From Candidatus Zipacnadia bacterium (GTDB lineage Bacteria > Armatimonadota > Zipacnadia > Zipacnadales > Zipacnadaceae): a stretch of DNA of 62,453 nucleotides. This document shows positions 1-62,453 of the stretch, piece after piece. Both the position numbers and the translations under genes were made by a program. The stretch covers positions 1 through 62,453 of the forward strand of contig JALGTU010000002.1 in assembly GCA_029821195.1 (NCBI GenBank). Direction: 5' to 3'. How positions within the stretch are numbered: position 1 is the first letter of the stretch; the number at the start of each line of letters is the position of its first letter. Under the pieces are notes generated by a model. It was not told the origin of the DNA and made no database searches. It saw only the letters and a program-made list of their open reading frames with translations.

Positions 1-779
1 AGGACGTTCTCGACGTAGTAGCGGGGGACCTGCCCGTGAAGCCAGTTGAACAGTCGGCCACTGGTGCTGGTGAAAGCGACGGTATTAGTCTGCTCGTCCA
101 CCTCCGCGATGCGTAGGCGCGCCTCGTCCCAACTGCGAAAGAGTACCAGCTCGGCCTGGTCAATATCCTCCCAGTTCGCTATATCACCGGGTTCAAACTG
201 GAAATACTTGAGCGTCTGGGGATCCTTCTGTTCAGCTTCCGGTGGCAGCTCGGCGACAGCATAGAAGCCCTCGCGGGGCAGCCGTGCCCGCGCCGCTCGC
301 CGCCCGTTTGCGAAGACCTGGCGGAAGTACCACTGTCCACTCTTGACCTCGGGTATCTCCACCGTCCACAGTTCGCCTTCTCCCTTCTGCCAGCCGGTGA
401 TTACCCGCCCGCCGCTGATGATCGGCTTCTCTCCGGGATAGGCCACATAGCTGATAGGGCATTCCCGGGTTCCCGAATCAGCGGGGGTAAGGATCAGCGG
501 CTCTGTCAGTTCGTAGACACCGCCACGGATCATAACCGTTACCGGAGCTTGCAGAGGGCCGGCCTGCTTGAGCTGGCGGACCGCATCGCGCGCGCGTGTT
601 AGCGTAGCAAAGGGGCCGTCGGTGCGGTCGGCCTTGGGTTGGGGCAATGTGCCGGACCAGGCGTCCGAGCCGTCGGCGGCAACATAAAGAGTCGCGGCAG
701 CTTGCGCTGGCTGGGCATCGGCAAGCGCTATCACGATGATCACTCCCAGTATTACTATTGTCCAAGCCAGTTGGCGCAT
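1..779 (-). CDS. Secreted right-handed beta-helix (pectate-lyase fold) protein, N-terminal part; the 3' end lies beyond the left window edge
   Basis: This ORF is absent from the ORF track because no stop codon falls inside the window. The reverse strand from ATG (779-777) is stop-free to base 1: MRQLAWTIVILGVIIVIALADAQPAQAAATLYVAADGSDAWSGTLPQPKADRTDGPFATLTRARDAVRQLKQAG... A hydrophobic signal peptide is followed by the LYVAxDGSD..G...PFATL.RARDAV opening typical of beta-helix glycan-active proteins. Confidence 0.6.
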   Translation of the reverse strand, partial: MRQLAWTIVILGVIIVIALADAQPAQAAATLYVAADGSDAWSGTLPQPKADRTDGPFATLTRARDAVRQLKQAGPLQAPVTVMIRGGVYELTEPLILTPADSGTRECPISYVAYPGEKPIISGGRVITGWQKGEGELWTVEIPEVKSGQWYFRQVFANGRRAARARLPREGFYAVAELPPEAEQKDPQTLKYFQFEPGDIANWEDIDQAELVLFRSWDEARLRIAEVDEQTNTVAFTSTSGRLFNWLHGQVPRYYVENV

Positions 780-909
780 CTGAACGCGCATATTCCCTGC
801 CGGGCCGGATAGTTCCTGCCTGCGAGATTGCTGAAAGACCGCGAGATCTTTGGCTACCACCGGCTGATAAGGAGGAATTGGCGGAGCCGCGAAGCAAACA
901 TAGGGAGGA

Positions 910-2751
910 TTGCGATCAATACTGCACTGCCAGGAGGAAGGTGTATTGCCTGCATACCGAGTAAAGCTGATACCGGAGTCGTTCCGGGTGGAGTCCGAGA
1001 CCGACCTGCGCCTTGAATTGACCTGCTCCGAGCCGCTAGCACCGGGAACGAGAATCGAGTGGCAGTTCCCTAACGCGTGGCTGGTGCGAGGTTGTCAGAG
1101 CTTCACCAAGCAGTACCAGTGGGACGATCCAGAGGCCGCCGACTACATCAGCGTGACCGTGCCCGGTCGGGACTGCGACTTTGATCTTTCGGTAGAAACG
1201 CGGGAGTTTGACAGCGGGGAGCCGGTGTCCCGGCACGGGCGGCGGATATTCTCAACGCTCACCCAGGGGACAGTCCCTGCGGGTAGCCCCGTGGTGCTGG
1301 AGTGGCTGAATACCACCGCGTCCTGGATCGCGGAGACTGAACACGTTTATGTCGCCGTGGACGGCGAAGCGATTACACCGCTGCCTGAGATCATTACCTG
1401 GCCCGGCCAAGCCGTGGCGCTGCGGGTGATTGCACCTTCGGCGGTGGCGCCCGGCGAGCGGGTTACTGTGCGTATCGTCTCTCTGGACCGGCGGGACAAC
1501 TGCTCGTGTACTCGCTACAGGGGCGAGCCACTGCGCGGGCCTAATGGTCAGCCGCTGACCAGGCCGCTGGACTTCTATGGCTCCTGCGTCGTGGAGGTCA
1601 GCTTGCCCGACGAGGGCATATACCGCCTGCGCTATGGCGAAGTGTTGAGTAATCCTATCCGCGTTACCCCCGACCCACAGGGCCCGTACTGGGGCGATAT
1701 CCACATCCACACCTGCTACTCAACGGACGGCACGGGCCGAGAGTTCTACGAATATGCCCGCGACGTATCCGGCCTGGACTTCGCCGCCGCCGCCGACCAC
1801 GCCGAAACGGTCATCTTCTCCTGGGACAAGCTCAAACAGCTCGCCGAGCAGTTCAACCAGCCGGGACGATTTGTCACCTTCCTGGCCTACGAGAACGGGT
1901 TCGGTCACCCCTCGGGGCATCACAATGTCCACTACCGCACGCTCGAAGGCAAGGTCTACCCGCGCGATGAGGTAGACGGCGATATGCGCAACGTCTGGCC
2001 GCAACTGGACCCGGAGGAGTGCTTCACTGCGCCTCATCACAGCGGTATTTCCTTCGGCTCGCTCGAACGTCACAATGCGGTGACCTTCGAGCACGAAGAC
2101 CAGCGGTTCTCCCCGGTGGCGGAGATCTACTCGCATCATGGGCAGAGCGAGCTGTATGATCCGCACCACGAACTGGCCTACGAGGTCAACCGCTGGCACG
2201 ATCCGGGTGAGCGGGTTAACTGGTCAGTGCCCGGCCCGTACTACCTGCAGGATGCCTGGGCAATGGGCCTGCGCCTGGGGGTATACGGCTCCTCCGATGA
2301 TCACAACGGGATGGGCGGGCGGCGGCATCAGGGCATCGCCGCAGTCTTCGCGCCGGAACTGACCCGCGAAGCGCTCTTCCAGAGCTTCAAGCGGCGCGCC
2401 TGCTACGCGACAACGGGCGAGCGGATTCTACTGGAATTCACTATCAATGGCACACCGATGGGCCAGGAAATCACGGCGGCACCGGGTGATGAACTGGATA
2501 TCCGCATTGCCGTCTACGGCACCAATGACCTCAGCCAGGTCGAGGTGCTGAGACTCGACCTGGGAAGCGGTCAGTACACGACAGCACTTAACTGGCGACC
2601 TCAGCAGCTTGGCCAGTTAGACTGGGAGACGGACTTGATGGAGGTATTTACCGAGCCGGTGATGTATTACCTGCGCGTCACCCAGCACCGGCCCGTCAAC
2701 CACCGGCTGGTAATGGCCTGGTCATCGCCGATCTGGGTAACAGAAGAGTAG
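910..2751 (+). CDS. DUF3604/PHP-like metal-dependent hydrolase with an N-terminal beta-sandwich-like region
   Basis: 613-aa ORF. The motif YWGDIHIHTCYSTDG, followed by AADHAE, HHSG and SSDDHNG His/Asp clusters, fits the PHP/DUF3604 metal-site pattern. TTG at 946, preceded by AGGAGGAAGG (932-941), is a more plausible start than 910. Confidence 0.7.
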   Translation: MRSILHCQEEGVLPAYRVKLIPESFRVESETDLRLELTCSEPLAPGTRIEWQFPNAWLVRGCQSFTKQYQWDDPEAADYISVTVPGRDCDFDLSVETREFDSGEPVSRHGRRIFSTLTQGTVPAGSPVVLEWLNTTASWIAETEHVYVAVDGEAITPLPEIITWPGQAVALRVIAPSAVAPGERVTVRIVSLDRRDNCSCTRYRGEPLRGPNGQPLTRPLDFYGSCVVEVSLPDEGIYRLRYGEVLSNPIRVTPDPQGPYWGDIHIHTCYSTDGTGREFYEYARDVSGLDFAAAADHAETVIFSWDKLKQLAEQFNQPGRFVTFLAYENGFGHPSGHHNVHYRTLEGKVYPRDEVDGDMRNVWPQLDPEECFTAPHHSGISFGSLERHNAVTFEHEDQRFSPVAEIYSHHGQSELYDPHHELAYEVNRWHDPGERVNWSVPGPYYLQDAWAMGLRLGVYGSSDDHNGMGGRRHQGIAAVFAPELTREALFQSFKRRACYATTGERILLEFTINGTPMGQEITAAPGDELDIRIAVYGTNDLSQVEVLRLDLGSGQYTTALNWRPQQLGQLDWETDLMEVFTEPVMYYLRVTQHRPVNHRLVMAWSSPIWVTEE

Positions 2752-2764
2752 ACTATAGAAGTGT

Positions 2765-2935
2765 GTGAATATGAGCAATCTGACTGAAATATTTGACAGC
2801 AGTAAGGCCCGGGCGGCGGGCGACGACGAGGCCGCTCAGCAGTACCAGAAGCTGTTCACCAACGGAAGTCGCTGGTGGGACGAATACGGCTTCAACGGCG
2901 AGTACTACATCCAGGATATCCGTCCGTCGATCCGC
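2765..2935 (+). pseudogene. Short remnant resembling an internal segment of a GH116-type glycoside hydrolase
   Basis: The only family-like part of the 103-aa ORF is ...AAGDDEAAQQYQKLFTNGSRWWDEYGFNGEYYIQDI... The FNGEYY(I/F)Q block is what I recall from GH116 catalytic domains. The rest of the ORF runs into REP-like hairpins at 3050-3108, and there is no room for a full-length enzyme. Confidence 0.3.
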
Positions 2936-3049
2936 AGGTCATCGAGTTCCCCGAAGGCCTTGAGCTCGCCGCCGGAGAGAGCTTTAGTGTTGAGGGATAG
3001 TAGAAAGTCGAAAGTAAGGGCAAAGAGCGAACGGCTGCCTCACCCCCGA

Positions 3050-3073
3050 CCCCTGCTCCCTGCGGGAGAGGGG
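3050..3073. repeat. GC-rich imperfect hairpin (REP-like)
   Basis: CCCCTGCTCCC-tgc-GGGAGAGGGG forms 10 bp with one bulge. It lies in the tail of the spurious part of ORF 2765..3076. Confidence 0.5.
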
Positions 3074-3084
3074 TAAGATAGGCC

Positions 3085-3108
3085 GACAGGCGAGACGCCT
3101 GTCGTACC
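3085..3108 (+). repeat. REP-like hairpin with TACC tail (family member)
   Basis: GACAGGCG-AGA-CGCCTGTC is a perfect 8-bp stem, followed by GTACC. The same motif recurs at 18413, 46415 (reverse orientation) and 46442. Confidence 0.6.
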
Positions 3109-3186
3109 AATCAAGGACAGGTCGAGCAACTCACCGGCAGAAAGCCCGTTAGCGAAAGACGGTCGCCTCAATCAGCGAGATAACTT

Positions 3187-4278
3187 ATGACAGCTAAAGA
3201 ACGCGTAAAGCAAGCGCTGCGTCACCAGGAGCCGGACCGCGTGCCGGTGGACTTCTGGTCGTCGCGGCAGATGGACGATAAGCTGCTCAGCCACCTGGAC
3301 CTGGCAAGCCGCGAAGAGCTGCTGACCCAGTTCGGCGTTGACTTCCGCTACATCGAGGGGCCCGTCTACATCGGGCCGTCGCTGCGGGTTGACCCCGACG
3401 GCACGGCTTACGACGTGCGAGGGGTGGCACGACGGCAGCAGACCATCGCAGGAGACGGCTGGCAGGAGTCATACTGGGAAGTCTCTGACTATCCTCTAGC
3501 CGACTGTACGACCCCTGCGGAGGTCGCGGCTTACGATAAGTGGCCCTCGCCGGACTGGTTCGACTACTCGGTCATCAAGGCTCAGTGTGAGGCCTGCGGC
3601 CAAGCCTGCGTAGTATTCTCGGGCGACCGGCTCAATCGCATCGCCCAGCTCAAGCCGGCGATGTATCTGCGGGGCATTGATCAGATACTGGTTGACCTGC
3701 TGATAGCGCCAGACATTTTTGCGGCAATCGTCGGGCGCATCCGGGACTTCTATCTGGAGTACGAGCGGCGGATACTGGAGGCGGCAGCCGGGGGTATTGA
3801 TCTGCTGATGACCGGCGACGACTTCGGTACCCAGGACGGGCCGATAATGGCGGTGGCGAAATGGCGCGAGACGCTCCAGCCGGGCTTTGCCGCCTTTATC
3901 GAGCTGGCGCACCAGTATAACGTACCGGTAATGCACCATAGCTGCGGAGCGGTAAGCGAATTCATCCCTGACTTCATTGCTAGCGGTCTGGACGTGCTGC
4001 AGAGCATCCAGCCGGGTGTGCGGGGGATGGACCACGCGCGGATCAAGCGAGAATTCGGGCGCGATATCGCCTTTGCGGGAGGGATCAGTATTCAGCACAA
4101 CCTGCCGCACGGGTCCCCCGAGCAGGTGCGCGAGGAAGTCAAGCAGCTATTCGAGATAATGAAGCCGGGGGGCGGCTACTTCGCCGGGACAGCCCACAAC
4201 CTCCTGGCGGATGTGCCGAGCGACAACGTACTCGCGCTTATTGAGGCATACCGCGAATTCGCCGGCTATGAGCACTAG
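3187..4278 (+). CDS. Uroporphyrinogen-decarboxylase (URO-D) family protein, MtaA/CmuA-like
   Basis: 363 aa with an ATG start. The N-terminal KERVKQALRHQEPDRVPVDFW, together with the DDFGTQDGPIM and HHSCG segments, matches the URO-D/methylcobamide methyltransferase fold family. The TAG stop (4276-4278) overlaps the TA flank of repeat copy A. Confidence 0.7.
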   Translation: MTAKERVKQALRHQEPDRVPVDFWSSRQMDDKLLSHLDLASREELLTQFGVDFRYIEGPVYIGPSLRVDPDGTAYDVRGVARRQQTIAGDGWQESYWEVSDYPLADCTTPAEVAAYDKWPSPDWFDYSVIKAQCEACGQACVVFSGDRLNRIAQLKPAMYLRGIDQILVDLLIAPDIFAAIVGRIRDFYLEYERRILEAAAGGIDLLMTGDDFGTQDGPIMAVAKWRETLQPGFAAFIELAHQYNVPVMHHSCGAVSEFIPDFIASGLDVLQSIQPGVRGMDHARIKREFGRDIAFAGGISIQHNLPHGSPEQVREEVKQLFEIMKPGGGYFAGTAHNLLADVPSDNVLALIEAYREFAGYEH

Positions 4279-4500
4279 CACGAGCAATTGATGAACGGCT
4301 TGTGGGGAACCCGCTTTTTAGGCAAAAAAAGCCGGTTCCCCACACCCTTCCGGCAAAAACTTGGAAAGTTGAATAACGGGGTTGACAATTGCATCGTGTC
4401 GTTGTTCCAGAAAACTGGGCATTGACGGTAAGGGGCTTTGACAGCTATCCATAGCTCCTGAGATGCTTGTTCAGCTTATCTTGGTGGATAGTACGAACTA
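4276..4500 (+). mobile_element. MITE-like intergenic element, copy A (225 bp, TA to TA)
   Basis: It shares the core ATGAACGGCTTGTGGGGAACCCGCTTTTTAGGCAAAAAAAGCCGGTTCCCCACACCCTTCCGGCAAAAACTT with copies B-E, at the same 15-nt offset from the left TA. The hairpin is at 4301-4344. The right end CTTGGTGGATAGTACGAAC-TA is a degenerate version of the right TIR. The element fills the whole gap between two convergent genes. Confidence 0.65.
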
Positions 4501-6498
4501 GATCCAGAAAATCTGGTTGTAAGTGTGCCCGGTTAGCCAGTCTATGAAGACCCAGGCGACATTGCAGGTGAACTGGCCGCAGATAAGCCCGAGGAAGATC
4601 GGCCGCATGTTCTGGTAGGCAACCATGCCGCCATAGCGCAAAATCGCGCCCTTGGTCAGCCAGGTGAGGAAGATCGTGAACCAGAGCTGGTCCATGAGCC
4701 AAACACTGCCGATGCAGTAGCCAATGGGATGGAAAGGCCACTTGGGCGAGCGAAAGCGCAGGGCAGTAAGCACCAGGTAGATGGCGGCTCCCAGCGCGGT
4801 ATAGACCCACCCGCCGACACTGGGACTGGGCTGCCTGCCACACCAATCCTCCACCCACTTGAAAGCCGCCTGCGGGCTGCCGCTAAAGAACCAGTTACTC
4901 ATCGTCACGCCGCCCTGCGAGTAAGCGCGGGTCATCGTCAGCCACATAGAGGCGACTAAAGCCACCAAGATGGCTATCACAAACCCCCAGAAGAGCCGGC
5001 GATGTTTGGCCTCGATGACGCCGGTCATCTTCAGGCTGTTGGCGGCGGAAGCCATTACGAAGGTGCGGATATCGCTGGTCCAGATGTAGGTCAGGCCTAG
5101 GGCAGTCATCCCCCGGTCGCCCAGCACGCCCCAGCCGAGCCAACCAGGCACCACCGCCGAGGCGATGGCGGGGGCGACGGCCTCGGCCATACCGCTCTCG
5201 GCGACGATCCGCGTCAGCCCAATGAAGAAGACGAATGCCATAAGCAGAAACAGTGGCACGACCAGCGCCGGCAGACCCGACGCCCCCAGCCACCAGCCAA
5301 TCAAGACCAGCCCGATGATCGTCCCCCAGAAGGCGACGCGATAGGAGAGAATCTCCTTCTCATCAACCTCTGGGCCGGCCTCGCCGGTCACGCGCTTCCA
5401 AATCAGGCTCAGGTGTCCGCGAGCAACCCACAGCCCGGTGACGACCAGGGCGAGGAAGGCGCCGGTGCCGACGTACTTGAGGATAGGGTCACGCGCGCCG
5501 TAGATGCCCAGGTTCTCGGTACTGGCGATGCCCAAAGAGGTCATAGCCGCGCGCACCGCCTGGGTCAACAGGTTGAAGAACCATAGGCTGAAACTGGTCT
5601 CCAAGCTCACCAGATAGAAGAAACCAATCATCGGGAAGCTGATGCGAAAGCTCAGTGACCAAATGCCCTTGACCAGGGCAACTGACTGGACGAGTTTGAG
5701 ACTCGGCACCGGCGGGAAGTAGTTGTGCAAGCCGACCCAGCTACCCGCCAGGAAGGCGATGCCGAAGCCGATCCAGAAGGTTTTCCGCGAAAGAATAACA
5801 GGCCAGCCCTTGCTGTCAGCGCCGGCCAGTGCCAGGGGCAGATAGGTCAGCGGGTAAGCGAGGCGCTCGTTGTCCACCCACTGCTTACGCAGCAGTACCA
5901 TCATGCAAATCATCACGAAGTGGACAGCGAGCAGCATCGGAATCCACGCTGACAAGGACGGGACCCAGGCGCTCCACGGCACCTGCCCACCCGCCGGAAG
6001 ACCCTCGAACAGATAGGTGATTACCGGTGTGTCGGGGGCGGCGCCCTGCGGGGCTGCCCACGCCGGGATATTGGGCACGATGGTCTCCGCCCAGTTGTTC
6101 TCAGGGGTGGCGTAGTAGTGCGCTCCGGTGGACAGAGGTATTACCTGCGCAGTCAGGCCCATAGTAGGAACGGCGGAAGCGATCACCATCATCGTGTAGA
6201 TGGTGATCAGTTCAGCAGTGGTCAGCGCAAGGCTGCGGCGAAAGCGCAGCAACAGCAAGTTCGGGCCAGCCACGAGGACAAAAAGCAGAGCCACTGCGGC
6301 GGGCGTGCTGAAGTCCAGGGCCATATACGAGGCGTGCAGCACGTGGATAGCCCAAGGCGCAAGCAGCCCGATAGCCGCTGCCCCCACCGCGCCCAGCAGC
6401 AGGGCACGACCAGTTATTACGCCGTGCTGGCGCCCGCCGCTGTTGTTGAGGGTCTGATTTGCCCGGGATTCGTCAGGCTTAGCTGCCATTTCTGCCAA
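4498..6498 (-). CDS. Large polytopic membrane protein, DUF6785/DUF6784-like
   Basis: 666 aa with many hydrophobic helices. It is clearly paralogous to 60648..62453. Shared blocks are QVPW(S/D)AW, W(V/I)D(N/H)ERL(A/V)(Y/F)PL, FP(F/L)HPIGY and ILRYGG. Confidence 0.75.
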   Translation of the reverse strand: MAEMAAKPDESRANQTLNNSGGRQHGVITGRALLLGAVGAAAIGLLAPWAIHVLHASYMALDFSTPAAVALLFVLVAGPNLLLLRFRRSLALTTAELITIYTMMVIASAVPTMGLTAQVIPLSTGAHYYATPENNWAETIVPNIPAWAAPQGAAPDTPVITYLFEGLPAGGQVPWSAWVPSLSAWIPMLLAVHFVMICMMVLLRKQWVDNERLAYPLTYLPLALAGADSKGWPVILSRKTFWIGFGIAFLAGSWVGLHNYFPPVPSLKLVQSVALVKGIWSLSFRISFPMIGFFYLVSLETSFSLWFFNLLTQAVRAAMTSLGIASTENLGIYGARDPILKYVGTGAFLALVVTGLWVARGHLSLIWKRVTGEAGPEVDEKEILSYRVAFWGTIIGLVLIGWWLGASGLPALVVPLFLLMAFVFFIGLTRIVAESGMAEAVAPAIASAVVPGWLGWGVLGDRGMTALGLTYIWTSDIRTFVMASAANSLKMTGVIEAKHRRLFWGFVIAILVALVASMWLTMTRAYSQGGVTMSNWFFSGSPQAAFKWVEDWCGRQPSPSVGGWVYTALGAAIYLVLTALRFRSPKWPFHPIGYCIGSVWLMDQLWFTIFLTWLTKGAILRYGGMVAYQNMRPIFLGLICGQFTCNVAWVFIDWLTGHTYNQIFWI

Positions 6499-6642
6499 CT
6501 AGGTAAGAAGTAGAGGCCCGCCGGTCGCAAAAGGGCCGCGGCCTCATGTGAGCCGGTAACATTCTATCAATTAACACCCGCCTTGTCCAGTCTTACCGGC
6601 AACATCACATCCAGTATAAGATATGCCCAGTCTGCGCGACAG

Positions 6643-6999
6643 TTAGCCCGACAGCGCGAGGGTTATGCGCAGCATCAACAGGGCCCACAGCACCACAATT
6701 CCCGCCGCCACCGACATCCATATCCAGCGAGAGTTCAGTTCGCGTTCGTCGTAGGTCTTCCAGATCGCCAGGGCCGCCAACCCCACCGCCAGGACTAGCC
6801 CCAGTACCGCTACCCATATTCTCGGGGACTGGCTGATCAGCGGCTCCAGGACATCATCGGGCAAGTCGGCCAGCCGCCCGGGGAATGTGAAGACCGGCCC
6901 GATCAGAGAAACCGGGATCACTACGTCAAGGACCAATACCGCCACGAGCACGGCAACTGCAACAAACCACCACGGGTCATCTTGGTGAGGGGCAGCCAT
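6643..6999 (-). CDS. Small integral membrane protein, unknown function
   Basis: 118 aa with 3-4 hydrophobic helices. Its start overlaps the stop of the upstream gene by 1 nt (TAATG at 6997-7001), which suggests translational coupling. Confidence 0.6.
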   Translation of the reverse strand: MAAPHQDDPWWFVAVAVLVAVLVLDVVIPVSLIGPVFTFPGRLADLPDDVLEPLISQSPRIWVAVLGLVLAVGLAALAIWKTYDERELNSRWIWMSVAAGIVVLWALLMLRITLALSG

Positions 7000-7652
7000 T
7001 ATTCGGGTCTCTTGACCTCCATCACTTTCATGCTCGGCACGGTGTAGATATACCTGTCTACGGCCAGGAGGCGGGTTCCGCTCATCTTGCCCAGGATAAG
7101 CACCGGCCGGGTGGCCTGTAAGTAGGCGTTGAGAAGCGCGGAATCATTGCCAAACTCCAGGACGACTTCCTTCTTGCCAATTAGCTTGCGGTCCTGGTAT
7201 TTCTCAGTCAAGGCGACGCGCTGGCCCTTACGTTGCGGGACAATGACCCAGTAACTGGTGCTATCCCCGTTCAATTCAACCTGGACCAGCGCGTTGTAAA
7301 AGGCCCCTTGCGGCGAGACGCGGGCGACGTGAAACGGGATCAGGGGCGTGTTCCAGATGATGGCAAAGGCCAGCAGCACCAATCCCACAGCAATCAGATA
7401 GCCGTACTGCTGGGTCTCGGTGGTGGTTATCCACCAGCCCGCAATACCCAGCACGGCAGTGATGAGAACGTCCACGATCATCTCCCACATCATATGAAAG
7501 CGCAGATTGGTGGTGGTGGTAACCAGGCCCAGCTCCTCCTGGTGTTCAACCAGGTACGGGACACTGTTATACTTGGGCAGAAAATCGCTGGCAGATACCA
7601 GCAGGTAGATGACCGCGATAGCAATTACCACATATCCAATTACCTTGTTCAC
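6999..7652 (-). CDS. Membrane protein with three N-terminal TM helices and a C-terminal soluble domain, unknown function
   Basis: 217 aa. It is the first gene of a co-directional string of three membrane proteins (7652 -> 4498). Confidence 0.6.
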   Translation of the reverse strand: MNKVIGYVVIAIAVIYLLVSASDFLPKYNSVPYLVEHQEELGLVTTTTNLRFHMMWEMIVDVLITAVLGIAGWWITTTETQQYGYLIAVGLVLLAFAIIWNTPLIPFHVARVSPQGAFYNALVQVELNGDSTSYWVIVPQRKGQRVALTEKYQDRKLIGKKEVVLEFGNDSALLNAYLQATRPVLILGKMSGTRLLAVDRYIYTVPSMKVMEVKRPE

Positions 7653-8059
7653 CTATCAGTGGCCCCTCTCTCGATCTGTGTCAGTTCTCCAACGGTAGGC
7701 TCACCGGCGCCACTTGCTTGACTGACTCGTACGACTAAGCTTTTGGCCGCTCCGGTGCGATATCGTACACATACTTGGTCTGACAGCGAGCAATCTGCTG
7801 AGAAAATGCCGGCATGCTTCGAGCCCAGGCATCCCGCACCTATTACGGCAAGGCTTATCTTTTGAGTCCACCTCTCCAGCAAGCAGCAACACAGTCAGTT
7901 GACGAACCTAATTTTATATTCCCCGCAATTTGGCCTATTCCTTCGTGGTCAGGAGGAATCCGAAATCGAGGCGCGAATACATAAGTATTACCCGGAGCGG
8001 CCGGCAACTGCAGTGACCTCCGGCAGGCGGGAGAAGAATCTGGGCACGGGTGGACCAGG

Positions 8060-11000
8060 GTGAAGCCAACTATCGGGGAATTAACCAGAATCCCGGAAGA
8101 CATCGGGCCGGTCTCGCTCAGCAACCTGAGCGCGCTGCGCGACGAACTGGCCCAGGAGCCTGCTGAGCTGTCCCTGACTGCGGCTGCCCAGGTGACGCGA
8201 CTGCTGGACGACTACATTGCCGCCGACGGCGACGAAGCGGAGCGGACACTCGGAGAAATCCTGGATTCAGTCCTGGGCGAGGGTGGCGAGGGCTCGAGCA
8301 TCCTGGTGCAGGGCCCCGCGCGCAGCGGGAAATCGCATCTGCTGGCGGCGGCGGCCCTGCTGCTGGAATACCCGGCAGCGTGGCGCATCTTCTTGAGCCG
8401 ACACCCGCACTTTGAGGCGTGGCACCAGAGATTTCAACAAGCCCGTCCAGTGCTGGTCGTGCCCATCGCGCTCGATGAGCACCGGGGCGACCGGGACCAC
8501 CTCGAGGACATTGTCTTCGATCAAACGGCCCGGGAACTGGCGCGCCCCAAGTACAATGCCGCCGTGCCGCTGTCCCAGCAATCGTATGCACTCGAGCTGA
8601 TTGATCGCCACGTCGTGCCTCGCTACGCCGAGCAGCTCAACGAGCAGGCCCGCCACGAGCCGGGTGGCTACACCACCTGGGAGCAATTGCGGCGCCGTAG
8701 CCCGGGCGACGCTATTGCCCTGGCGCAACATGTCGCGCAACAACTGGGTTATCCGCTGGACTTCCGCCAGTCGCGCATCGAACGACTCTCACGCCTGCTG
8801 CAGCTCCTGCTCGAAGAGCATCTGCAGGGCGTGGTCTGGCTCATTGACGACCTGTCCGGGTTCCTGGCCAGCGCGGACCGCAAGGCCGTGCACAGCGACT
8901 GCAGCTTTCTGGAGTTCATCGGCCAGCGCAGCAAGATCGAGCCGCTGCACATCGTCGCAGGGATTGAGGACGGGCTTGAGTACATCATCGGTCTGGAACC
9001 GTACCTGATGGGCAGTCTGCGTAATCTGTACAAGGCGAGCTACGATCTGTCGGCCAAACAGATGACGCGGGTCGCCCGGCAACGGATGATCGGCCGGACC
9101 AGCGCCACCGAGCTCGATGCGGCCATCGAGCAGACCCTCGCGAGCTACCGAGATGCATTCGGCGAGCTAAGCTTCAGCGCCGATGACCTGCCGCAAACCT
9201 ATCCGCTCCACCCGCTGGCCCAGCAGTGCCTGGAAGCGAGTACGCAACGTTATGTCGCCGCCGCCGATGGCCTGCTGCAGTTCGCCGCCGCACCCGAGAG
9301 CAGCGGAGGCCTGGCGGCATTCGCTGACCGCGCCAATTGCCAGCTTATCGGCCCGAGCGAGCTGGTCCGTTACGCTCAGACCGCAGTCAGCTCGCACCCC
9401 GAGGCCAGCGCATACTTCAACGAGGTGCTTGACTTCTATGAACGCAACATCGTCGAACTTGTGCCGGAGAATCCCGAGCTCGCGCTGGACGTCATCCGCT
9501 GCATGATTGTCCTGCGTCTGGGCAACGTCCCGGCGTCGGCGAAAACGATTGCCGAATGCCTGGGTGTAGAGGCCAGCGGCGGCGCGCGGCTAACTGTGAC
9601 GCAGGCCCGCGAGATGCTGGAAGTGCTGCGCCTGACCAGTAACTATGTGGACGTACGCCGCGGGCCGGACCCGGAGTCTTCAGTCTACCTGATTGATGCG
9701 TATACCAACCTGACTAACCTGGTGCGGCAACGGCTCAACGCCGTCAAGGCCACGTTCGCCAACGAGGACTCGCGCCTGTGGCAGCGCATAATTGCCGCCT
9801 GTGAGACTCCCGCCTTCCCCCTGGCCGAATTGACGCGCAACCAGCTCTATGAGGTAGTCTGGGAAAACACGATCCGGTGCGTCGCGGTGCAGATTGCCAA
9901 CTTGTCCAGCCTCACTGCTCCGCAACTGGAGGCGCAATCGGCCGAACTGGCTGATCCGGCCACCCGTCAGGACTGTCAGATATTCCTCGGCGAGCTGCTG
10001 CGCGTGGCTGACCAGGAGAGCAGTTGGTCGCATCTGCAAGCTATCGCGGGCAAAGCGCGCTGGCACCACGGTCTGGTAGCGTGGCTACCCCGCCCCCTGA
10101 GCGCGGAGGAAGTGGAGATCGTTAAGCAAGCCGCGGCCTGCCACCAACTGCTGCAGCAGCCAGCACCGGAGGCCGAACTGCAAGGTGCGTGGCGGGGACG
10201 GCTGGTGGAAGAGCGGATGACGCTCGAGAACCAAGTCCGGCAAATTGCTGCCGATGCTTATTACCATGGGCAGATTTCTACATTTAGCGGCCTGGCGGTT
10301 TCTGCCGAGCAACTGGCGGCTACCACCGGGGACTGGGCGATTACGCTGGCGAGAATTGCCGAACCCAGCTTCAGCGCGCTGTTTCCCGATTTTTCCGCAG
10401 TAGCTCCACACCGGGTCATTACCAGTCAGGACCAGATTGACCAGATAGTGGCTGAGCTAATTACACCCGTTGAGATTGCCAATGCGGAGGGCTCGACCAT
10501 CCGCGAACTCGCCGAGGCTTTCCTGCTGCCGATGGGCCTGGTGCAGATTGATGACGAGACCATGCGGGTTGATCCCAGCACGAGCCCGGTGGCCGAGGAG
10601 ATTCTCAACCGCATCCGCCAGCGCGACCAGACCCCCCAGCAGGAACAGGGCCGGCCGCTGGCCTGCGCGGACCTCGCCCAGCACCTGCTCAAGTCACCAC
10701 TGGGACTGCCGCCGCATCTTTTCGAGCTGGCCATTGCCGTGCTGGTTCGCCTGGGCTATCTGGTGGCGCTGGACGCCGAGCACCAACCGCTGCGGTTCGC
10801 GGACATCCCCCTGCCCCTCGCCAGGCACGTCCACTACATTGCCCGGCCCGCGCTGCTGCCACTGACCAGTTGGCAGGCGCTGGGGAAGGTGGCGCGTATT
10901 GTCCTGGACACCGGCATCCCCGGCCCGAGCCTGCGCTTTCAACACCAGATTTGGCAGGAGTTGGTCACGGCCCGCGCGACCCAGCTTCGGCGCCTGGGCG

Positions 11001-12088
11001 AGATTGAGCAGCGACTCGACGAGCTGATCACCGCGCTGGAGCAGGCGCATAATAAGTGGAATGACTGCGCCCTGGACATCTCGGCGGCGAGTGAGTTTTA
11101 CGAGATGATTGAACCGAGCAAGCCCAGCTCGGAAGGGATCAGCGACTTCATCGGCAAGCTGGCGCCGTACCTCGACGCTAGCGAAGGCAGCACGCTGCTG
11201 CGGAACCTGCTGCGGCGGATTGATATCCTGGATGAGTTTGTCGAGCGGATGGGCCCGGAGCTAATCCGAATCAAGCAGTACCTGGCCAGCCCCCTGCTGC
11301 ACCTGCCCGAGGGCTCGGACCTGGGCCAGCGCCGTGATGCCCTGCACGAAGTGCTCGACAGCGGCGAGCAAATCATCGCCGACCAGGTGGCGTTCCACCG
11401 AGCAGTGCAGGTGTTTCTGACCCGTTACAAGCGCCACTATCAGGGCTGGCATAGCCGGGCACACCGTAACCCGACCTTCGAACAGTACCGGCGATTCCGG
11501 GCCACCCCCGAATACCGGGCGCTGACCCAGCTCCAGGGCCTCGATATCAAGGTCGAGCACGACGCGGCAAGCGTCGGTGAGATGATCGAGAATTTCCTGG
11601 CCCAACAGTGTAACAACCGCAATCTCGCCGAGGACCTCGAGCGCGAGCCAGTGTGCCCGCAGTGTCACCTCCGGCTCAACCAGGAGCTCCAACTCCCCGC
11701 CGTGGACGAACTGGCCCAGGCTACTCAGGACGGCCTGAGGGAATACTTCGCCGCGCTCAGCGGCTCCGGACTGCGCCAGAAGCTGAGTACCTACGCTCTG
11801 GCCCTGCCCCAGCAGGGCGACGTCAATGCCAAGCTCCACGCGCTGACCGAACTGGTCGGCGAGCCCAGCCCGACGCAGATCCTAAAACTGCTTACCGACG
11901 ACGTGATCGGGCATATCAACCGGGTTATCGCGGGCAAAACACTCATACCGCGTGATTTTGGTCAACTGCACGATATGCTGGCGGGCCGAGCGCTGACCAA
12001 ACAGGAAGTGCAGGCGCTCTTTAGCGCGTGGGTAGAGGGCAGTGGCGAAGATCTCGAGAACGACGACCTCCTCCAGATCGAAGAATAG
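8060..12088 (+). CDS. Very large P-loop NTPase, BrxC/PglY-like (DUF6079-type architecture), orphan
   Basis: 1,342 aa. An 84-aa leader precedes Walker A GPARSGKSHLL (8312-8344) and Walker B-like VVWLIDD (8831-8851). A long helical body follows, with a single CPQC (11654-11665) near the C-terminus. The family assignment comes from recalled architecture, not from a search. Confidence 0.55.
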   Translation: MKPTIGELTRIPEDIGPVSLSNLSALRDELAQEPAELSLTAAAQVTRLLDDYIAADGDEAERTLGEILDSVLGEGGEGSSILVQGPARSGKSHLLAAAALLLEYPAAWRIFLSRHPHFEAWHQRFQQARPVLVVPIALDEHRGDRDHLEDIVFDQTARELARPKYNAAVPLSQQSYALELIDRHVVPRYAEQLNEQARHEPGGYTTWEQLRRRSPGDAIALAQHVAQQLGYPLDFRQSRIERLSRLLQLLLEEHLQGVVWLIDDLSGFLASADRKAVHSDCSFLEFIGQRSKIEPLHIVAGIEDGLEYIIGLEPYLMGSLRNLYKASYDLSAKQMTRVARQRMIGRTSATELDAAIEQTLASYRDAFGELSFSADDLPQTYPLHPLAQQCLEASTQRYVAAADGLLQFAAAPESSGGLAAFADRANCQLIGPSELVRYAQTAVSSHPEASAYFNEVLDFYERNIVELVPENPELALDVIRCMIVLRLGNVPASAKTIAECLGVEASGGARLTVTQAREMLEVLRLTSNYVDVRRGPDPESSVYLIDAYTNLTNLVRQRLNAVKATFANEDSRLWQRIIAACETPAFPLAELTRNQLYEVVWENTIRCVAVQIANLSSLTAPQLEAQSAELADPATRQDCQIFLGELLRVADQESSWSHLQAIAGKARWHHGLVAWLPRPLSAEEVEIVKQAAACHQLLQQPAPEAELQGAWRGRLVEERMTLENQVRQIAADAYYHGQISTFSGLAVSAEQLAATTGDWAITLARIAEPSFSALFPDFSAVAPHRVITSQDQIDQIVAELITPVEIANAEGSTIRELAEAFLLPMGLVQIDDETMRVDPSTSPVAEEILNRIRQRDQTPQQEQGRPLACADLAQHLLKSPLGLPPHLFELAIAVLVRLGYLVALDAEHQPLRFADIPLPLARHVHYIARPALLPLTSWQALGKVARIVLDTGIPGPSLRFQHQIWQELVTARATQLRRLGEIEQRLDELITALEQAHNKWNDCALDISAASEFYEMIEPSKPSSEGISDFIGKLAPYLDASEGSTLLRNLLRRIDILDEFVERMGPELIRIKQYLASPLLHLPEGSDLGQRRDALHEVLDSGEQIIADQVAFHRAVQVFLTRYKRHYQGWHSRAHRNPTFEQYRRFRATPEYRALTQLQGLDIKVEHDAASVGEMIENFLAQQCNNRNLAEDLEREPVCPQCHLRLNQELQLPAVDELAQATQDGLREYFAALSGSGLRQKLSTYALALPQQGDVNAKLHALTELVGEPSPTQILKLLTDDVIGHINRVIAGKTLIPRDFGQLHDMLAGRALTKQEVQALFSAWVEGSGEDLENDDLLQIEE

Positions 12089-12311
12089 TACCAATAAGCG
12101 ATGAACGGCTTGTGGGAAACCCGCTTTTTAGGCAAAAAAAGCCGGTTTCCCACACCCTTCCGGCAAAAACTTTGTAAGTTGAGCAAGGCAGTTGACAACT
12201 GGATCGCGTCGTGGTTCACAGAAAACTGCGAATTGGGGTAGGAGGCTTTGACGGCTATTTCTACGGCGCTGAGAGGCTCATTAAGTTTGTCCTCGTGAAT
12301 AATGTAGGCTA
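12086..12311 (+). mobile_element. MITE-like intergenic element, copy B (226 bp)
   Basis: The left TA is the TA of the TAG stop of the 1,342-aa gene. The hairpin is at 12111-12154 (TGTGGGAAACC/GGTTTCCCACA). The right TIR CCTCGTGAATAATGTAGGC is followed by TA (12310-12311). Confidence 0.65.
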
Positions 12312-12428
12312 ACCCATACATCTGGCCTCGCCAGCTCTCTGGGACAATACGAGCAGCTTGTTCGGGAACTTCGTATCTCCTGCACCCGTCAAATGATTGA
12401 GCCTAAGGGACCCAAGTAGGCAACCATC

Positions 12429-13145
12429 ATGAGCACACCCAACGCCCAAAATTTGCATCGCATGACTGTGGGGGTGGCCGTGCTGGCCATCGCCGGAGCC
12501 ATCGGACTGGCGTTGGTCGTGCTGTGGCCTCGACTGCCACCTACTGAAGAAGCGACTCCCGCGCCGCGCGAGGAGCAAGCCGAACCGGGCGTGACCATCA
12601 CGCGCCCGCTGATCAAGCATACGGAGAATGGGCGGCTCGCCTGGCAAGCGCAGCTCCGGGAACTTCATCTGTCCCACGGCGGCGAAATGCTCGAGGCTAA
12701 GGGCCTCGAGGAGGCCATTATCTATAGTAAGGCGGGCGCGCCACTGGTGCGGATAACTGCCGACAAGATCAGCGGCAATACCGGGCAGCGAGACTTCGAT
12801 GTCAGCGGAAATGTGCGGGTGGTCTCGTACCGGGGCGCGATTATCACTACCGCTGAAGCGAGTTGGAACCAGAAGGAGGAGGTGATCCGATGCCCGGGTA
12901 AGGTCACGCTGAAGAGCAAGCAAGCGATCATTACCGCAACTAAGCTAGACTACTTCGCCGCCGAGGACCTGATAAAATGCCCGGAGCAGGTGCGGATGTA
13001 TGCCGGCGATAACACGGTGATCGGCCGCAAGCTAGTATACAATATCGAGACGGGCAACTTCGCTCTCAACGAGGTGCAGATGGTCTTCCACGCCGAAGAG
13101 GCCAAAGAAAAACTGAGCGAGATAAGGGAGCTGCAAGAAGAATGA
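12429..13145 (+). CDS. LptC-like periplasmic LPS-export protein (N-terminal membrane anchor plus OstA-like fold)
   Basis: 238 aa. One N-terminal TM helix is followed by beta-jellyroll-like repeats (ISGNTGQRDFDVSGNVRVV..., VIGRKLVYNIETGNFAL). The stop overlaps the next gene (ATGA at 13142-13145). Confidence 0.5.
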   Translation: MSTPNAQNLHRMTVGVAVLAIAGAIGLALVVLWPRLPPTEEATPAPREEQAEPGVTITRPLIKHTENGRLAWQAQLRELHLSHGGEMLEAKGLEEAIIYSKAGAPLVRITADKISGNTGQRDFDVSGNVRVVSYRGAIITTAEASWNQKEEVIRCPGKVTLKSKQAIITATKLDYFAAEDLIKCPEQVRMYAGDNTVIGRKLVYNIETGNFALNEVQMVFHAEEAKEKLSEIRELQEE

Positions 13146-13927
13146 GAAACTGGACGATTGTGGGCGCAGCGGCGTTGGGCGCACTGATCTTGCTGGCTGG
13201 CTTGGCCACTGCCCACCCGCCCGTGGCCGCTCAGCCACCACCACCACCGGAGCCGCCCGCCCTGGCACCGGAGCCTGAGACCCAGGAAACCGAAGAAGAC
13301 GAGGATATTGTCAAGGTCGAGCACGCCGCCTTGGTCGAATATGACGCCGCCCGGGAAATCTACTACTTATCCGGGAACGTGATCTTCAGCCACCAGGACG
13401 TCAAGATGTATTGCGACGAAGCGTGGTATAACGAGGCCGATGACAGCGCTCGCGCCACCGGGCATCTCAAGATCGTGGACCCAGAAGCGACTATCACCGG
13501 CGACCTGTGTACCGCCGACTTCGATGCCGAAGTCGCCACAATAACCGGTAACGTGACTATGGTCACGCAAAAGAAAAAGAAAGAGTCCGAGGGCGAAGAG
13601 GAAAAGTCCAGCAAGTTTGATGAATACCGGGAGAAGAAGACCACCATCACGTGCCCGAAGATAGTCTACGAGTACGCCGACGATGTGAAGAAGGCCAACA
13701 TCTTCGGGCGGATAAAGGCAGTCCAGGAGGATAAAACGGCCTGGGCCGACCACGCGGTTTACGAAGAGCTCGCAGACATTGTCACGCTGACGGGAAATGT
13801 GCTGGTCAGGACGGAGAAGGGCGAAGAGTTCCGCTCGCCCGAGGTTGTCATCGCCACTGAGGACGAGTGGATGAAGGCCAAGGACGTCACCGGCATAACC
13901 TTCCGCAAGAAGAAGGCCGAGGAGTAA
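13142..13927 (+). CDS. LptA/OstA-like periplasmic protein with an internal Lys/Glu-rich insert
   Basis: 261 aa with a signal peptide. OstA-like segments are present (YYLSGNVIFSHQDVKMYCDEAWYN, TLTGNVLVRTEKGEEFRSPEVVI). A charged insert QKKKKESEGEEEKSSKFDEYREKK is also present. Confidence 0.5.
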   Translation: MRNWTIVGAAALGALILLAGLATAHPPVAAQPPPPPEPPALAPEPETQETEEDEDIVKVEHAALVEYDAAREIYYLSGNVIFSHQDVKMYCDEAWYNEADDSARATGHLKIVDPEATITGDLCTADFDAEVATITGNVTMVTQKKKKESEGEEEKSSKFDEYREKKTTITCPKIVYEYADDVKKANIFGRIKAVQEDKTAWADHAVYEELADIVTLTGNVLVRTEKGEEFRSPEVVIATEDEWMKAKDVTGITFRKKKAEE

Positions 13928-13969
13928 CGCGACAGCGGCGGGGTCATCCGTGTGCTCACCCCGGCCGGT

Positions 13970-15106
13970 TTAGTACAACCGCTGAATCCGCTCCCAAAAC
14001 AACGCGCGGCGAAAGGCCCGGTTGACTTCCATCGCGGTATCGGCTACCGACTTGCCGACCAGTGCCGCATCCTCCGGATATATGGTGAACAAGATCTTGT
14101 CGCGGGCGGCAATTGCGGTGTGGTTCTGGTGACTGACCGTACGGAACTCGAAGGCCCGCGCGCCGTCGCGCAACACCTGGGTCAGGGCTTCGACCATCCG
14201 CTGTCCGCGCACAGTGACGTCACCCTCGTCCGGTGCGTCGGCAAACGCAAATAGCTCCTGGTCCCACAGCTTCAAAATCTGCGCAGGCCTGCCGCCGACT
14301 TCACCCTCCTCTACAATCGGCGGGTCCCATTTGGTGACGGCTCGCCGATTTATTTCCACGCCCGCGTCTTGTATGAGATGAGTGAGGTGGGAAACGCGTT
14401 GGGTGGACAGCGGGTGGGTCTGGAAGATGCCAAGCTCGGTGGTAGGTCTGCTGCGTTCCTCGCGCGCCAGACGCTCCATGAAGGTAAGCAGCCCTACTGG
14501 ATTGTACCCGGCTCCCAGCAGATAGGAAAGCGCGTTGCGGTCCGCGCGGCTCTCGATCTCGATCGAGTACTTCGACAGTATCCCGCGGGTGACTACCTGG
14601 CCCGCCGTCAGCACGCCGTAGGTCGTATCGTCGCTGCGCCCCGTGGCTATCGAGAGGATCAGCGCGACAGCGGTCGCCAAGGACATATCGTGGGCCCGCT
14701 TGAGCTGGTCAAGCACATCGTAGGTGCAGTTGTGCGCCATTTCATGGGCGATAATGCCGGCTAACTGCGCCTCCGACTCCACCGCATTCAGCACGCCCTT
14801 GTAGATGTAAATGTGCCCTCCCGGCACGCTGAAGGCGTTCACCTCCTCGTCATCCAGCAAGACTACCTGATACGCCACATCGGGCCGCTGCGTATGGGCG
14901 GCCAGGTCGGCGACTATCTTCTCCACACGTTGTTGCTGCTCTTCGTTCTCGTATACCTTGTACTCCTTGGCAATCTCCGCTGCGGTACGGTCGCCGACCT
15001 GCTTTTCGTACTCCTCGCTCCACTCGCGAGCCGTCGCTACCCCGACGCTGAGGAGCGCCGCCAGGGCAACTGCAATCAAGCTCTTCGGATATCGCAATGC
15101 GTTCAT
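13970..15106 (-). CDS. M48-family zinc metalloprotease (BepA/YfgC-like)
   Basis: 378 aa with a signal peptide, the HEMAH zinc motif (IIAHEMAHN) and a downstream ESRADRNAL segment. Confidence 0.75.
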   Translation of the reverse strand: MNALRYPKSLIAVALAALLSVGVATAREWSEEYEKQVGDRTAAEIAKEYKVYENEEQQQRVEKIVADLAAHTQRPDVAYQVVLLDDEEVNAFSVPGGHIYIYKGVLNAVESEAQLAGIIAHEMAHNCTYDVLDQLKRAHDMSLATAVALILSIATGRSDDTTYGVLTAGQVVTRGILSKYSIEIESRADRNALSYLLGAGYNPVGLLTFMERLAREERSRPTTELGIFQTHPLSTQRVSHLTHLIQDAGVEINRRAVTKWDPPIVEEGEVGGRPAQILKLWDQELFAFADAPDEGDVTVRGQRMVEALTQVLRDGARAFEFRTVSHQNHTAIAARDKILFTIYPEDAALVGKSVADTAMEVNRAFRRALFWERIQRLY

Positions 15107-15188
15107 CTGCCTATCTCCACGTACTTAGACGCCCTCTCCCCTTGAAAGTTCTGTCTGCCAGAGGAGGGAGTGAGCCGCACGGTCCGGA

Positions 15189-16931
15189 TCAATTCCTGAC
15201 CGCATATATCCGCACGTCGCCACCAACGAAGGCCAGCTTCAAACAAGGCAAACCGATAGTCGGGTCCCACGTCGCGTCGGGGTCAAGGAGACCACCGGCA
15301 GCCATGCCCTGCTGCACCAGTTTCTCCTGGGGTCCGTAGACGACGAAGTCGGCGTTCGTCCTGCGGAGGATATCCTCGCGTTCGTCCACATCCCAGCCGG
15401 GCCAGTAGAAATAACCCAGCTCGCGCAGCGCCGAGGAGAAGTTGATAGTCTCGGCCCAGTGGCCCGCGACTACGCGGCAGGAGGTATGCGCGGGAATATG
15501 ATTGCCGATGAGCGAAGAGGAGAAGACTAGCGCGCCGTCCGGAGCATTGGCGGCGAGCCAGGTTAAGGCGGTCTTCTCGGCTTTGGTTAGGTATGCCGGC
15601 GGCATCAGGTATTGCAGCATATCAACGTTATTCACCGCTACGTGATCCAGGCAATCAGCCACAAACACGACGTTCGACGGAATGGTGAGCAAGACAGTTA
15701 CCACCAGCAGGAGCCCAAACGAGAGGCGGCCTCTGAGCCACTCATGCATTCGGACCAACCCCACCGCGGCGAGAATGCACAGCGGCAGGTGCAGCCCCTC
15801 GATCAGCTTACGCTGGAACGAGGCGGGCAAGTATATCAACCCCAAACCCAGCACTATCCAAACCAGCGGAAAGAGCAGCGCTGAGCCAGAACTCTCCTCC
15901 ACCCCATCATCAGCACTCCTGCGGCGGCGAATCACCCACACGGCGCCAACTATCGCCAGCAAAAGCACCAGCCCGTAGCCCAGAGCGTAATCCCACGGCA
16001 TAGCCGAGTGCGTGGGGGTCTGGACCTTGGCCAGGTATGCGGGATCGGCACGGGCGGCGTAATATGCCCACAGCGGCGCGCCGGCACCGAGCAAGGCGAT
16101 CAGAGCGTAGCGCGCCGTCGCCGCACGCCACGACAATCTCCTGCTCACGGCGGCTAACACGAACCACACCAGGAGGGCTGAATAGGCGACGAAAACGTCG
16201 TACGAATGGATATTCCCCAGCAGCAGTAAGAGCAGTCCGCAGATAACAGTGCTGCGCAGGCCAGATTCGGGCCGGGCGGCGCGCAGGCCATAGCGGAATA
16301 CGAGGCATAGTAGGCCCATCGCGGTGACAAACAACGGATTGAGCAGCAGCGAGAGGAAGGTGACCGCCTCAGGCTGGACCTGCCAACCGAAAGCGACATC
16401 TATTGGTCGCGCACCCGACCAAGAGCCAAAGGGCAATCCGCTGCCCCGGGCTTGCAGGTAGGTGAACCACCCGAGCCCAGACGATAGCGCCGCTATCACT
16501 ACGGCCGATAGCCGAACACGCCGACTCGGAGTCAACTCCGCGACGAGCAGAAAGAAGGCGTAGAGCAGGAATATGCCGCCGATGACCCGCGCCAGGTGGA
16601 AGACTATGATGGGCGCGAGGCCAGTAAGGGCACAGAACCGGCCCAGGGCCAGCAGAAAAACGTTGAAGAAGTGTGGGTCCTGCGGGGCAGCGGTGTACTG
16701 GTTGCCCAGCAGCCAACTGCCCTCAGCGGCCTGGCGAATCCACGACAGATAGACGTTGCCGTCATCCACGCCCCAAATGAAGCCAGCGAAGTAGTCGCCG
16801 GGATTAGCCATCTGCAGCGCGCGCAGGTAAGGCAACGTGGTCAGCACCATCACGGCCCCGGCCAGCCCCAACACGATGGAAACCTCGCGGCGACTGATTG
16901 TGATACGCCCGGCCTGCATCATAATGCCCAA
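15189..16931 (-). CDS. Polytopic GT-C-fold-like membrane glycosyltransferase (ArnT/PMT-like)
   Basis: 580 aa. At least 12 hydrophobic helices are followed by a C-terminal soluble domain. The gene lies 4 nt downstream of the radical SAM gene. The start may be TTG at 16931 or ATG at 16922/16919. Confidence 0.5.
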   Translation of the reverse strand: MGIMMQAGRITISRREVSIVLGLAGAVMVLTTLPYLRALQMANPGDYFAGFIWGVDDGNVYLSWIRQAAEGSWLLGNQYTAAPQDPHFFNVFLLALGRFCALTGLAPIIVFHLARVIGGIFLLYAFFLLVAELTPSRRVRLSAVVIAALSSGLGWFTYLQARGSGLPFGSWSGARPIDVAFGWQVQPEAVTFLSLLLNPLFVTAMGLLCLVFRYGLRAARPESGLRSTVICGLLLLLLGNIHSYDVFVAYSALLVWFVLAAVSRRLSWRAATARYALIALLGAGAPLWAYYAARADPAYLAKVQTPTHSAMPWDYALGYGLVLLLAIVGAVWVIRRRRSADDGVEESSGSALLFPLVWIVLGLGLIYLPASFQRKLIEGLHLPLCILAAVGLVRMHEWLRGRLSFGLLLVVTVLLTIPSNVVFVADCLDHVAVNNVDMLQYLMPPAYLTKAEKTALTWLAANAPDGALVFSSSLIGNHIPAHTSCRVVAGHWAETINFSSALRELGYFYWPGWDVDEREDILRRTNADFVVYGPQEKLVQQGMAAGGLLDPDATWDPTIGLPCLKLAFVGGDVRIYAVRN

Positions 16932-16934
16932 CGC

Positions 16935-18302
16935 TCAGAACCGTTTTATCTTCAGCAGAGCTTTGCGGAGACCCGATATGCCCAGTACCGAGCGGAGCGT
17001 CCGCAGCAGGCGGCGACGGCCCAGGTAGAACTGGAGGTAGCCGAGCTTCTTGAACCAGTCCAGGCGAGCCGCCGGCAGGACGCTGTCACTATCATAGACG
17101 GCGCTCCTGTAATAGTCAAACGCGGAGAAGTCGCGGCCAATCAGCTCCTGGGTCTTGCGGTACAGATGTGTTCCGGGCAGCGGCGTCGTGATGCTGAAGG
17201 TGACGTCGTCCAGCGGCAGCTCCTTGGCGAGCCGCAGCGTAGCACGAGTCTCCTGCTCGGTCTCAGTGGGCGCGCCGAGCATGAAATAGCCGCGCACGCG
17301 CAGGCCGAGGTCCTTGGCCGTGTGCACCGCTTCGCGTGCCTGCGCGAGCGTGATGTTCTTCTGGTAGATGTCGTCGAGGATGCGCTGCGTGGCGGATTCA
17401 ATTCCCAGGTGTACCACCCGCAGTCCCGCCTGCTGCATCATCGCCAGGGTCTCACGCTGCACGATATCCGCCCGCAGGTTACAGCCCCACACCAGGCCAC
17501 TGTTCCAGTCAATAAGCGCCCGGCACAACTCACTGAGCCAGGCACGGTCTATGCCGAAGGTGTCGTCGAGCCACATCACACCGGCGATGCCATAACGCTC
17601 CTTCAGCTCCACCAGCTCGCCGAGGATATTGTCCACGCCACGGAAGCGAATGCGCCGACCAAAGATCCGGCGCAAGGTGGGCTGGCAGTAGGCACAGTCA
17701 TAAGGGCAGCCGCGCGAAGCGATTATTGAAGTGCCCCGCAGGCCATAGGCCACCGCATCGAGCTGGTACCACACCCGCAAGTATCGCGCCATCGGCAGCA
17801 GGTCCCAGGCCGGATACGGGATGGCGTCCAGGTTTGCCACGAAGTCCGTGGGGCCACTGTCCACTACTTCTCCCTCACTGCGGTAGCGAAAGCCGGGCAC
17901 GCGCGAGAAATCGAGGTCGGCCTCAATCAACTTCGTCCAGCTACGCTCGGCTTCGCCAATCGCCACCGCGTCCACTCCCGGCAAGGCCAGCGTCTGCTCC
18001 GGGAGTATCGTTGCATGAGGGCCGCCGACCACCACCGTCGTCTCGGGGCTTACCTGCCTAACCAGCGCGGCAATGTCACGCACCTCGGCGATCATCGAAG
18101 TCAGCGCGGTGATACCTATCACGTCGTAGTGCGTTTCCTGGAGTTTCTGGCGTAAGACCCGCAGCGGATGCTTGACGAAGGTCGCGTCGAATATCTCGAC
18201 CTGGGCGTCAGTCTGACGCACACAGGAGGCCAGGTAGGCCACGCCCAACGGCGGATCGCCCGAGGGATATCTAAACCTGGGAAAAACAAGTAGTATTCTC
18301 AT
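16935..18302 (-). CDS. Class B (cobalamin-binding) radical SAM enzyme
   Basis: An N-terminal B12-binding-like domain (MRILLVFPRF...GITALTS...VVVGGPHAT) is followed by the CxxxCxxC cluster CPYDCAYC. I prefer ATG at 18302 over the track start at 18332. Confidence 0.8.
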   Translation of the reverse strand: MRILLVFPRFRYPSGDPPLGVAYLASCVRQTDAQVEIFDATFVKHPLRVLRQKLQETHYDVIGITALTSMIAEVRDIAALVRQVSPETTVVVGGPHATILPEQTLALPGVDAVAIGEAERSWTKLIEADLDFSRVPGFRYRSEGEVVDSGPTDFVANLDAIPYPAWDLLPMARYLRVWYQLDAVAYGLRGTSIIASRGCPYDCAYCQPTLRRIFGRRIRFRGVDNILGELVELKERYGIAGVMWLDDTFGIDRAWLSELCRALIDWNSGLVWGCNLRADIVQRETLAMMQQAGLRVVHLGIESATQRILDDIYQKNITLAQAREAVHTAKDLGLRVRGYFMLGAPTETEQETRATLRLAKELPLDDVTFSITTPLPGTHLYRKTQELIGRDFSAFDYYRSAVYDSDSVLPAARLDWFKKLGYLQFYLGRRRLLRTLRSVLGISGLRKALLKIKRF

Positions 18303-18373
18303 ATTGGACTTTTCTTCGGCGACGTGATGCATGAAGTTGTATTAAGAAAGCGATATTGTTTGGAAAACTGGCG

Positions 18374-18437
18374 GGACAGGCGACCTACCTGTCCAAACTG
18401 CTCAGACATTCGGGACAGGCGAGACGCCTGTCCTACC
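18374..18437 (+). repeat. Two adjacent REP-like hairpins
   Basis: GGACAGG-cgaccta-CCTGTCC lies at 18374-18394. GGACAGGCG-AGA-CGCCTGTCC plus TACC lies at 18413-18437. Both sit in the gap between the YfhO-like and radical SAM genes, and the second abuts the YfhO stop codon. Confidence 0.6.
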
Positions 18438-20556
18438 GGAGCCGGACGCCTTTTGAGCACACACAAGATGCGTACGCCACGGTCACCAGAGTCGCCAGCG
18501 CCAGCAGCGACAGGAATGAGCCGCACACGACGGTCGTCGGATAGTAGACCATGAACACGCGGCTGGCTCCGTCAGGAATCTCCACCCCGCGGAAGGTATT
18601 GCCGGACGGCGCAATGGGCACCGCATCGTGCCCCGCAAAGCAGTGCCAACCGGGATACCACACGTCAGCAGCCCGTAAAGCCCCCCCAGTAGAGTCGGAT
18701 AGGCTTAGCCGGACATAGTTGAGACCGATTTCGACGGCGGTAGGTTCAACGGCAACGCCCTGCGACCCGAAGAATCGGTAACGGGACGAGCTGTTTGTCT
18801 CGTACAGATAGGCGCCCTCGCCATGCCAGACCAGCTCCAGGCTATCAGACCGGAGCGGCTCCATTGAGACAATCCACTTTACCGCCGCTTCATCAAGCAG
18901 CGGCGAAGTCCAATTCTCCAGCAGCATCATATTGCCGTTTTCAACCGGTGCAGGTGCAGTACGCTCCATTCTCGCCGCAAACTGGTAATAATCGCTTATT
19001 GATAGCGAATCGTAGCCCTGCACGCTATGATAGCCGTACACGGTCGCCGAGTTAGGCGGCAACAGTGCCTGCGGGGTGCGGAACAAACTCCAGGCGTGGC
19101 GAGGCGTAATCGCTAACACCCGACCCTCGGCCGGGTCACAGCGCTGCTGAAGCTGCCGGGTCAGCTCGGTCTGGGCATACAGCTGCTCGCTCGGGGCCAT
19201 CGGCACAAAACGCCGTCCCCACGGCAGCAATTCCCCGAACAGCACCGCAATGAGCCCTATGCCGAGAAGATAATAGACTATGCTTCGGAATCGAGGATTC
19301 GGAGATATCCGCCGCATCACGTGATCCAGCCCCAGAGCTGCGAGTACCGCGATGCAAAGTATGTAGACGAACATCAAGCGGGTGAAGCTGCCGGTCAGAC
19401 CGATCTTGGGCACGTAGAAGTAGACCGCGCGCGCCAGCGGCCCGCCCATAATCATCGAGAGTACAACCAGGGCCGCCACGGCAAACGCCACGGCAATTCG
19501 GTCACGACGATACGCAACCGCTACTAAGGCCAGCAGCAAAGTCACCACACCCGCGAAGCCACAGTGTTCGGTGTAAGGAATTCCCAGCTTCAATCCCGGG
19601 TAGTCGCCGCCCGCCGATGTTCCTAGTGCGTCGGGAGATCCAAGAGTAATCAGCTCAGCGGGCCTCAGGGAACGCTGCACCTGGAATTGCCAGCCCTGCG
19701 CGGTGGGGACCTGGCTGCCGCGCGGAGAATTTATGCCCAGCTCTACCGTGGGCAACACCTGCGCCATACCCAGCATCAGGCCCAACCCGGCTCCGGCCAG
19801 CATCGGCCACCACACCATCCGCTGCCTGCGCACCAGGCGGTAGAGCAACCGACCCAGCGCGTAGGCGGCTGCGCTCAGCCACACGTAAGCAGCAATCTGC
19901 AGATGACCCGCCAGCAGCGTCAGCCCCAGGCAGGCGGCGAGCAGTATCATGCCCCGCCGTGGCCGCCCGCGCAGGGCCAGCTCAATACCCGCCAGCGCTC
20001 CGGGCAGCCATACGGCGCTGCAGATCAGTGTCGGCAGCAGCGCCCAGGTTATCATAAACCCGCCGTACGAAAAGGCCAGCGCCGCAAAGAGTGACGGTAG
20101 CTCCGACAAACCCAGCAAACGGCAGAAGTAGAAGGTGAGCAGGCCGGCGAGGAAGAAGTGCAGAGCCAGGCTGAGGCCGAGGAACTTGCCCGCCGGAATC
20201 AGCGCCAGGAGCCAGTTGGGGGGGTAGAAGATCGCGGACTGGCCATTACCGACAAAGGGGTAGCCGCAGTATTGATAAGGGGACCACAAGGGCAGTTCGC
20301 CGCTGCGCAGTGCTCTGCCCAGCAGAAGGCGCCACGGATAAAACTGCGCCACGCTATCCCAGAGTAGCGGGTCCCAGTGCCGCGTGCCAACCACCGGTGC
20401 CTGCGCCTCTCGCCAGGGCACCATCGCCATCTGCTGCGACCCGGCTGCCGGCACTTTGCCCTGGAATAGACAGGGGTACCAAAAGCCGAGGCTGGCGCCC
20501 GCCAAGAGCAGGACGGCAACCAGGGGCACCCACCTACCTGTACCGCGCATGGACAA
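18433..20556 (-). CDS. YfhO-family GT-C membrane glycosyltransferase
   Basis: 707 aa. A polytopic N-terminal two-thirds is followed by a C-terminal beta-rich domain and a final TM helix, which is the YfhO layout. Confidence 0.65.
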   Translation of the reverse strand: MSMRGTGRWVPLVAVLLLAGASLGFWYPCLFQGKVPAAGSQQMAMVPWREAQAPVVGTRHWDPLLWDSVAQFYPWRLLLGRALRSGELPLWSPYQYCGYPFVGNGQSAIFYPPNWLLALIPAGKFLGLSLALHFFLAGLLTFYFCRLLGLSELPSLFAALAFSYGGFMITWALLPTLICSAVWLPGALAGIELALRGRPRRGMILLAACLGLTLLAGHLQIAAYVWLSAAAYALGRLLYRLVRRQRMVWWPMLAGAGLGLMLGMAQVLPTVELGINSPRGSQVPTAQGWQFQVQRSLRPAELITLGSPDALGTSAGGDYPGLKLGIPYTEHCGFAGVVTLLLALVAVAYRRDRIAVAFAVAALVVLSMIMGGPLARAVYFYVPKIGLTGSFTRLMFVYILCIAVLAALGLDHVMRRISPNPRFRSIVYYLLGIGLIAVLFGELLPWGRRFVPMAPSEQLYAQTELTRQLQQRCDPAEGRVLAITPRHAWSLFRTPQALLPPNSATVYGYHSVQGYDSLSISDYYQFAARMERTAPAPVENGNMMLLENWTSPLLDEAAVKWIVSMEPLRSDSLELVWHGEGAYLYETNSSSRYRFFGSQGVAVEPTAVEIGLNYVRLSLSDSTGGALRAADVWYPGWHCFAGHDAVPIAPSGNTFRGVEIPDGASRVFMVYYPTTVVCGSFLSLLALATLVTVAYASCVCSKGVRLR

Positions 20557-20643
20557 TCATACCACCTGCGGACGCCGGCGCCCGCCCAGAGAATTACTGA
20601 GGTCCTCACGTATCGCCCGGCATGGGCAGACCGGGCCGACCAC

Positions 20644-21072
20644 CTAGCCCTGTTCAGCCACCGTTTCGATGACGGCAGTGCTGCGTCCAGCCGGGGTATC
20701 GGCACGCGCGCGGGGGTAACTGGTGGCGAAGACCACCACGCCCAGGAAGATTATCGCCAGGCCCACTATCCGCATGGGCGGCACGACCTCTTTGAGTATC
20801 AGCCAGGCGAGGATAGTGACGAAGATGTAGTTGAGGGCGATCATCGGGTAGGCGTAGCTAAGATCCAGCCGGGAGAGCACAAAGAGATAGAGCACGGAGC
20901 TGACACCGTACGCGACAAAGCCGCTCAGGACCAGCCAGTTGCGGAACATCGCCGTGAGCACCTCGAAGAGCGCTGGCTTCTCACCCATCGCCAGCAGACC
21001 GGACTTCAAGCAGATTTGTCCGGCCGCCCCCAACATTATCGCACCAAGCAGCACCGCAAGCGCGACCCACAT
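20644..21072 (-). CDS. Small 4-TM EamA/SMR-like transporter (ArnE/ArnF- or GtrA-type lipid-linked sugar flippase candidate)
   Basis: Starting from ATG at 21072 (MWVALAVLLG...) gives 142 aa with four hydrophobic helices. The longer track ORF (21138) adds a non-hydrophobic leader. Confidence 0.6.
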   Translation of the reverse strand: MWVALAVLLGAIMLGAAGQICLKSGLLAMGEKPALFEVLTAMFRNWLVLSGFVAYGVSSVLYLFVLSRLDLSYAYPMIALNYIFVTILAWLILKEVVPPMRIVGLAIIFLGVVVFATSYPRARADTPAGRSTAVIETVAEQG

Positions 21073-21279
21073 GGTAGACCGTCCTTTGCGATCTTGGCTA
21101 TCGCCAGTGAGTTTGTCAGCATTCATTATTACTAACACCTCGGGCCGCAGCTACCGGGAAAGTAACTGCGGCTCGATATGCCGAAATAATCTAACCGGCA
21201 CCACGAGCGGATCATACCACTCGTGCGGCTGATGTACCGGAAATCGTGCCCACTGCCGGTGGCCCGCTCTGCGAGCGTA

Positions 21280-21918
21280 CTAGCTTGCCCCCAGAAGTTC
21301 ACCGGCCAGGTCAACCGCGGAGGCGGCATCAGGAGCATAGCCGTCGGCGCCGATCTCCTCAGCGTAAGCCTCAGTCAAGGGCGCACCGCCAACCATAACC
21401 TTGACGCCATCGCGCACACCGGCTGCTGCCAGCGCGTCAATGGTATCCTTCATTGAGGGCATCGTGGTGGTAAGCAGGGCCGACAGTGCCACAATATCGA
21501 GAGAATGCTCGTTGACTGCGCTCACGAAAGCATCCGGGGGAACGTCCACCTCCAGGTCAATGACTTCATAGCCGCCGCCCTCAAGCATCATCGCAACAAG
21601 ATTCTTGCCAATGTCGTGTAGGTCGCCCTGGACAGTGCCAATCCCCACGGTTCCACGCGGCTCCACGCCGCTCTCGGTCAACAGTGGCTTGACGATGTCC
21701 ATGCCCGCGTGCATCGCCCGGGCGGCAATCAACACCTCCGGAACATAGAACTCGTTAGCCTTGAAACGCCGGCCCACTTCGTTCATTCCGATGATGAGCC
21801 CCTCGTTGACAATTGACTCAGGGCCGACTCCCTCGTCAACTGCGCCCTGGGCGAGGCGGGCTACCTCGTCACGATCCCCATTGATTACTGCCTCCGCTAG
21901 TGCCTGTAGGTCTGCCAT
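21280..21918 (-). CDS. Cobalamin-binding corrinoid protein (methyltransferase cognate type)
   Basis: 212 aa. An N-terminal helical cap is followed by a B12-binding domain with DxHxxG (DLHDIGKN), SxL (SALL) and GG (MVGGAP) motifs. Confidence 0.85.
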   Translation of the reverse strand: MADLQALAEAVINGDRDEVARLAQGAVDEGVGPESIVNEGLIIGMNEVGRRFKANEFYVPEVLIAARAMHAGMDIVKPLLTESGVEPRGTVGIGTVQGDLHDIGKNLVAMMLEGGGYEVIDLEVDVPPDAFVSAVNEHSLDIVALSALLTTTMPSMKDTIDALAAAGVRDGVKVMVGGAPLTEAYAEEIGADGYAPDAASAVDLAGELLGAS

Positions 21919-22025
21919 CTGTCATCCTCCTATTTAATGGACCTTCGTGGTGGTATCTGCTAGGTACTGACTTAGCTCGTCACCGGGCGGAGATTCCCCG
22001 CTCGCTGTGTGAGTACCTCCAGATT

Positions 22026-23897
22026 TTACTCGAACATCATATATTCTGCAAATCTCGTCTGGAACTCAGCGCTGCGAAACAGTTCAATATGCTCCGCGAC
22101 CTGCGCGATGTGGCGGCTGTATTCGCGCTCAGCGCGCGAGAGCAAGGCCAGAATTGCCCCGGCACCGGCAGCGTTGCCTATTGCCGATATTCTATCCGCA
22201 GGCACGTCAGGAAGCAAGCCCATACGCAGGGCACTGGCCGGGTCAATGAAGTTGCCAAAGGCGCCAGCGATCTGAATCTCCTCCAGATCATCCGGACTCA
22301 ACCCCACATGATCCAGCAGCATCTCGGCGCTGGCCCGAATTGCACTCTTGGCCAATTGGAGCTCGCGGATATCTCTTTGCGTGAAAGTCACCGGGCCATT
22401 GGCGGCCTGGCTGGAGTCGGCCAGGACTATCTGACGCCGCGGGCCCTCTCCTTGCAAGCGCTCGGCCAGGTTGCCAGGCAACTGCAATGAGACCTCACCG
22501 TTGACGATCCGTCCCGTCTTGTCTACCAACCCCACCTCCAAGACCACCGCCATCGCATCAAACAAACCCGAGCCGCAGATGCCGCGCGCCGGTTGGTCAC
22601 CAATGGTGTGTACCACTAGGTTGCCGTCCACCGCTGACACATGATCTATCGCGCCGGGCGCCGCCCTCATACCGTGTTCTATCTGCGCACCTTCAAAAGC
22701 CGGGCCGGCGGCGCACGACGCCGTAAGCAAGCGCTCCCCGGACCACAGAGCCAGTTCGCCATTCGTCCCGATGTCTACAGCAAGCACCGGCTGGGTGCGC
22801 CGCGTCAGCTCACTGGCCAGGATCACCCCCACCGTATCTGCACCGACGAACCCGGCGATACAGGGCAAGCAGAACACTTTGCCGCGGGGGTGAATATCTA
22901 GGCCCACCTCTGCAGCGCCCAGGCTGAGCGGCTCAGTGGTCACGGGAACGTAGGGACTTTGCGCCAGATACCGCGGCTCCAGTCCCAGGAAAAGGTGGTG
23001 CATGCAGGTATTGCCCACCACAGTCACTTCGTAGACATCGTGGCAGTCAGCGCCGGCCTGCGCCACCGCCTGCTGCATCAACTCGTTGATGACCTCGACC
23101 GCTTTGGCGCGCAGTTCACGCAGGCCACCGGGGTTACTATTCGAGTATTCGATACGGGAAATAACGTCGGCGCCGAACTGGGCCTGCGGGTTGCCCGCCG
23201 CGGCCGTTGCCAGTTGCGCACCCGTTTCCAGGTCAACCAGATACGTGGCGACCGTCGAGGTGCCGATGTCCACTGCTACTCCCAGGCATCGCCCGCGGGC
23301 GGATGCTGGTCGGACCTCGACCAGCTCCGCGCCCGCCGTGATAACCGATAGCTGCTGTTGCGCGCCGCGTAGCGCCGAGGCCAGACCGCCCAGGGCCCCT
23401 ACCGAGGCGGTCAAATCAGCCTGGGTATCGCTGACCGCGTCGGCAATCCGGCGAAAATCACTGCGCTGGTCCTGGAGAGTGGGTGTCGGGAGCTGGAGAT
23501 CGTAGCGCCGCACGTCTGGATCCAGGGCCACAGCGCGCAACCTGCCCTGCTCCAAGTTCTTGCCGGCGGCAAGCGCCTGTGTAGCCTCTACCCGAACAAC
23601 AACGTCCTCAAGCACCTGTGCCCGGCAAGCCAGACGGGTCCCGTGCGCCAATTCCTCGGGAGTGAGCAACTCCTGCTCTTGCGCATCGGGATCGGCGGCC
23701 ACACCATCGGTCACGAGCACCCGGCACTTGCCGCACGTGCCCTGGCCTCCGCACGGGGCTTCAATGCCCACTCCGGCACGTTGCGCTGCTTCATATATTG
23801 TGATACCGGCAGGGACCCTAATGATTATCCCCACCGGCTCGAAGGTAACCTGAACCGAATCTCGCATAGTCGTCAAACCCGGGAACCCGACCTCCAT
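22026..23897 (-). CDS. Corrinoid reductive activase (RACE/COG3894): [2Fe-2S] ferredoxin plus ASKHA ATPase domain
   Basis: 623 aa. The N-terminal plant-type ferredoxin motif CGGQGTCGKCRV is followed by a large actin-like ATPase body (VDIGTSTV..., VDIGTNGE...). The start overlaps the TPR gene stop (TAATG). Confidence 0.75.
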   Translation of the reverse strand: MEVGFPGLTTMRDSVQVTFEPVGIIIRVPAGITIYEAAQRAGVGIEAPCGGQGTCGKCRVLVTDGVAADPDAQEQELLTPEELAHGTRLACRAQVLEDVVVRVEATQALAAGKNLEQGRLRAVALDPDVRRYDLQLPTPTLQDQRSDFRRIADAVSDTQADLTASVGALGGLASALRGAQQQLSVITAGAELVEVRPASARGRCLGVAVDIGTSTVATYLVDLETGAQLATAAAGNPQAQFGADVISRIEYSNSNPGGLRELRAKAVEVINELMQQAVAQAGADCHDVYEVTVVGNTCMHHLFLGLEPRYLAQSPYVPVTTEPLSLGAAEVGLDIHPRGKVFCLPCIAGFVGADTVGVILASELTRRTQPVLAVDIGTNGELALWSGERLLTASCAAGPAFEGAQIEHGMRAAPGAIDHVSAVDGNLVVHTIGDQPARGICGSGLFDAMAVVLEVGLVDKTGRIVNGEVSLQLPGNLAERLQGEGPRRQIVLADSSQAANGPVTFTQRDIRELQLAKSAIRASAEMLLDHVGLSPDDLEEIQIAGAFGNFIDPASALRMGLLPDVPADRISAIGNAAGAGAILALLSRAEREYSRHIAQVAEHIELFRSAEFQTRFAEYMMFE

Positions 23898-24271
23898 TAG
23901 TAGAAACTTAGCTGCTTTTGGGCTTCTGTGCCCTCCCTGCTGTTGGGGTCCATCTGTACAACGCGACTGAACATCGGCTGGGCCGTTTCGTAATCTCCCA
24001 ACATAGTGTGTAGCATAGCCACGTCATACAACATGCGCTGACTGTCGGGATTCAACTCAACGGCCCGCTGGAGATGCGCCAGTGCCTGCTCAAACTCGCC
24101 CTGGTTCATAAGCGTGTGTCCTAATCCCCACCAGGCCAACGCCAGGTCCGGGTCATCCGCCAGTATCCGCTCATACAAGGCACGGGCGTCGTCGTATCGC
24201 CCGTTGCGCCGCAACTCATCAGCCTGTTCCAGAAGCTGGTTCATGGACAGATCCTTGGCACAAAAAGCCAC
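23897..24271 (-). CDS. TPR-repeat protein
   Basis: 124 aa with three TPR-like units (YDDARALYERILADDP, ALAWWGLGHTLMNQGEFEQALAHLQRAVELNP, ...). Confidence 0.7.
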   Translation of the reverse strand: MAFCAKDLSMNQLLEQADELRRNGRYDDARALYERILADDPDLALAWWGLGHTLMNQGEFEQALAHLQRAVELNPDSQRMLYDVAMLHTMLGDYETAQPMFSRVVQMDPNSREGTEAQKQLSFY

Positions 24272-24303
24272 GAGTGTATGAGAGCTGTTGCCGTCCGCGA
24301 ACC

Positions 24304-25248
24304 CTATCCAAGAAAGAGTTGGAACCGCGCTTCTGGTTTGAGTCGAGCTCCCCTCAGGAAATCACCCGCCGACATTACTCGCCGGCCAGCGGGCTGTAAC
24401 TGTTTTACCAGGACCCCGCCCGATCCAGCTTGAACCACAAACCCCTCCTGAGTAGCTTCTATGACTTCGCCGCAGTTTCCTCCTTGATACGGCTCTCCTG
24501 ATAGTGCAACTGCCTGCGTTATCTTTAGCCGCTGGCCATCCAACACCCCACTCGCCCCCGGCCAAGGGAAGCAACCACGGATCTGGTTGACAATCTCTTG
24601 AGCAGGACGACGCCAGTCAATTATCCCATCATCCCTGGTAAGGGATGGGGCGTACGTGGCCGTCTCATCATCCTGAGGCTCGCACTGCGCCTCCCCGGCC
24701 GCAACCAGATCCAACCCGCGAAGCAGGAGTGGAACCCCCGCCTCGGTCAATCGGTCCGTCAGCGTCAGGGCGTTGTCGTGCGCTTTGATTGCCACGCTCT
24801 GTCGCAGGATGATGTCACCCGCGTCAAGTTCCTCGTCTATATATTGTACTGTTACACCAGTTTCTGTCAAGCCCCCCATCAGGGCACGTTGAACAGGTGC
24901 GGCTCCGCGCAGCTTGGGCAACAGCGAATAGTGTACGTTTACGCTGCCCAGCGCGGGCATCTCAATGACGCTGAGCGGCAATATCCGGCCATACGAAACC
25001 ACCACGAAGACGTCAGCCGCACACTCACGCAACTTCTCCTGAAAAGCGCCGGCCCGCAGGTCAGTAGGCTGCAACACCGGAATACCCAGCTCTACCGCCA
25101 CCGCCTTCACCGCCGGCTCCGCCAACTTGCGCCCCCGGCCCCGAGGGCGGTCGGGCTGCGTCACAACGCTCGTGACATCGTGGCGCTCAGCAACCGCCCG
25201 CAAGTATTCGACGGCCACCTGGGGTGTGCCGAAGTAGGCTACTCGCAT
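24304..25248 (-). CDS. fmt: Methionyl-tRNA formyltransferase
   Basis: MRVAYFGTPQVAV..., NVHYSLLPKLRGAAP. The ATG at 25248 overlaps the def stop (ATGA). The 32-aa upstream extension in the track ORF is not supported. Confidence 0.9.
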   Translation of the reverse strand: MRVAYFGTPQVAVEYLRAVAERHDVTSVVTQPDRPRGRGRKLAEPAVKAVAVELGIPVLQPTDLRAGAFQEKLRECAADVFVVVSYGRILPLSVIEMPALGSVNVHYSLLPKLRGAAPVQRALMGGLTETGVTVQYIDEELDAGDIILRQSVAIKAHDNALTLTDRLTEAGVPLLLRGLDLVAAGEAQCEPQDDETATYAPSLTRDDGIIDWRRPAQEIVNQIRGCFPWPGASGVLDGQRLKITQAVALSGEPYQGGNCGEVIEATQEGFVVQAGSGGVLVKQLQPAGRRVMSAGDFLRGARLKPEARFQLFLG

Positions 25249-25832
25249 CAGATTGGCTTCCCTTCGGCTTGCTGTTTGCTGCGCAGCCGCTTGAAGACGC
25301 GCTTGGCCTCCTTCATGCTGGTCGCCTCGAGGCGGTAGCCACATTCTTCGTCCGGGTCAGGGATTAGCCAGCATAGCGTGTCTGCAGGGGCTCGGTCCAC
25401 GAACAGTACGCCGTTGAGATGATCAATCTCGTGCTCGAAGGCCCGGGCCACCTGGCCCTCCGCCTCCAGGCTGACTTCAGACCCATCAGGCACGATGCCC
25501 TGGACAGTCACCTGTTGATGCCGCTGCACCTTGCCGCGCAAGGTAGGTAGGCTCAAGCAGCCTTCCATGCCGTCCTGGGTGCCCGAGGCGGCCACTACGT
25601 GCGGATTGATCAGGCTGACTATCTCGCCGTTTTCCTCCGAGCCTGTTTTGACTACAATAAGCCGGATTGACTGCCCCACCTGAGGTGCAGCCAATCCGAC
25701 TCCGTCGTCCTCCACCATCGCCTCGATCATCCCCTCGATCAATTCCGGCAACTGGTCGTCTATCTTCCGGACGGGTTTCGCCTTTTTGCGGAGAATCGGG
25801 TCACCGTATATCCGAATTGGCAGTCTCGTCAC
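25248..25832 (-). CDS. def: Peptide deformylase
   Basis: The three PDF motifs are present: GVGLAAPQ, EGCLS and HEIDHL. Confidence 0.92.
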   Translation of the reverse strand: MTRLPIRIYGDPILRKKAKPVRKIDDQLPELIEGMIEAMVEDDGVGLAAPQVGQSIRLIVVKTGSEENGEIVSLINPHVVAASGTQDGMEGCLSLPTLRGKVQRHQQVTVQGIVPDGSEVSLEAEGQVARAFEHEIDHLNGVLFVDRAPADTLCWLIPDPDEECGYRLEATSMKEAKRVFKRLRSKQQAEGKPI

Positions 25833-25868
25833 AACCGTTCACTTCTTTCCAAGAATTCTGTACGGCAG

Positions 25869-28358
25869 TTACATCATATCAACCGGCTCGATATCACAGA
25901 TTACCTGTGTTGAACCGGTATCCCCCAATACTTCCAAAAGCCCCCTAACGGTTTGGTGCAGACTGGCCATGTCGGGGGCCTTCAGCAGCATCTGATAGCG
26001 ATAGCGGCCGCGCAGTTTGTACAGCGGCGCGCGCGCCGGTCCCAGGAACTGCGTGTCACCTTTCTTATGAAAGACACCCATCTCTTGGAGGCAAACCGCC
26101 GCGCGGCGGGCTGTGCCGACGGCCTTATCGCCGTCGGCATCGCTAAAAACCAGGTTGGCCAACTCCGCGAACGGAGGATACCGATTCTCACGACGGGCGG
26201 CAATTTCGCGTTGATAAAAGCCCAGATAGTCGTGCCCCTGGGCCATGACAATGGCGTAGTGGTCGGGATTGTACGTCTGCACGAGCACCTCCCCGGGCTT
26301 ATCCGCCCGGCCCGCTCTCCCGGCCACTTGGGTAAGCAATTGAAAGGTGTGCTCTGCCGCCCGGAAGTCCGGATGATACAGCCCCACATCAGCATTGAGC
26401 ACCCCGACCAGAGTAACGTTCGGCAGGTCCAGCCCCTTCGCGATCATCTGCGTACCCACCAAAATATTTGCATCACCGCGGGCGAAGGCGCGCAGTATCT
26501 CGCCATGAGCGCCCTTGTAACGGACCGTATCCCGGTCCATCCGCGCCACCACCGCCGCCGGGAACTCCCGCTCGACCTGGTCGACAACCCGTTCGGTGCC
26601 CAGGCCGTGAAAGCCGATGTCATAGCCCTGGCAATTGGGACATATATCCGGCACCGATATGTTGTAGTCGCAGTGATGGCAGCGCATCCGGCGGCTGGCA
26701 TGATGATAGGTTAAGGAGACCGCACAGTCCGGACAGCGCAGGGTGTAACCACATTCGCGGCACATCACAAACGTCGCAAAGCCCCGGCGGTTGAGAAATA
26801 AAATGACCTGCTCGCTCCGGGCCAGGCGGTCTTCGATGGCCTCGAGCATCATCTGGCTGAAGGTGCCACCCTTGCCCATCAAGGTCTCGCTGCGCAAGTC
26901 AATGATCTCCACGCGGGGCAGCGGCCGGCTCTCAATCCGCTCAGGCAGGGTCATCAGCGCCAGGCCCTCGCCCGACAAGGCCCGGAAGTAGGCTTCCACC
27001 GAGGGCGTAGCCGATCCCATCAGCAGCACGGCATCACTGCGCCGCGCCCGCTCCGCCGCTACCGCAGTGGTCTGATAACGCGGCGCGCTCTCCTGTTTGT
27101 AGGCACGCTCGTGTTCTTCATCAACCACGATTATCCCCAGATCCCGACAGGGCGCGAAGATCGCCGAGCGCGCGCCGATTACGATGTCGGCCTCGCCGCG
27201 CTGTATCCGCTCCCATTCGTCATAGCGCTCCCCGGCTCCCAGCGCACTGTGCAGCAGCGCCAGACGGTCACCAAAGCGCGCCCGGAACCGTCCCACCATC
27301 TGGGGAGTCAGCGCAATCTCGGGCACGAGCACAATCGCCGAGCGCCCATAGGACAACGCTGCCTCAATAGCCTGCAGGTACACCTCCGTCTTGCCGCTCG
27401 CGGTCACACCGTGGAGCAACAGGGCGTCGTGACAACCTGCGGCCAGCGCCTTGGCCACGCGGTCCAGCATCTTGCTCTGAGCATCGGTAGGGCGCAGCGC
27501 CTCCTTATCTGCATTGCCTAGTCCCGGCTCGTCGGGCAGACGCTGCACGCGCTCCGCCACCACATTCACCAAGCCTTTTTTGGTCAAGCCCTTCACCGCA
27601 TTGCTCGACAGTTGAGCTAGCGGTACGGCTGCATCCGCCGCTGTCAGCGTCCGGAGCACCTCCGCCTGGCGAGGCGCACGCTCAGCCACTGTTGCGATGA
27701 GTTCGTCCCAGTCCTGATCGTCCCCGCACAATTCGACCACCAACTGCATACGCTGGCTCGTGCCCGGCCGGCCCACACCAGCTTCGCGCACCACCAGCCC
27801 CTTTTTCTCCATACTGCGCAGGGCCGACAGGACCGCCGAACGTGAGACCTTCCCGTCCACGCTCTGCCATATCATCCGTACCAAATTGTCAAGGTCCATC
27901 TGTCCGCCAGCCGCCTCAAGCAGGCTGAGGATCTGAGCCTGGCGAGGTGCGCGCGCAAGCTGGTCGGCGACCTGCGCTGCTCTCCCCTCGTCAGTCAACG
28001 CGACGTTAGCAAAACGCCGGCGAGACAGCCCGGGGGGAGTGATGCACCGCAGGGCTTCGCGCAACGAACAACAGTAGCGGTCGGCCACCCAGCGAGCTAA
28101 TGCCAACTGCTCCCGGTCGAAAACCGGAGTCTCGGCAAGTAGCGAGATGATGCTCTTCAGCCGGACCGCCGGCGCGGTCGTAGTGAACCCGACCACGTCC
28201 CCGGCCACCTTCTGTCGCCCAAACGGCACCAGCACATGACTGCCGACTGCAATCTTCGCGGCCAACTTGGGCGGAATCTGGTAGGTAAAGGGCCGGTCAA
28301 CATCGCGGGCAGAATAGGCTACCAGCACCTGGGCGTAAGTCTCGCCACTGCAGAGCAC
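25869..28358 (-). CDS. priA: Primosomal protein N' (replication restart helicase)
   Basis: Walker A GVTASGKTEVY, DEEH box VVDEEHE, and Cys-rich zinc region CRECGY..CPDC...CHHCDY...CPNC. GTG at 28358 avoids the 52-nt overlap with metK that the ATG at 28436 would create. The start is uncertain. Confidence 0.88.
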   Translation of the reverse strand: MLCSGETYAQVLVAYSARDVDRPFTYQIPPKLAAKIAVGSHVLVPFGRQKVAGDVVGFTTTAPAVRLKSIISLLAETPVFDREQLALARWVADRYCCSLREALRCITPPGLSRRRFANVALTDEGRAAQVADQLARAPRQAQILSLLEAAGGQMDLDNLVRMIWQSVDGKVSRSAVLSALRSMEKKGLVVREAGVGRPGTSQRMQLVVELCGDDQDWDELIATVAERAPRQAEVLRTLTAADAAVPLAQLSSNAVKGLTKKGLVNVVAERVQRLPDEPGLGNADKEALRPTDAQSKMLDRVAKALAAGCHDALLLHGVTASGKTEVYLQAIEAALSYGRSAIVLVPEIALTPQMVGRFRARFGDRLALLHSALGAGERYDEWERIQRGEADIVIGARSAIFAPCRDLGIIVVDEEHERAYKQESAPRYQTTAVAAERARRSDAVLLMGSATPSVEAYFRALSGEGLALMTLPERIESRPLPRVEIIDLRSETLMGKGGTFSQMMLEAIEDRLARSEQVILFLNRRGFATFVMCRECGYTLRCPDCAVSLTYHHASRRMRCHHCDYNISVPDICPNCQGYDIGFHGLGTERVVDQVEREFPAAVVARMDRDTVRYKGAHGEILRAFARGDANILVGTQMIAKGLDLPNVTLVGVLNADVGLYHPDFRAAEHTFQLLTQVAGRAGRADKPGEVLVQTYNPDHYAIVMAQGHDYLGFYQREIAARRENRYPPFAELANLVFSDADGDKAVGTARRAAVCLQEMGVFHKKGDTQFLGPARAPLYKLRGRYRYQMLLKAPDMASLHQTVRGLLEVLGDTGSTQVICDIEPVDMM

Positions 28359-28384
28359 CGCGCCCTGCGCTGGTGGAGAGTTGC

Positions 28385-29539
28385 TCAGAGTCCCGCCTTC
28401 TCCCGCAGTAGGTCTACTGCGTCCAGTCGTTCCCATGTGAAGTCCGGCTCTTCCCGGCCGAAATGGCCGTAAGCAGCAGTGGGCCGGTAGATCGGCCGCC
28501 GCAGGTCGAGGTATTCGATAATGCCGCGCGGGGTCAGGTCGAAGTTGTCAACAATAACTCTCTCGATCTCGGCCTCGGACAGCCTCCCAGTACCAAAGCA
28601 GAATACGCCCAGCGAAAACGGCTCGGCCTCGCCGATGGCATACGAGATGTGCACCTCGCAACGGTCCGCCAGGCCCGCAGCTACGACGTTCTTCGCCAGA
28701 TACCGCATCATATAACTGCCGCTGCGGTCCACCTTCGTCGGGTCTTTCCCGCTGAAGCAGCCGCCCCCGTGGCGGGCCCAGCCGCCGTAGGTGTCCACGA
28801 TTATCTTGCGACCGGTTAGCCCGGTATCGGCCTGCGGCCCGCCCGTCACAAAGCTACCTGTGCCGTTGACCAGTATTTCATCCGCCAGTGCGTCTGTTTG
28901 CAGTTCCTCGGGAATCACCGGCATAACCACCGCGTCAATCAGGTCGGCCCGGATCTGCTCCTGGCTTATCCCCGCCCGGTGCTGGGCAGCCAGCAGCACC
29001 TTCACGACCTCCACGGGCCTGTCATCCTCGTAGCGCACCGTCACCTGACTCTTGCCGTCGGGCCGTAGATACCCGACTTCACCAGTCTTGCGCACCTCGG
29101 CAAGGCGACGACAGAGCTTGTGCGCCAGCATAATGGGCATCGGCATATACTCGGGAGTGTCGTTGTTGGCATACCCGATCATCATGCCCTGATCACCTGC
29201 GCCCCCGGTATCCACGCCCTGAGCGATATCCGGGGACTGCTCGTGAATCGCAGTCAGAACGCCAATAGTGTCACAATCAAAGCCGTACTTGGCCCGCGTA
29301 TAGCCGATCTCGCGCACCGTCTCCCGAACAACTTCTTCGACGGGGCAATATGTCTCCGTGGTCACCTCCCCGGTGACCAGGCAGATACCGGTAGTCACTA
29401 TCGTCTCCACGGCGACCCGCGCCGCCGGGTCTTCGCCTATGATATGGTCGAGAATTGCGTCGGAGACCTGGTCACAAATCTTGTCGGGATGCCCTTCGGT
29501 AACGGACTCTGAAGTAAACTTGAAATCGTTACTCGCCAA
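28385..29539 (-). CDS. metK: S-adenosylmethionine synthase
   Basis: 384 aa with [15 protein letters not shown] and GGAGDQGMM motifs and the conserved C-terminal domain. A TTG start is preceded by AAGAGGAGA. Confidence 0.95.
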
Positions 29540-29555
29540 TTGCCTCGTCTCCTCT

Positions 29556-29782
29556 TAGCTCGGATTATTCATGAACGGCTTGTGGGGAGCCCGCTTTTTA
29601 GGCAAAAAAAGCCGGTTTTCCCCACCCTTCCGGCAAAAACTTTGAAAGTTGCGTAACGCAGTTGATAGTTGCATCGTCTCGCTGCTCGCAACGAACTGTG
29701 AACTGCCGCCAATGCCTTTTGAGGGGCGCCTGCACGTCTTTCCAAGACTCATCCCTTCTGTCTTCGTGAATAACGCAGGTTA
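29556..29782 (+). mobile_element. MITE-like intergenic element, copy C (227 bp)
   Basis: It is TA-flanked. The left TIR is GCTCGGATTATTCATGAA; the right TIR (reverse complement) is ACCTGCGTTATTCACGAA. The hairpin is at 29581-29625. By eye it is about 85-90 percent identical to copy D, with two identical blocks longer than 50 nt. It lies between the coaBC stop and the metK start. Confidence 0.8.
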
Positions 29783-29794
29783 GGGTCATGAGGG

Positions 29795-31048
29795 CTACTC
29801 CAGCCCCAGGACCTGCTCAATTTCGTCGAGAATAATTTGCGCTACTTCGTCCTTGGTAAGCTCAGGTAGCTCGCGCACCGTACCATCGGAGCGTATTATC
29901 GTCACCTCGTTGGTGTCCACTGCAAAACCCGCACCGGCGGCGGTCAAGTCGTTGGCAACGATAAGATCCAGCGCACGGTCTTGCAATTTTCGCGCCGCAT
30001 TCTCTTCTACATTCTCGGTTTCCGCCGCAAACCCCACCACAACTTCGGGCCGCAGCTCCGAGGCGGCGACCTCGCCCAGAACATGAGGCGTCGGCACCAA
30101 CTCCACCGTTAAGCCTTCCTGGCTGGCAGGCATCTTCTCGTCGGCGCGCCTCTGCGGGGCAAAGTTCGCTACCGCTGCCGCCCCGATGAAAATGTCGGTC
30201 TCCGGCAAGCGCACCATCACCGCCTCGCGCATCTGTTGGGCGCTCTCCACCTCAGCAACCTCCACATCCGGTGGCGGAGTCAGTGCCGTCGGCCCGCTGA
30301 CCAGCGTCACGTGCGCGCCTCGTGCCGCGGCCACCCGGGCGAGCGCATAGCCCATCTTGCCGGAAGACGGGTTGCTGATGAAGCGCACCGGGTCGAGATA
30401 CTCGCGGGTGGGGCCCGCCGTGATCAGTATCCGCTTATCTGCCAGCCACGAATCACCCGCCGCACTACGGTCCGCCGCCGCCAGCGCCTGCACGATCGCC
30501 GCGAGAATCTTCTCCAGACCAGCCAGACGGCCGACGCCCTCCTCCCCGGACGCCAACCGCCCGCACTCGGGCGGTACGAGGTAATATCCCAGCTTCTCCA
30601 GCGCATCACAGTTGCGCTGCACGATGGGATTGTCCCACATCGCCCAGTTCATCGCCGGGGCCAGTACGACCGGCCCGCGCGAGGCGCATACCGTGGTGGT
30701 CACAAAGTCGTCGCATATTCCCGCCGCCATCTTACCCAGCACATTAGCTGTAGCGGGGACTACCGCGATGACCTCGGCGAATTCGGCCAGTGCTACGTGC
30801 TCGATCTCGATTTCGGTCGGCTCGACAAACATTTCGCAGGCAACGGGGTGACCACTCAGCGCCCGAAACGTTGCTGCGCCGACGAAATAGCCTGCGTTCG
30901 GCGTCATAACCACCCTCACCTCAGCCCCGCACTGGACCAGCGCGCTGACCAGCTCACAGCTCTTGTAGGCCGCAATGCCGCCGGTCACCGCAATCACAAT
31001 GCGCCGGCCCGCCAGTTGCTCGCCAAATTGCGCCAGCTTCTCGTCCAT
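29795..31048 (-). CDS. coaBC: Bifunctional phosphopantothenoylcysteine decarboxylase / phosphopantothenate-cysteine ligase
   Basis: 417 aa. The flavoprotein N-domain carries VTGGIAAYK. The CoaB domain carries [11 protein letters not shown]. Confidence 0.93.
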
Positions 31049-31058
31049 AGCTTGTCCC

Positions 31059-31284
31059 TATCCCGGATTATTCATAAACGGCTTGTGGTAAACCCGCTTT
31101 TTAGGCAAAAAAGCCGGTTTTCCACACCCTTCCGGCAAAAACTTTGAAAGTTGCGTAACGCAGTTGATAGTTGCATCGCGTCACTATTCACAACGAACTG
31201 TGAACTGCCGCCAATGCCTTTTGAGGGGCGCCTGCACGTCTTTCGAAGGTTCATCCCTGTTATCTTCGTGAATAATGCAGGATA
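31059..31284 (+). mobile_element. MITE-like intergenic element, copy D (226 bp)
   Basis: It is TA-flanked. The left TIR is TCCCGGATTATTCATAAA; the right TIR (reverse complement) is TCCTGCATTATTCACGAA. The hairpin is at 31084-31126. It lies between the gmk stop (31293) and the coaBC start (31048). Confidence 0.8.
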
Positions 31285-31292
31285 GACCTCGC

Positions 31293-31940
31293 TCAGAGCG
31301 ACCCGGCGTCGTCCGCCTGCTCGAGCAGACGATTTCGCAGCTTACGCCAATCAAAGCGGGCCGTGGTCTGCTGCTCAGCGACGAGGATTGCCCGGAGCTC
31401 TGCCGTTGCCTGCTCGACGACATCGTTAACTATAACATATTTATACATGTCCATGTTACTGATTTCCTGGCGGGCACTGACCAGCCGCTCCGCGATTCCC
31501 TCGGGCGACTCGGTATGGCGCTTCGCCAGCCGTTCGAGCAGCGCCGGCCACGAAGGCGGAGCCACAAAAATGAGCACCGCCTCATCACCCAACTGCTCGT
31601 GAACGGATTTGGCACCTTGATAGTCAATCTCGAGAACCACTGACCGGCCCCGCGCCAGCGCGGCCTCAACCGGTGCACGGGGCGTGCCGTAGCTATGATG
31701 GTCGTGGACGCGGGCCCACTCCAGTAGCTGGCCGGTTGCCCGCAGTTTCTCGAATTGCGCCTCGGTCACGAATCGGTAGTCCACGCCATCTTGCTCGCCG
31801 CTGCGGGGCATGCGCGTGGTGCAGGATACCGACAGCTCAATATCCGGATGTGACTCCAGCAAGGCCCGAATAATCGTGCCCTTCCCCACGCCGGAAGGGC
31901 CAGACACCACGAACAGAACACCCGGACGAATATAGTTCAT
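31293..31940 (-). CDS. gmk: Guanylate kinase
   Basis: Starting from ATG at 31940 gives MNYIRPGVLFVVSGPSGVGKGTI... (P-loop). The 111-aa N-terminal extension of track ORF 31293..32273 is Ser/Arg/Trp-rich, overlaps the neighbouring gene and looks non-coding. Confidence 0.9.
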   Translation of the reverse strand: MNYIRPGVLFVVSGPSGVGKGTIIRALLESHPDIELSVSCTTRMPRSGEQDGVDYRFVTEAQFEKLRATGQLLEWARVHDHHSYGTPRAPVEAALARGRSVVLEIDYQGAKSVHEQLGDEAVLIFVAPPSWPALLERLAKRHTESPEGIAERLVSARQEISNMDMYKYVIVNDVVEQATAELRAILVAEQQTTARFDWRKLRNRLLEQADDAGSL

Positions 31941-32037
31941 AATGGCATGGGCGCCCAAATACAGGGCATGGCTGTTGGAATGGGCCAGGACTGCATCAAG
32001 TGTATAGTTTAGCACAACGACGCGGCGGAAGCAATCG

Positions 32038-33201
32038 CTACTCGAGACAGTAAAGCCGCCCGTCGTTGGCGCCGATGTAGATGCACGCCCCTGAAATCGC
32101 CGGCGAAGAGTAGACCTTGGAGGCCAGCGGCAGCTTATGCTGCCCGAGGCCAGTGTCACGGCGCAGGATGTGCAGGCTACCATCGTGCACCCCGAAATAG
32201 ACCAATTCGCCCGCCAGCGCCGGGGAGGAGTCGGCCACGGTGGGCAGCTTGTGCTCCCAGAGCTTGGTGCCATCAGCCAGTCGGACGGCTTCGAACTTGG
32301 TAGCCGACAGATAGCCGCTGACCGTCACGAAGTAGACGACTCCGTCGGCAATGGCCGGCGAGACCATAACTGAGGTCTTATCGCGCAGCGCCCACCGTCG
32401 CTCCCCCGTGGCCAGGTCAAAAGCGACCAGATAGTCGGCACTAGGAGGTACCAGCGCGGTTGGGCTCATAAAGGGCACAACCACAGTGTCTGCGCTGATC
32501 ACCGGGGCAGCTACCACCGAGCCGCCGACCCGCGCCTCCCAGATGAGCGTGCCATCACCCAGCCGCCGCGCGTAAACATGCCCCGTGCTGTCGCCGTAGA
32601 CTACCGTTTCTCCCGCGGCCGCTGCAGTTGCGTTGATTGTGCTCAATTGACGCTGCTGCCAGATAATCGTGCCGTGCGCCGCGTCCAAGGCCAAGAAGCT
32701 GCCGTCCACGCTGCCAATTAAGGCTAACTGGCCGACCACAACCGGGGACGCAACCACCGGACGCCCGGTCCGTCGCTCCCAGATAAGCTCCCCGCTGTCG
32801 GCAGCGATGGCCCGCACAAATCCATCCACCGAGCCCACCAGCACGCGGCCCTCGGCCACCGCTGGTGAGGAAATGACGGCACCTCCCGTTGCGTAGCGCC
32901 ACAACAACTCGCCTGTATCGGCGGCTACAGCGCAGACGTCGCCGTCGGCGGTGCCCACAAACACCCGGCCGCCGACCACCGCCGGGGAGGAGTCAACGCT
33001 ACTGCCCAGGCGTACCTGCCAGCGAACCTGTGGAGCTGTGGGGCCAACGCCGGGTGCCAGCGCACAGTGCGCCGGATCAAGACCGAACATCGGCCAGTCC
33101 GCCGATGCGGGCGCCGGGCGGGTTCCCACGGCCAGCAGAGCGCACAGCACTACCAGTCCTAGGGTTCGCTGCCTGGCGGTCAAATGACGGGCACCTCCCA
33201 A
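32038..33201 (-). CDS. PQQ-like beta-propeller repeat protein (BamB-like fold), secreted
   Basis: 387 aa with a signal peptide. It has repeated units of the type G.V.VG..DG.V.A....G..LW, about 8 in number. Confidence 0.7.
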   Translation of the reverse strand: MGGARHLTARQRTLGLVVLCALLAVGTRPAPASADWPMFGLDPAHCALAPGVGPTAPQVRWQVRLGSSVDSSPAVVGGRVFVGTADGDVCAVAADTGELLWRYATGGAVISSPAVAEGRVLVGSVDGFVRAIAADSGELIWERRTGRPVVASPVVVGQLALIGSVDGSFLALDAAHGTIIWQQRQLSTINATAAAAGETVVYGDSTGHVYARRLGDGTLIWEARVGGSVVAAPVISADTVVVPFMSPTALVPPSADYLVAFDLATGERRWALRDKTSVMVSPAIADGVVYFVTVSGYLSATKFEAVRLADGTKLWEHKLPTVADSSPALAGELVYFGVHDGSLHILRRDTGLGQHKLPLASKVYSSPAISGACIYIGANDGRLYCLE

Positions 33202-33296
33202 AAACCGTGACGGCGACAGTTCTCACACCGAAGCGCCGTCCTGGATCGGGACGGCGCCACCTCTCGCCTGGGGATTTGTCATAACCTGGCCAGCCG

Positions 33297-33689
33297 CTAA
33301 GGGTGCGCCGGCGGGTCATGCTCGCGGTAAGCCACCAGTATCGGAGCGGGCATAGCATAGGCCTGACTGGCCGAAACCAGGACGGGAGGGATTGGTCCCG
33401 CGGGAATAAGCTCCGGCGTAGCCGTGACGGTGACGTTCTGTAGACCGGCGGCGATACCAGTCACCACGAAGGCCCCATTGGGGGTCGTTGAGGTACCTTG
33501 ACGGCCACCGATGGTAACCACCATCCCCCCGATGCCCTGCCCGGTCACAATATGCTGGATATACCCAGTCACAGTCCCGCCACCGAGCGCTGCAGGGCCA
33601 GCCCCACCACCACATCCGCTCACCACCAGTGCTACGAGCACTGCTGCTACGGTTGCTGTCACGATAAGTTTGGTCTCGTCAGCGTACAT
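33297..33689 (-). CDS. Small lipoprotein with a carboxypeptidase-regulatory-like (Ig-like) domain
   Basis: 130 aa. A lipobox-like VVSGCGGG is followed by a TVTGYI...GMVVTIGGRQGTSTTPNGAFVVTGIAAG beta-sandwich pattern. Confidence 0.55.
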   Translation of the reverse strand: MYADETKLIVTATVAAVLVALVVSGCGGGAGPAALGGGTVTGYIQHIVTGQGIGGMVVTIGGRQGTSTTPNGAFVVTGIAAGLQNVTVTATPELIPAGPIPPVLVSASQAYAMPAPILVAYREHDPPAHP

Positions 33690-33744
33690 TCTGGCATACT
33701 CCTCTCAAGCCGCTGGGAACTGAGTGAGCAGACGGCACGTTACG

Positions 33745-36700
33745 TCATCGGCTTATGGTCAGCGGGCAAAGCCCCTCGACGCGCTGGCCATTGTCCGCCA
33801 CCGCCTCAATCCTCACCAGGTACATCCCGCGGGGCACCACCGTGCCGCCGTTGCTGCGCAGGTTCCACGCCTGGCTATGGGTACCCTCGCTGGCAGCCTC
33901 CTCAGCCATCAGCGTCTTAATGACCCGACCGGAGATATTCATAATCTCCATGCTCACCCGGCAGGCCTGAGTTACACCATAGGTGATGACCGTTCCGACC
34001 CCACTGGATTGGGCCGTGGCACTGGTGATGACCAACCCGCCTGACTGCTGGGCGCCGACCTCGAGCCGGAAGTGCCGCAGGCCGCCTTCTGCGCCACTAC
34101 GGAAGACGTAGCTCGGAGCAGTCCGCATATACACTGTCTGGTCGCCATCGAGGTCGCTCAGAGTCACCGACAGGTCATTGGGCACCTGGCTGAGGTCAGG
34201 CATCACGACCTCCACGTCGCTGTCGGCAATGTCTGTGGCAACCACAAAGTCCCAGCTCAGCTTCTCGCCAGTCACCGGAGTGATTGACTGGGCAAGCTGG
34301 CTACCATCATCTCCAATGAAGTAGAGATCCACGCTGTCGGGAACCGAGGGCGGGTTGGGTATGCTGTAAGGCTCGATGCCCTCAGCCACGCCTACCGCGC
34401 CGGTCACGTCCCTGCGGCTACCGACCCGCGCTACCACCGGAATCACCCAGCCCGACTCACCCACATCAAGCTGGCGCGGCGCCATTTCGCCCTGGGCACT
34501 GGCGGTGCCGGCTGTCATCTGGATCGTCGCAGTTGTACCCGTCGCAGCGTACATCCACGCGCCTTCCCACGGCTCAATGTAACTGCGCGCCACGTTGATG
34601 CCCGCCCGGTCGGTTACCAGCAAGTACGACTGGTCCGAGGGACGGAAGACGTAAGCGAAGGGCAGGACCGTCCCCGGTACCGTGGGGGCAATGTTAGCCA
34701 TCGGCAGGTTATTAGTGAAGGGATTGGCGACCATGTTCCAGCGTGTACCCAGGTTAACCGTGTAGGCTCCCGCAGTGGGTACCGCAGTCCCGGCCACGTT
34801 CAAGGTAGTCGCGTTATCGTAGTAGACGAAGAAGCCCTTGCCCGCAGCCACCTGGAGCAAGACATTCCTATTCGGGTGCCCGGTGCCTATGTAGGGCGGA
34901 GACTGTGTCGGATCCCACCACCATACCTGGGTGGTCGCGAAGACGTCCGGCGCGTAGCTCTCAATGGGCTGGACCGGCACACCGGTGAAATATAGGCCGG
35001 CAGGATCATAAGTGTGCCTTTCACCCGAGTAGCCGGTGAAGTCTATATCCGAAACATTCTGGCCGCCCGGCCCGGGAACAGTGACCGTCTGGCTACTGGG
35101 CACCAGTACATAAGTGGCGGTGGGATCGCTCGCTGTTACCTCCCAGTCGCCGGCGGATACATTAGTCAATGTGTAGGTGCCGTCGGCAGCGGTCGTCGCG
35201 CTGGACGTCGCAGCGGGATTACCCACCTGGACGGCGCTGATAGCTATATTGGCCAGCAAAGCGCCCTGGTAGTGAGTCGCCGTGCCGCTGATGGTGAAGG
35301 CTTTAGGATCAGCGGTGAAATCGCGATTAGTCACGCTGGCGCCGCTGACTGTCACGGTGTAATCCGCAGGCGTAAAGTCGTAGTACTGACCCGCCGGGGC
35401 GCTGGGCGTCACCGTGTAGGTACCGTCGGCCAAACCAGATATCATGTATTGGCCGGCGGCATTGGTGGTATCCGAACGAATGCCCGCAGTGACCAAGAAG
35501 CCCTGAGCACTGCCGCCGCCGGTCACTGTGATGGTGCCCGATATGCTGTACGCACCCGCTACCAAGGTGAAGTCCTGGCCGGACACATCACTACTGCTCA
35601 CAACCACCGACGCGTCCGGCGGAGTGAAGGTAAACGGCGGGAACAGCGGGGCTATTCGGTAAGTGTCCGCGGGCAGATCAGTGAACTGATAGGTGCCATC
35701 GGTGCCGGTGACCTGATCAGCCCTGATCTTCTGGTTGAGACTGTTGTAGCACTCGACGGTAACCCCCTCCAACGGGGTTGTGCCATCGGTGTCGTAAACC
35801 GTTCCCGATATCGAGAAGACCGGAATGATTATCGTGAAGGTTTGCGTGGCCGACCACTCCGACTGGAGCCCGTTGACCGTCCGGACGTGCCAGTGGTAAG
35901 CGACATTGGGCACAAGCGCCAGGGTGGTGTCCACCTGGAAGTTGGTCACGGCCAGGCCCGTGACCCCATACTCCGGGTCACCTGGCCCGCCCAGGTCGGG
36001 GCTGATCATGGGGCTGGCGAAGGCGGGATCGTCATCGAGTTCGACGTGGTACAACATCGCCGAGGGCGGATCGTCCGCATCAGGGTCGGTGCCCGGGTCC
36101 CACTGCAGATTCGGCGTGAGCGTTCCAATGGTGCCCGTTGGGGCAAAGCCGCTATCGGGCGCATACGGCGGGTGATCAACCTTGAAGCTTTGGACCACGG
36201 ACCAGTCGGAAGCCAAGTCACGGGCGTCAACCGTCTGCACTCGCCAGTACCACCAGCCGTAAGGGATGGGATCGGGCACGTCAAGCTGGGTGATGCCCGG
36301 GCCCCCGTAGTCAGTGGTATCGTATTCGTAATCCACGGTGGCAAAGTCGTCGGTGGTGCTGAACTGCACAATGTAGGTCAGGTTGTTGGCGGTATCCCAC
36401 GGATCAGGATCGCTGCCGTCAGGCCAGTCCAGGGTCGGATTCTGGTTATCAACGCTGACGCCGTTAATCGGCGACCACCCATCGGCGGGTGGATAGGGCG
36501 GCGCGTAGGGCGGATTGTTAACCGTCACCGTCGGCCCGCTGAAGTAGTTCGGTGTATCCGCGATGTCCGGGAACCGCACATTCGCCAGCCCATCGGAGGC
36601 AATGAAGTAGTAGCTGTGTGACTGACTGGCCGAGAGGCTGGGAATATCGTAGTAGTAAACCTTGCCGTCGCTGACATCCAGGTCAGTCGGATCGTACTCC

Positions 36701-39700
36701 TCCATGACACACTCAACATTGTCTACAAATACGTTCACGAACTTCGCCGGATTGCCGGTCGTGCCCGCGTAGGTGTCAGTATCGGTATATACCACGTAGT
36801 AGCGATACGAGCGGTCAGAGAAGCCGCTGCGCGGCACCAGTTCCGCCGAGGCGGTGAACGAAGCGCCCACGTATGCACTTAAGTCGAGAGTTTGATCGGA
36901 CAATTGGATGGTGTTGGTGTCCGGATCATGAGCGGCGACCATATAGCCGCCACCGGGACTGTCGGTGGCGAAGTTATGCCCCGGTATCGGCGGGGTTGCT
37001 GCGATATAGACAGCCACCACCGGGTCGCCATCGAGGAGATTGGTGGCCAGGCTATCGTCGTAGGTGAATATGTAGGGGTTAGCCGGGTCAACAGTAGCGA
37101 TGGTGAGGCCGTTACCGACCATGAACCCGAGCAGAGGCGGGGCATTGGGGGCGACATCGGGGCCGTCGGCCGCGGTAGCGGTGTGGTTATAGGGCCCAAA
37201 GAACTGGGTGGCATCACCGTTGTTATACCACGCCGCGCCGTCCCAGGCCTGTGCCTTGAAGCTGTGATTGCCCTCAGCCAGGTATACGGGATTGCTGGTG
37301 CGATAGAGCACGCCGTCGGCGTAGGTGTTGTCCTCGGTATAGACTTTGGTCATCTCGTAGGTCTGAGCCGCATCGTCGTCAACGCGCACGCGGATGGCCG
37401 AGGGCGGGTTATTCTCGGCATCCGTGTACAGTACGAAGAGGTAGAACTGTGTGGCCGGCGTGCCGTCGTAGTCGGCCGCGGTCCCTGGGTTGGTGTCGTA
37501 ACCCCAGGACAAGAAGCCGTCGTCGCGGCCCTCGTAGATGCGGAAGGTGTTGCCAGCCTGCACATTAGTCAGCGGACTGGCCACCGTTATCGAGGTAGCT
37601 GTACTGGCGGTTATTTCAAAGACGCTGAACTGGGCGAAGCCGCTGAGGATCTCCAGATACTTGCCGGCCAGGACGTCGTCCGGGGCATAGCCGGGTAAAT
37701 CGCCGGGCCGGTCGTATTCGAGAGTGGTACTATCCGGAACGCTTGTGACGATGTCAGGTTGCGGCGGGGCGAAATAATAGCCACTCAGTATCGGCGCAGT
37801 CTCCTCGAGGACCTCCGGCCCTTCATAGTAGCCTTGGGCGGGTAGCCGCCGCATTTCCCCTTCGACCTTCTGGTCAATCGGGTCGGCATCTGAGGTCATA
37901 AAGTACTGCTGCCAGTTAATCCAGTAGGCCCAGTTATCCCAGAATTCGAAGTAGTAGTGGTGGGTGCCCGGGTCGAGCTCGACGCCCGCGCGCGCGGTGC
38001 TGAAGGTGTAGCGCACCCCGTCGCGGTAGTTAATGTCCAATGGGTCAACCGCATTCATTGTAACCGCGAACCAGTCGGTGATATTGAACAGGTCGCCGAT
38101 AGCTATGCCGCTGCCACTCATATCGGTGGCGGTAATGGTTGAGCCAGTATTGGCGGTGATAACGAACTCATTGCCAGCCTCGGCGCCGGTCTGCATTCTG
38201 ATCTTGTTACCGACCAGCGAGTCGTCGGCGTACAGCGTGCCCGGCACACTGTAACTGATCTGATCGCCACCGGGCAGCCCCGTGACCGCCGCCTGCCCCT
38301 CAACATCGCCAAACAGATCAATCCAGAGGATGCTCTTAAACGGCGGGTCGCCCATCCGGTCGGCATTGAGCACCTCGCCGTCCTGGTCAGCGTAGGTTAC
38401 TTCCCAGACGAAGTCGCCGCGCTGGGGCCCGGAGACGGGCACCAGGCTCCGGTCACTTAGCGTCGGACGGTTGTTAACCCGGAACCAGTAGTAATCGTTG
38501 TCGCCCGGGGCCACACCGATCTGCCCGAAATCGTCGCTGGGCCGGTTCGGGTAGATAGCGCTGTGCATGCCATCGCCAGCCCGGAAGTAATACTGGTAGT
38601 CGCCAGCGTTGCCGCCGCCCGGTAACTGGACGGCATTGGCCTCGTGGTAGTAGACACAACCGTCGGTGTAGGTCGAATCGGTGGGATACACCTTGTTCAT
38701 CGCGTAACCGATCCACGAGGTAAGCGGGGCGCCGTCTTCGTCCACTTTGCGGATCAACACCTGGACGAACTCGGGCGCCAGGTTCTCCGACTGCCAGTAG
38801 TTAATACGGAAGACGAAGTTAGTCTCGGTCGTCCACTTGCCGCCGCGGAAGTCCGAAGGCTGGCTCAGATCCGGGTCGTAGGTGCCCAGATCGCCCCAGA
38901 TGTTGACGTAATTGGGCCAGATCGTATCCTGGTTAGTAAAGCGCAGGGGCGAGTAATCACCTACGGCATACCCACCGCCGACACCGCTAGCAGTCGGGCC
39001 AACCACATCTTGCCACGGCTCAGTACCCGGCGCCAGGCTGCTGGGCAGAGGATTGAACTGGTTATCCAGCGCACCCAATATATTCGGGCCGATGTACATA
39101 AGCTCTTGCCAGGGCGTGGGGAAACCTCGCTCAGGATCGCTCAATACCCTCGACTCAAAGTACGGATGGGCGGTCAGAACCGGGTCAACCTTGGGGTACT
39201 GGGTGTCGGACTGGCTGTCGTAGGGGTAGCCGTACCCACCCGATGCCGAATCGGTATACCAGGTATCAATATGCTCAGGGTAGACGTTGCCATACTCGTT
39301 AACCAGGTGGATGACTTCAAGCGAGTTGCCCGGCCGTCCCCGCAAGACCACGGCGCAGGGACCGATCTTTCGGCCGGCGCCATAGTCGTCAATAATCGCC
39401 TTAACCGGTGGATCAAAGTCGCGGGTGGTCAGGAATTCGTAGCGATGTCCACCGGGCTGCATCGTGACGTATGCATTAGAGGTCGGCATCCCGGTGCGAC
39501 CGGTAATAGCGGTATCCCACTTGTCAGTGCCTGGCGGATCATATTGAAGCGTGAAGATATTATTCAAAAGCTGCAGGTAGTTGGTAGGCCGCAGCAGATA
39601 CTTGTAGACTATGCCGCTGGGGCCCGAGCCACTTTCCCGATCCATAAACAAAGGTTCATTGTAAACGCGATCAATGATCAGGATAGCCTGGGGTTGGTCG

Positions 39701-40701
39701 TCACCTGGATAGAGCACCGGTGCATCGCCGGTGTGATCGTAGCGATGATCGTCTAATTCCCAATACATCCAGTCATCCCACGAGTTGTCGCGGTAGACCC
39801 TTTTGCGGAAGTGGTCAACGTCGGTCCCGTTTGATTGAATGGCGCGGTAGGCAAAGTAGTCAAAATCCACCCGATGATAGCTGCTGCCCGCCCAGTGCTT
39901 GCCACGCCACTGACAGGTGATCTCGGGCCAGCCCCAATCGCCAGTGAAGTACTTGATGCGGAAGGTATAGAGGTCGCTTCCTGAGCCGTTATCCGGGTCG
40001 GTGGGGCCGCCGGGCACCGAATCTTCGATCATCAGCGGGTCTGTGCCGACGGCCTCGCCCGAATACCACGCCTGCATCTCGCCGGAGGTCCAGATCGCGT
40101 CACCGATGTAGCCTTTCTCGGCAGGCGGCGGGGACCCGCCCCGGATTGCCAGCGGCACAGTAATCTGCGTGCCCTTGGCCTCAACAGGATTACCACTGGT
40201 AGGAGGTTTGCCGCTGCTAAGCCAGTATACCGTAAAGGTATAATTGGGGGAACTGGGACTGTGACTGGTCGTCGGAATAGTACCGGCCAGCCACTCGCTG
40301 TAATAGTTAGAAAATGGCCCCAGCGTGATGACCATCGTCCGGGTCGCCGGATATTCGATATTACAGCCGAAGTGATAGTCCCGGTCGCTGGGCCGAGCAG
40401 GGTCGCCCTCGAGGCTGAGCAGGTCGCCGCTCAATCCCTGCGCGTAGGTCCAGCCGCTGGGCGCAGCCACGCTGGTGCTGAAACTGGCACCGCCAAAGTA
40501 AACTCGTTCAATGGATTCGCTTGTGCCCCACGTGATGACCGCGCGGAACCAGCGCTGGGAGTTGGCGGTGGCTATAGTCGGCCAACAACTGACACTGACG
40601 GCAGGCGTAGCATGCACTGATGGAGGGCTAATCTGGACGAGAATAGCCGAAAGAACCAGAGCAAGAGCGACTGTGGCAAAAGAGCTGTGCCGTATCCGCA
40701 T
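33745..40701 (-). CDS. Giant secreted multi-domain surface protein with FN3-like and CarboxypepD_reg-like repeats and a FlgD-Ig/T9SS-type C-terminal domain
   Basis: I prefer ATG at 40701, which is preceded by GGAGGGAGAG and gives the signal peptide MRIRHSSFATVALALVLSAILVQISPPSVHA. There are two tandem FN3-like modules (...WYWRVQTVDARDLASDWS..., ...YHWHVRTVNGLQSEWS...). There are three ISGTV/ISGTI...DGTY(T/R) modules. The C-terminal ...ISGRVIKTL...GTHSQAWNLRSNGGTVVPRGMYLVRIEA... is typical of FlgD-like or T9SS sorting domains. Confidence 0.8.
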   Translation of the reverse strand: MRIRHSSFATVALALVLSAILVQISPPSVHATPAVSVSCWPTIATANSQRWFRAVITWGTSESIERVYFGGASFSTSVAAPSGWTYAQGLSGDLLSLEGDPARPSDRDYHFGCNIEYPATRTMVITLGPFSNYYSEWLAGTIPTTSHSPSSPNYTFTVYWLSSGKPPTSGNPVEAKGTQITVPLAIRGGSPPPAEKGYIGDAIWTSGEMQAWYSGEAVGTDPLMIEDSVPGGPTDPDNGSGSDLYTFRIKYFTGDWGWPEITCQWRGKHWAGSSYHRVDFDYFAYRAIQSNGTDVDHFRKRVYRDNSWDDWMYWELDDHRYDHTGDAPVLYPGDDQPQAILIIDRVYNEPLFMDRESGSGPSGIVYKYLLRPTNYLQLLNNIFTLQYDPPGTDKWDTAITGRTGMPTSNAYVTMQPGGHRYEFLTTRDFDPPVKAIIDDYGAGRKIGPCAVVLRGRPGNSLEVIHLVNEYGNVYPEHIDTWYTDSASGGYGYPYDSQSDTQYPKVDPVLTAHPYFESRVLSDPERGFPTPWQELMYIGPNILGALDNQFNPLPSSLAPGTEPWQDVVGPTASGVGGGYAVGDYSPLRFTNQDTIWPNYVNIWGDLGTYDPDLSQPSDFRGGKWTTETNFVFRINYWQSENLAPEFVQVLIRKVDEDGAPLTSWIGYAMNKVYPTDSTYTDGCVYYHEANAVQLPGGGNAGDYQYYFRAGDGMHSAIYPNRPSDDFGQIGVAPGDNDYYWFRVNNRPTLSDRSLVPVSGPQRGDFVWEVTYADQDGEVLNADRMGDPPFKSILWIDLFGDVEGQAAVTGLPGGDQISYSVPGTLYADDSLVGNKIRMQTGAEAGNEFVITANTGSTITATDMSGSGIAIGDLFNITDWFAVTMNAVDPLDINYRDGVRYTFSTARAGVELDPGTHHYYFEFWDNWAYWINWQQYFMTSDADPIDQKVEGEMRRLPAQGYYEGPEVLEETAPILSGYYFAPPQPDIVTSVPDSTTLEYDRPGDLPGYAPDDVLAGKYLEILSGFAQFSVFEITASTATSITVASPLTNVQAGNTFRIYEGRDDGFLSWGYDTNPGTAADYDGTPATQFYLFVLYTDAENNPPSAIRVRVDDDAAQTYEMTKVYTEDNTYADGVLYRTSNPVYLAEGNHSFKAQAWDGAAWYNNGDATQFFGPYNHTATAADGPDVAPNAPPLLGFMVGNGLTIATVDPANPYIFTYDDSLATNLLDGDPVVAVYIAATPPIPGHNFATDSPGGGYMVAAHDPDTNTIQLSDQTLDLSAYVGASFTASAELVPRSGFSDRSYRYYVVYTDTDTYAGTTGNPAKFVNVFVDNVECVMEEYDPTDLDVSDGKVYYYDIPSLSASQSHSYYFIASDGLANVRFPDIADTPNYFSGPTVTVNNPPYAPPYPPADGWSPINGVSVDNQNPTLDWPDGSDPDPWDTANNLTYIVQFSTTDDFATVDYEYDTTDYGGPGITQLDVPDPIPYGWWYWRVQTVDARDLASDWSVVQSFKVDHPPYAPDSGFAPTGTIGTLTPNLQWDPGTDPDADDPPSAMLYHVELDDDPAFASPMISPDLGGPGDPEYGVTGLAVTNFQVDTTLALVPNVAYHWHVRTVNGLQSEWSATQTFTIIIPVFSISGTVYDTDGTTPLEGVTVECYNSLNQKIRADQVTGTDGTYQFTDLPADTYRIAPLFPPFTFTPPDASVVVSSSDVSGQDFTLVAGAYSISGTITVTGGGSAQGFLVTAGIRSDTTNAAGQYMISGLADGTYTVTPSAPAGQYYDFTPADYTVTVSGASVTNRDFTADPKAFTISGTATHYQGALLANIAISAVQVGNPAATSSATTAADGTYTLTNVSAGDWEVTASDPTATYVLVPSSQTVTVPGPGGQNVSDIDFTGYSGERHTYDPAGLYFTGVPVQPIESYAPDVFATTQVWWWDPTQSPPYIGTGHPNRNVLLQVAAGKGFFVYYDNATTLNVAGTAVPTAGAYTVNLGTRWNMVANPFTNNLPMANIAPTVPGTVLPFAYVFRPSDQSYLLVTDRAGINVARSYIEPWEGAWMYAATGTTATIQMTAGTASAQGEMAPRQLDVGESGWVIPVVARVGSRRDVTGAVGVAEGIEPYSIPNPPSVPDSVDLYFIGDDGSQLAQSITPVTGEKLSWDFVVATDIADSDVEVVMPDLSQVPNDLSVTLSDLDGDQTVYMRTAPSYVFRSGAEGGLRHFRLEVGAQQSGGLVITSATAQSSGVGTVITYGVTQACRVSMEIMNISGRVIKTLMAEEAASEGTHSQAWNLRSNGGTVVPRGMYLVRIEAVADNGQRVEGLCPLTISR

Positions 40702-40982
40702 TACTCTCCCTCCTGGAGTTGGAGCGGGTTGGTGCAATCCATACTGCATCTTATGCCGCGTAGCTAACATACAGGGACAGCCGTCCTACCCCGACCACAC
40801 CTCTGGCTTCTGGCACTAAAACTACCTGTCCTCCATACCAGCTACCGTGGTAGTTGCCAGACGCCAAGGCTCATACAAGCAGATTTTACAACAACACGCA
40901 GAAGAAGTCAACCTATTGCATCAATCCAATGCTCATTATTAACAAGCAACAACTCTACCCACTCTGCCCGCTGCGTCCACCG

Positions 40983-41486
40983 CTAATCAACGGTAACCGT
41001 TCTCGGCCAGCCGCCCTCGAGCGCCAGCAGCCGCCGTTTGAGGCGCAGCCCGCCGCCAAAGCCGCCCGGTTTCCCGTCGGCGCGCAGCACTCGGTGGCAG
41101 GGCACGAGCAGGGGAACGGGATTGGCGGCCAGCGCCTGGCCCACTGCGCGGGCCGCGCCGGGCTGGCCCACCCGAGCGGCTAACTGGCCGTAACTCACCG
41201 TGCTACCCCACGGCACTTGGGCGCATGCAGCCAGGACGCGTCGGGTAAAGGCCGGAACTCCTTCAAAATCTAGGGGCACAGTGAAAATGCGCCGCTTCCC
41301 CGCGAGGTATTCCTGGATCTCCAGCGCCGCCTGCTCGGCGATGGCGTCATAATCTCCGTCTGTGCCGCCGATTCGGGCGCAGACAGCTTCCCGCTCAGCC
41401 CCGGGCAACACTACCCGGGCAACTCCCCGCGGGCTGGTCACAACCCCGCACCAGCCCCAATCGGTCTGGAATATCACTTTGGCCAC
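40983..41486 (-). CDS. ogt: Methylated-DNA-protein-cysteine methyltransferase
   Basis: 167 aa with the active-site PCHRV (LLVPCHRVLRADG). Confidence 0.88.
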   Translation of the reverse strand: MAKVIFQTDWGWCGVVTSPRGVARVVLPGAEREAVCARIGGTDGDYDAIAEQAALEIQEYLAGKRRIFTVPLDFEGVPAFTRRVLAACAQVPWGSTVSYGQLAARVGQPGAARAVGQALAANPVPLLVPCHRVLRADGKPGGFGGGLRLKRRLLALEGGWPRTVTVD

Positions 41487-41573
41487 GGTGAGAGTAGAAT
41501 GCTCGTCACAGAGGTATATCGGGCAGTATGCGTACGAGGCAATTATACCCGATGCTGCCTATTTAGGGAACCT

Positions 41574-41601
41574 TTGCTGCCCACCGCGTTTCTGTTATAC
41601 T
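41574..41601 (+). promoter_or_regulatory. Candidate sigma70-type promoter for rodA
   Basis: TTGCTG (41574-41579), a 16-nt spacer, then TATACT (41596-41601), about 19 nt before the GTG start. Confidence 0.3.
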
Positions 41602-41619
41602 AATGCCTGGTGAAGAGCC

Positions 41620-42738
41620 GTGGAGAGACGCTTATATGTCAGAACTGATTTCGTGCTCATGGCTGTCGTGCTGCTGCTGTGTACATACGGGGCGCTGATG
41701 ATATATAGCTGCACGCAGGCGCAACTGGCCGAGGCCCGGGAGTCGCCGGGGCGGATGCTACATCTGCAGCTCACCTGGATTGTACTGGGGCTAATAGTGA
41801 TGCTGGCCGCGATGGCCCTAGACTACGACCGCCTGGCCAGCCTCAGCCCGTTCATATACGGCCTGGCCCTGGCCCTGCTCATGTTGGTGCTCATCGTGGG
41901 GCAGAGCGCTCACGGCAGCGCCCGCTGGCTGGCGTTGGGGCCGATTCGGGCCCAACCGGGCGAACTGGCCAAGCTCGCCGTGATCATTCTGCTGGGCAGC
42001 TACCTGGCCAGCCGAAGCCCTGGCGAGCAGGACAGCTTCCATACGGTAGCACGATCGCTGGCCTATGTGCTGGTGCCGGCGGTAATGATTTTTATTCAGC
42101 CGGACCTGGGCACCCCGTTGGTGCTGATCTTTGTCTGGTTTTTCGTGCTCTTCCTGGCCGGTGCCCGGCTCACTCACCTCAGCGCGTTCGCTTTTGCCTT
42201 CGTGATGTTGTTTGCCACCGCCTGGGGCGCGGATATCATCCGCCCCCACCAAAAGCAGCGCTTGACCGCGTTCCTGGACCCGGATGCTGATCTGCAGCGC
42301 GAAGGCTATCACCTGCACCAGTCGCTGATTGCTATCGGCTCCGGGCACTTCCTGGGCAAGGGCCTCTTCCAGGGCACCCAGAGCCGACTGGCCTTTATTC
42401 CCCACCAAGAAGAGGACTTCATTTTCACCGTGGTCGGCGAAGAATGGGGATTCGTCGGCTCCGTGGCGATGTTGGCCCTACTGGCGATGCTGCTGTGGCG
42501 CGCCCTGCTGATATCCTGGCAGGCGAAAGACACCCTCGGCCGCCTGCTGGCCGCCGGCATCGCGGCGATGTTCCTCATACATATAGCCGCGAATATCGGT
42601 ATGCAACTGGGCATGGCTCCGGTCAAAGGTATGACGCTGCCCTTCGTCAGCTACGGCGGCAGCAGTATGGTGATAAACTTCGCGGCAGTCGGCATTCTAC
42701 AGAGCATTCACATGCGCAGGCGCAAGATCGCCTTCTAA
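41620..42738 (+). CDS. rodA: SEDS-family peptidoglycan glycosyltransferase, RodA-type
   Basis: 372 aa with about 10 TM helices. Motifs are QSLIAIGSGHFLGKGLFQGTQSRLAFIPHQEEDFIF and TLPFVSYGGSSM. The GTQ signature favours RodA over FtsW. Confidence 0.75.
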   Translation: MERRLYVRTDFVLMAVVLLLCTYGALMIYSCTQAQLAEARESPGRMLHLQLTWIVLGLIVMLAAMALDYDRLASLSPFIYGLALALLMLVLIVGQSAHGSARWLALGPIRAQPGELAKLAVIILLGSYLASRSPGEQDSFHTVARSLAYVLVPAVMIFIQPDLGTPLVLIFVWFFVLFLAGARLTHLSAFAFAFVMLFATAWGADIIRPHQKQRLTAFLDPDADLQREGYHLHQSLIAIGSGHFLGKGLFQGTQSRLAFIPHQEEDFIFTVVGEEWGFVGSVAMLALLAMLLWRALLISWQAKDTLGRLLAAGIAAMFLIHIAANIGMQLGMAPVKGMTLPFVSYGGSSMVINFAAVGILQSIHMRRRKIAF

Positions 42739-42744
42739 CCGGCT

Positions 42745-43710
42745 GTGATATTACCGAAAGAAAGAATGACCAAGCATAAGCAGCCAGCAGAACATCTGAT
42801 TGGATGGGACGGCGTCACTGTCCGGGTGCCGGCGGACTGGTCGCTGGCCTCGGTGACGGCTGATGAGAAAGACGGCTACCTGCGCGCCGACGACGAGGAT
42901 ATGCCTCGCCTGGAAATCAAGTGGGCCCGCACGCCCGGATTCGTGAACCTGACCGAGACGGTTGACAAATACCTGGCCACTATTGAGAAACGGGCCCAGC
43001 GGGATAAGCAGGAGCTAACGGTTGACCGCCAGGCCCAGGTCATCAGCAAGCGCAAGATGCACAAAGACAACCTGGAGACTTTTGCGTGGCGGGCCGCTCA
43101 GCAGGCTTACAGCGCCGTCTGGGTCTGTAAGCAGTGCGATCGCACCGTCATTGCCCAGGTTCTCGGCCCACTCGACGACGCTGAGTTGCTGACCACCGCC
43201 CAGCAGGTACTGAGCACGATCAGGGACCACCCGACCGACGGCTGGGTAACCTGGGCCGCGTATGGGTTCGTCTGCCAGATACCCGAGGATTTCACCCTCA
43301 GTACGCAACAGATGTTCCCGGGCCTGATAAAGCTGTCGTTTACCCGCGACAGTGAGACGATAACTGTCGGCCGCTGGGGGATGGCCGAAATACTCCTGCG
43401 CGACCAGAGCCTTGACAAGTGGCTCCAGACGGCGTTGGGCAAGGAGCTTCGCCGCTATCAGCCACAGTCGGAAGAGCAGCAATTCCGAGGCCATTCCGCC
43501 GTTGCTTTCAGTGGCGAGCGGATGGCGCTACTGGCGGGAGTGAAAGGCTTCGTGCGGCATCTCGGGGGCAAACGGTCCGCGGACAGGCTGCTGGGCTACG
43601 CCTGGCATTGCGAGCAGGAGAACAAGATCTTCGTAGTCCACGCGCTGCTGGACCGCGCTAACTATGACCTCGCGGACCAGATTCGCGACCGGGTTGAGTG
43701 CCACAAATGA
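42745..43710 (+). CDS. Hypothetical soluble protein, unknown family
   Basis: 321 aa with one CKQC pair and no motif I recognise. It starts 7 nt after the rodA stop and overlaps the next gene by ATGA (43707-43710). Confidence 0.6.
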   Translation: MILPKERMTKHKQPAEHLIGWDGVTVRVPADWSLASVTADEKDGYLRADDEDMPRLEIKWARTPGFVNLTETVDKYLATIEKRAQRDKQELTVDRQAQVISKRKMHKDNLETFAWRAAQQAYSAVWVCKQCDRTVIAQVLGPLDDAELLTTAQQVLSTIRDHPTDGWVTWAAYGFVCQIPEDFTLSTQQMFPGLIKLSFTRDSETITVGRWGMAEILLRDQSLDKWLQTALGKELRRYQPQSEEQQFRGHSAVAFSGERMALLAGVKGFVRHLGGKRSADRLLGYAWHCEQENKIFVVHALLDRANYDLADQIRDRVECHK

Positions 43711-45452
43711 GCTTGACAATAACCGAACAGCGCACCGTATCCAAAGCTGTTACAAACCGCAGTATCTGGTCGAATGCGCTCACCGCAACGCTCGTGCTAG
43801 TGGTTGCCGCATCCCTGGGCGCAATAACTCCGGGCTATGCCGACCGCACCGAGGCGGTGCAACTGGTCCAGGAGGCCCAGCAGCTCCTCGACGAAGGCAA
43901 GCACCCGGAAGCCCGCAAGAAGCTCGCCGAAGCGCTGCAAGCCGACCCGAGCTACCCCGAGGCCCACGCTAACCTGGGCTACCTGCACGAGGTCAGCGGG
44001 GAGATCGAGGAGGCGCTTGATCGCTACGGGCTGGCGCTGAAACTGGCACCCGATCATACCTACTCGCGCGGGCGGATGCGCCAGTTGTTTTACACGGCTC
44101 GCTTTCCGCGCTGGATAAAACTCGACTATCTCAAATACAGCCCGCTTTCCGTGGTAGTTGACAGGTGCCAGATCAAGCTACCGGCCGACAGCCCGACAGC
44201 ACCCGCACGTCGCTTTGACTTCGCCTATACCACCTCGCTGCTCTTCCCCGAGGAGATGGGGCGCAACGATCCCGCCCTGCGTATACCCATCCCCGCAGCC
44301 GGGCGTGATACCGGCGTCTATGCCATCGTGAACCGGGTGAGCTACGGGATGATCAGACGGCCCAATTCCCCGGTACTGGACCTCCGCTTCGTGGTGCAAT
44401 ATCCCTCCCGCACGATCAGCCAATCGGACCGCGACTATACCCAACTGGCTGCCACCGTCACCCACCTGCTGCTGCGCTTCTCCGGCTACGCAGCAACCTA
44501 CCTGAACCGACCACCCACCGGCGATAATGAGGGGTTGGTGCACGTATATCTATGCGAGTCGGGACCCGCCGGCGCGGAGCAATACGAGAACAACATATAT
44601 CTGTATGATATTGACCTGGCGCGCACTGCGGCGGAATGGACTCGGGAGGTCGCCCACGAGCTGGGCCACTACCTCCTCCCTGCCGTCGGGCAATTCGATG
44701 AGCCTGAGAAACTGGGCAACGGCCTGCTGGGCGAACGGCTCTTCCTGCAGTGGCTGGCGGCGGAGGCCGAACTGGTCAGTGGCGCACCGTGGCCGAGCCA
44801 GGAGACCAGCACGGCGCTGTCCGCCGTGCTCAGCGGTGACGCTCAGAAGGTGGCTGATTACGTCCAGGAACAGTGCCGGCCCGCGCTGGACCTGTGGCTG
44901 CGCGAAGGCCCTGATTCGCCGCTGCTGGGGGCCAAATCCGCGGAGGCCATGGACTATTTCACCGGCTTTTGTCTGTGGGTGCTGGCCGCGCACGGGCCCG
45001 AGGTCCTGGCTGAGGTCTTCGACAATACTCCGGGCGAGAATCCCGTGCCGGTTGACTGTGTTGCGGCTTACCGAGAGATCGTGACCCGCAGCCTGGACGT
45101 GCAACCGTGGCGCGTAAATGCCGGGGCACTCAACCTCGCCGAAAGCCAGCTCTCTCAGCCGGTACGCGAGGGCGCCTTGCGCCGCGAAGAGATAACGATC
45201 TCCCCCGGCGACTTCGTGGTGCTGCCAGTCTATCTGCCAGCCGGCACCTGGCAGGTTAGCGCGCTGGCCTCCCCTTCAGCCGACACTCTCACCCTCGAAC
45301 TAAAGCTCGACCAGGGAACACTGGTCGGCCTCACTCACCTCACCGTCTCGACCGCCGCGCCCGGCTGGCACACCATCCGCATTTCGACAGCCCAAGCCTC
45401 CGAAGCTTTGCGCTTTGAGGGCCTGCAAATAGAACTGTCCCCGCAGGCGTGA
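43707..45452 (+). CDS. Membrane-anchored TPR protein with an HExxH (HELGH) putative zinc-protease motif
   Basis: An N-terminal TM/signal anchor (ALTATLVLVVAASLGAI) is followed by TPR units (PSYPEAHANLGYLHEVSGEIEEALDRYGLALKLAP). The motif EVAHELGHYLL is also present. ATG at 43707 is coupled to the upstream stop. Confidence 0.6.
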   Translation: MSLTITEQRTVSKAVTNRSIWSNALTATLVLVVAASLGAITPGYADRTEAVQLVQEAQQLLDEGKHPEARKKLAEALQADPSYPEAHANLGYLHEVSGEIEEALDRYGLALKLAPDHTYSRGRMRQLFYTARFPRWIKLDYLKYSPLSVVVDRCQIKLPADSPTAPARRFDFAYTTSLLFPEEMGRNDPALRIPIPAAGRDTGVYAIVNRVSYGMIRRPNSPVLDLRFVVQYPSRTISQSDRDYTQLAATVTHLLLRFSGYAATYLNRPPTGDNEGLVHVYLCESGPAGAEQYENNIYLYDIDLARTAAEWTREVAHELGHYLLPAVGQFDEPEKLGNGLLGERLFLQWLAAEAELVSGAPWPSQETSTALSAVLSGDAQKVADYVQEQCRPALDLWLREGPDSPLLGAKSAEAMDYFTGFCLWVLAAHGPEVLAEVFDNTPGENPVPVDCVAAYREIVTRSLDVQPWRVNAGALNLAESQLSQPVREGALRREEITISPGDFVVLPVYLPAGTWQVSALASPSADTLTLELKLDQGTLVGLTHLTVSTAAPGWHTIRISTAQASEALRFEGLQIELSPQA

Positions 45453-45492
45453 AACCTCTGCAGCTCTGAGACTATTCGGTGTGGTTCCGGGG

Positions 45493-46380
45493 CTAGCACT
45501 CCCCGCTACCCCTAAACATCTGCCCCGCGAAGTCGTGCGCGGAGAACAGCCGCAAATCCTCCAGCCTCTCCCCTACCCCAATAAGCTTGATCGGTAACCC
45601 CAGCTCCTGCGTGACGCTCAGCATTACCCCGCCCTTGGCCGTGCCGTCGAGCTTGGCAACCAGCAGGCCGGTGACCCCCACTGCCTCGTTGAACTCGCGC
45701 GCCTGGTTGATGGCGTTCTGGCCGGTAGTCGCGTCAATGACGAGCAGCCGCTCGTCAGTAGGCCGCCCAAGCTGGCGCTCGATCACCCGGTCCATCTTAC
45801 GCAGTTCCTCCATCAGATTGCGCTTGGTGTGCAGGCGGCCGGCGGTGTCCACGATGACCAGGTTGTGCCCGCGTGCCTGGGCCGCCTGGATACCATCGAA
45901 GACGACCGCCGCCGGATCCGAGCCGGGCTGCTGGCGGACGATGTCACAACCCACGCGCTCCGCCCAGACGGCGAGCTGCTCGATGGCGGCTGCGCGGAAG
46001 GTATCGCCAGCCACCAGCAGTACCTTATTCCCCGCGGCCTGATACCAGTGGGCGATCTTGGCGATGCAGGTGGTCTTGCCGACGCCGTTGACGCCCAGCA
46101 TCAGGAAGACCGTCGGCGTCTGCTCACCGACGTTAAGAGGCGCCTCGTACGGCTCGAGCATCTCCTCAACCTGGTCAGCCAGTAGCCCCAGCAATTGTTC
46201 GGGCCTAGTGATATGCCGGGACTGGGCCTCTTGGTGAAGCCGCTCGACCATCTGCTCGGCCAGCGGCACGCTGACGTCGCCCTGGATCAGCGCGGCCTCC
46301 AGGTCATCAAGCAGGTCATCATCAATGACAGCGCGGGCCGTGAGCACGGCGCCGACGCGGCGGAATAGTCCCCTGAGCAA
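45493..46380 (-). CDS. ftsY: Signal-recognition-particle receptor FtsY (NG domain only)
   Basis: 295 aa with GVNGVGKTT, DTAGR and TKLDGTAKGG motifs. Confidence 0.92.
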   Translation of the reverse strand: MLRGLFRRVGAVLTARAVIDDDLLDDLEAALIQGDVSVPLAEQMVERLHQEAQSRHITRPEQLLGLLADQVEEMLEPYEAPLNVGEQTPTVFLMLGVNGVGKTTCIAKIAHWYQAAGNKVLLVAGDTFRAAAIEQLAVWAERVGCDIVRQQPGSDPAAVVFDGIQAAQARGHNLVIVDTAGRLHTKRNLMEELRKMDRVIERQLGRPTDERLLVIDATTGQNAINQAREFNEAVGVTGLLVAKLDGTAKGGVMLSVTQELGLPIKLIGVGERLEDLRLFSAHDFAGQMFRGSGEC

Positions 46381-46410
46381 TCGCTTGGTTCCTTTCTAGT
46401 GTGCTGTACC

Positions 46411-46502
46411 GGTAGGACAGGCGTCGCGCCTGTCCACAATCGACGGACGAGACGCCCGTCGTACCGAGCGGCATTGTGGGAGGAACACGCTCCCGCACAA
46501 TG
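46411..46502. repeat. Cluster of three GC-rich hairpins (two of the TACC-tailed REP family)
   Basis: GGTA-GGACAGGCG-tcg-CGCCTGTCC lies at 46411-46435 in reverse orientation. GACGGACG-AGA-CGCCCGTC-GTACC lies at 46442-46465. CATTGTGGGAG-gaacac-GCTCCCGCACAATG lies at 46472-46502. Confidence 0.6.
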
Positions 46503-46526
46503 ATGGGGAGCAAGTCTGCCCCTGGG

Positions 46527-47813
46527 TCAGAGCAGTGCGGCGGCGTTTTCAGCGACCTTCCGGAAGGCCAGGATGTACTCGTCAATGATCTCGGGGCGGT
46601 AGTGCTTGAACCAGGGAACGCCGATTACCCGGTCGCCAACCGCTTCAGTATGCGGCAGGCTGCCCAGCGGCTGGCGGATATCTTCATCCTGGTTGACCAG
46701 GCGGGTAGGCTTGCCGTCACCGTATACGTCCACCTCGTTCATAACCGGGTGCAGGTGCAGCGGCCGGTTAGCCCCAGCGCCTGTGGGACAGCCTTCGGCC
46801 TGGACTGCTTCCACGAACTTGGAGATGTGCAGCCCGCCGATTTCTTCGGGCCGATACAGACCGCGGGGAATGTACCAGCCGCCGCAGTGGCTCCCCGAGC
46901 CTTTGGCCGGGCGATGAGCCTTGAGTCCGGGGGTGCCCTCCAGCCCATCCCAGAAGTAGTTCATCGCTCTCTGTATCTCGTCCAGGCGCGATTGGTAGTG
47001 GCGCAACTGCACGCGGCCCATCGCCGAGGAGAGCTGGTGCATGCGATACTTGTACCCGCCCCAGGGCAGGCCCGATAGCGGGGCCTGCGGGGAGTTCTCA
47101 TCAAGCTCCCTGTGGCGGGCGTAGTGGCCCCAGACAAGCGCCCTTTCAAAGATCTCCTTGTCATTGGTCATCAGCATGCCGCCTTCGCCGATCGCGAACG
47201 CCTTCCCGGACATACACGACATTCCCGTCACGTGACCGATAGTGCCGACCAGACGACCCTTGTAGCGCCCGCCGTGAGCATGCGAGGCGTCCTCGATGAC
47301 CTTTAAACCATGCTTCTCAGCGATGGCCATAATCGGGTCCATATCGCACGGATAACCGGCGTAGTGTACCACCACAATGGCCTTGGTGCGATCAGTGATG
47401 CGGTGTTCAATATCATTGGGGTCAATGCAGATGGTGTCGGGGTCAATGTCGGCGAAGACCATCGTGCCACCCAGAGAGAAGACCGGAAGCGCCGTGGCCC
47501 AGTAGGTCAAGCTGGGACAGATTATCTGATCACCGCGGCCTACACCAACCGCCCACATCGCCGCCTGGAGTGCCGCGGTTCCCGTATTGTGCCCCAGGGC
47601 ATATTTCATCCCGTGCCACTGGGCGTACTCGCGCTCGAACTCTTTGGTGATGTCCGTTCCTGACATCCCACCGGCCCGCAAACACTCCAGCACGGCCGCT
47701 TCGTCTTCCTCGGTGACGATGGGCCAGGTGAAGATATCACCGGGGTCCTGGGTAACAGCCTGCGGCCCGCCCAAAATGGCCAACTGTACGCTTGTGTCTG
47801 TCACTGTGCTCAC
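46527..47813 (-). CDS. DegT/DnrJ/EryC1/StrS-family PLP-dependent aminotransferase
   Basis: 428 aa. It shows the fold-type I sugar aminotransferase pattern (WPIVTEEDEAAVLECL..., EFEREYAQWHG, DASHAHGG, SCMSGKAF). Confidence 0.8.
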   Translation of the reverse strand: MSTVTDTSVQLAILGGPQAVTQDPGDIFTWPIVTEEDEAAVLECLRAGGMSGTDITKEFEREYAQWHGMKYALGHNTGTAALQAAMWAVGVGRGDQIICPSLTYWATALPVFSLGGTMVFADIDPDTICIDPNDIEHRITDRTKAIVVVHYAGYPCDMDPIMAIAEKHGLKVIEDASHAHGGRYKGRLVGTIGHVTGMSCMSGKAFAIGEGGMLMTNDKEIFERALVWGHYARHRELDENSPQAPLSGLPWGGYKYRMHQLSSAMGRVQLRHYQSRLDEIQRAMNYFWDGLEGTPGLKAHRPAKGSGSHCGGWYIPRGLYRPEEIGGLHISKFVEAVQAEGCPTGAGANRPLHLHPVMNEVDVYGDGKPTRLVNQDEDIRQPLGSLPHTEAVGDRVIGVPWFKHYRPEIIDEYILAFRKVAENAAALL

Positions 47814-47875
47814 CTTCCCATAGGATTCGACGTCAACTGCAATAGCGTTCCGTCCGCGGGCCGGCCCCAGATCAC

Positions 47876-50800
47876 TCAGGCCGGTGCAGATTCCACATCG
47901 GGAACCGGCTCCTGAACCCGGTCAGCATTGCTCGCGGCCCAGCGTTCGGCTTCCTTTTGGGCCTCGGCCAGCTCCACAGATATCAACTTCGAGACACCAG
48001 GCTGCTCCATGGTCACACCGTGCAGCGTATCGGCAATCTCCATCGTTTCGGGATTGTGAGTGATAATTATGAACTGCGAATCCTCGGCGAAGTCCATGAG
48101 CAGCTCGCCAAAGCGTTGGGAGTTGGCCGCGTCGAGGGCGGCGTCAATCTCGTCGAGAATGCAAAACGGCGCCGGCTTGACCCGAATCATAGCGAACAGC
48201 AGGGCCAACGCGGTCAGTGCCTTCTCGCCGCCCGACAGCGCCATCAGATTCTGAGAGCGCCGACCGGGCTGCTGGATGATAACCTCCACGCCGCTGTTGA
48301 GCGGGTCCTGGGGATCGGTGAGCTCCAGGCGTGTGCTGCCACCCCCGAATAGCCAGCGGAACAGATCATCAAAAGCCTCGGCAACCTGCCCAAAGCTCTT
48401 TAGGAAGACATCCTTAGCGGTCTCATCAATCTCCGCGATGACTTGCTCGAGGTCATTCCGGGCTTGCTTGAGGTCGTCCACCTGGCTGTTGAGGTAGTTC
48501 TCCCGGTCCCAGAGGCGCTCGCACTCTTCAATGGCACTCACGTTGACGTAGCCCAGCGCCCGGATTTCTTCCTTGAGCTGTTTGGCCTCACGGCGGGACT
48601 GCGTCAGATTGAAATCTTCCGGACGCTGCGCCAGCGCTTGTTCAGGGGTCAGTTCGTAGACTTCTCGGAGCTCTTCAACAAGGTGTTCCAGCTCCGAATC
48701 GTGACGGGTTTCACGCAGTTCCAGCCGATGCAGCCGTTCGGTTTGCTCCTCGCGCAGATCGCCCAGCTTGCGCCGCCCCAGCTCCAACTCGGCCATACTG
48801 TGGCGTAGCTCGGAAACCTGTTGCTGGCAAGCGTCGGCCTGCTCGCGCAAGGTGACCGCCTGCTGCTCGAGCTGAGTGGTTTCGCCTTCGTCCAATTGCA
48901 GCGCCTGCCGAGCCGCTTGCTCAATTTCATCAAGCTGAGCGGACTGCGCCTGGTAGTCGGCAACCTCCTGCTCGGCCCGACTCAACTCCTGCTGCTGCTG
49001 CTGGGCCAGAAGCTGGGTGGAGCGGAACTTTTCCTCTAGCTCGGCAACCTTGACCTGCACTGCGGTGAGCTTTTCGCGCAGCTTTTCGCGGCTCTGATCA
49101 ATGACCTGCTCGGAAGCCAGACCGGATAGTTCACCGTTGAGCTGCTCAAGTTCGTGGAGCAATCCGCGGTGCTGCCGCTGGGTCTCTGCCAATCTGGTAT
49201 CAATGCTCTGGCAACGCTCGCGTACCGCGGCAATCTCCTCCACCAGCTCCTGGTAAGCCGCCTTGGCCGCCCGGAAACGGTCGGCAGTGTGACCAAGCTC
49301 GCCCTCCAGGCCTGTGGCCTGCTTGTCGGCTTCGACGAGCTGGGTCTCCCAGTCATGCACGCTGTCCGCCAGCTCCTGATCTCGGCGTTCCAGCTCCTCC
49401 TCAGTCTCCCACATCCGCGCCAGACAGTCGCGCAGCCCCTGCAAACTCCCCTCCAGTTCCGCCAACTGCCGCTGGCGTTTGAAGGACTGCTGCACTCCCT
49501 CATCCAGGTTTCCTGCAGTGACCTCACCCAGGGGTCCGACTACTTCACCGCTCAGCGTGACCAAGCGCACCGCACCCGTGAGCGTATGGCGGATGCGCGC
49601 CGCCGTCTCGAGATCTTCAACAATCACGACATCGCCGAGCACGTGATCGAGCACGTGCTTCATCTTCTTGGGATACCGGACTAGCGACTCGATCGTTCCC
49701 AGTACGCCCTCGGCGGTACGGCTCACGCCGGCACTGGCACGGGAGGCGAAGCTGGGAGGCGGGACGTTGGTCGCCAGAACCGTAGCCCGGCCTAGCCGGT
49801 TTTCGCGCAAGTATGCTATGCAGCGCCGCGCCTCGTCTTCCGACGCAACCAGAACCCACTGAAGGCGGTCGCCCAATCCGGCTTCCACTGCTGCCTCCAA
49901 ACGCCCGGGGACATCCAGAAGATCAGCCAGCACCCCGACCACGCCGCTCAGTTCGCCCGCCTGCCCCGCGTCCAGCAGCGCGCGTGGCCCCTCCGCATAC
50001 CCCTCGTGCGCCCGCGCCAATTCCCGGAGCAGCGCCTGGCGCGACTCCCCGGCGGCGACGGCCTCAGCCAGCAAATCCCGCTTGCGGCGGTGCTCGCGCA
50101 GCGTTGTGACCAGCGCCGTGTGCTGCACCCGCGCCTCACGCAGCCGCCGGCGAATATCTTCCGTCCCCTGCTGCAGCGCTTCATTCTCCTCCCGCAGTTC
50201 CGCCAGCCGGGTCTGGAGCTGATCACGCTGCTGCTCAAGCTGAGCCTGCTGCTGCGAGAGCCGCTCGATGCGCTCGTCTACTTCAACCTGTAAGCTCTGA
50301 AGCGCCGTCACTTCCCGGTCGGCGGCGGCGGCCTCGCCGGATAGTTCACTGCGCCGGTTATGCAAACTCTCGCGCTGCGCGGTATCCTGGCGGTGCCTGG
50401 CCTCAGACTCCTGATAGGATGTCGCCAGTTCGGTCAGCCGCCGCTTCTCCTTGTCCAGGGCATCCTGATGCCGGGATTGGTTCTGCTCGAGTTTGTGGAG
50501 TGCGTTTTGCGCTTCCTTGCGGCGCTGCTGGGCCTGTTTGAGGCCCTGCTCAAGCTGCTCGCGGCGTTCCCCGACGCTGCGCAGTTTCTCGGCAGCCACC
50601 GCCTGGGCATTGCGACGCCGGTCCCACTCGCGCTCAGCGTCCGCGGCCCGCCGGCGCAGATCGTCAAGCTGATCAGCCAACGCGGTGGCCTGCGTCGAGC
50701 TCTGTTCGTACTCGGCCTCCAGTACACTGATCTGGTTGCGGGTAGCCTGGAGATCGGCCTGGATAACCGCAAGATCGTTGACGATGCCACCGCGTCTCTC

Positions 50801-51514
50801 GCGGCGGGTTTCATACTCAGCGGCGAGCAGATCGCGCTGGATCTGGTGAAGCCGCTCCGCCAGGCCCTTATACTGGCGCGCTATCTCCGCCTGCTTTTCC
50901 AGGGGCTCACGCTGGGCGCGAAGTTCGTAGATGATGTCGCAGACGCGGGTGAGGTTATCCTCGGTGTTGGCCAGCTTGCGCTCGGCCTCGGTGCGGCGAA
51001 TCCGATACTTGCGCACGCCGGCAACTTCCTCAAGCAACTCGCGGCGATCCTCGGGCCGAGCGCTGAGAATCGCATCAATCTCGCCCTGCCCGACCAGCGC
51101 GTACGAGTCGGTTCCCAGGCCGCTGTCCACCAACAAGTCCCGAATATCGCGCAGCCGCACCTGATTGCGATTCAACAGGTACTCGCTCTTGCCCGTGCGA
51201 AACAGCCGCCGAGTAATCTCAATCTGGGAGTATTCCGAGGCCAGAGCGTAATCGGAGTTGTCCAGCGTGAGTACGACTTCAGCCATCCCCAGCGCGCGGC
51301 GGTTCTCGGAGCCGACAAAGATGACGGCTTCTGCGCTCTCGACCCGCAGCACTCGGTGACCCTGCTCACCCAACACCCACAGGACGGCATCAGCAATGTT
51401 GCTCTTGCCTACACCGTTAGGACCGACAATGGCGGTTACACCGGCGCCGAATTCGAGTTGGGTGCTGTCAGCGAAGGTCTTGAACCCTCGCATCTGGAGC
51501 TTTTCTAGCCGCAC
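47876..51514 (-). CDS. smc: Chromosome partition protein SMC
   Basis: 1,212 aa with Walker A GPNGVGKSN, long coiled coils, a hinge, the signature LSGGEKALTALALLFA and Walker B FCILDEIDAALD. Confidence 0.95.
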   Translation of the reverse strand: MRLEKLQMRGFKTFADSTQLEFGAGVTAIVGPNGVGKSNIADAVLWVLGEQGHRVLRVESAEAVIFVGSENRRALGMAEVVLTLDNSDYALASEYSQIEITRRLFRTGKSEYLLNRNQVRLRDIRDLLVDSGLGTDSYALVGQGEIDAILSARPEDRRELLEEVAGVRKYRIRRTEAERKLANTEDNLTRVCDIIYELRAQREPLEKQAEIARQYKGLAERLHQIQRDLLAAEYETRRERRGGIVNDLAVIQADLQATRNQISVLEAEYEQSSTQATALADQLDDLRRRAADAEREWDRRRNAQAVAAEKLRSVGERREQLEQGLKQAQQRRKEAQNALHKLEQNQSRHQDALDKEKRRLTELATSYQESEARHRQDTAQRESLHNRRSELSGEAAAADREVTALQSLQVEVDERIERLSQQQAQLEQQRDQLQTRLAELREENEALQQGTEDIRRRLREARVQHTALVTTLREHRRKRDLLAEAVAAGESRQALLRELARAHEGYAEGPRALLDAGQAGELSGVVGVLADLLDVPGRLEAAVEAGLGDRLQWVLVASEDEARRCIAYLRENRLGRATVLATNVPPPSFASRASAGVSRTAEGVLGTIESLVRYPKKMKHVLDHVLGDVVIVEDLETAARIRHTLTGAVRLVTLSGEVVGPLGEVTAGNLDEGVQQSFKRQRQLAELEGSLQGLRDCLARMWETEEELERRDQELADSVHDWETQLVEADKQATGLEGELGHTADRFRAAKAAYQELVEEIAAVRERCQSIDTRLAETQRQHRGLLHELEQLNGELSGLASEQVIDQSREKLREKLTAVQVKVAELEEKFRSTQLLAQQQQQELSRAEQEVADYQAQSAQLDEIEQAARQALQLDEGETTQLEQQAVTLREQADACQQQVSELRHSMAELELGRRKLGDLREEQTERLHRLELRETRHDSELEHLVEELREVYELTPEQALAQRPEDFNLTQSRREAKQLKEEIRALGYVNVSAIEECERLWDRENYLNSQVDDLKQARNDLEQVIAEIDETAKDVFLKSFGQVAEAFDDLFRWLFGGGSTRLELTDPQDPLNSGVEVIIQQPGRRSQNLMALSGGEKALTALALLFAMIRVKPAPFCILDEIDAALDAANSQRFGELLMDFAEDSQFIIITHNPETMEIADTLHGVTMEQPGVSKLISVELAEAQKEAERWAASNADRVQEPVPDVESAPA

Positions 51515-51537
51515 TTTGCTTCCTCATCTGCTGCAGT

Positions 51538-52638
51538 TCAACGAACCAGGATATCAGGCCGGGCCATCGTCCGGCCCGCATACTCTACCTCCAGCGTCGG
51601 CCACTGCTCATCCACGCTCAGCACCTCAGTCTGGTCCGCTCTTGCTACAATGGTATCTTCTACCTTTGTCCCAGCTATCGAGGGATTCCAGGCAAAAGCC
51701 TGGTTCTCCAGCACCGTCTCCGGGCACGCCATCGTGCCCTTGTAGTCGCGGGGAGCATAACCGGTCGCGCCGCCCTGGTGATGGAGCCGCCACTCCTCGG
51801 GGTATCCGGTAGCCTCGTACGCCGCAATACCCTTACGGAAGATATCCCGCACCGCCGCGCCCGGCACCGTCTCGGCGAGGAAGGTCGCGTCCACCTGGCA
51901 GACCGCCCGGTGCTTGTCTATCAACTCATCGTCCAGAGGGCCAAAGTGGACCAAGCGCGTGGCCGATATGTCCAGCCCCCACTTGCGTGCGCCGATGACC
52001 AGCATGGCCTTCTGTTCCAGCCGCTTGTCGGTGGGAAGGGGATGGCGGTACTTCGCCACCCGCTCGTCCGCCGCAATCAGCAGCACCGAGACCACTACAT
52101 TCTGCGCGATGAGCTTGGCCGCCAGGTGCGCACCGATCTCGTGCTCGGTCATGCCCGGCTCAATCTCGCCGGCAGTTTCGGTCAACGCGCGAGCGGTAAT
52201 CGCGCCTAGCTCGCGGTAGCGCTCCACCTCAGGCTCCAGGAGACTCCAGCGCAGCCGGGCGAGCTGCTCGCCCATCGCCCGCGCACCGCCCGGCCAGGTG
52301 GCATCGGTGGCAATCTCGCCGCTTACGATGTGGTCCAACATCGCCTCACGGTTCTCCTCGTGCCAGTTCATAAAGTGAATTTCAAAGGGCAACTCCCCAA
52401 TCTCTTCATCTTCCTGGCGGGCCGCTTCGATGTTGTTGGTAATGATGTGCTGACCATCGTGGGTAACTACCAGCACGGCCACGCCACCATCACTATCAAT
52501 GACGACGTGGTTGTCTCCTCCGCCGGTCAGCCACTGATAGTTGATCTTGTTATTGAAGACCACGGCATCGAGCTCCTGCTTAGACATAAAGCCGCGAACT
52601 CGTTCCAGTTTAGCCTGGACTTCTTCCTGGCGTTTCAT
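51538..52638 (-). CDS. M24-family metallopeptidase (creatinase/prolidase fold)
   Basis: ATG at 52638 gives MKRQEEVQAKLERVRGFM... A creatinase-N-like domain is followed by a pita-bread C-domain (GMTEHEIGAHL, HHQGGATGY, GTKVEDTI). The 36-aa extension in the track ORF is not supported. Confidence 0.6.
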   Translation of the reverse strand: MKRQEEVQAKLERVRGFMSKQELDAVVFNNKINYQWLTGGGDNHVVIDSDGGVAVLVVTHDGQHIITNNIEAARQEDEEIGELPFEIHFMNWHEENREAMLDHIVSGEIATDATWPGGARAMGEQLARLRWSLLEPEVERYRELGAITARALTETAGEIEPGMTEHEIGAHLAAKLIAQNVVVSVLLIAADERVAKYRHPLPTDKRLEQKAMLVIGARKWGLDISATRLVHFGPLDDELIDKHRAVCQVDATFLAETVPGAAVRDIFRKGIAAYEATGYPEEWRLHHQGGATGYAPRDYKGTMACPETVLENQAFAWNPSIAGTKVEDTIVARADQTEVLSVDEQWPTLEVEYAGRTMARPDILVR

Positions 52639-52807
52639 CACTAACCACTTCCTCATTGCAGGTGGAGGGCAACACGTCGTCGCTGCAGCGATGGGCACGA
52701 AACAGAGCTTGCCACTGGCCTTTGCTATGCGGATTATAGCAGTCACTAAGCCTGATTGTCAAACTCCACGGCAAATGTACCCTTAGGAACGTATGTTCCA
52801 CAACTTA

Positions 52808-52836
52808 TTGCCTTTTTCGAGGGCCTGTGGTACAAT
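52808..52836 (+). promoter_or_regulatory. Strong sigma70-type promoter upstream of the MreB-like gene
   Basis: TTGCCT (52808-52813), a 17-nt spacer ending in TGG (extended -10), then TACAAT (52831-52836). It lies inside the long track ORF 52756..53961, which argues for the downstream ATG at 52924. Confidence 0.5.
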
Positions 52837-52923
52837 TTGTCGCACAGTCCAACATGTAAGAATCACTACGCAGCCCAGCGTTCACCCGACGTGGATGACG
52901 CTATCTACCTCAGACCCAGCGAA

Positions 52924-53961
52924 ATGCCTATACTCCCCTGGACGGAACAACTTGCTATTGACCTGGGCAGCGCCTGGGTCCACATCGTCGCGAAAGGCGA
53001 AGGGGTCGTATTGCGCGAGCCCAGCTTCGTGGCGTTCGAAGACCGCCGACATAAGCCGGTGGCGGTCGGTGTGGAGGCCCGCCGGCTCTGGGAACGCGGG
53101 GTGGACGAGCTGGAGATAGTTCGACCCGTGCAGGGGGGCGTGGTTGCCGACTTCGATGCCGCCGTGGCGATGCTACGCCAGTTCATTCGCCGCGCCCTGG
53201 GCCACCGCCCCCTGCTGTCGCCGCTGGTAGTGGTGGCGACCCCAGCGGGCGCCACGCAGGTCGAAGAACGGGCCCTACATAATGCACTGATCGCTGCGGG
53301 CGCCGGCCACATAGTCAATGTCCAGCGCCCCCTGGCCGTCGGCCTGGGGTCTGGGCTGCCCATGCAGTCCGACGACAGCTACCTGCTGGTTGACATCGGG
53401 GCCGGCTGCACCGACGTCGGCGTCTTCCACCACGGACTGGTGACCTCTATCCGTTCATTTCGCTTCGGCGGCGACGACCTGGACGAGGCGATAATCCGCA
53501 CCGTCAAGCGCCAGCGCGGCATCCGCATCGGATATCCAGGCGCCGAGAGCCTCAAGCGCGAAGCCGGCTCAGTCGAAACAGCCCTGCACAATGGCCCGGT
53601 GCATGTAGATGACGTGGTGATGGTCGAGAACGAGCAGCACGTCGAGTCGTACGAGATCGAAGTGGACGAGGTCCCGCAAATCCTGACGAAGGCCTTCGCG
53701 CAACTCATTAGCGAGTTAAACTGGCTGATCGAGGAGCTCCCCCGCGCGCAGAAGCAACAGGTCGCCGGCGGCGGCATCGTCCTGAGCGGAGGCACTGCGC
53801 TATTGGAGGGGCTCGACCAGCTCCTGGGGTCGTCCCTGCATCTGCCCTGTATAGTCGCCACCGACCCGATTTCCTGCACCATCCTGGGCCTGGAGGCCGT
53901 GCTGTCCGATATCGAAGCCCTCTCGCTGGGCGGCCAGCGCTTCGGCGCGGTGAGAGTCTAG
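52924..53961 (+). CDS. mreB: Actin-like rod-shape protein, divergent MreB homologue
   Basis: 345 aa. AIDLGSAW (phosphate 1), RPVQGGVVADFD, VDIGAGCTDV (phosphate 2), GGDDLDEAI and VLSGGTALLEGLD match the order of the MreB/ASKHA motifs, but each motif is divergent. Confidence 0.65.
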   Translation: MPILPWTEQLAIDLGSAWVHIVAKGEGVVLREPSFVAFEDRRHKPVAVGVEARRLWERGVDELEIVRPVQGGVVADFDAAVAMLRQFIRRALGHRPLLSPLVVVATPAGATQVEERALHNALIAAGAGHIVNVQRPLAVGLGSGLPMQSDDSYLLVDIGAGCTDVGVFHHGLVTSIRSFRFGGDDLDEAIIRTVKRQRGIRIGYPGAESLKREAGSVETALHNGPVHVDDVVMVENEQHVESYEIEVDEVPQILTKAFAQLISELNWLIEELPRAQKQQVAGGGIVLSGGTALLEGLDQLLGSSLHLPCIVATDPISCTILGLEAVLSDIEALSLGGQRFGAVRV

Positions 53962-53981
53962 CCGGGCAAACGAATTAAGGA

Positions 53982-54332
53982 GTGTCGGCAATGAGTTGCA
54001 TATTCTGCCAGATCGCGGCAGGTGAGATTGACAGCGACATCGTTTACCAGGATCACCAAGTCGTTGCCTTCCGGGATCTCAATCCGCAGGCTCCCGTTCA
54101 CATTTTGATTATTCCGAGGGAGCACATTTCTAATCTGGATCAAGCCTCAGCGGAGAACGCTGATCTGCTGGGCCACTGCGCGTTAGTCGCTGCGGAAATC
54201 GCCCGGGCCGAGGGCTTGGCCGAAAGCGGTTACCGCCTTGTGACGAACGTGGGACCGGATGCTGGGCAGAGCGTGGATCATATGCATTTCCATCTGCTGG
54301 GCGGGCGGCGGATGCAGTGGCCGCCAGGATAG
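53982..54332 (+). CDS. HIT-family nucleotide hydrolase/transferase
   Basis: 116 aa with CIFCQI and the histidine triad HMHFHLLGG. The start is GTG at 53982 or ATG at 53991. Confidence 0.88.
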   Translation: MSAMSCIFCQIAAGEIDSDIVYQDHQVVAFRDLNPQAPVHILIIPREHISNLDQASAENADLLGHCALVAAEIARAEGLAESGYRLVTNVGPDAGQSVDHMHFHLLGGRRMQWPPG

Positions 54333-54533
54333 CTCCACCAATTCGTTCATGAGCCGCTTACCATCATTCAGCGTAGCAGCAATACTCTTGTACCGACTAG
54401 TATTCCGACATCGCCTGAGGAGGAGTCCCTTACGAACTCCGAGAGTACCAAGACAGAAAACAAGTCACCCGCCCAGCTGCTGACGTATGACGATCGCGAA
54501 CTGGAACTCCTGGTTGGAGCTCATGACCAGAAC

Positions 54534-55439
54534 TTGAAGCTGATCGAGGAACAGCTCGGTGTCCAGATCGTCCCCCGGGACGACCAGCTTCAGATATTCG
54601 GCGAGGAGGCCGCAGCGGAGGATGCCGTCGAATTGCTCAAACGACTGCTGACGATCATCCGCCGTCGCCAGAGCCTCAGCGAGCAGGACATCAAGTACGC
54701 TCTTCGGGCGGTGCAGCGCGAGGCCGCCGATGATGCCGATGCGCTGCTATCCGAGGCGCTGCTGGTTACGCCGCGGGGTAAGCCGATCCGGCCCAAGACC
54801 GCCGGGCAGGTGGAATACGTACAGGCCGTGGCAGACAACGACGTGGTCTTCTGTATCGGACCCGCCGGCACCGGCAAGACCTACCTGGCCATGGCCCTGG
54901 CGGTCAGCGCGATGAAAGAGAGCCGGGTCAGCCGGATTGTGCTGACGCGCCCGATTGTCCAAGCCGGGGAGGAACTGGGCTTTCTGCCCGGCGATATTAT
55001 GGACAAGGTTGACCCCTACCTGCGCCCGGTCTATGACGCGCTGATCTATGTCATGGGCGCGGACCGGCTCCAGCGACACCTGCGACGGGGAACGATTGAA
55101 GTCGCGCCGCTGGCCTACATGCGCGGGCGGACCCTTGACGATGCCTTCATCGTGCTGGACGAGGCCCAGAACACCTCCATTGGCCAGATGAAGATGGCGT
55201 TGACGCGCATGGGCCTGGGCTCCAAAATGATTATCACCGGCGACATCACCCAAGTTGATTTGCCTCAGTCGGCTCAGCCCGGTTTGGTGCACGCTATCGA
55301 GGTGCTCGGTGCAGTGCCGGGTATCGCCGTGTGCCGGCTCACCGGCAACGATATCGTCCGCCATGACCTGGTGCAGCGCATCGTCAGAGCCTACGAACAG
55401 GAAAGCTCACAACCTGAGCCGCCCGTCGAGGAGCAGTAG
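54534..55439 (+). CDS. phoH: PhoH-family ATPase (start probably upstream of the annotated TTG)
   Basis: Walker A GPAGTGKTYLA plus LGFLPGD, EIAPLAYMRGRTL and VLDEAQN motifs. The same frame stays open back to 54333 and encodes ...LLTYDDRELELLVGAHDQN, which looks like the conserved PhoH N-terminus. Confidence 0.85.
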   Translation: MKLIEEQLGVQIVPRDDQLQIFGEEAAAEDAVELLKRLLTIIRRRQSLSEQDIKYALRAVQREAADDADALLSEALLVTPRGKPIRPKTAGQVEYVQAVADNDVVFCIGPAGTGKTYLAMALAVSAMKESRVSRIVLTRPIVQAGEELGFLPGDIMDKVDPYLRPVYDALIYVMGADRLQRHLRRGTIEVAPLAYMRGRTLDDAFIVLDEAQNTSIGQMKMALTRMGLGSKMIITGDITQVDLPQSAQPGLVHAIEVLGAVPGIAVCRLTGNDIVRHDLVQRIVRAYEQESSQPEPPVEEQ

Positions 55440-55459
55440 AGCACCGAGCATAGCGCTAT

Positions 55460-57679
55460 TTGAGGAGTGCAGGGCAGATGCCGCGACGCAAAAAGCAAGA
55501 TAGGAAGCCTTCCTTCCTGATCTTCTGGCTGGTTAGCCTGGATCAGCTCCAGCAGCGCCGGCTGGTGCTTGCACTCACCACGGTCGCGCTGCTGTTCTTC
55601 ACTCTGTGGGCGCGGGTGCTGCCGGCGAAGGTAGACTGGTCGCTGGGAGATGCCGCCGACCGCACGATTATCGCTCCGCGTAGCACAGTCTACATCTCCA
55701 CCGAGCAGACCGAAGAACTCCGCGACAAGGCCGAGGCGGGAGTGCCCCAGCAATACCGACCTGTTGCCGACGCCAAAGACAAAGTGGTGCGCGTGATCGG
55801 CGATATCTTCGCCCAGGCCCGTGACATTCGCCAGAACAGCCCTGATCTGCCGATTGTTGATAAGATGGAAGACCTCCAGGAGCGGCTGGCCCTTAACCTG
55901 AGCAACGCGACGCTGCGAATCGCGGTAGAGAAGCCGGCAACTACCCTCGAGCAAATCGAGGCGGCGGCTCGGGACCTGGCAGGCACGGAGATGGGCAAGC
56001 CGCTGCGCGAGCATACTGATGACCTGGAGCAAGCACGGCGGCGCATCGAGGAGCGCGCGACAAAACTGGGCTTAACGCGCGCGGCCGCCGCCGCGGCGGC
56101 CGAAATAGCACGCCTGACCATCAAGCCCAACCTCGCTTTCGATAGCGAGAGCACTGCCAAAGAACGCAAGCGCGCCCGCGAAGAAGTCCAGCCCGTGGAG
56201 CGTACCGTACAGGCGGGCGATATAATCATCGCCGAGGGCGAGCGCGTCACTCAAGACCACATGGACATGTTCGAGAGACTGGGCCTGATCAATCCGGCAA
56301 TCAACTACTCCCAGGCCCTGGCGATGCTGGCGCTGCTAGCGTTCATAGTCGCGCTGCTGTGGGCCATTACGGATCGCTTTGCCCCAGCCATCTACAACGA
56401 TATGGGCCGGCTGGGATTGCTCAGCGTGGTGATAATCGCCGCCGCACTGATCTTCCGTATCAGCCAGCAATCGGTATATTTCGAGGCCATAGTGCTCACG
56501 GCAGTCACTGCCGCATGTATGTTACTCGCCATTGCCACCCAGCCCATACTCGCCTCTTCGACTGCCGCTGTACTCGGGCTGCTGATCGGCATCGTGACGC
56601 CCGCGAGCGATGTCCGACTCGTAGTCGTTACCATTGTCTGCGGCCTGCTCGCCGCCAACGTGATTACCATCCGCGGCACCTGGAGCCGAACCATTGCTCT
56701 GGCCGCGGTGATGGTCGCTGTGGGCAATGCCGTCGCTCTGCTCATCGCTACCGAGGCATTTGATTTAACGCAAGACTGGAAGGTGCTGGGCGTCACTGCG
56801 CTGGGGGCAGTCGCCGCCACATTGCTGGCCGTCGGTGCTATCACTGTCCTGGAGCGGCCCCTGGCCCTGCTTACTGACCTGCGGCTGATGGAGCTCTCCA
56901 ATCCTAACGAGCCAATCCTGCGCCAGCTTCGCCGGGAGGCCCCGGCGACCTACCAGTCCGCCGTAATGGTCGCCAACCTGGCCGAGCAAGCCGCCGAAGC
57001 CATCGGGGCTAACAGCCTACTGGCACACACCGCCGCACTCTACCACGACATCGGTAAGCTGAAGCGCCCATACTTCTTCGTGGAGAATCAATTCGGCGGC
57101 GAGAACCCGCACGACAAGCTCACTCCTCACCTGAGTGCGCTGGTGATAATTGCCCACATCAGAGACGGCCTGGAAATAGCCCGGGAGATCAACCTGCCTC
57201 CGGCCATCGCCAGTGCCATCCCCCAGAGCCACGGTACTTATCTCATCGAGTACTTCTACCGCAAAGCCCTGGAGCAAGCCGGGCCCGACGAGGAGGTTTC
57301 TGAGGAGAGCTACCACTACCCCGGTCCCAAACCGCAAACCAAAGAAAATGCTATCGTTATGGTGGCTGATATTGTCGAGGCAGCCGCTCGCACCCTCGAC
57401 GAACCTACCCCCAGCAACGTCGAGAAGATGGTGACTAAGCTGGTGGACCACAAGATCGCCGAGGGTCAATTTGACGAGTGTCCCATCACCTTCGCCGACG
57501 TCAAGCAGATCAAAGAAAGCCTCATCGCTAGCCTCAATACCATGTTCCACCAACGCATTAAGTATCCGGACCAGATCGAGCGTGATGCCCAAGAAGTAGC
57601 CAATGCTTACGGTCAGAAGGCAGAGAACGGCAGACAAAGGCAGACACCGACAGAAAACAGCGGACAGCAACTGGGGTAA
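55460..57679 (+). CDS. 7TM-receptor/HD-domain membrane phosphohydrolase (PgpH/YqfF-like)
   Basis: 739 aa. An extracellular N-domain, seven TM helices and a C-terminal HD domain with LYHDIGKLKRP. It sits in the conserved phoH-...-ybeY context. Confidence 0.8.
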   Translation: MRSAGQMPRRKKQDRKPSFLIFWLVSLDQLQQRRLVLALTTVALLFFTLWARVLPAKVDWSLGDAADRTIIAPRSTVYISTEQTEELRDKAEAGVPQQYRPVADAKDKVVRVIGDIFAQARDIRQNSPDLPIVDKMEDLQERLALNLSNATLRIAVEKPATTLEQIEAAARDLAGTEMGKPLREHTDDLEQARRRIEERATKLGLTRAAAAAAAEIARLTIKPNLAFDSESTAKERKRAREEVQPVERTVQAGDIIIAEGERVTQDHMDMFERLGLINPAINYSQALAMLALLAFIVALLWAITDRFAPAIYNDMGRLGLLSVVIIAAALIFRISQQSVYFEAIVLTAVTAACMLLAIATQPILASSTAAVLGLLIGIVTPASDVRLVVVTIVCGLLAANVITIRGTWSRTIALAAVMVAVGNAVALLIATEAFDLTQDWKVLGVTALGAVAATLLAVGAITVLERPLALLTDLRLMELSNPNEPILRQLRREAPATYQSAVMVANLAEQAAEAIGANSLLAHTAALYHDIGKLKRPYFFVENQFGGENPHDKLTPHLSALVIIAHIRDGLEIAREINLPPAIASAIPQSHGTYLIEYFYRKALEQAGPDEEVSEESYHYPGPKPQTKENAIVMVADIVEAAARTLDEPTPSNVEKMVTKLVDHKIAEGQFDECPITFADVKQIKESLIASLNTMFHQRIKYPDQIERDAQEVANAYGQKAENGRQRQTPTENSGQQLG

Positions 57680-57705
57680 GGGCGCATGTCCTCCAGCAAT
57701 CTGAT

Positions 57706-58125
57706 ATGAGGACAGAAATACGAGACCTGCAAGATACGCTGACCGACCTGCCCCAGCTCGAGCGGGTGATGCACGCTGCCGCCGAAAAGACGGACGCTGC
57801 GCTTGACAACCTGAGCGTCGTCCTGGTAGATGACGCGCGGATGGCCGAGCTCAACGAGCAGCTTCTGGGACGCTCAGGGCCTACCGACGTGATTGCCTTT
57901 GAGGCTGAAGAAGACGAAGAGGGCCGGAGCGGTGAGATCATAATCTCAGTGGAGACGGCTGTGCGCCAAGCCGAGGAGTACGGCCACAGCCTCACTCAGG
58001 AGCTGTGCCTGCTGGTGGTGCACGGGCTGTTGCACGTACTGGGCTACGAAGACGAGCCAGAGACGAAGCGTGCGGAGATGGAGCGGGTCCAGCAGGAACT
58101 CGTGAGCGAGATCGGCGCTTTGTAG
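57706..58125 (+). CDS. ybeY: Endoribonuclease YbeY (rRNA maturation)
   Basis: 139 aa with the zinc motif HGLLHVLGYEDE. Confidence 0.9.
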   Translation: MRTEIRDLQDTLTDLPQLERVMHAAAEKTDAALDNLSVVLVDDARMAELNEQLLGRSGPTDVIAFEAEEDEEGRSGEIIISVETAVRQAEEYGHSLTQELCLLVVHGLLHVLGYEDEPETKRAEMERVQQELVSEIGAL

Positions 58126-58164
58126 GGGCAACATATGTATCGCGACAGGAATGTCGCTCCTACC
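58122..58164 (+). repeat. Nested REP-like hairpin with TACC tail
   Basis: GTAGG...GCGACA-ggaa-TGTCGC-T-CCTAC followed by C. It overlaps the ybeY TAG stop. Confidence 0.5.
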
Positions 58165-58273
58165 ATATTGACCAGGGTCCTCGACGAGCTCACGACACGT
58201 AGTCGGGGCAAGGGTGCCCCTCCCACAACTTCTGCAGCAGTCTCTATTCAAGAAACGAGTTGTCCGTAAGCCC

Positions 58274-59611
58274 TTACTCTCCCCCGATTACCTGCACCGA
58301 GGAGAGCCGCACGCTGGGGACGATGCTGCCCGGCTCCTCGCGATAATCACTGGAGACCGCGTCAACTTGCCCAAGCAAATCGAATATGTCCCCGCCGATC
58401 ATTGTGTTCTTCACCGGATAAGCCAGCTCACCGTTCTCGATCTTGAAGCCGAAATCAACCGTCGCCGAGACATCGCCGCTGGCCGAATCGGGTACGACGT
58501 GCGCGGAGTTGACGTAGAGGCCCTCGTCAATTTCGCTGATTAGCTCCGCCTCAGTGCGTTCACCGGGCTGGATGAGCAAGTTGCTCGGCCCGATCCCGAC
58601 GCCCGGCGCAGGTCCGGAGCGGGCAGCGTGCGCCGTATTCTCGACGCCAGCCTTGTTAGCAGTGTAAGAATTGTGCAGGTACGTGGTCAGTACCCCCCGG
58701 TCCAGCAGCGCTCGCTTCGACTTCGGCACCCCTTCACCGTCCCAGGCCCGAGAACTAACCCCGGCCGGGATAAAGGGGTCTTCGGTCACCGTAAGCAGTT
58801 CGCTGGCAACCCGCTCGCCGGCCTTGCCCACCATAAAGGTCCGCTTGCGCTGGACACTTTCCGCATCGGCAGCGGCAATCGGGCTGACGACAAAGCTCTC
58901 CGCGCTCAAGGGGCCCATCACCACGGGCATCTGGGCGGTCTTCACGTGCCTGGCCCCCAGAAATCGGCAGGCCTGTTCCGTAGCCTGGCGGCCAACGCCC
59001 TCGGGCACAAAATCGGCCATTCGCCGGGCGACATCATACTCGAAGTAAGCGCCGACCTCCTCGCCCTCATGCACTACAGCCATGAAAGCAATCTGGGTCA
59101 TGGTGCTGCGGACACCTAGAGCGATGCCGGTCGAACTGGCCAGCGCGGACTCCCCTTCGCCCAGACTGGCTCCGCCAGAGAGCGCCACCTGCGCGCTGAC
59201 CTCACGCGCATCCTCGATTCCCGCCTGGCACCACTGCACGACCCGAGCAGAGGACAGCCCAGCGATCTCGTCATCGAACAACTCACCGACGCCGGCAACC
59301 TCGCCCGGCTCGGGGAGCGCAGCGAAGTCCGGATCAGGATGAGTAGCCTTGGCCAGTGAGGCCGCCTGCTCGCCGCAGGCGCGAACTTCGGCCAAGTCGA
59401 GGCTCTGGCTGCTCGCCAGGCCTAACCCGCCGTTGACGAAGGCCCGCACCCCGACGCCGTAATCGCGACTGACCTGGCACTCTCTGATGCTGCTTTTCTC
59501 GACCTCAACCGCAACGAATCGGGCGGAGGCGCATACTGCATCCGCCCAATCAGCTCCTGCTGCCACTGCAGCAGCTACCGCCGCCTGAGCAATATCAAGC
59601 AAAGTGGTCAA
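58274..59611 (-). CDS. TldD/PmbA-family metalloprotease subunit
   Basis: 445 aa with the family-typical C-terminus (...ISEIDEGLYV...G.....G.KIENGEL..PV....I.G....L...). No partner TldD/PmbA paralog is adjacent. Confidence 0.75.
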   Translation of the reverse strand: MTTLLDIAQAAVAAAVAAGADWADAVCASARFVAVEVEKSSIRECQVSRDYGVGVRAFVNGGLGLASSQSLDLAEVRACGEQAASLAKATHPDPDFAALPEPGEVAGVGELFDDEIAGLSSARVVQWCQAGIEDAREVSAQVALSGGASLGEGESALASSTGIALGVRSTMTQIAFMAVVHEGEEVGAYFEYDVARRMADFVPEGVGRQATEQACRFLGARHVKTAQMPVVMGPLSAESFVVSPIAAADAESVQRKRTFMVGKAGERVASELLTVTEDPFIPAGVSSRAWDGEGVPKSKRALLDRGVLTTYLHNSYTANKAGVENTAHAARSGPAPGVGIGPSNLLIQPGERTEAELISEIDEGLYVNSAHVVPDSASGDVSATVDFGFKIENGELAYPVKNTMIGGDIFDLLGQVDAVSSDYREEPGSIVPSVRLSSVQVIGGE

Positions 59612-59668
59612 TAGACATCCTCCTGTTGCTTTGCGCCGATCGAGTTGCGGAAGGTGGCGTTTGCCGCC

Positions 59669-60301
59669 TTAGCGATGTACGACGGTCGCATCGAAGTCAT
59701 CGTCCCGTAACTTCTGTGCCAGCTTGTCTGCATCCTCGCGGCTGGCAAAGCTGTCCACGTTCACGCGGTGGTAGGTGACGCCATCCTTTGCAATCTGCCC
59801 GACAGTCGGCGCGTAGCCCTTTGCCTGGAGACGCTCAACCTGGTTGCTCGCATTCTCCACCTGCAGGAACGAGCCAGCTACCACCACCCACTCACCTGTC
59901 CCACGGGTACTGGCCTCGTCGCGGGCTACACCCCGGTCAGCCGCCGCAGCATTCAGTTCAGCACCGTCCTGCGGGCCCGAGTCTTCGACCTGCCGCTCAA
60001 GCTCGTGCATCTTGATCTCAGCCTTCTCGCCCTCGCTGGGGGCCCGCTCCTCGATCTCGACCACCGCCTGCAAAGGGGGCTCACCCTGCTCCGAGCCGGG
60101 CCCGGTCTCCGTGCCGCCGTCATCTGTGGGCAGAGCAGTCTGCCGCTGCTTGTCCAGGTCCACCTCGGCCAGTCGCTGCCCCACCCAGTTGCGCCCAGCC
60201 TGATAGCTGAGCAGGCCGGCAATTACACAGATCAGCAGTACTATCAGCCAGAAGCCGAGGGCTTCACGCCTTTGTTGCTCCCTGGTGTTCCCCCGTAGCA
60301 T
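59669..60301 (-). CDS. SPOR-domain (peptidoglycan-binding) membrane-anchored protein
   Basis: 210 aa. An N-terminal TM helix and a charged linker are followed by the C-terminal WVVVAGSFLQVENASNQVERLQAKGYAPTV...YHRVNVDSFASREDADKLAQKLR, which is a SPOR fold pattern. Confidence 0.7.
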   Translation of the reverse strand: MLRGNTREQQRREALGFWLIVLLICVIAGLLSYQAGRNWVGQRLAEVDLDKQRQTALPTDDGGTETGPGSEQGEPPLQAVVEIEERAPSEGEKAEIKMHELERQVEDSGPQDGAELNAAAADRGVARDEASTRGTGEWVVVAGSFLQVENASNQVERLQAKGYAPTVGQIAKDGVTYHRVNVDSFASREDADKLAQKLRDDDFDATVVHR

Positions 60302-60366
60302 AATCTACCCTCCCCATCTTGCTAAGCTAGTGTAACAGTTGCTGCGTCGCGGGATAGTAATTGCCC

Positions 60367-60593
60367 TAACCCGGAAAATTCATGAACGACTTTCGTGAAG
60401 AACCCGCTTTTTGGGAAAAAGCCGGTTTTTCACACTTTTCCGGCAAAAACTTCTAATAGTGAGCAACAGGGCGACAAATACAGCATGTCGTTATTCGTAA
60501 GAACCTGTGAATTGGCGTTTATGCAGTGTACGACACTTTGGGCTCTCTTGCAGATGTGTACTCCTTGTGCTGTGTGAGTAGAGGTTAATGATA
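60367..60593 (+). mobile_element. MITE-like intergenic element, copy E (227 bp, most divergent)
   Basis: The left end TA-ACCCGGAAAATTCATGAACGA is followed by the hairpin at 60395-60433 (GTGAAGAACC/GGTTTTTCAC) and the GCCGG...CCGGCAAAAACTT core. The right half has diverged and the right TIR is not recognisable. However, a TA sits at 60592-60593, which gives the family length. Confidence 0.5.
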
Positions 60594-60647
60594 GCACGAA
60601 GACGGACATTAGGCAAGCGAACAGCTCCTGTAAGGCTCCTTCGGCGC

Positions 60648-62453
60648 TCATCCGAACCATACTCCCCAGCGCAGGAAGGCGCCGCCCAGCGCCGCCGACA
60701 GCGAACCCCAGATCAGCCCAGCGGTTATGAAATGCCCCAGGGCAAACCCCAAGAAGGCGGGCAGCGCCTGCAAGTATAACCGGCTCCCCCCGTAGCGCAG
60801 GATCAGAGTCTTGGCCAGCCAGACGATCAGAAATGGCGACCATACCAGGTTGCCGTAGGCGCAGGCCACCACGTAGCCGATGGGGTGCAGCGGGAAGGCC
60901 AGCCAGCGCGCCCGCGCGGTACTGAGCAGCGCGCTGAGCAAGCCACCGAAAGAGGTCGCGATGATCCGCGGGACGTCCGGTGGGGTGGGCTGTTCCGCCG
61001 CATGCAGGACATTGAGGTACTCTTGTTGGGCGTGAGGCGCGCCCCAGATGCCCCCACGCAAGCCTACGCCACCCTCCTGGTAGTAAGGCTGTAAGTGGAA
61101 AATGAACGCAGTCGCCGCGCCAAAGCCGATAGCCAGCACCATCGTCCAGGCAATTTGCCGGTAGGTTACGCCGGTCTGCTGGCCCAGGCGGACCCCCTCG
61201 ATCTCATAGCCGGAGATCGTCGGGAAGTACCCGCGCGAGAGAAACCCCATCAAGGCAAACATGGTCGGGGAGGCTAGATTCTGTACATCGCTGACGATCC
61301 GGGCCTGGCCCAGGAAATTCCAGAGCACCTTCTGCTGCTGACCATAGGGAAAGGCCCAAACCAGCGGCACCCCGGTCTCCGCTCGCACCCGGGCATAAAC
61401 CAGCGCGACGAGCAGCAGTATGCCCAGGTACAGCCCGGCCAGCCACAGCTCCATTCCCGCTGTAACCAAGAAGACGACTAGCCCGAAAATCCCCACGACT
61501 ACGCCCAACAGCCACCAGTGAAGTGCCGACCGGGCATCATTGCTGCCCACAGCAGCTTCTCTCAATCCTCGCCAGGCCAACCGGATCGCGTCTCGGCCCG
61601 TCCAGACCAATACCAACCCCAGGATCAGATAAGCGCCGATCCCCTGCTCCTGGGCAAAGGGTATACCGCTCAGGCGGTATCCGGCTGCCGTCAGCCCGAC
61701 CGCCTGTAGTTTGTGGAACAGGTAGAAGAACCATATCGAGAAAGAAAGCTCCGTGGAGACCAGATAGCCCAGCCCGATGAGTGCGGGCCGAATCTGCACG
61801 GTTAGCGGTCTTATCGCTGCCCAGGGATAATCTACTATTTGCCTGCCCAGGTTAAGGCGCAAGCAGCCCTTGGGTCCCGCAAAGAAGACTGCGCGGACCA
61901 TGCAGATCACGTTCAGCACCGTGGCCAGGGCGATGCCAATCCACGTCATCGGATTGCGGAAGAAGGACACCGCGGTCCGATTGCCGATTATCTCCATCGG
62001 CAGGCGCACCAGGGGGAAGACCAGCCGCTCGTGGTCTATCCAGCGCTCGGCAAAAAGCATAACCAAGCACAGCAGCGTGCCGCCGAACAGCAGGAAGAAG
62101 CCCGTCCAAGCTGCCATCGGCGTCAGCCAGGCATCCCACGGCACCTGGCCAAAGGGCGAGGCCTCGTATAACCACTGATGAACGGTGGGATCGGACGGCG
62201 ACAGCCAGCCGGGAATGTGAACAGCCAGCTTGGCCAGCGGAGCCGCGGCCGTCGAGTAGTAATACGGTACGCTGATACACGCGATCAAGAAACGGACTAT
62301 GCCACAGCCGTACATCGTCGTAGCGACTGTTACGAACAGATAGACCACCACCAGCTCGCCATTGGAGAGCGCGCGCACCAGGGGGAGCCGGCGAATGAGC
62401 GGATTGATTGCCAACAGAAGTAACAACGCAGTGAGGCCGGGGATTGCCGGCAC
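60648..62453 (-). CDS. DUF6785/DUF6784-like polytopic membrane protein, paralog of 4498..6498; the N-terminus probably lies beyond the right window edge
   Basis: At least 601 aa, open to the last base of the window. It shares the blocks listed for 4498..6498. Confidence 0.75.
   Translation of the reverse strand: MPAIPGLTALLLLLAINPLIRRLPLVRALSNGELVVVYLFVTVATTMYGCGIVRFLIACISVPYYYSTAAAPLAKLAVHIPGWLSPSDPTVHQWLYEASPFGQVPWDAWLTPMAAWTGFFLLFGGTLLCLVMLFAERWIDHERLVFPLVRLPMEIIGNRTAVSFFRNPMTWIGIALATVLNVICMVRAVFFAGPKGCLRLNLGRQIVDYPWAAIRPLTVQIRPALIGLGYLVSTELSFSIWFFYLFHKLQAVGLTAAGYRLSGIPFAQEQGIGAYLILGLVLVWTGRDAIRLAWRGLREAAVGSNDARSALHWWLLGVVVGIFGLVVFLVTAGMELWLAGLYLGILLLVALVYARVRAETGVPLVWAFPYGQQQKVLWNFLGQARIVSDVQNLASPTMFALMGFLSRGYFPTISGYEIEGVRLGQQTGVTYRQIAWTMVLAIGFGAATAFIFHLQPYYQEGGVGLRGGIWGAPHAQQEYLNVLHAAEQPTPPDVPRIIATSFGGLLSALLSTARARWLAFPLHPIGYVVACAYGNLVWSPFLIVWLAKTLILRYGGSRLYLQALPAFLGFALGHFITAGLIWGSLSAALGGAFLRWGVWFG

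Follow-up and report, generated by a model that had tools for sequence, protein, structure and literature searches.

The five repeats scattered through the window, i.e. the whole 62,453-nt stretch analysed here, are confirmed as copies of one mobile element, small and non-coding, found in Armatimonadota-type bacteria. Their TA flanks, their terminal repeats of about 25 nt and the element-free spacers of relatives support the view that the members of the family, about 215-227 bp long, are DNA transposons of the non-autonomous kind (MITEs), lodged in short intergenic spacers of Armatimonadota chromosomes. On balance, we favour a more specific reading, in which each MITE carries an 80-nt module able to fold back into a triple helix, probably as single-stranded DNA, this module being maintained after insertion.

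Five copies of one element

The core of the element, about 80 nt long and situated near the left end of each copy, begins with AACGG; a 17-bp hairpin comes next and, after a single linker base, a 15-nt segment called here the third strand leads to a final CTT. The third strand mirrors the 3' arm of the hairpin: its first five bases (CCTTT type) complement the 5'-arm purines in parallel orientation, its last five (AAAAA, replaced by AAAGA in a sister variant) repeat the 3'-arm purines in mirror order, and its middle five (CCGGC) could form Watson-Crick pairs with the 3' arm. A 31-base core pattern matches the window five times, against none in 100 shuffles, and a de novo scan for a hairpin followed by a mirror strand found this family alone in about 570 kb (three shuffles gave nothing).

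The copies, all on the + strand and 221-227 bp long, occupy gaps between housekeeping genes. Copy A (4276..4500, 225 bp), whose terminal repeats are eroded, is situated between two convergent genes, those for URO-D (3187-4278, +) and a DUF6785/6784 protein (4498-6498, -), its left TA falling within the stop codon of the former and its right TA within that of the latter. Copy B (12086..12311, 226 bp) retains the right terminal repeat, the left one being eroded; it follows the 3' end of a DUF6079/BrxC-like gene (8060-12088, +), whose stop codon contains its left TA, and lies on the 5' side of an lptC-like gene starting at 12429 (+). The latter is its real right neighbour, rather than the open reading frame 12309-12923 (-). 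Copy C (29556..29782, 227 bp, good terminal repeats) is inserted between, and antisense to, coaBC (29795-31048, -) and metK (28385-29539, -), and copy D (31059..31284, 226 bp) likewise between, and antisense to, gmk (31293-32273, -) and coaBC. The best terminal repeats are those of copy D, TA TCCCGGATTATTCATAAAC ... TTCGTGAATAATGCAGGA TA, the left one with its TA at 31059..31083 and the right one at 31260..31284. Copy E (60367..60587) lies between a SPOR-domain gene (59669-60301, -) and a second DUF6785/6784 gene (60648-62453, -), and forms a separate subfamily with the loci L002, L003 and L007.

The hairpin of copy A (4302..4343, GTGGGGAACC..GGTTCCCCAC) is fully paired except at a conserved C.C level and, as DNA, has a folding energy of -18.9 kcal/mol (z = -3.4); that of copy B (12112..12153, GTGGGAAACC..GGTTTCCCAC) reaches -18.5 kcal/mol (z = -3.7). 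The hairpin of copy C (29582..29623, GTGGGGAGCC..GGTTTTCCCC) contains several mismatches, that of copy D (31085..31125, GTGGTAAACC..GGTTTTCCAC) a T.T mismatch at one level, and that of copy E lies at 60395..60433 (GTGAAGAACC..GGTTTTTCAC). Copies C and D thus combine the best terminal repeats with damaged hairpins. The third strand reads CCCTT CCGGC AAAAA in copies A (4345..4359), B (12155..12169), C (29625..29639) and D (31127..31141), its first block in copy B complementing the left-arm GGGAA exactly in parallel orientation; in copy E (60435..60449) it reads CTTTT CCGGC AAAAA, and the T that replaces C at its second position goes with an A-T that replaces G-C in the stem.

Part of this was anticipated in an earlier note on the same DNA. 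Alignment bore out its five + strand copies at their coordinates, and the common core, the hairpin and the terminal repeats it quoted for copy D were all found. Its TA-to-TA lengths of 225, 226, 227, 226 and 227 bp are correct with the ends drawn as they were there; for copy E, comparison with L002, L003 and L007 makes 60586-60587 a more likely right TA than 60592-60593. C and D are indeed close (about 90% identity over 188 nt), and the greater divergence described for A, B and E is real and resides mostly in the right half. A conserved reading frame is lacking, as the note also stated: every frame is disrupted by indels in the hairpin loop. A Pfam scan of the 38 larger open reading frames of the window detected no transposase. 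The repeats match no Rfam family, and the window contains no tRNA.

Family, ends and empty sites

A search for further copies brought about 100 more to light, in metagenome contigs and five MAGs of Armatimonadota. Exact cores number 38, at 32 loci of the five MAGs (Ca. Zipacnadia, CSMAG_2722, CSMAG_1268, CSMAG_1221 and an uncultured Armatimonadia MAG with 95.7% identity to the window); metagenomes added 51 loci, and a profile search collected 50, then 53, copies. The ends follow the pattern TA NNCCGS AWWATTCATRAAC ... GTTYATGAATAAT SCNGNN TA, and the combination of TA with a repeat of about 25 nt recurs in 27-29 full-length copies of other genomes. Of 29 full-length copies, 23 begin with TA, 19 end with it and 17 do both.

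Empty sites were found as well. The gmk-coaBC-metK cluster is syntenic in CSMAG_2722 and CSMAG_1268, where its spacers measure only 15 and 19 nt, versus 244 and 255 nt for the window spacers that hold D and C; removing D or C together with one TA leaves 20 and 30 nt, including a ribosome-binding site. At CAGC-TA-TCAG, locus L031 is filled and L013 is empty, with about 90% identity between the flanks. Duplication of the TA upon insertion appears likely, short of proof because this sole filled/empty pair at the nucleotide level involves a degenerate copy. Thus, the part of the earlier interpretation that described a non-coding family with TA flanks, delimited by terminal inverted repeats (TIRs) and dispersed by insertion at different places, is supported. 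Its assignment to IS630/Tc1-mariner, to which the TA and a YTAR-like context would point, is not established; about 630 kb of related DNA yielded no parent element with matching ends and a transposase.

A core that outlasts the ends

These features (TA flanks, terminal repeats, small size, intergenic location, empty sites) are all typical of MITEs, and one could suppose that the family is nothing more than a selfish MITE of IS630/Tc1-mariner type, whose core is the subterminal part of a parent IS, either extinct or unsampled, and whose mirror relation has no structural meaning. The core would then seem conserved through the youth of the copies or through homogenising gene conversion. The outer flanks often read C-TA..TA-G, resembling the CTAG/NTAN target preference of IS630, and hairpin damage is tolerated in C and D. 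The SNPs of copy C are clustered, which suggests gene conversion between copies, a process able to homogenise cores without selection. A strain 99.8% identical to the window lacks positions 29615-29702, i.e. half of the copy C core, and the module is therefore dispensable at this site.

We nevertheless regard this explanation as fairly unlikely, since conservation is lower in the terminal repeats, the sole part such a MITE needs, than in the core. Identity at orthologous sites amounts to 93-100% in the core, 70-86% in the left terminal repeat and 60-88% in the body, with 84-92% in the flanking genes; among the window copies, the invariant columns are likewise concentrated in the core. The earlier note overlooked that the conserved part is this internal core rather than the terminal repeats. 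Cores also survive alone: about 14 of the first 50 copies retain only the left 105 nt, and none retains the right end alone. Some 25 metagenome cores, at 46-62% GC, have unrelated flanks and no terminal repeats, and one contig with such a core resembles Desulfomonile. This occurrence of the core outside the MITE frame had escaped the note too. Finally, descent or conversion does not yield a mirror strand that changes in step with both arms of a hairpin.

Three-way covariation

Such coordinated changes in the core were also missed earlier. In the hairpin, 98.2% of cells are paired, five pairs covary, and there are 87 double-change cells, a number matched in none of 500 shuffles; the sequences being related, these cell counts and those below exaggerate independent events. 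The left arm, the right arm and the third strand covary three ways, from A-T-T to G-C-C, at three levels: columns 20/56/64 (G-C-C 88, A-T-T 4), 21/54/65 (A-T-T 45, G-C-C 33) and 22/53/66 (A-T-T 65, G-C-C 17). By mutual information, the column pairs 54-65, 21-65, 22-66 and 53-66 rank among the Watson-Crick pairs. A parallel register of the third strand gives 97.6% complementarity and 58 double-change cells, versus 13 and 23 when it is slid by one column. An antiparallel register fits less well, 38 of the 93 sequences having no pair at one level.

The sister variant, which lies outside the constraint of the search pattern used, has the stem CTTTCT/AGAAAG and the third strand AAAGA, amounting to an A.A-T to G.G-C change relative to the main variant. 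Its stem is one level shorter and its third strand has one base fewer (CCGC versus CCGGC). Its lower block also follows the arm, GGGGAAA occurring with CCCCTT and GGGGGAA with CCCCCT. We estimate the independent events at about four coordinated changes in the lower block, one in the upper block and one indel.

Intramolecular DNA triplexes (H-DNA, foldback or clamp, alternate-strand) combine a purine-rich strand, its Watson-Crick strand and a mirror-image third strand, which runs parallel to the purine strand in the pyrimidine motif and antiparallel to it in the purine motif; its direction stays the same where the purines pass from one strand to the other. The covariation seen in this one family fits such a structure. 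A single strand would fold back, the third strand clamping the hairpin to give an intramolecular triple helix of the alternate-strand type. For the top strand, this predicts C+.G-C and T.A-T triples in the lower block and A.A-T and G.G-C triples in the upper one. A top-strand triplex would require 2-5 adjacent protonated cytosines. On the bottom strand, the predicted triples are T.A-T above and G.G-C and A.A-T below, for which protonation would be unnecessary. The canonical rules are obeyed at 5 + 5 levels only, and the middle block departs from them. Natural H-DNA consists of long homopurine-homopyrimidine mirror repeats in duplex DNA, unlike these hairpin-attached modules of 5+5+5 levels, and the known tracts are neither dispersed mobile repeats nor backed by three-way covariation.

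Orientation along the chromosome

The co-orientation that the note reported for the window turned out to be a property of the whole family: 23 of 25 pairs of adjacent copies lie on the same strand (p ~1e-5), and in the main variant alone same-strand pairs outnumber opposite ones 19 to 0. A cut-and-paste DDE transposon would not predict this. Element orientation does not correlate with that of local genes, and its relation to GC3 skew is inconsistent in sign. Uniformity along contigs suggests that the module acts, or is tolerated, on one chromosome strand only, for instance the lagging-strand template. The evidence pointing to such a link with replication, which may exist, consists of the skew of the window and two tRNA-bearing loci. 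After insertion, selection would maintain the module, and not the terminal repeats.

DNA or RNA

Single-stranded DNA would be the likeliest medium because purine-motif triples are, to our knowledge, known essentially from all-DNA triplexes. The core might instead be a transcribed structured RNA, either a small RNA or a triple-helical UTR module merely spread by the MITE, acting in 3'-end protection (as ENEs do), termination or attenuation. Six copies, of both variants, carry an optional 36-nt hairpin, always at the same position within the third strand, a typical feature of structured RNAs; intermediates compatible with G.U on the top strand slightly exceed C.A ones (about 20 versus 11 by our tally); TATAAT or TATAGT boxes precede some TIR-less cores by 10-30 nt; and short hairpin-plus-T-run motifs occur on both strands. 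RNA triple helices are found where an ENE binds an A-rich tract (MALAT1, PAN, plant and fungal transposon RNAs) and in telomerase and SAM-II pseudoknots. Like the proposed core, they have a major-groove third strand, U.A-U and C+.G-C triples (the type that the lower block would form) and covariation, and some are transposon-borne.

We hold this second explanation to be decidedly unlikely. The ENE is a U-rich internal loop clamping a 3' A tract, an architecture absent from the core, and the upper block obeys the purine motif (A.A-T, G.G-C), which we know of no RNA strands to support. The copies are sense, antisense or convergent to their flanking genes, with no consistent downstream gene and no Rfam family, and co-orientation is unexpected for RNA elements found in both gene orientations. 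A strong terminator on the - strand would also be harmful at C and D, because these lie inside the essential gmk-coaBC-metK cluster.

IS200/IS605-derived palindrome-associated elements and REP/BIME repeats have conserved hairpins that work in single-stranded DNA, IS200/IS605 orientation is biased relative to replication, and IS608 recognises its cleavage sites by base-triple-like contacts. It is conceivable, if very improbable, that the family is a related mobile element, akin to IS200/IS605 derivatives or REP/RAYT, with the hairpin as site of an HUH (Y1) enzyme and the strand bias arising as the element leaves and enters the lagging-strand template. The conserved subterminal hairpin with compensatory changes and the strong co-orientation would suit it. 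Those elements, however, depend on a Y1 transposase and have no TIRs or TA duplication; the present family has TIRs of about 25 nt, TA at both ends and one hairpin instead of one per end. The genes tnpA, RAYT and tnpB are absent from the window, and no recurrent transposase-like frame was noticed among that part of the open reading frames beside cores in related loci that was read.

Hardly to be credited, lastly, is a double-stranded protein site or transcription signal (operator, IHF-like bending site, A-tract promoter or bidirectional terminator) recruited from a MITE in the manner of Correia elements: the palindrome with its T5/A6 tracts resembles back-to-back terminators, a promoter-like TTGAAA-16-GATAGT follows the core in C and D, and MITEs bearing IHF sites and promoters are known (PMC2229807), yet the -35-like hexamer varies across subfamilies, a dimeric protein would account for the palindrome and not for a mirror repeat covarying base for base, and the stem differs within one genome, which favours recognition of shape over sequence. 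Sigma-54 and sigma-70 promoter readings of the core were discarded on inspection, the spacing being wrong.

Relation to known MITEs

The Correia/NEMIS elements of Neisseria are non-coding, intergenic and about 105-155 bp long, with TIRs of about 24 bp, terminal TAs, target duplication, internal functional motifs and both filled and empty sites, and no transposase is known for them (PMC2229807). The present family resembles them in being small, intergenic and non-coding and in its TIRs, terminal TA and lack of a known transposase. It differs in phylum and in that its core also occurs outside the MITE frame; the internal Correia motif is an IHF site, and neither a triple-strand or mirror-repeat core nor chromosome-wide co-orientation has been described there. 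The terminal sequence of Correia/NEMIS also contains GGATTA.

RUP of Streptococcus pneumoniae, a TIR-bearing MITE inserting at TA, is the textbook case of a tie to an IS630-family transposase, that of IS630-Spn1 (PMC2229807); TA targeting by this family is seen in ISY100 (PMC2170065). The TIRs of RUP match a resident insertion sequence, unlike those of the present family in the 630 kb searched, and no internal structure or function motif has been reported for it. The 127-bp, MITE-like ERIC/IRU elements of enterobacteria have TA termini, are co-transcribed with their neighbours and affect mRNA stability in an orientation-dependent manner (PMC2229807). ERIC has no mirror third strand, and its effect follows its orientation to the gene, whereas the orientation of the present family follows the chromosome strand.

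Copies in the window and in other genomes

The five-copy family described in the earlier note is genuine. Indeed, a 31-base core pattern finds exactly five matches in the window, all on the + strand, and none in 100 shuffles. The copies are A (4276-4500), B (12086-12311), C (29556-29782), D (31059-31284) and E (60367-60587). They can be aligned from end to end with a mean column identity of 76%, and in this alignment of the five window copies a block of invariant columns spans ATGAACG to GGCAAAAACTT. By core we mean an ~80-nt module near the left end of the element, consisting of a hairpin, a linker base and a 15-nt third strand; the part of the element that follows is the body. The window is ordinary chromosomal DNA of about 61% GC, whose genes include priA, fmt, metK, coaBC, gmk, smc, ftsY, rodA, mreB, phoH, ybeY and lptC/lptA-like genes. 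It holds no transposase, no tRNA or tmRNA gene and, by repeat search, no second repeat family. Rfam 15 gave no match over the window at the gathering score, and a permissive Rfam search of 29400-31400 returned a single chance match (E = 3.8).

More than 100 copies were found across MAGs and metagenomes, and their upstream flanks sort into over 60 clusters with no relation to one another. Matches to the core pattern number 38, at 32 loci of five MAGs (Candidatus Zipacnadia, an uncultured Armatimonadia bacterium, CSMAG_2722, CSMAG_1268 and CSMAG_1221), the uncultured Armatimonadia MAG being 95.7% identical to the window across 2.4 kb. A looser pattern brought in 51 further metagenome loci and no viral contig, and a profile search raised the count through extra, slightly mutated copies inside some loci. 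Grouped by the sequence that follows the core, the copies form two large body families (36 and 25 members), besides about 25 copies with unique flanks. One metagenome contig, L066, carries a core without terminal repeats at 1528-1593; this core lies in divergent orientation some 100 nt upstream of a gene (207-1424) for an inositol-3-phosphate synthase whose nearest named relatives, 68-72% identical, come from Desulfomonile and other Thermodesulfobacteriota. No core was found in three L066-related, Desulfomonile-like contigs of 21 kb each (L091-L093). To judge from these comparisons, the core module seems to be patchily present beyond Armatimonadota.

Element ends and insertion sites

The copies measure 214-227 bp and have no coding capacity, since indels in the hairpin loop disrupt all reading frames. 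In 27-29 full-length copies from other genomes, the element starts with TA NNCCGS AWWATTCATRAAC and finishes with GTTYATGAATAAT SCNGNN TA; together, the two ends make up an inverted repeat, imperfect and about 25 nt long, which reaches the TA in several genomes, the family terminal-end sequence being GGATTATTCATRAAC. Of 29 copies, 23 have the TA at the left end, 19 at the right and 17 at both, and the context outside the ends is frequently C-TA..TA-G. The terminal repeats of window copies A, B and E are eroded.

In the window, the gmk-coaBC-metK junctions measure 244 and 255 nt and are occupied by D and C, whereas in CSMAG_2722 and CSMAG_1268 the syntenic contigs have the same spacers at 15 and 19 nt. 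With just 67% amino-acid identity, these relatives are too distant to prove a duplication base by base. Excising D or C together with one TA leaves 20 and 30 nt, respectively, with the ribosome-binding site retained (junctions read by eye). In another pair of loci with flanks about 90% identical, L031 is filled and L013 empty (CAGC-TA-TCAG); the L031 copy is degenerate and carries small indels at either junction. Sequence comparison thus gives good support to insertion at different sites, and duplication of the TA upon insertion is likely. The window organism is represented by a second, 99.8%-identical assembly, in which B, C, D and E are present; no strain-level empty site was found for A, B or E, all three being filled in the second assembly. 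In this strain (JGI sample 3300033148; L084 4347), copy C has lost 88 nt, corresponding to window positions 29615-29702, between GCCG direct repeats. Its body also differs by 8 substitutions in about 110 nt, which resemble other copies, and this clustering suggests gene conversion between copies.

The earlier reading of the family as a miniature inverted-repeat transposable element (MITE) was largely right as regards size, terminal inverted repeats (TIRs), TA termini and dispersal; an IS630/Tc1-mariner-like transposase may have mobilized it. A matching parent element, the one feature that would tie the family to IS630, is missing, however, from the ~630 kb of window and related loci: no transposase was found there, and a search for an autonomous parent, as terminal repeats away from cores, yielded only one internally deleted copy (L041 270-340). 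Bacterial MITEs such as the Correia, RUP and ERIC elements (PMC2229807) match the family in being small and intergenic and in having terminal repeats and TA at the termini. The family is unlike IS200/IS605 or REP elements because it has terminal repeats and TA, whereas these elements lack both terminal inverted repeats and duplication, carry a subterminal hairpin at each end instead of a single one, and depend on a Y1 transposase. No tnpA/RAYT gene is present in the window, and none was noticed in the parts of the related loci that were read.

A separately conserved core

We regard the finding as real, and as going beyond a plain MITE on two counts: a separately conserved core with triplex-type covariation, and a strand polarity. 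We know of no described MITE with a covarying mirror third strand or chromosome-wide co-orientation.

At orthologous sites of different species, the core is 93-100% identical, compared with 70-86% for the left TIR, 60-88% for the body and 84-92% for the flanking genes, a gap that is partly due to ascertainment, the search pattern having contained 35 of the 71 core positions. Nevertheless, the window copies, which were picked without any search pattern, show the same contrast between core and rest, and about 60% of the neighbour copies found by profile search alone retain all 35 pattern positions (our tally). Among the first 50 copies, about 14 retain the left 105 nt alone, with variable break points, and none retains the right end alone. 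Around some 25 metagenome cores in unrelated flanks, no terminal repeats were found within 250 nt on either side; the contigs of these TIR-less cores range from 46 to 62% GC. Against a function at every site speak the mismatched hairpins of C and D, the copies with the best terminal repeats (A and B combine eroded terminal repeats with perfect hairpins), and the deletion of half the core of copy C in one strain. It is also plausible that gene conversion between copies mimics selection.

RNAalifold predicts a hairpin of 17-20 bp. Across 93 distinct cores, 98.2% of hairpin cells are paired, five pairs have changed on both sides and there are 87 double-change cells; these pairing values were reached by none of 500 shuffles, and slid controls were far lower. 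Folded as DNA, the hairpins reach -12 to -20 kcal/mol. The outer CGG/CCG helix also predicted by RNAalifold was discarded, the AACAG variants being uncompensated.

The third strand consists of three blocks of five nucleotides, lower, middle and upper, reading CCTTT CCGGC AAAAA in the commonest class, and covaries with the stem in mirror order. Taking left arm, right arm and third strand in turn, columns 20/56/64 read G-C-C 88 times and A-T-T 4 times, columns 21/54/65 A-T-T 45 times and G-C-C 33 times, and columns 22/53/66 A-T-T 65 times and G-C-C 17 times. Five lower-block classes are fully consistent (GGAAA/CCTTT, GGGAA/CCCTT, GGGGA/CCCCT, GGAGA/CCTCT and GAAAA/CTTTT), several of them being present in more than one body family. 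By mutual information, columns 54-65, 21-65, 22-66 and 53-66 rank alongside Watson-Crick pairs. In the parallel register, scored as letter complementarity, 97.6% of cells fit and there are 58 double-change cells, versus 13 and 23 when slid by one column; no more than about six coordinated events lie behind the covariation counts as a whole. When about 570 kb were scanned de novo for a hairpin with mirror blocks after it, this family alone was returned, and three shuffled sets gave no match.

A sister variant of the core (variant B) came from weak profile matches, and the search patterns placed no constraint on it. Where the main variant has GCTTTTT/AAAAAGC as upper stem and AAAAA at the end of the third strand, variant B has CTTTCT/AGAAAG and AAAGA: a T-A pair has become C-G and, at the same level, an A has become G. 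The stem has one level fewer and the third strand is one base shorter (CCGC versus CCGGC). The lower block again tracks the arm: CCCCTT goes with GGGGAAA, and CCCCCT with GGGGGAA. The middle block is located at the one conserved mismatch of the hairpin. Rather than mirroring the middle of the right arm, it is its reverse complement, with C-G, T.G and T-A states in the sister variant. In six copies of both variants and different body families, an optional hairpin of about 36 nt (GCCTACGCTGCACAAGTGCAGCTATGGCGGACAGG, for example) is placed exactly between the lower and middle blocks (approximately L031 5730-5770, L025 6880-6920, L060 5620-5660, and L082 2510-2560, 5930-5980 and 6800-6850).

Other pairings of the third strand do not hold. 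Antiparallel pairing with the left arm leaves one level unpaired in 38 of the 93 sequences, a direct repeat of the right arm would make other columns covary than those that do, and pairing of the A5 run with an upstream T run is absent as a conserved feature in both the window type and variant B.

Conventional functions fare no better. A coding role would start from an ATG in the left TIR, whose frames, 10-24 codons long, vary from one subfamily to another. A sigma-70 promoter can be read in C and D (TTGAAA-16-GATAGT), but the hexamer is not conserved across subfamilies; a sigma-54 reading of GGCAAAAACTTTG has the wrong spacing and misses the GC at -12. A simple intrinsic terminator was rejected, the T runs being preceded by weak hairpins of 4-5 bp only, and C and D being positioned within an essential gene cluster. 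Finally, the downstream genes are unrelated or absent, contrary to what a cis-regulatory leader for one gene family would show.

Two observations concern cores of variant B. Long, perfect GC-rich palindromes (GCGCAGACC..GTGGTC..GACCAC..GGTCTGCGC) follow such cores at L052 1190-1260, L077 1100-1170, and L082 2340-2400 and 4760-4830; in the organisms concerned, they are either strong terminators or a further repeat family. Main-variant and variant-B cores also lie in tandem, co-oriented and 20-130 nt apart, at L052 1031-1200 and at L082 5770-5960 and 2456-2600, which suggests composite arrays in some organisms.

Co-orientation of the copies

In the window, A sits between convergent genes, B between two + genes, and C, D and E between - genes. 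The gene contexts of the five copies differ, and the orientation of the element is therefore independent of the neighbouring genes. Of 25 pairs of neighbouring cores more than 300 nt apart within a locus, 23 share a strand (p about 1e-5), as do 19 of 19 for the main variant; some of the pairs are orthologous between genomes, which brings the effective number nearer 15. By our own tally, 16 contigs are uniform in orientation and 3 mixed. Neither of two candidate causes survived: the direction of flanking genes shows no association with orientation, and GC skew and GC3 skew are inconsistent in sign. Within the window, the element has its top strand on the C-rich strand, opposing most genes; in two tRNA-bearing loci, the element is also opposite the tRNA genes. 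The bottom strand may accordingly be the leading-strand sequence, although three cases are no more than a hint and prove nothing. To our knowledge, nothing comparable to this gene-independent strand polarity has been described for TA-flanked elements with terminal inverted repeats. So strict a co-orientation offers a handle on a strand-specific process, be it replication or single-strand transposition.

A possible alternate-strand triple helix

A strand that mirrors a helix arm cannot form Watson-Crick pairs with anything, and this points to a triple helix, the known structure of that symmetry. In H-DNA and other foldback triplexes, the third strand is either C/T-rich and parallel to the purines or G/A-rich and antiparallel to them. 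The core shows the mirror relation of an intramolecular triplex, the lower block being parallel-complementary and the upper AAAAA or AAAGA mirroring AAAAA or AGAAA of the arm. It has no long, uninterrupted homopurine-homopyrimidine tract; only five plus five levels are canonical, and the middle five (CCGGC) are noncanonical. On the top strand, the lower block would form a pyrimidine-motif triplex (C+.G-C and T.A-T) parallel to the purine arm and the upper block a purine-motif triplex (A.A-T and G.G-C) antiparallel to it. The purines would switch arms between the blocks, as an alternate-strand triplex requires. With the same geometry, the bottom strand would give T.A-T above and G.G-C plus A.A-T below, making protonated cytosine unnecessary. 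Purine-motif triples are not known to form without DNA strands, so that RNA seems a less likely medium than single-stranded DNA or a state resembling H-DNA; both the triplex fold and its DNA medium are inferred from the sequences. In the ENE-type RNA triple helix, a U-rich internal loop clamps, with both of its strands, a downstream A-rich tract. The present core has no such loop, and its T5 and A6 runs pair together at the tip of the hairpin.

In its fullest form, the triplex reading holds that the core is a selected foldback alternate-strand triplex of about 15 levels, formed in single-stranded DNA from one chromosome strand, spread by a MITE, co-opted by the host, shared across phyla by Armatimonadota and a Desulfomonile-like lineage, and oriented in connection with replication. 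For example, the core might then form a structure on the lagging-strand template and in this way pause, prime or mark the fork. We consider this combination possible but rather unlikely. That the core represents a genuinely new class of selected nucleic-acid structure is likewise a tentative proposal, which we would sooner doubt than accept.

On the MITE reading alone, the family is a new transposon family from a poorly studied phylum, which can aid annotation and serve to mark genome dynamics. Should the three-way covariation reflect a real fold, it would provide rare comparative evidence for a DNA or RNA triple helix under selection in bacteria, and the full triplex reading, if true, would make this the first dispersed bacterial repeat selected for a DNA triplex. 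The element is short enough for direct synthesis, and natural compensatory variants are at hand in the five lower-block classes and the sister variant.

Neighbouring genes and repeats

In related loci, another short repeat (GTCGCGGCAAGAATGCCGCTCCTACCGGTTTTGTAACAGTC) follows truncated cores at L004 2250-2330 and L018 2080-2440, and L018 has about 600 nt more than its orthologue L004, comprising a small ORF and a full copy. At L015 362-2135, seven tRNA genes form a cluster with a truncated copy inside it, and every one of them is on the opposite strand to the element.

In the window, genes for DUF6785/DUF6784 membrane proteins (4498-6498 and 60648-62453, both on the - strand) adjoin A and E by their 3' ends; the two proteins share just 27% identity, implying either coincidence or a very old association. 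Beside copy B, 8060-12088 (+) encodes a stand-alone 1342-aa protein matching DUF6079 (the BrxC/PglY N-terminal family), which by this match may be a BREX-type defence ATPase. Finally, 33745-40770 (-) encodes a 2341-aa surface-type protein with CarboxypepD_reg, SdrD_B and FlgD_ig domains, of which CSMAG_2722 has a syntenic counterpart of 2042 aa.

Follow-up and report, generated by a model that had tools for sequence, protein, structure and literature searches.

Five copies of a short non-coding repeat lie in the 62,453-nt stretch of Candidatus Zipacnadia contig JALGTU010000002.1 analyzed here (the window), each with an internal hairpin, and the question they raise is whether the hairpin is maintained by selection and, if so, as what structure and in which nucleic acid. 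A small mobile repeat of this Armatimonadota bacterium appears to spread a three-stranded structure, mostly just behind genes.

The repeat is a MITE of the IS630/Tc1-mariner type, with inverted repeats, a TA duplication matched by an empty site, and small, dispersed non-coding copies. It measures 225-227 nt, lacks coding capacity and has terminal inverted repeats of about 18 nt. A full-element nhmmer model matches 78 loci in the genome, a 3.0-Mb Armatimonadota MAG; all are intergenic, about 50 being full or near full length and about 25 partial or solo. The 39 full copies have the layout TA-GCCCGGATTATTCATGAA...TTCGTGAATAATGCAGGC-TA, with TA at both ends in nearly all, and the left end agrees with the reverse complement of the right end (GCCTGCATTATTCACGAA) at 15 of 18 positions; the same two ends, GCCCGGATTATTCATGAA and TTCGTGAATAATGCAGGC, form the family consensus in an alignment of 54 copies with flanks. 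The target site is often CTAG, which is the insertion preference of IS630. At the place of copy C the sister genome G003 retains an empty site, the uninterrupted ...CTATTAGGTTCC... with a single TA. No DDE_3 (PF13358) transposase was matched in the window's own genome, a type of fragmented MAG that often misses insertion sequences; the DDE_3 loci of relatives, likewise fragmented MAGs, have unrelated ends without the MITE inverted repeats, and a fuzzy inverted-repeat search found no pair of ends 1-1.5 kb apart.

All five window copies are on the plus strand. Copy A (4276-4500, TA to TA, positions 1-223 of the full-element model) occupies the gap between two convergent genes, and both flanking TAs are part of stop codons. 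Aligned with the other copies, its left (4278-4297) and right (4479-4498) terminal inverted repeats are degenerate relative to the consensus. The core module (4292-4362), the best-conserved part of the element, consists of AACGG, the hairpin, a proposed third strand and CTT. The 44-nt hairpin (4301-4344) reads TGTGGGGAACC-C-GC-TTTTT-AGGCAA-AAAAA-GC-C-GGTTCCCCACA, which gives 11 outer pairs, a C.C mismatch, and GC plus T5/A5 around a 6-nt loop; its L arm is at 4301-4319 (TGTGGGGAACC C GC TTTTT), its loop at 4320-4325 (AGGCAA) and its R arm at 4326-4344 (AAAAA GC C GG TTCCCCACA). Loop length and sequence differ among subfamilies (GA, GGG, GAA). Copy B spans 12086-12311 (hairpin 12111-12154, proposed third strand 12155-12169), copy C 29556-29782 (29581-29624, 29625-29639), copy D 31059-31284 (31084-31126, 31127-31141) and copy E, of a diverged subfamily, 60367-60593 (60395-60433, 60435-60449). 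A promoter-like TTGAAA-N16-GATAGT is found downstream of the core; it is not conserved in other subfamilies.

A sequence-only reading of the window had described a hairpin of about 18 bp with a C.C mismatch, kept by compensatory changes. The hairpin is present in all five copies, and the outer arms are as then listed: GGGAAA/TTTCCC in B, imperfect in C, with one T.T in D, and GAAGAA/TTTTTC with one G.T in E. When both strands of the consensus core are folded as RNA the hairpin is the minimum-energy fold on each (-31.7 and -35.5 kcal/mol, z = -3.1 and -3.7), and copy A folded as DNA gives -20.8 and -23.8 kcal/mol (z = -4.2 and -5.5), all with tools that consider Watson-Crick pairs only. Covariation was assessed on 94 distinct core sequences from this genome and its relatives. 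Standard pairs fill 94.7% of stem cells, a share that falls to 36.7-62.7% if the partner columns are displaced by 1-3 positions. Both partners vary in 8 of the 18 stem pairs, and double-change cells number 123 against 46.6 ± 7.5 after shuffling, a value matched by 0 of 500 shuffles. Pairing and double changes in the stem thus exceed every shuffle and slide. The compensated states turn up repeatedly, against unlike sequence backgrounds and in more than one genome: TGTGG/CCACA switches with TGCGG/CCGCA, GGGAAA/TTTCCC alternates with GGAAAA/TTTTCC, GGGGAA/TTCCCC, GAAAAA/TTTTTC and GGAGAA/TTCTCC, and the T5/A5 tract switches between T-A and C-G, while the C.C mismatch is retained in 120 of 127 sequences. 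This recurrence bears out the earlier proposal of selection on the structure beyond shared ancestry, with support exceeding what five copies could give. The hairpin is real and kept by selection. Stem intermediates of the G.U type (about 31 cells) and of the A.C type (about 42) are about equally frequent, so that an RNA strand is not indicated by them.

The selected unit extends beyond the hairpin. The 15 nt that follow it (4345-4359 in copy A, CCCTT-CCGGC-AAAAA; hereafter T) are a mirror image of the 3' arm, and their covariation with the stem follows a triplex code. In the outer segment the L/R/T haplotypes are GGGAA/TTCCC/CCCTT, GGAGA/TCTCC/CCTCT and three more, in the inner segment TTTTT/AAAAA/AAAAA, TCTTTT/AAAAGA/AGAAAA and TTTCT/AGAAA/AAAGA, and each of these five outer and three inner classes is consistent across the three strands. 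Copy B is consistent in all three (GGGAA/TTCCC/CCCTT) and copy E reads GAAGA/TTTTC/CTTTT; in copy A the arms have switched to GGGGA/TCCCC while T remains CCCTT, leaving a fit at 4 of 5 positions. In register the triplex rule is obeyed at 578 of 607 positions (95%), against at most 76% when slid and 481 ± 7 positions when shuffled. Pair counting for the third strand gives 92% agreement and 72 double-change cells (20.9 ± 3.4 shuffled), and 6 of the 10 stem positions matched to it change together with T, in each case as the triplex code requires. On a spanning tree built from the other columns, the three sites change jointly on 38 edges and only two of them on 8. Identical three-strand haplotypes are seen in more than one genome and with GTGG as well as GCGG as background. 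The middle pairing also co-varies (GCGGG/CCCGC in G312; GTGG/CCGC versus GCGG/CCGC in class II) and is mismatched in several distant copies (G029, G019, G317).

As the mirror-symmetric T tracks the arms in a way that is beyond any templated repair, selection on a three-stranded fold, comprising the hairpin and the third strand, is the best reading of these alignments. The three outermost stem pairs likewise co-vary as Watson-Crick pairs, and T begins directly after them with no linker; the outer triplex and the full 18-bp hairpin thus exclude each other, and two states have to be assumed. The outer segment has the order R-Y-H with T parallel to the purine strand, and the inner segment the order Y-R-RH with T antiparallel to it. 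Each segment would hold 5-7 triplets, the first loop of the outer one being the entire inner hairpin of about 27 nt, and the outer plus-strand triplex requires protonated C runs, up to 4-5 long in some variants. A classical H-type pseudoknot, in which T would be loop 3 in the minor groove, was considered less likely, the code being of the major-groove kind and one-to-one with consecutive pairs.

The hairpin sits in a core of about 75 nt that is better conserved than the inverted repeats. In the youngest subfamily (21 copies), singleton changes per site amount to 0.011 for the core, compared with 0.033 for the middle of the element and 0.018-0.027 for the inverted repeats (Fisher p = 1e-5). MITE subfamilies with differing right halves carry the same core, which is also found solo, without inverted repeats; one solo core at an orthologous locus in three species is identical at 67 of 69 core positions although its flanks have diverged. 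A covariance-model search of 301 Armatimonadota genomes found the core only in four families of one order, and a scan of contigs with a degenerate 25-nt pattern, which also yields many chance matches in unrelated phyla, gave loci from Armatimonadia MAGs. Rfam had no match to the window at gathering thresholds and, when these were relaxed, only chance miRNA-hairpin matches (E ≥ 0.31).

In the window's own genome the orientation of the copies relative to the upstream gene, counted with a crude codon-usage gene caller, depends on their state of decay. Intact MITEs are oriented either way (12 same, 14 opposite), whereas copies with degenerate inverted repeats (24 and 7) and strict solo cores (11 and 2) mostly share the orientation of the gene, giving 35 same and 9 opposite for all non-intact copies (p = 1e-4). 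Most non-intact cores lie 2-35 nt past the stop codon, a location that is partly a legacy of insertion into stop-codon TAs. Where the sequence-only reading had pointed to the T-run on the minus strand, the gene context of the old copies favours a plus-strand transcript. A search of sequencing runs returned only sediment and cold-seep DNA runs, with at most 11% of words shared (0.00 for the RNA runs of the same studies), and four metatranscriptomes compared with copy C at 80% likeness yielded zero records.

The explanation preferred here, to which we give about an even chance, is a MITE-borne three-stranded module residing most likely in the 3' UTR RNA of the upstream gene. A structured module of about 75 nt, centred on the hairpin, is moved by a TA-duplicating IS630-like MITE and also persists as solo copies. 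The L and R arms would form a Watson-Crick hairpin and the following 15 nt, T, would run antiparallel to R. In the outer segment T follows the pyrimidine-motif rule, placing C at G-C pairs and T/U at A-T pairs, and would lie parallel to the purine L arm; in the inner segment it follows the purine-motif rule, with A at A-T and G at G-C pairs, and would be antiparallel to the purine R arm. In the middle, the CCGGC of T would pair with the GCCGG of R, in competition with the CCCGC of the L arm that bears the conserved C.C mismatch. Such a fold would arise in single-stranded nucleic acid, most likely the plus-strand transcript within a 3' UTR, where a very stable 3' structure may block 3' exonucleases and/or read-through, like REP hairpins and the eukaryotic and viral triple-helix stability elements. 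New insertions would enter a TA, often that of a stop codon, in either orientation, and the copies retained over time would mostly be those with the core just behind a co-oriented gene.

The main rival places the selected structure in DNA, as an intrastrand triplex, H-DNA or a cruciform in a single-stranded or supercoiled region, with effects on replication, recombination or local supercoiling, along the lines suggested for the E. coli repeats BoxC/PIT/TMECO; we regard it as possible though clearly less probable. R and T are a mirror repeat, the classical requirement of H-DNA, an equivalent fold is available on either strand, which fits the intact MITEs in both orientations, and the stem lacks a G.U versus A.C asymmetry. 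In DNA the minus-strand segments would form regardless of pH, with G.G-C and A.A-T triplets in the outer part and T.A-T triplets in the inner one. Moreover, purine-motif and pyrimidine-motif segments both co-vary, and both motifs are established for DNA, whereas the purine motif is disputed for RNA: it cannot form there according to one source (PMC4666352), yet RNA triples of this kind are catalogued in a recent review (PMC13541005). A pure DNA structure does not, however, predict that old and solo copies are co-oriented 35 to 9 and lie 2-35 nt past the stop, and a replication-strand bias acting via gene orientation is expected to be weaker than the 11 to 2 of strict solos. The L arm also co-varies, though it is needless for H-DNA in duplex DNA. 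The gene context of the old copies thus favours a 3'-UTR RNA structure over a DNA-level triplex.

Alternatively, the hairpin and its tail may be a cis-requirement for transposition, such as a site for the transposase or a host factor beside the left inverted repeat, in which case the covariation would stem from selection confined to active source copies. In every copy no more than about 15 nt separate the left end from the core, which is retained across subfamilies with unlike right halves; subfamilies differ from one another by compensated changes, while uncompensated ones occur in some young copies. IS630/Tc1-type transposases are known to have their sites in the inverted repeats, and these are less conserved here than the core, where singleton changes occur at a third of the rate seen in the rest of the element. 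The core further persists without inverted repeats, nearly identical at the orthologous locus in three species, and no matching transposase was found in the window's genome or at the DDE_3 loci of relatives, all fragmented MAGs. To our knowledge, cut-and-paste DDE transposition has no single-stranded intermediate that needs a triplex. This alternative is considered unlikely.

The second palindrome reported earlier, GCCGG-N14-CCGGC, is present in both halves, at 4331-4335 within the R arm of copy A and at 4350-4354 in the middle of its third strand, and on the minus strand T7 follows CCGGC in all window copies; as an independent terminator-like hairpin it did not hold up, its 14-nt loop being the 3' arm and the start of the third strand. 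A rho-independent terminator on the minus strand (GCCGG-N14-CCGGC-T7), with the long hairpin as an alternative fold, is quite improbable. To the right of all five window copies lies the 3' end of a minus-strand or convergent gene, as a terminator would have it, but a 5-bp stem with a 14-nt loop makes a poor one, every predicted fold is dominated by the long hairpin, and the T-run doubles as the stem partner of the A-run. Intact copies are also randomly oriented while old ones favour the plus orientation relative to the preceding gene, and the N14 loop co-varies with the stem, which is needless in a terminator loop. After the 18-bp hairpin the plus strand continues with CCCTTCC and the minus strand with AGCCGTT, and a canonical rho-independent terminator was rejected as the main reading for want of a U-run directly after the stem. 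The sub-hairpins ahead of T-runs, GTGGG-N3-CCCGC-T5 (plus) and GCCGG-N14-CCGGC-T7 (minus), are weak and not found in all subfamilies, and in positions 1-20000 of the window terminator-like patterns were not enriched (17 found, 14.3 ± 3.7 expected).

Quasi-palindrome template switching is a non-selective source of compensatory changes in DNA palindromes. That such arm-to-arm correction, together with subfamily ancestry, explains everything is very improbable: many compensated states are indeed inherited within subfamilies, and a copy on contig C188 with its hairpin centre exactly inverted (CCGGCTTTTTCCCAAAAAGCGGG, the reverse complement of the normal centre) indicates that palindrome events do occur at the DNA level, but the C.C mismatch has stayed uncorrected, the mirror-symmetric segment, which no templated process can copy from either arm, still tracks the arms, and identical three-strand haplotypes stand on both GTGG and GCGG backgrounds in different genomes.

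The proposed three-stranded 3'-UTR module may be set beside several known systems. The Correia/NEMIS repeats of Neisseria and RUP of Streptococcus pneumoniae are likewise non-coding MITEs of 100-250 bp with inverted repeats and TA duplication, present in tens of intergenic copies with insertion polymorphism between close relatives. In those the terminal repeats form a long RNA stem, whereas here an internal module lies beside one end only, outdoes the terminal repeats in conservation, occurs without them and has a co-varying third strand. Known MITEs can be co-transcribed with neighbouring genes and supply RNA stem-loops and functional motifs (PMC4666352). The intrastrand triplex repeats BoxC/PIT/TMECO of E. 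coli, together with ITxF classes I-IV (Holder et al. 2015, PMC4666352, and Hoyne et al. 2000 as cited there), are similarly short, conserved, multi-copy and intergenic, with three consecutive blocks on one strand and Watson-Crick plus (reverse) Hoogsteen pairing. In these terms the block order of the outer segment (purine, pyrimidine, Hoogsteen) is that of class III and the order of the inner segment (pyrimidine, purine, reverse Hoogsteen) that of class II, and the complementary strand can form the partner class. The core has the block order and polarity of an intrastrand triplex, as predicted from its sequence, and falls outside the ITxF ranges of 6-15 triplets and loops of 1-6 nt. BoxC/TMECO, by contrast, consists of one purine-motif unit, G/C-rich and 37 nt long with loops of 1-6 nt, not found with mobile elements, and its nearly identical copies offer no covariation; the core shows three-way covariation, nests two opposite-motif triplex segments on one hairpin around a Watson-Crick-complementary middle, and is MITE-borne.

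REPs are high-copy palindromes just downstream of stop codons, with proposed roles in termination and mRNA stabilisation (PMC3733652). They share the location of the core behind stop codons but are 20-40 nt long, are tagged with GTAG or CGTC and depend on a RAYT for their mobility, and the present element differs from them in its inverted repeats and TA duplication. A REP/RAYT identity was rejected: the only Y1_Tnp gene (C77:5163-5474) has another palindrome, GGGCCGGCTTCACTGCGTTCAACCGGCCC, on its flanks. Transcripts of the ENE/MALAT1 type are guarded against decay by an intramolecular triple helix that forms in the major groove at their 3' end, and transposable elements carry such helices (PMC12501189, PMC7583470). 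Those in transposable-element RNAs are known from plants and fungi, whereas the element here is bacterial. In an ENE, a 3' A-rich tail is clamped by an internal loop rich in U; here a closed hairpin is joined by a strand that folds back on it and mixes C/U blocks with A blocks. One U-run and two A-runs are found on the plus strand, and the minus strand has a hairpin plus tail with no internal loop, so that the ENE layout is absent, although RNA of the minus-strand core, with two U-runs and one A-run, could form U.A-U triples. We tentatively suggest that the core may be a natural alternate-strand intramolecular triple helix (outer part of the pyrimidine motif, inner part of the purine motif, and a middle where strands swap), maintained by three-way covariation, spread by the MITE within an order of Armatimonadota and adopted by the host as a protective or insulating element at mRNA 3' ends, with less assurance than is given to the module as such.

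For the bacterial repeats BoxC/PIT/TMECO, the case for triplexes has until now been built on sequence potential and on in vitro folding of near-identical copies, and the biological relevance of these triplexes is disputed. The approximately 150 natural copies of the present core, from several genera, amount to a mutagenesis series for a triplex, and their mirror-symmetric covariation is unusually clean evidence for in vivo selection on a three-stranded fold. If the reading is correct, the mobile element would spread a structured module in finished form, with the host then sorting the copies according to where and in which direction they lie. It would then be a bacterial counterpart of ENE/MALAT1 and the first bacterial repeat family with a triplex supported by covariation, and the role of intrastrand triplexes in bacteria would become directly testable in a defined 75-nt element with ready compensatory variants.

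The hairpin of copy A, the first of the five MITE copies in the window, occupies positions 4301-4344 and reads TGTGGGGAACC-C-GC-TTTTT-AGGCAA-AAAAA-GC-C-GGTTCCCCACA; the stem described in the sequence-only reading is thus present here, and the arm variants listed there were found in every other copy (starting at 12086, 29556, 31059 and 60367). When both strands of the consensus core, a module of about 75 nt made up of AACGG, the hairpin and a proposed third strand (T, the 15 nt after the hairpin), were folded as RNA, this hairpin was returned on each of them (predicted -31.7 and -35.5 kcal/mol; z = -3.1 and -3.7). The same hairpin is predicted for the two strands of copy A as DNA (-20.8 and -23.8 kcal/mol; z = -4.2 and -5.5). 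Within the 5' arm (L), a consensus scan also flagged GTGGG-N3-CCCGC followed by T5 (4302-4319 and 12112-12129), a plus-strand hairpin of minimal terminator-like form, which is perfect (GCGGG/CCCGC) in GCGG variants and absent from the GAAAAA subfamily.

In total, 146 distinct core sequences were gathered from this genome and the loci of its relatives, and the 94 distinct main-class ones were aligned and their pairs counted with a dedicated tool. The stem cells pair in 94.7% of cases, compared to 36.7-62.7% with slid partners, and changes on both sides occur in eight of the 18 stem pairs, giving 123 double-change cells against 46.6 +/- 7.5 after shuffling, a number reached by none of 500 shuffles. 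The informative pairs (alignment A2 columns) are 3-43 (CG 46, UA 33), 5-41 (GC 85, AU 9), 6-40 (GC 55, AU 27), 7-39 (AU 40, GC 20), 16-29 (UA 71, CG 19) and 1-45 (UA 57, CG 13), and more distant relatives add the compensated states CCAGGG/CCCUGG and AGGGGG/CCCCCU. The C.C mismatch is retained in 120 of 127 sequences and repaired to G-C in just three.

T mirrors the 3' arm (R), and the two vary together. Fully consistent classes of the outer L/R/T blocks are GGGAA/TTCCC/CCCTT, GGAAA/TTTCC/CCTTT and GGGGA/TCCCC/CCCCT, with GAAAA/TTTTC/CTTTT and GGAGA/TCTCC/CCTCT as further consistent ones, and class II, a diverged form of the core, carries GGGGAAA/TTTCCCC/CCCCTT and GGGGGAA/TTCCCCC/CCCCCT. The inner blocks are TTTTT/AAAAA/AAAAA, TCTTTT/AAAAGA/AGAAAA (the family of one relative, G037, and one solo core, lacking inverted repeats, of the window's genome) or TTTCT/AGAAA/AAAGA (class II and another relative, G317). 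The rule that C stands opposite G-C and T opposite A-T holds at 578 of 607 positions, while slid registers reach at most 76% and shuffles 481 +/- 7 positions (0/2000 reach 578). In an independent count, four L-T column pairs fed to the pair-counting tool as parallel ‘pairs’ showed 92% cell agreement and 72 double-change cells against 20.9 +/- 3.4, every slid register being lower. A spanning tree for which solely the remaining columns were used has 38 edges on which the three sites of a triplet change together, eight on which just two of them do and 67 with a change at one. Some three-strand switches separate sequences differing at only 1-3 other positions, and the GTGG and GCGG backgrounds both carry the same three-strand haplotypes, so the switches arose repeatedly and not as one inherited block. 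As a mirror repeat can neither be made nor corrected by copying either arm, the covariation of T is evidence of selection beyond that given by the hairpin alone.

Oligonucleotide chemistry knows the ‘alternate-strand’ triplex design, in which one third strand changes its target strand without changing polarity. In the core, T runs antiparallel to R. Its outer part hence has the same polarity as L, the purine strand there, which is the arrangement of the pyrimidine motif (C+.G-C and T.A-T triplets); for its inner part the purine strand is R, and the antiparallel course is that of the purine motif (A.A-T and G.G-C triplets). These polarities follow the exact rules of both motifs, and the block orders are those of intrastrand triplex classes III and II (PMC4666352). 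At neutral pH, little stability is to be expected of variants in which 4-5 C+.G-C triplets follow one another. Moreover, T starts directly after the three outermost stem pairs, without a linker, and these pairs themselves show Watson-Crick covariation, so that the full hairpin and the outer triplex cannot coexist; either two states are in use or the geometry is other than that of a textbook triplex. Set against the plus-strand transcript to which the orientation of the copies points (see below), the main rival explanation is that the selected structure is a DNA-level triplex or H-DNA, in favor of which are the triplex chemistry, both motifs being established for DNA, a minus-strand version that needs no protonated cytosine, and wobble-type intermediates that show no strand asymmetry.

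The second palindrome noted earlier, GCCGG (4331-4335) and CCGGC (4350-4354), is present in copy A with both halves 14 nt apart, and is here re-read, CCGGC being the middle block of T and the Watson-Crick complement of GCCGG in R. The L-arm block CCCGC competes with CCGGC for GCCGG and differs from it solely at the position of the C.C mismatch. The middle pairing is invariant in the main class, co-varies in one relative (G312; GCGGG with CCCGC) and in class II (GTGG or GCGG with CCGC), and has one mismatch in several distant copies, while a pyrimidine-pyrimidine mismatch is kept in the L block of every class. Through the conserved mismatch, pairing with T may be favoured in the middle of the structure. 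That the pattern merely reflects DNA palindrome dynamics is disfavoured, as template switching would remove the C.C mismatch and is unable to act on the mirror strand, although DNA-level events of this kind do occur: a copy of the E-type subfamily (contig C188, 1671-1885) carries an exact inversion of the innermost 23 nt of its hairpin (CCGGCTTTTTCCCAAAAAGCGGG in place of the usual centre, of which it is the reverse complement), as expected of hairpin- or cruciform-mediated template switching. Selection on the structure, as proposed in the sequence-only reading, is supported and extended by the hairpin covariation and the co-varying third strand; the observation itself is confirmed and the mechanism is only partly resolved.

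The most conserved part of the element is positions ~18-97 (AACGG, the hairpin, then CACCCTTCCGGCAAAAACTTT) and not the inverted repeats. In the youngest subfamily (n=21 copies, 88-94% identity to consensus), singleton changes per site amount to 0.011 in the core, 0.033 in the element middle and 0.018-0.027 in the inverted repeats (Fisher p = 1e-5). The flanking motifs are an invariant AACGG before the hairpin and CTTT after it. Other species of the genus carry the core on MITE subfamilies whose right halves differ, and it extends to a second genus of the family and three further families of the order. A covariance-model search of 301 genomes across the phylum gave convincing matches confined to this order, with one weak match outside it (E = 5e-4). 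Solo cores without inverted repeat or TA exist and include the class II form GCGGGGAAACCCCTTTCTGAAGAAAGTGGCTTTCCCCGCACCCCTTCCGCAAAGACTTT; one is found at an orthologous locus in three species, where 67 of 69 core positions are identical, the downstream DNA has diverged and a small hairpin just upstream carries compensatory changes. On contig C64 (4486-5930 and 400-560), a non-coding stretch of ~1.4 kb holds at least three cores, of class II and main type, in one orientation, each followed by a long G+C-rich hairpin and interleaved with a repeated sigma-70-like cassette, GGGGCGATTGACAG(C/T)AACCGG.GCACAGGCGTAGAC, that ends ~10 nt before a core; there, the core could have a transcript of its own. 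No Rfam family matches the core. The nearest known class is that of the intrastrand-triplex repeats BoxC/PIT/TMECO (PMC4666352), from which the core differs in nesting two segments of opposite motif on a single hairpin, in being carried by a MITE and in having a triplex backed by covariation. A REP/RAYT system was rejected for the core, as the palindrome flanking the RAYT-like gene of this genome is a different one: this Y1 transposase gene (PF01797, E = 9e-8; contig C77, 5040-5600) has the palindromic repeat GCGGGCCGGCTTCACTGC(C/G)TTCAACCGGCCCCTCC on both sides and probably represents a separate REP/RAYT system.

The window's genome, a 3.0-Mb MAG of 237 contigs and 61% G+C, contains 78 element loci by an nhmmer profile of the repeat, ~50 of which are almost full-length. 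Alignment of copies with their flanks gives an element of 225-227 nt, not ~130 nt, ending in inverted repeats with TA on either side (TA-GCCCGGATTATTCATGAA ... TTCGTGAATAATGCAGGC-TA), the flanks frequently reading C-TA-G. In ~20 of 39 full copies one flanking TA is part of a neighbouring gene's stop codon, and TAG or TAA is regenerated by the terminal base of the element (G or A), so that the protein is not altered by such an insertion. Copy A has a stop-codon TA at both ends (4276-4278 and 4498-4500), the latter being the stop codon of a minus-strand DUF6785 + DUF6784 gene (4498-6498) that abuts its right end; a paralogue, also on the minus strand (60648-62453), has its stop at 60648, ~55 nt from the right end of copy E. 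A further stop-codon TA, at 12086-12088, is that of copy B, on which a 1342-aa protein (8060-12088; weak DUF6079 match, E = 1.4e-12) ends exactly. The flanks of copy C joined with a single TA kept, a query of 182 nt, aligned over their whole length with the sister genome (G003; 92% identity), its empty site being ...CTATTAGGTTCC... and the occupied one ...CTCTTA(element)TAGGGTCA.... TA duplication is a trait of IS630/Tc1-type elements, and the element is a mobile, TA-duplicating MITE of the ordinary kind in all features apart from a partner transposase: a matching one was not found, there being no DDE_3 in this genome and unrelated ends at the DDE_3 loci of the relatives (fragmented assemblies). 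Two MITE copies (contigs C209, 2301-2591, and C193, 5488-5843) are split within the core, between GGTTTCC and GGCAAAAAC, by another short repeat, ...CCGGTTCGACGAAGCTCACCACAAGCCACACCCTTCCCGCC...GCGGACAAG, pieces of which recur elsewhere, including C64.

Using gene calls from our own codon-usage caller, the upstream gene in this genome is co-oriented with 12 and opposite to 14 intact MITEs, compared to 24 and 7 for copies with degenerate inverted repeats and 11 and 2 for strict solos. All non-intact copies together give 35 versus 9 (binomial p = 1e-4; Fisher p = 0.008 against intact ones), and a looser classification including relatives gives 53 versus 17 for copies without and 42 versus 36 for those with terminal inverted repeats. 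Most solo cores begin 2-35 nt past a stop codon, and behind some of them lies a further, separate G+C-rich hairpin. These biases in orientation and position suggest that inserted copies are subject to later filtering, with the transcript of the plus strand as the molecule that matters. The core does not resemble a canonical terminator. As part of such a transcript it would be a highly stable fold of the 3' UTR, which, as our best guess, may act as a barrier to 3' exonucleases and/or read-through.
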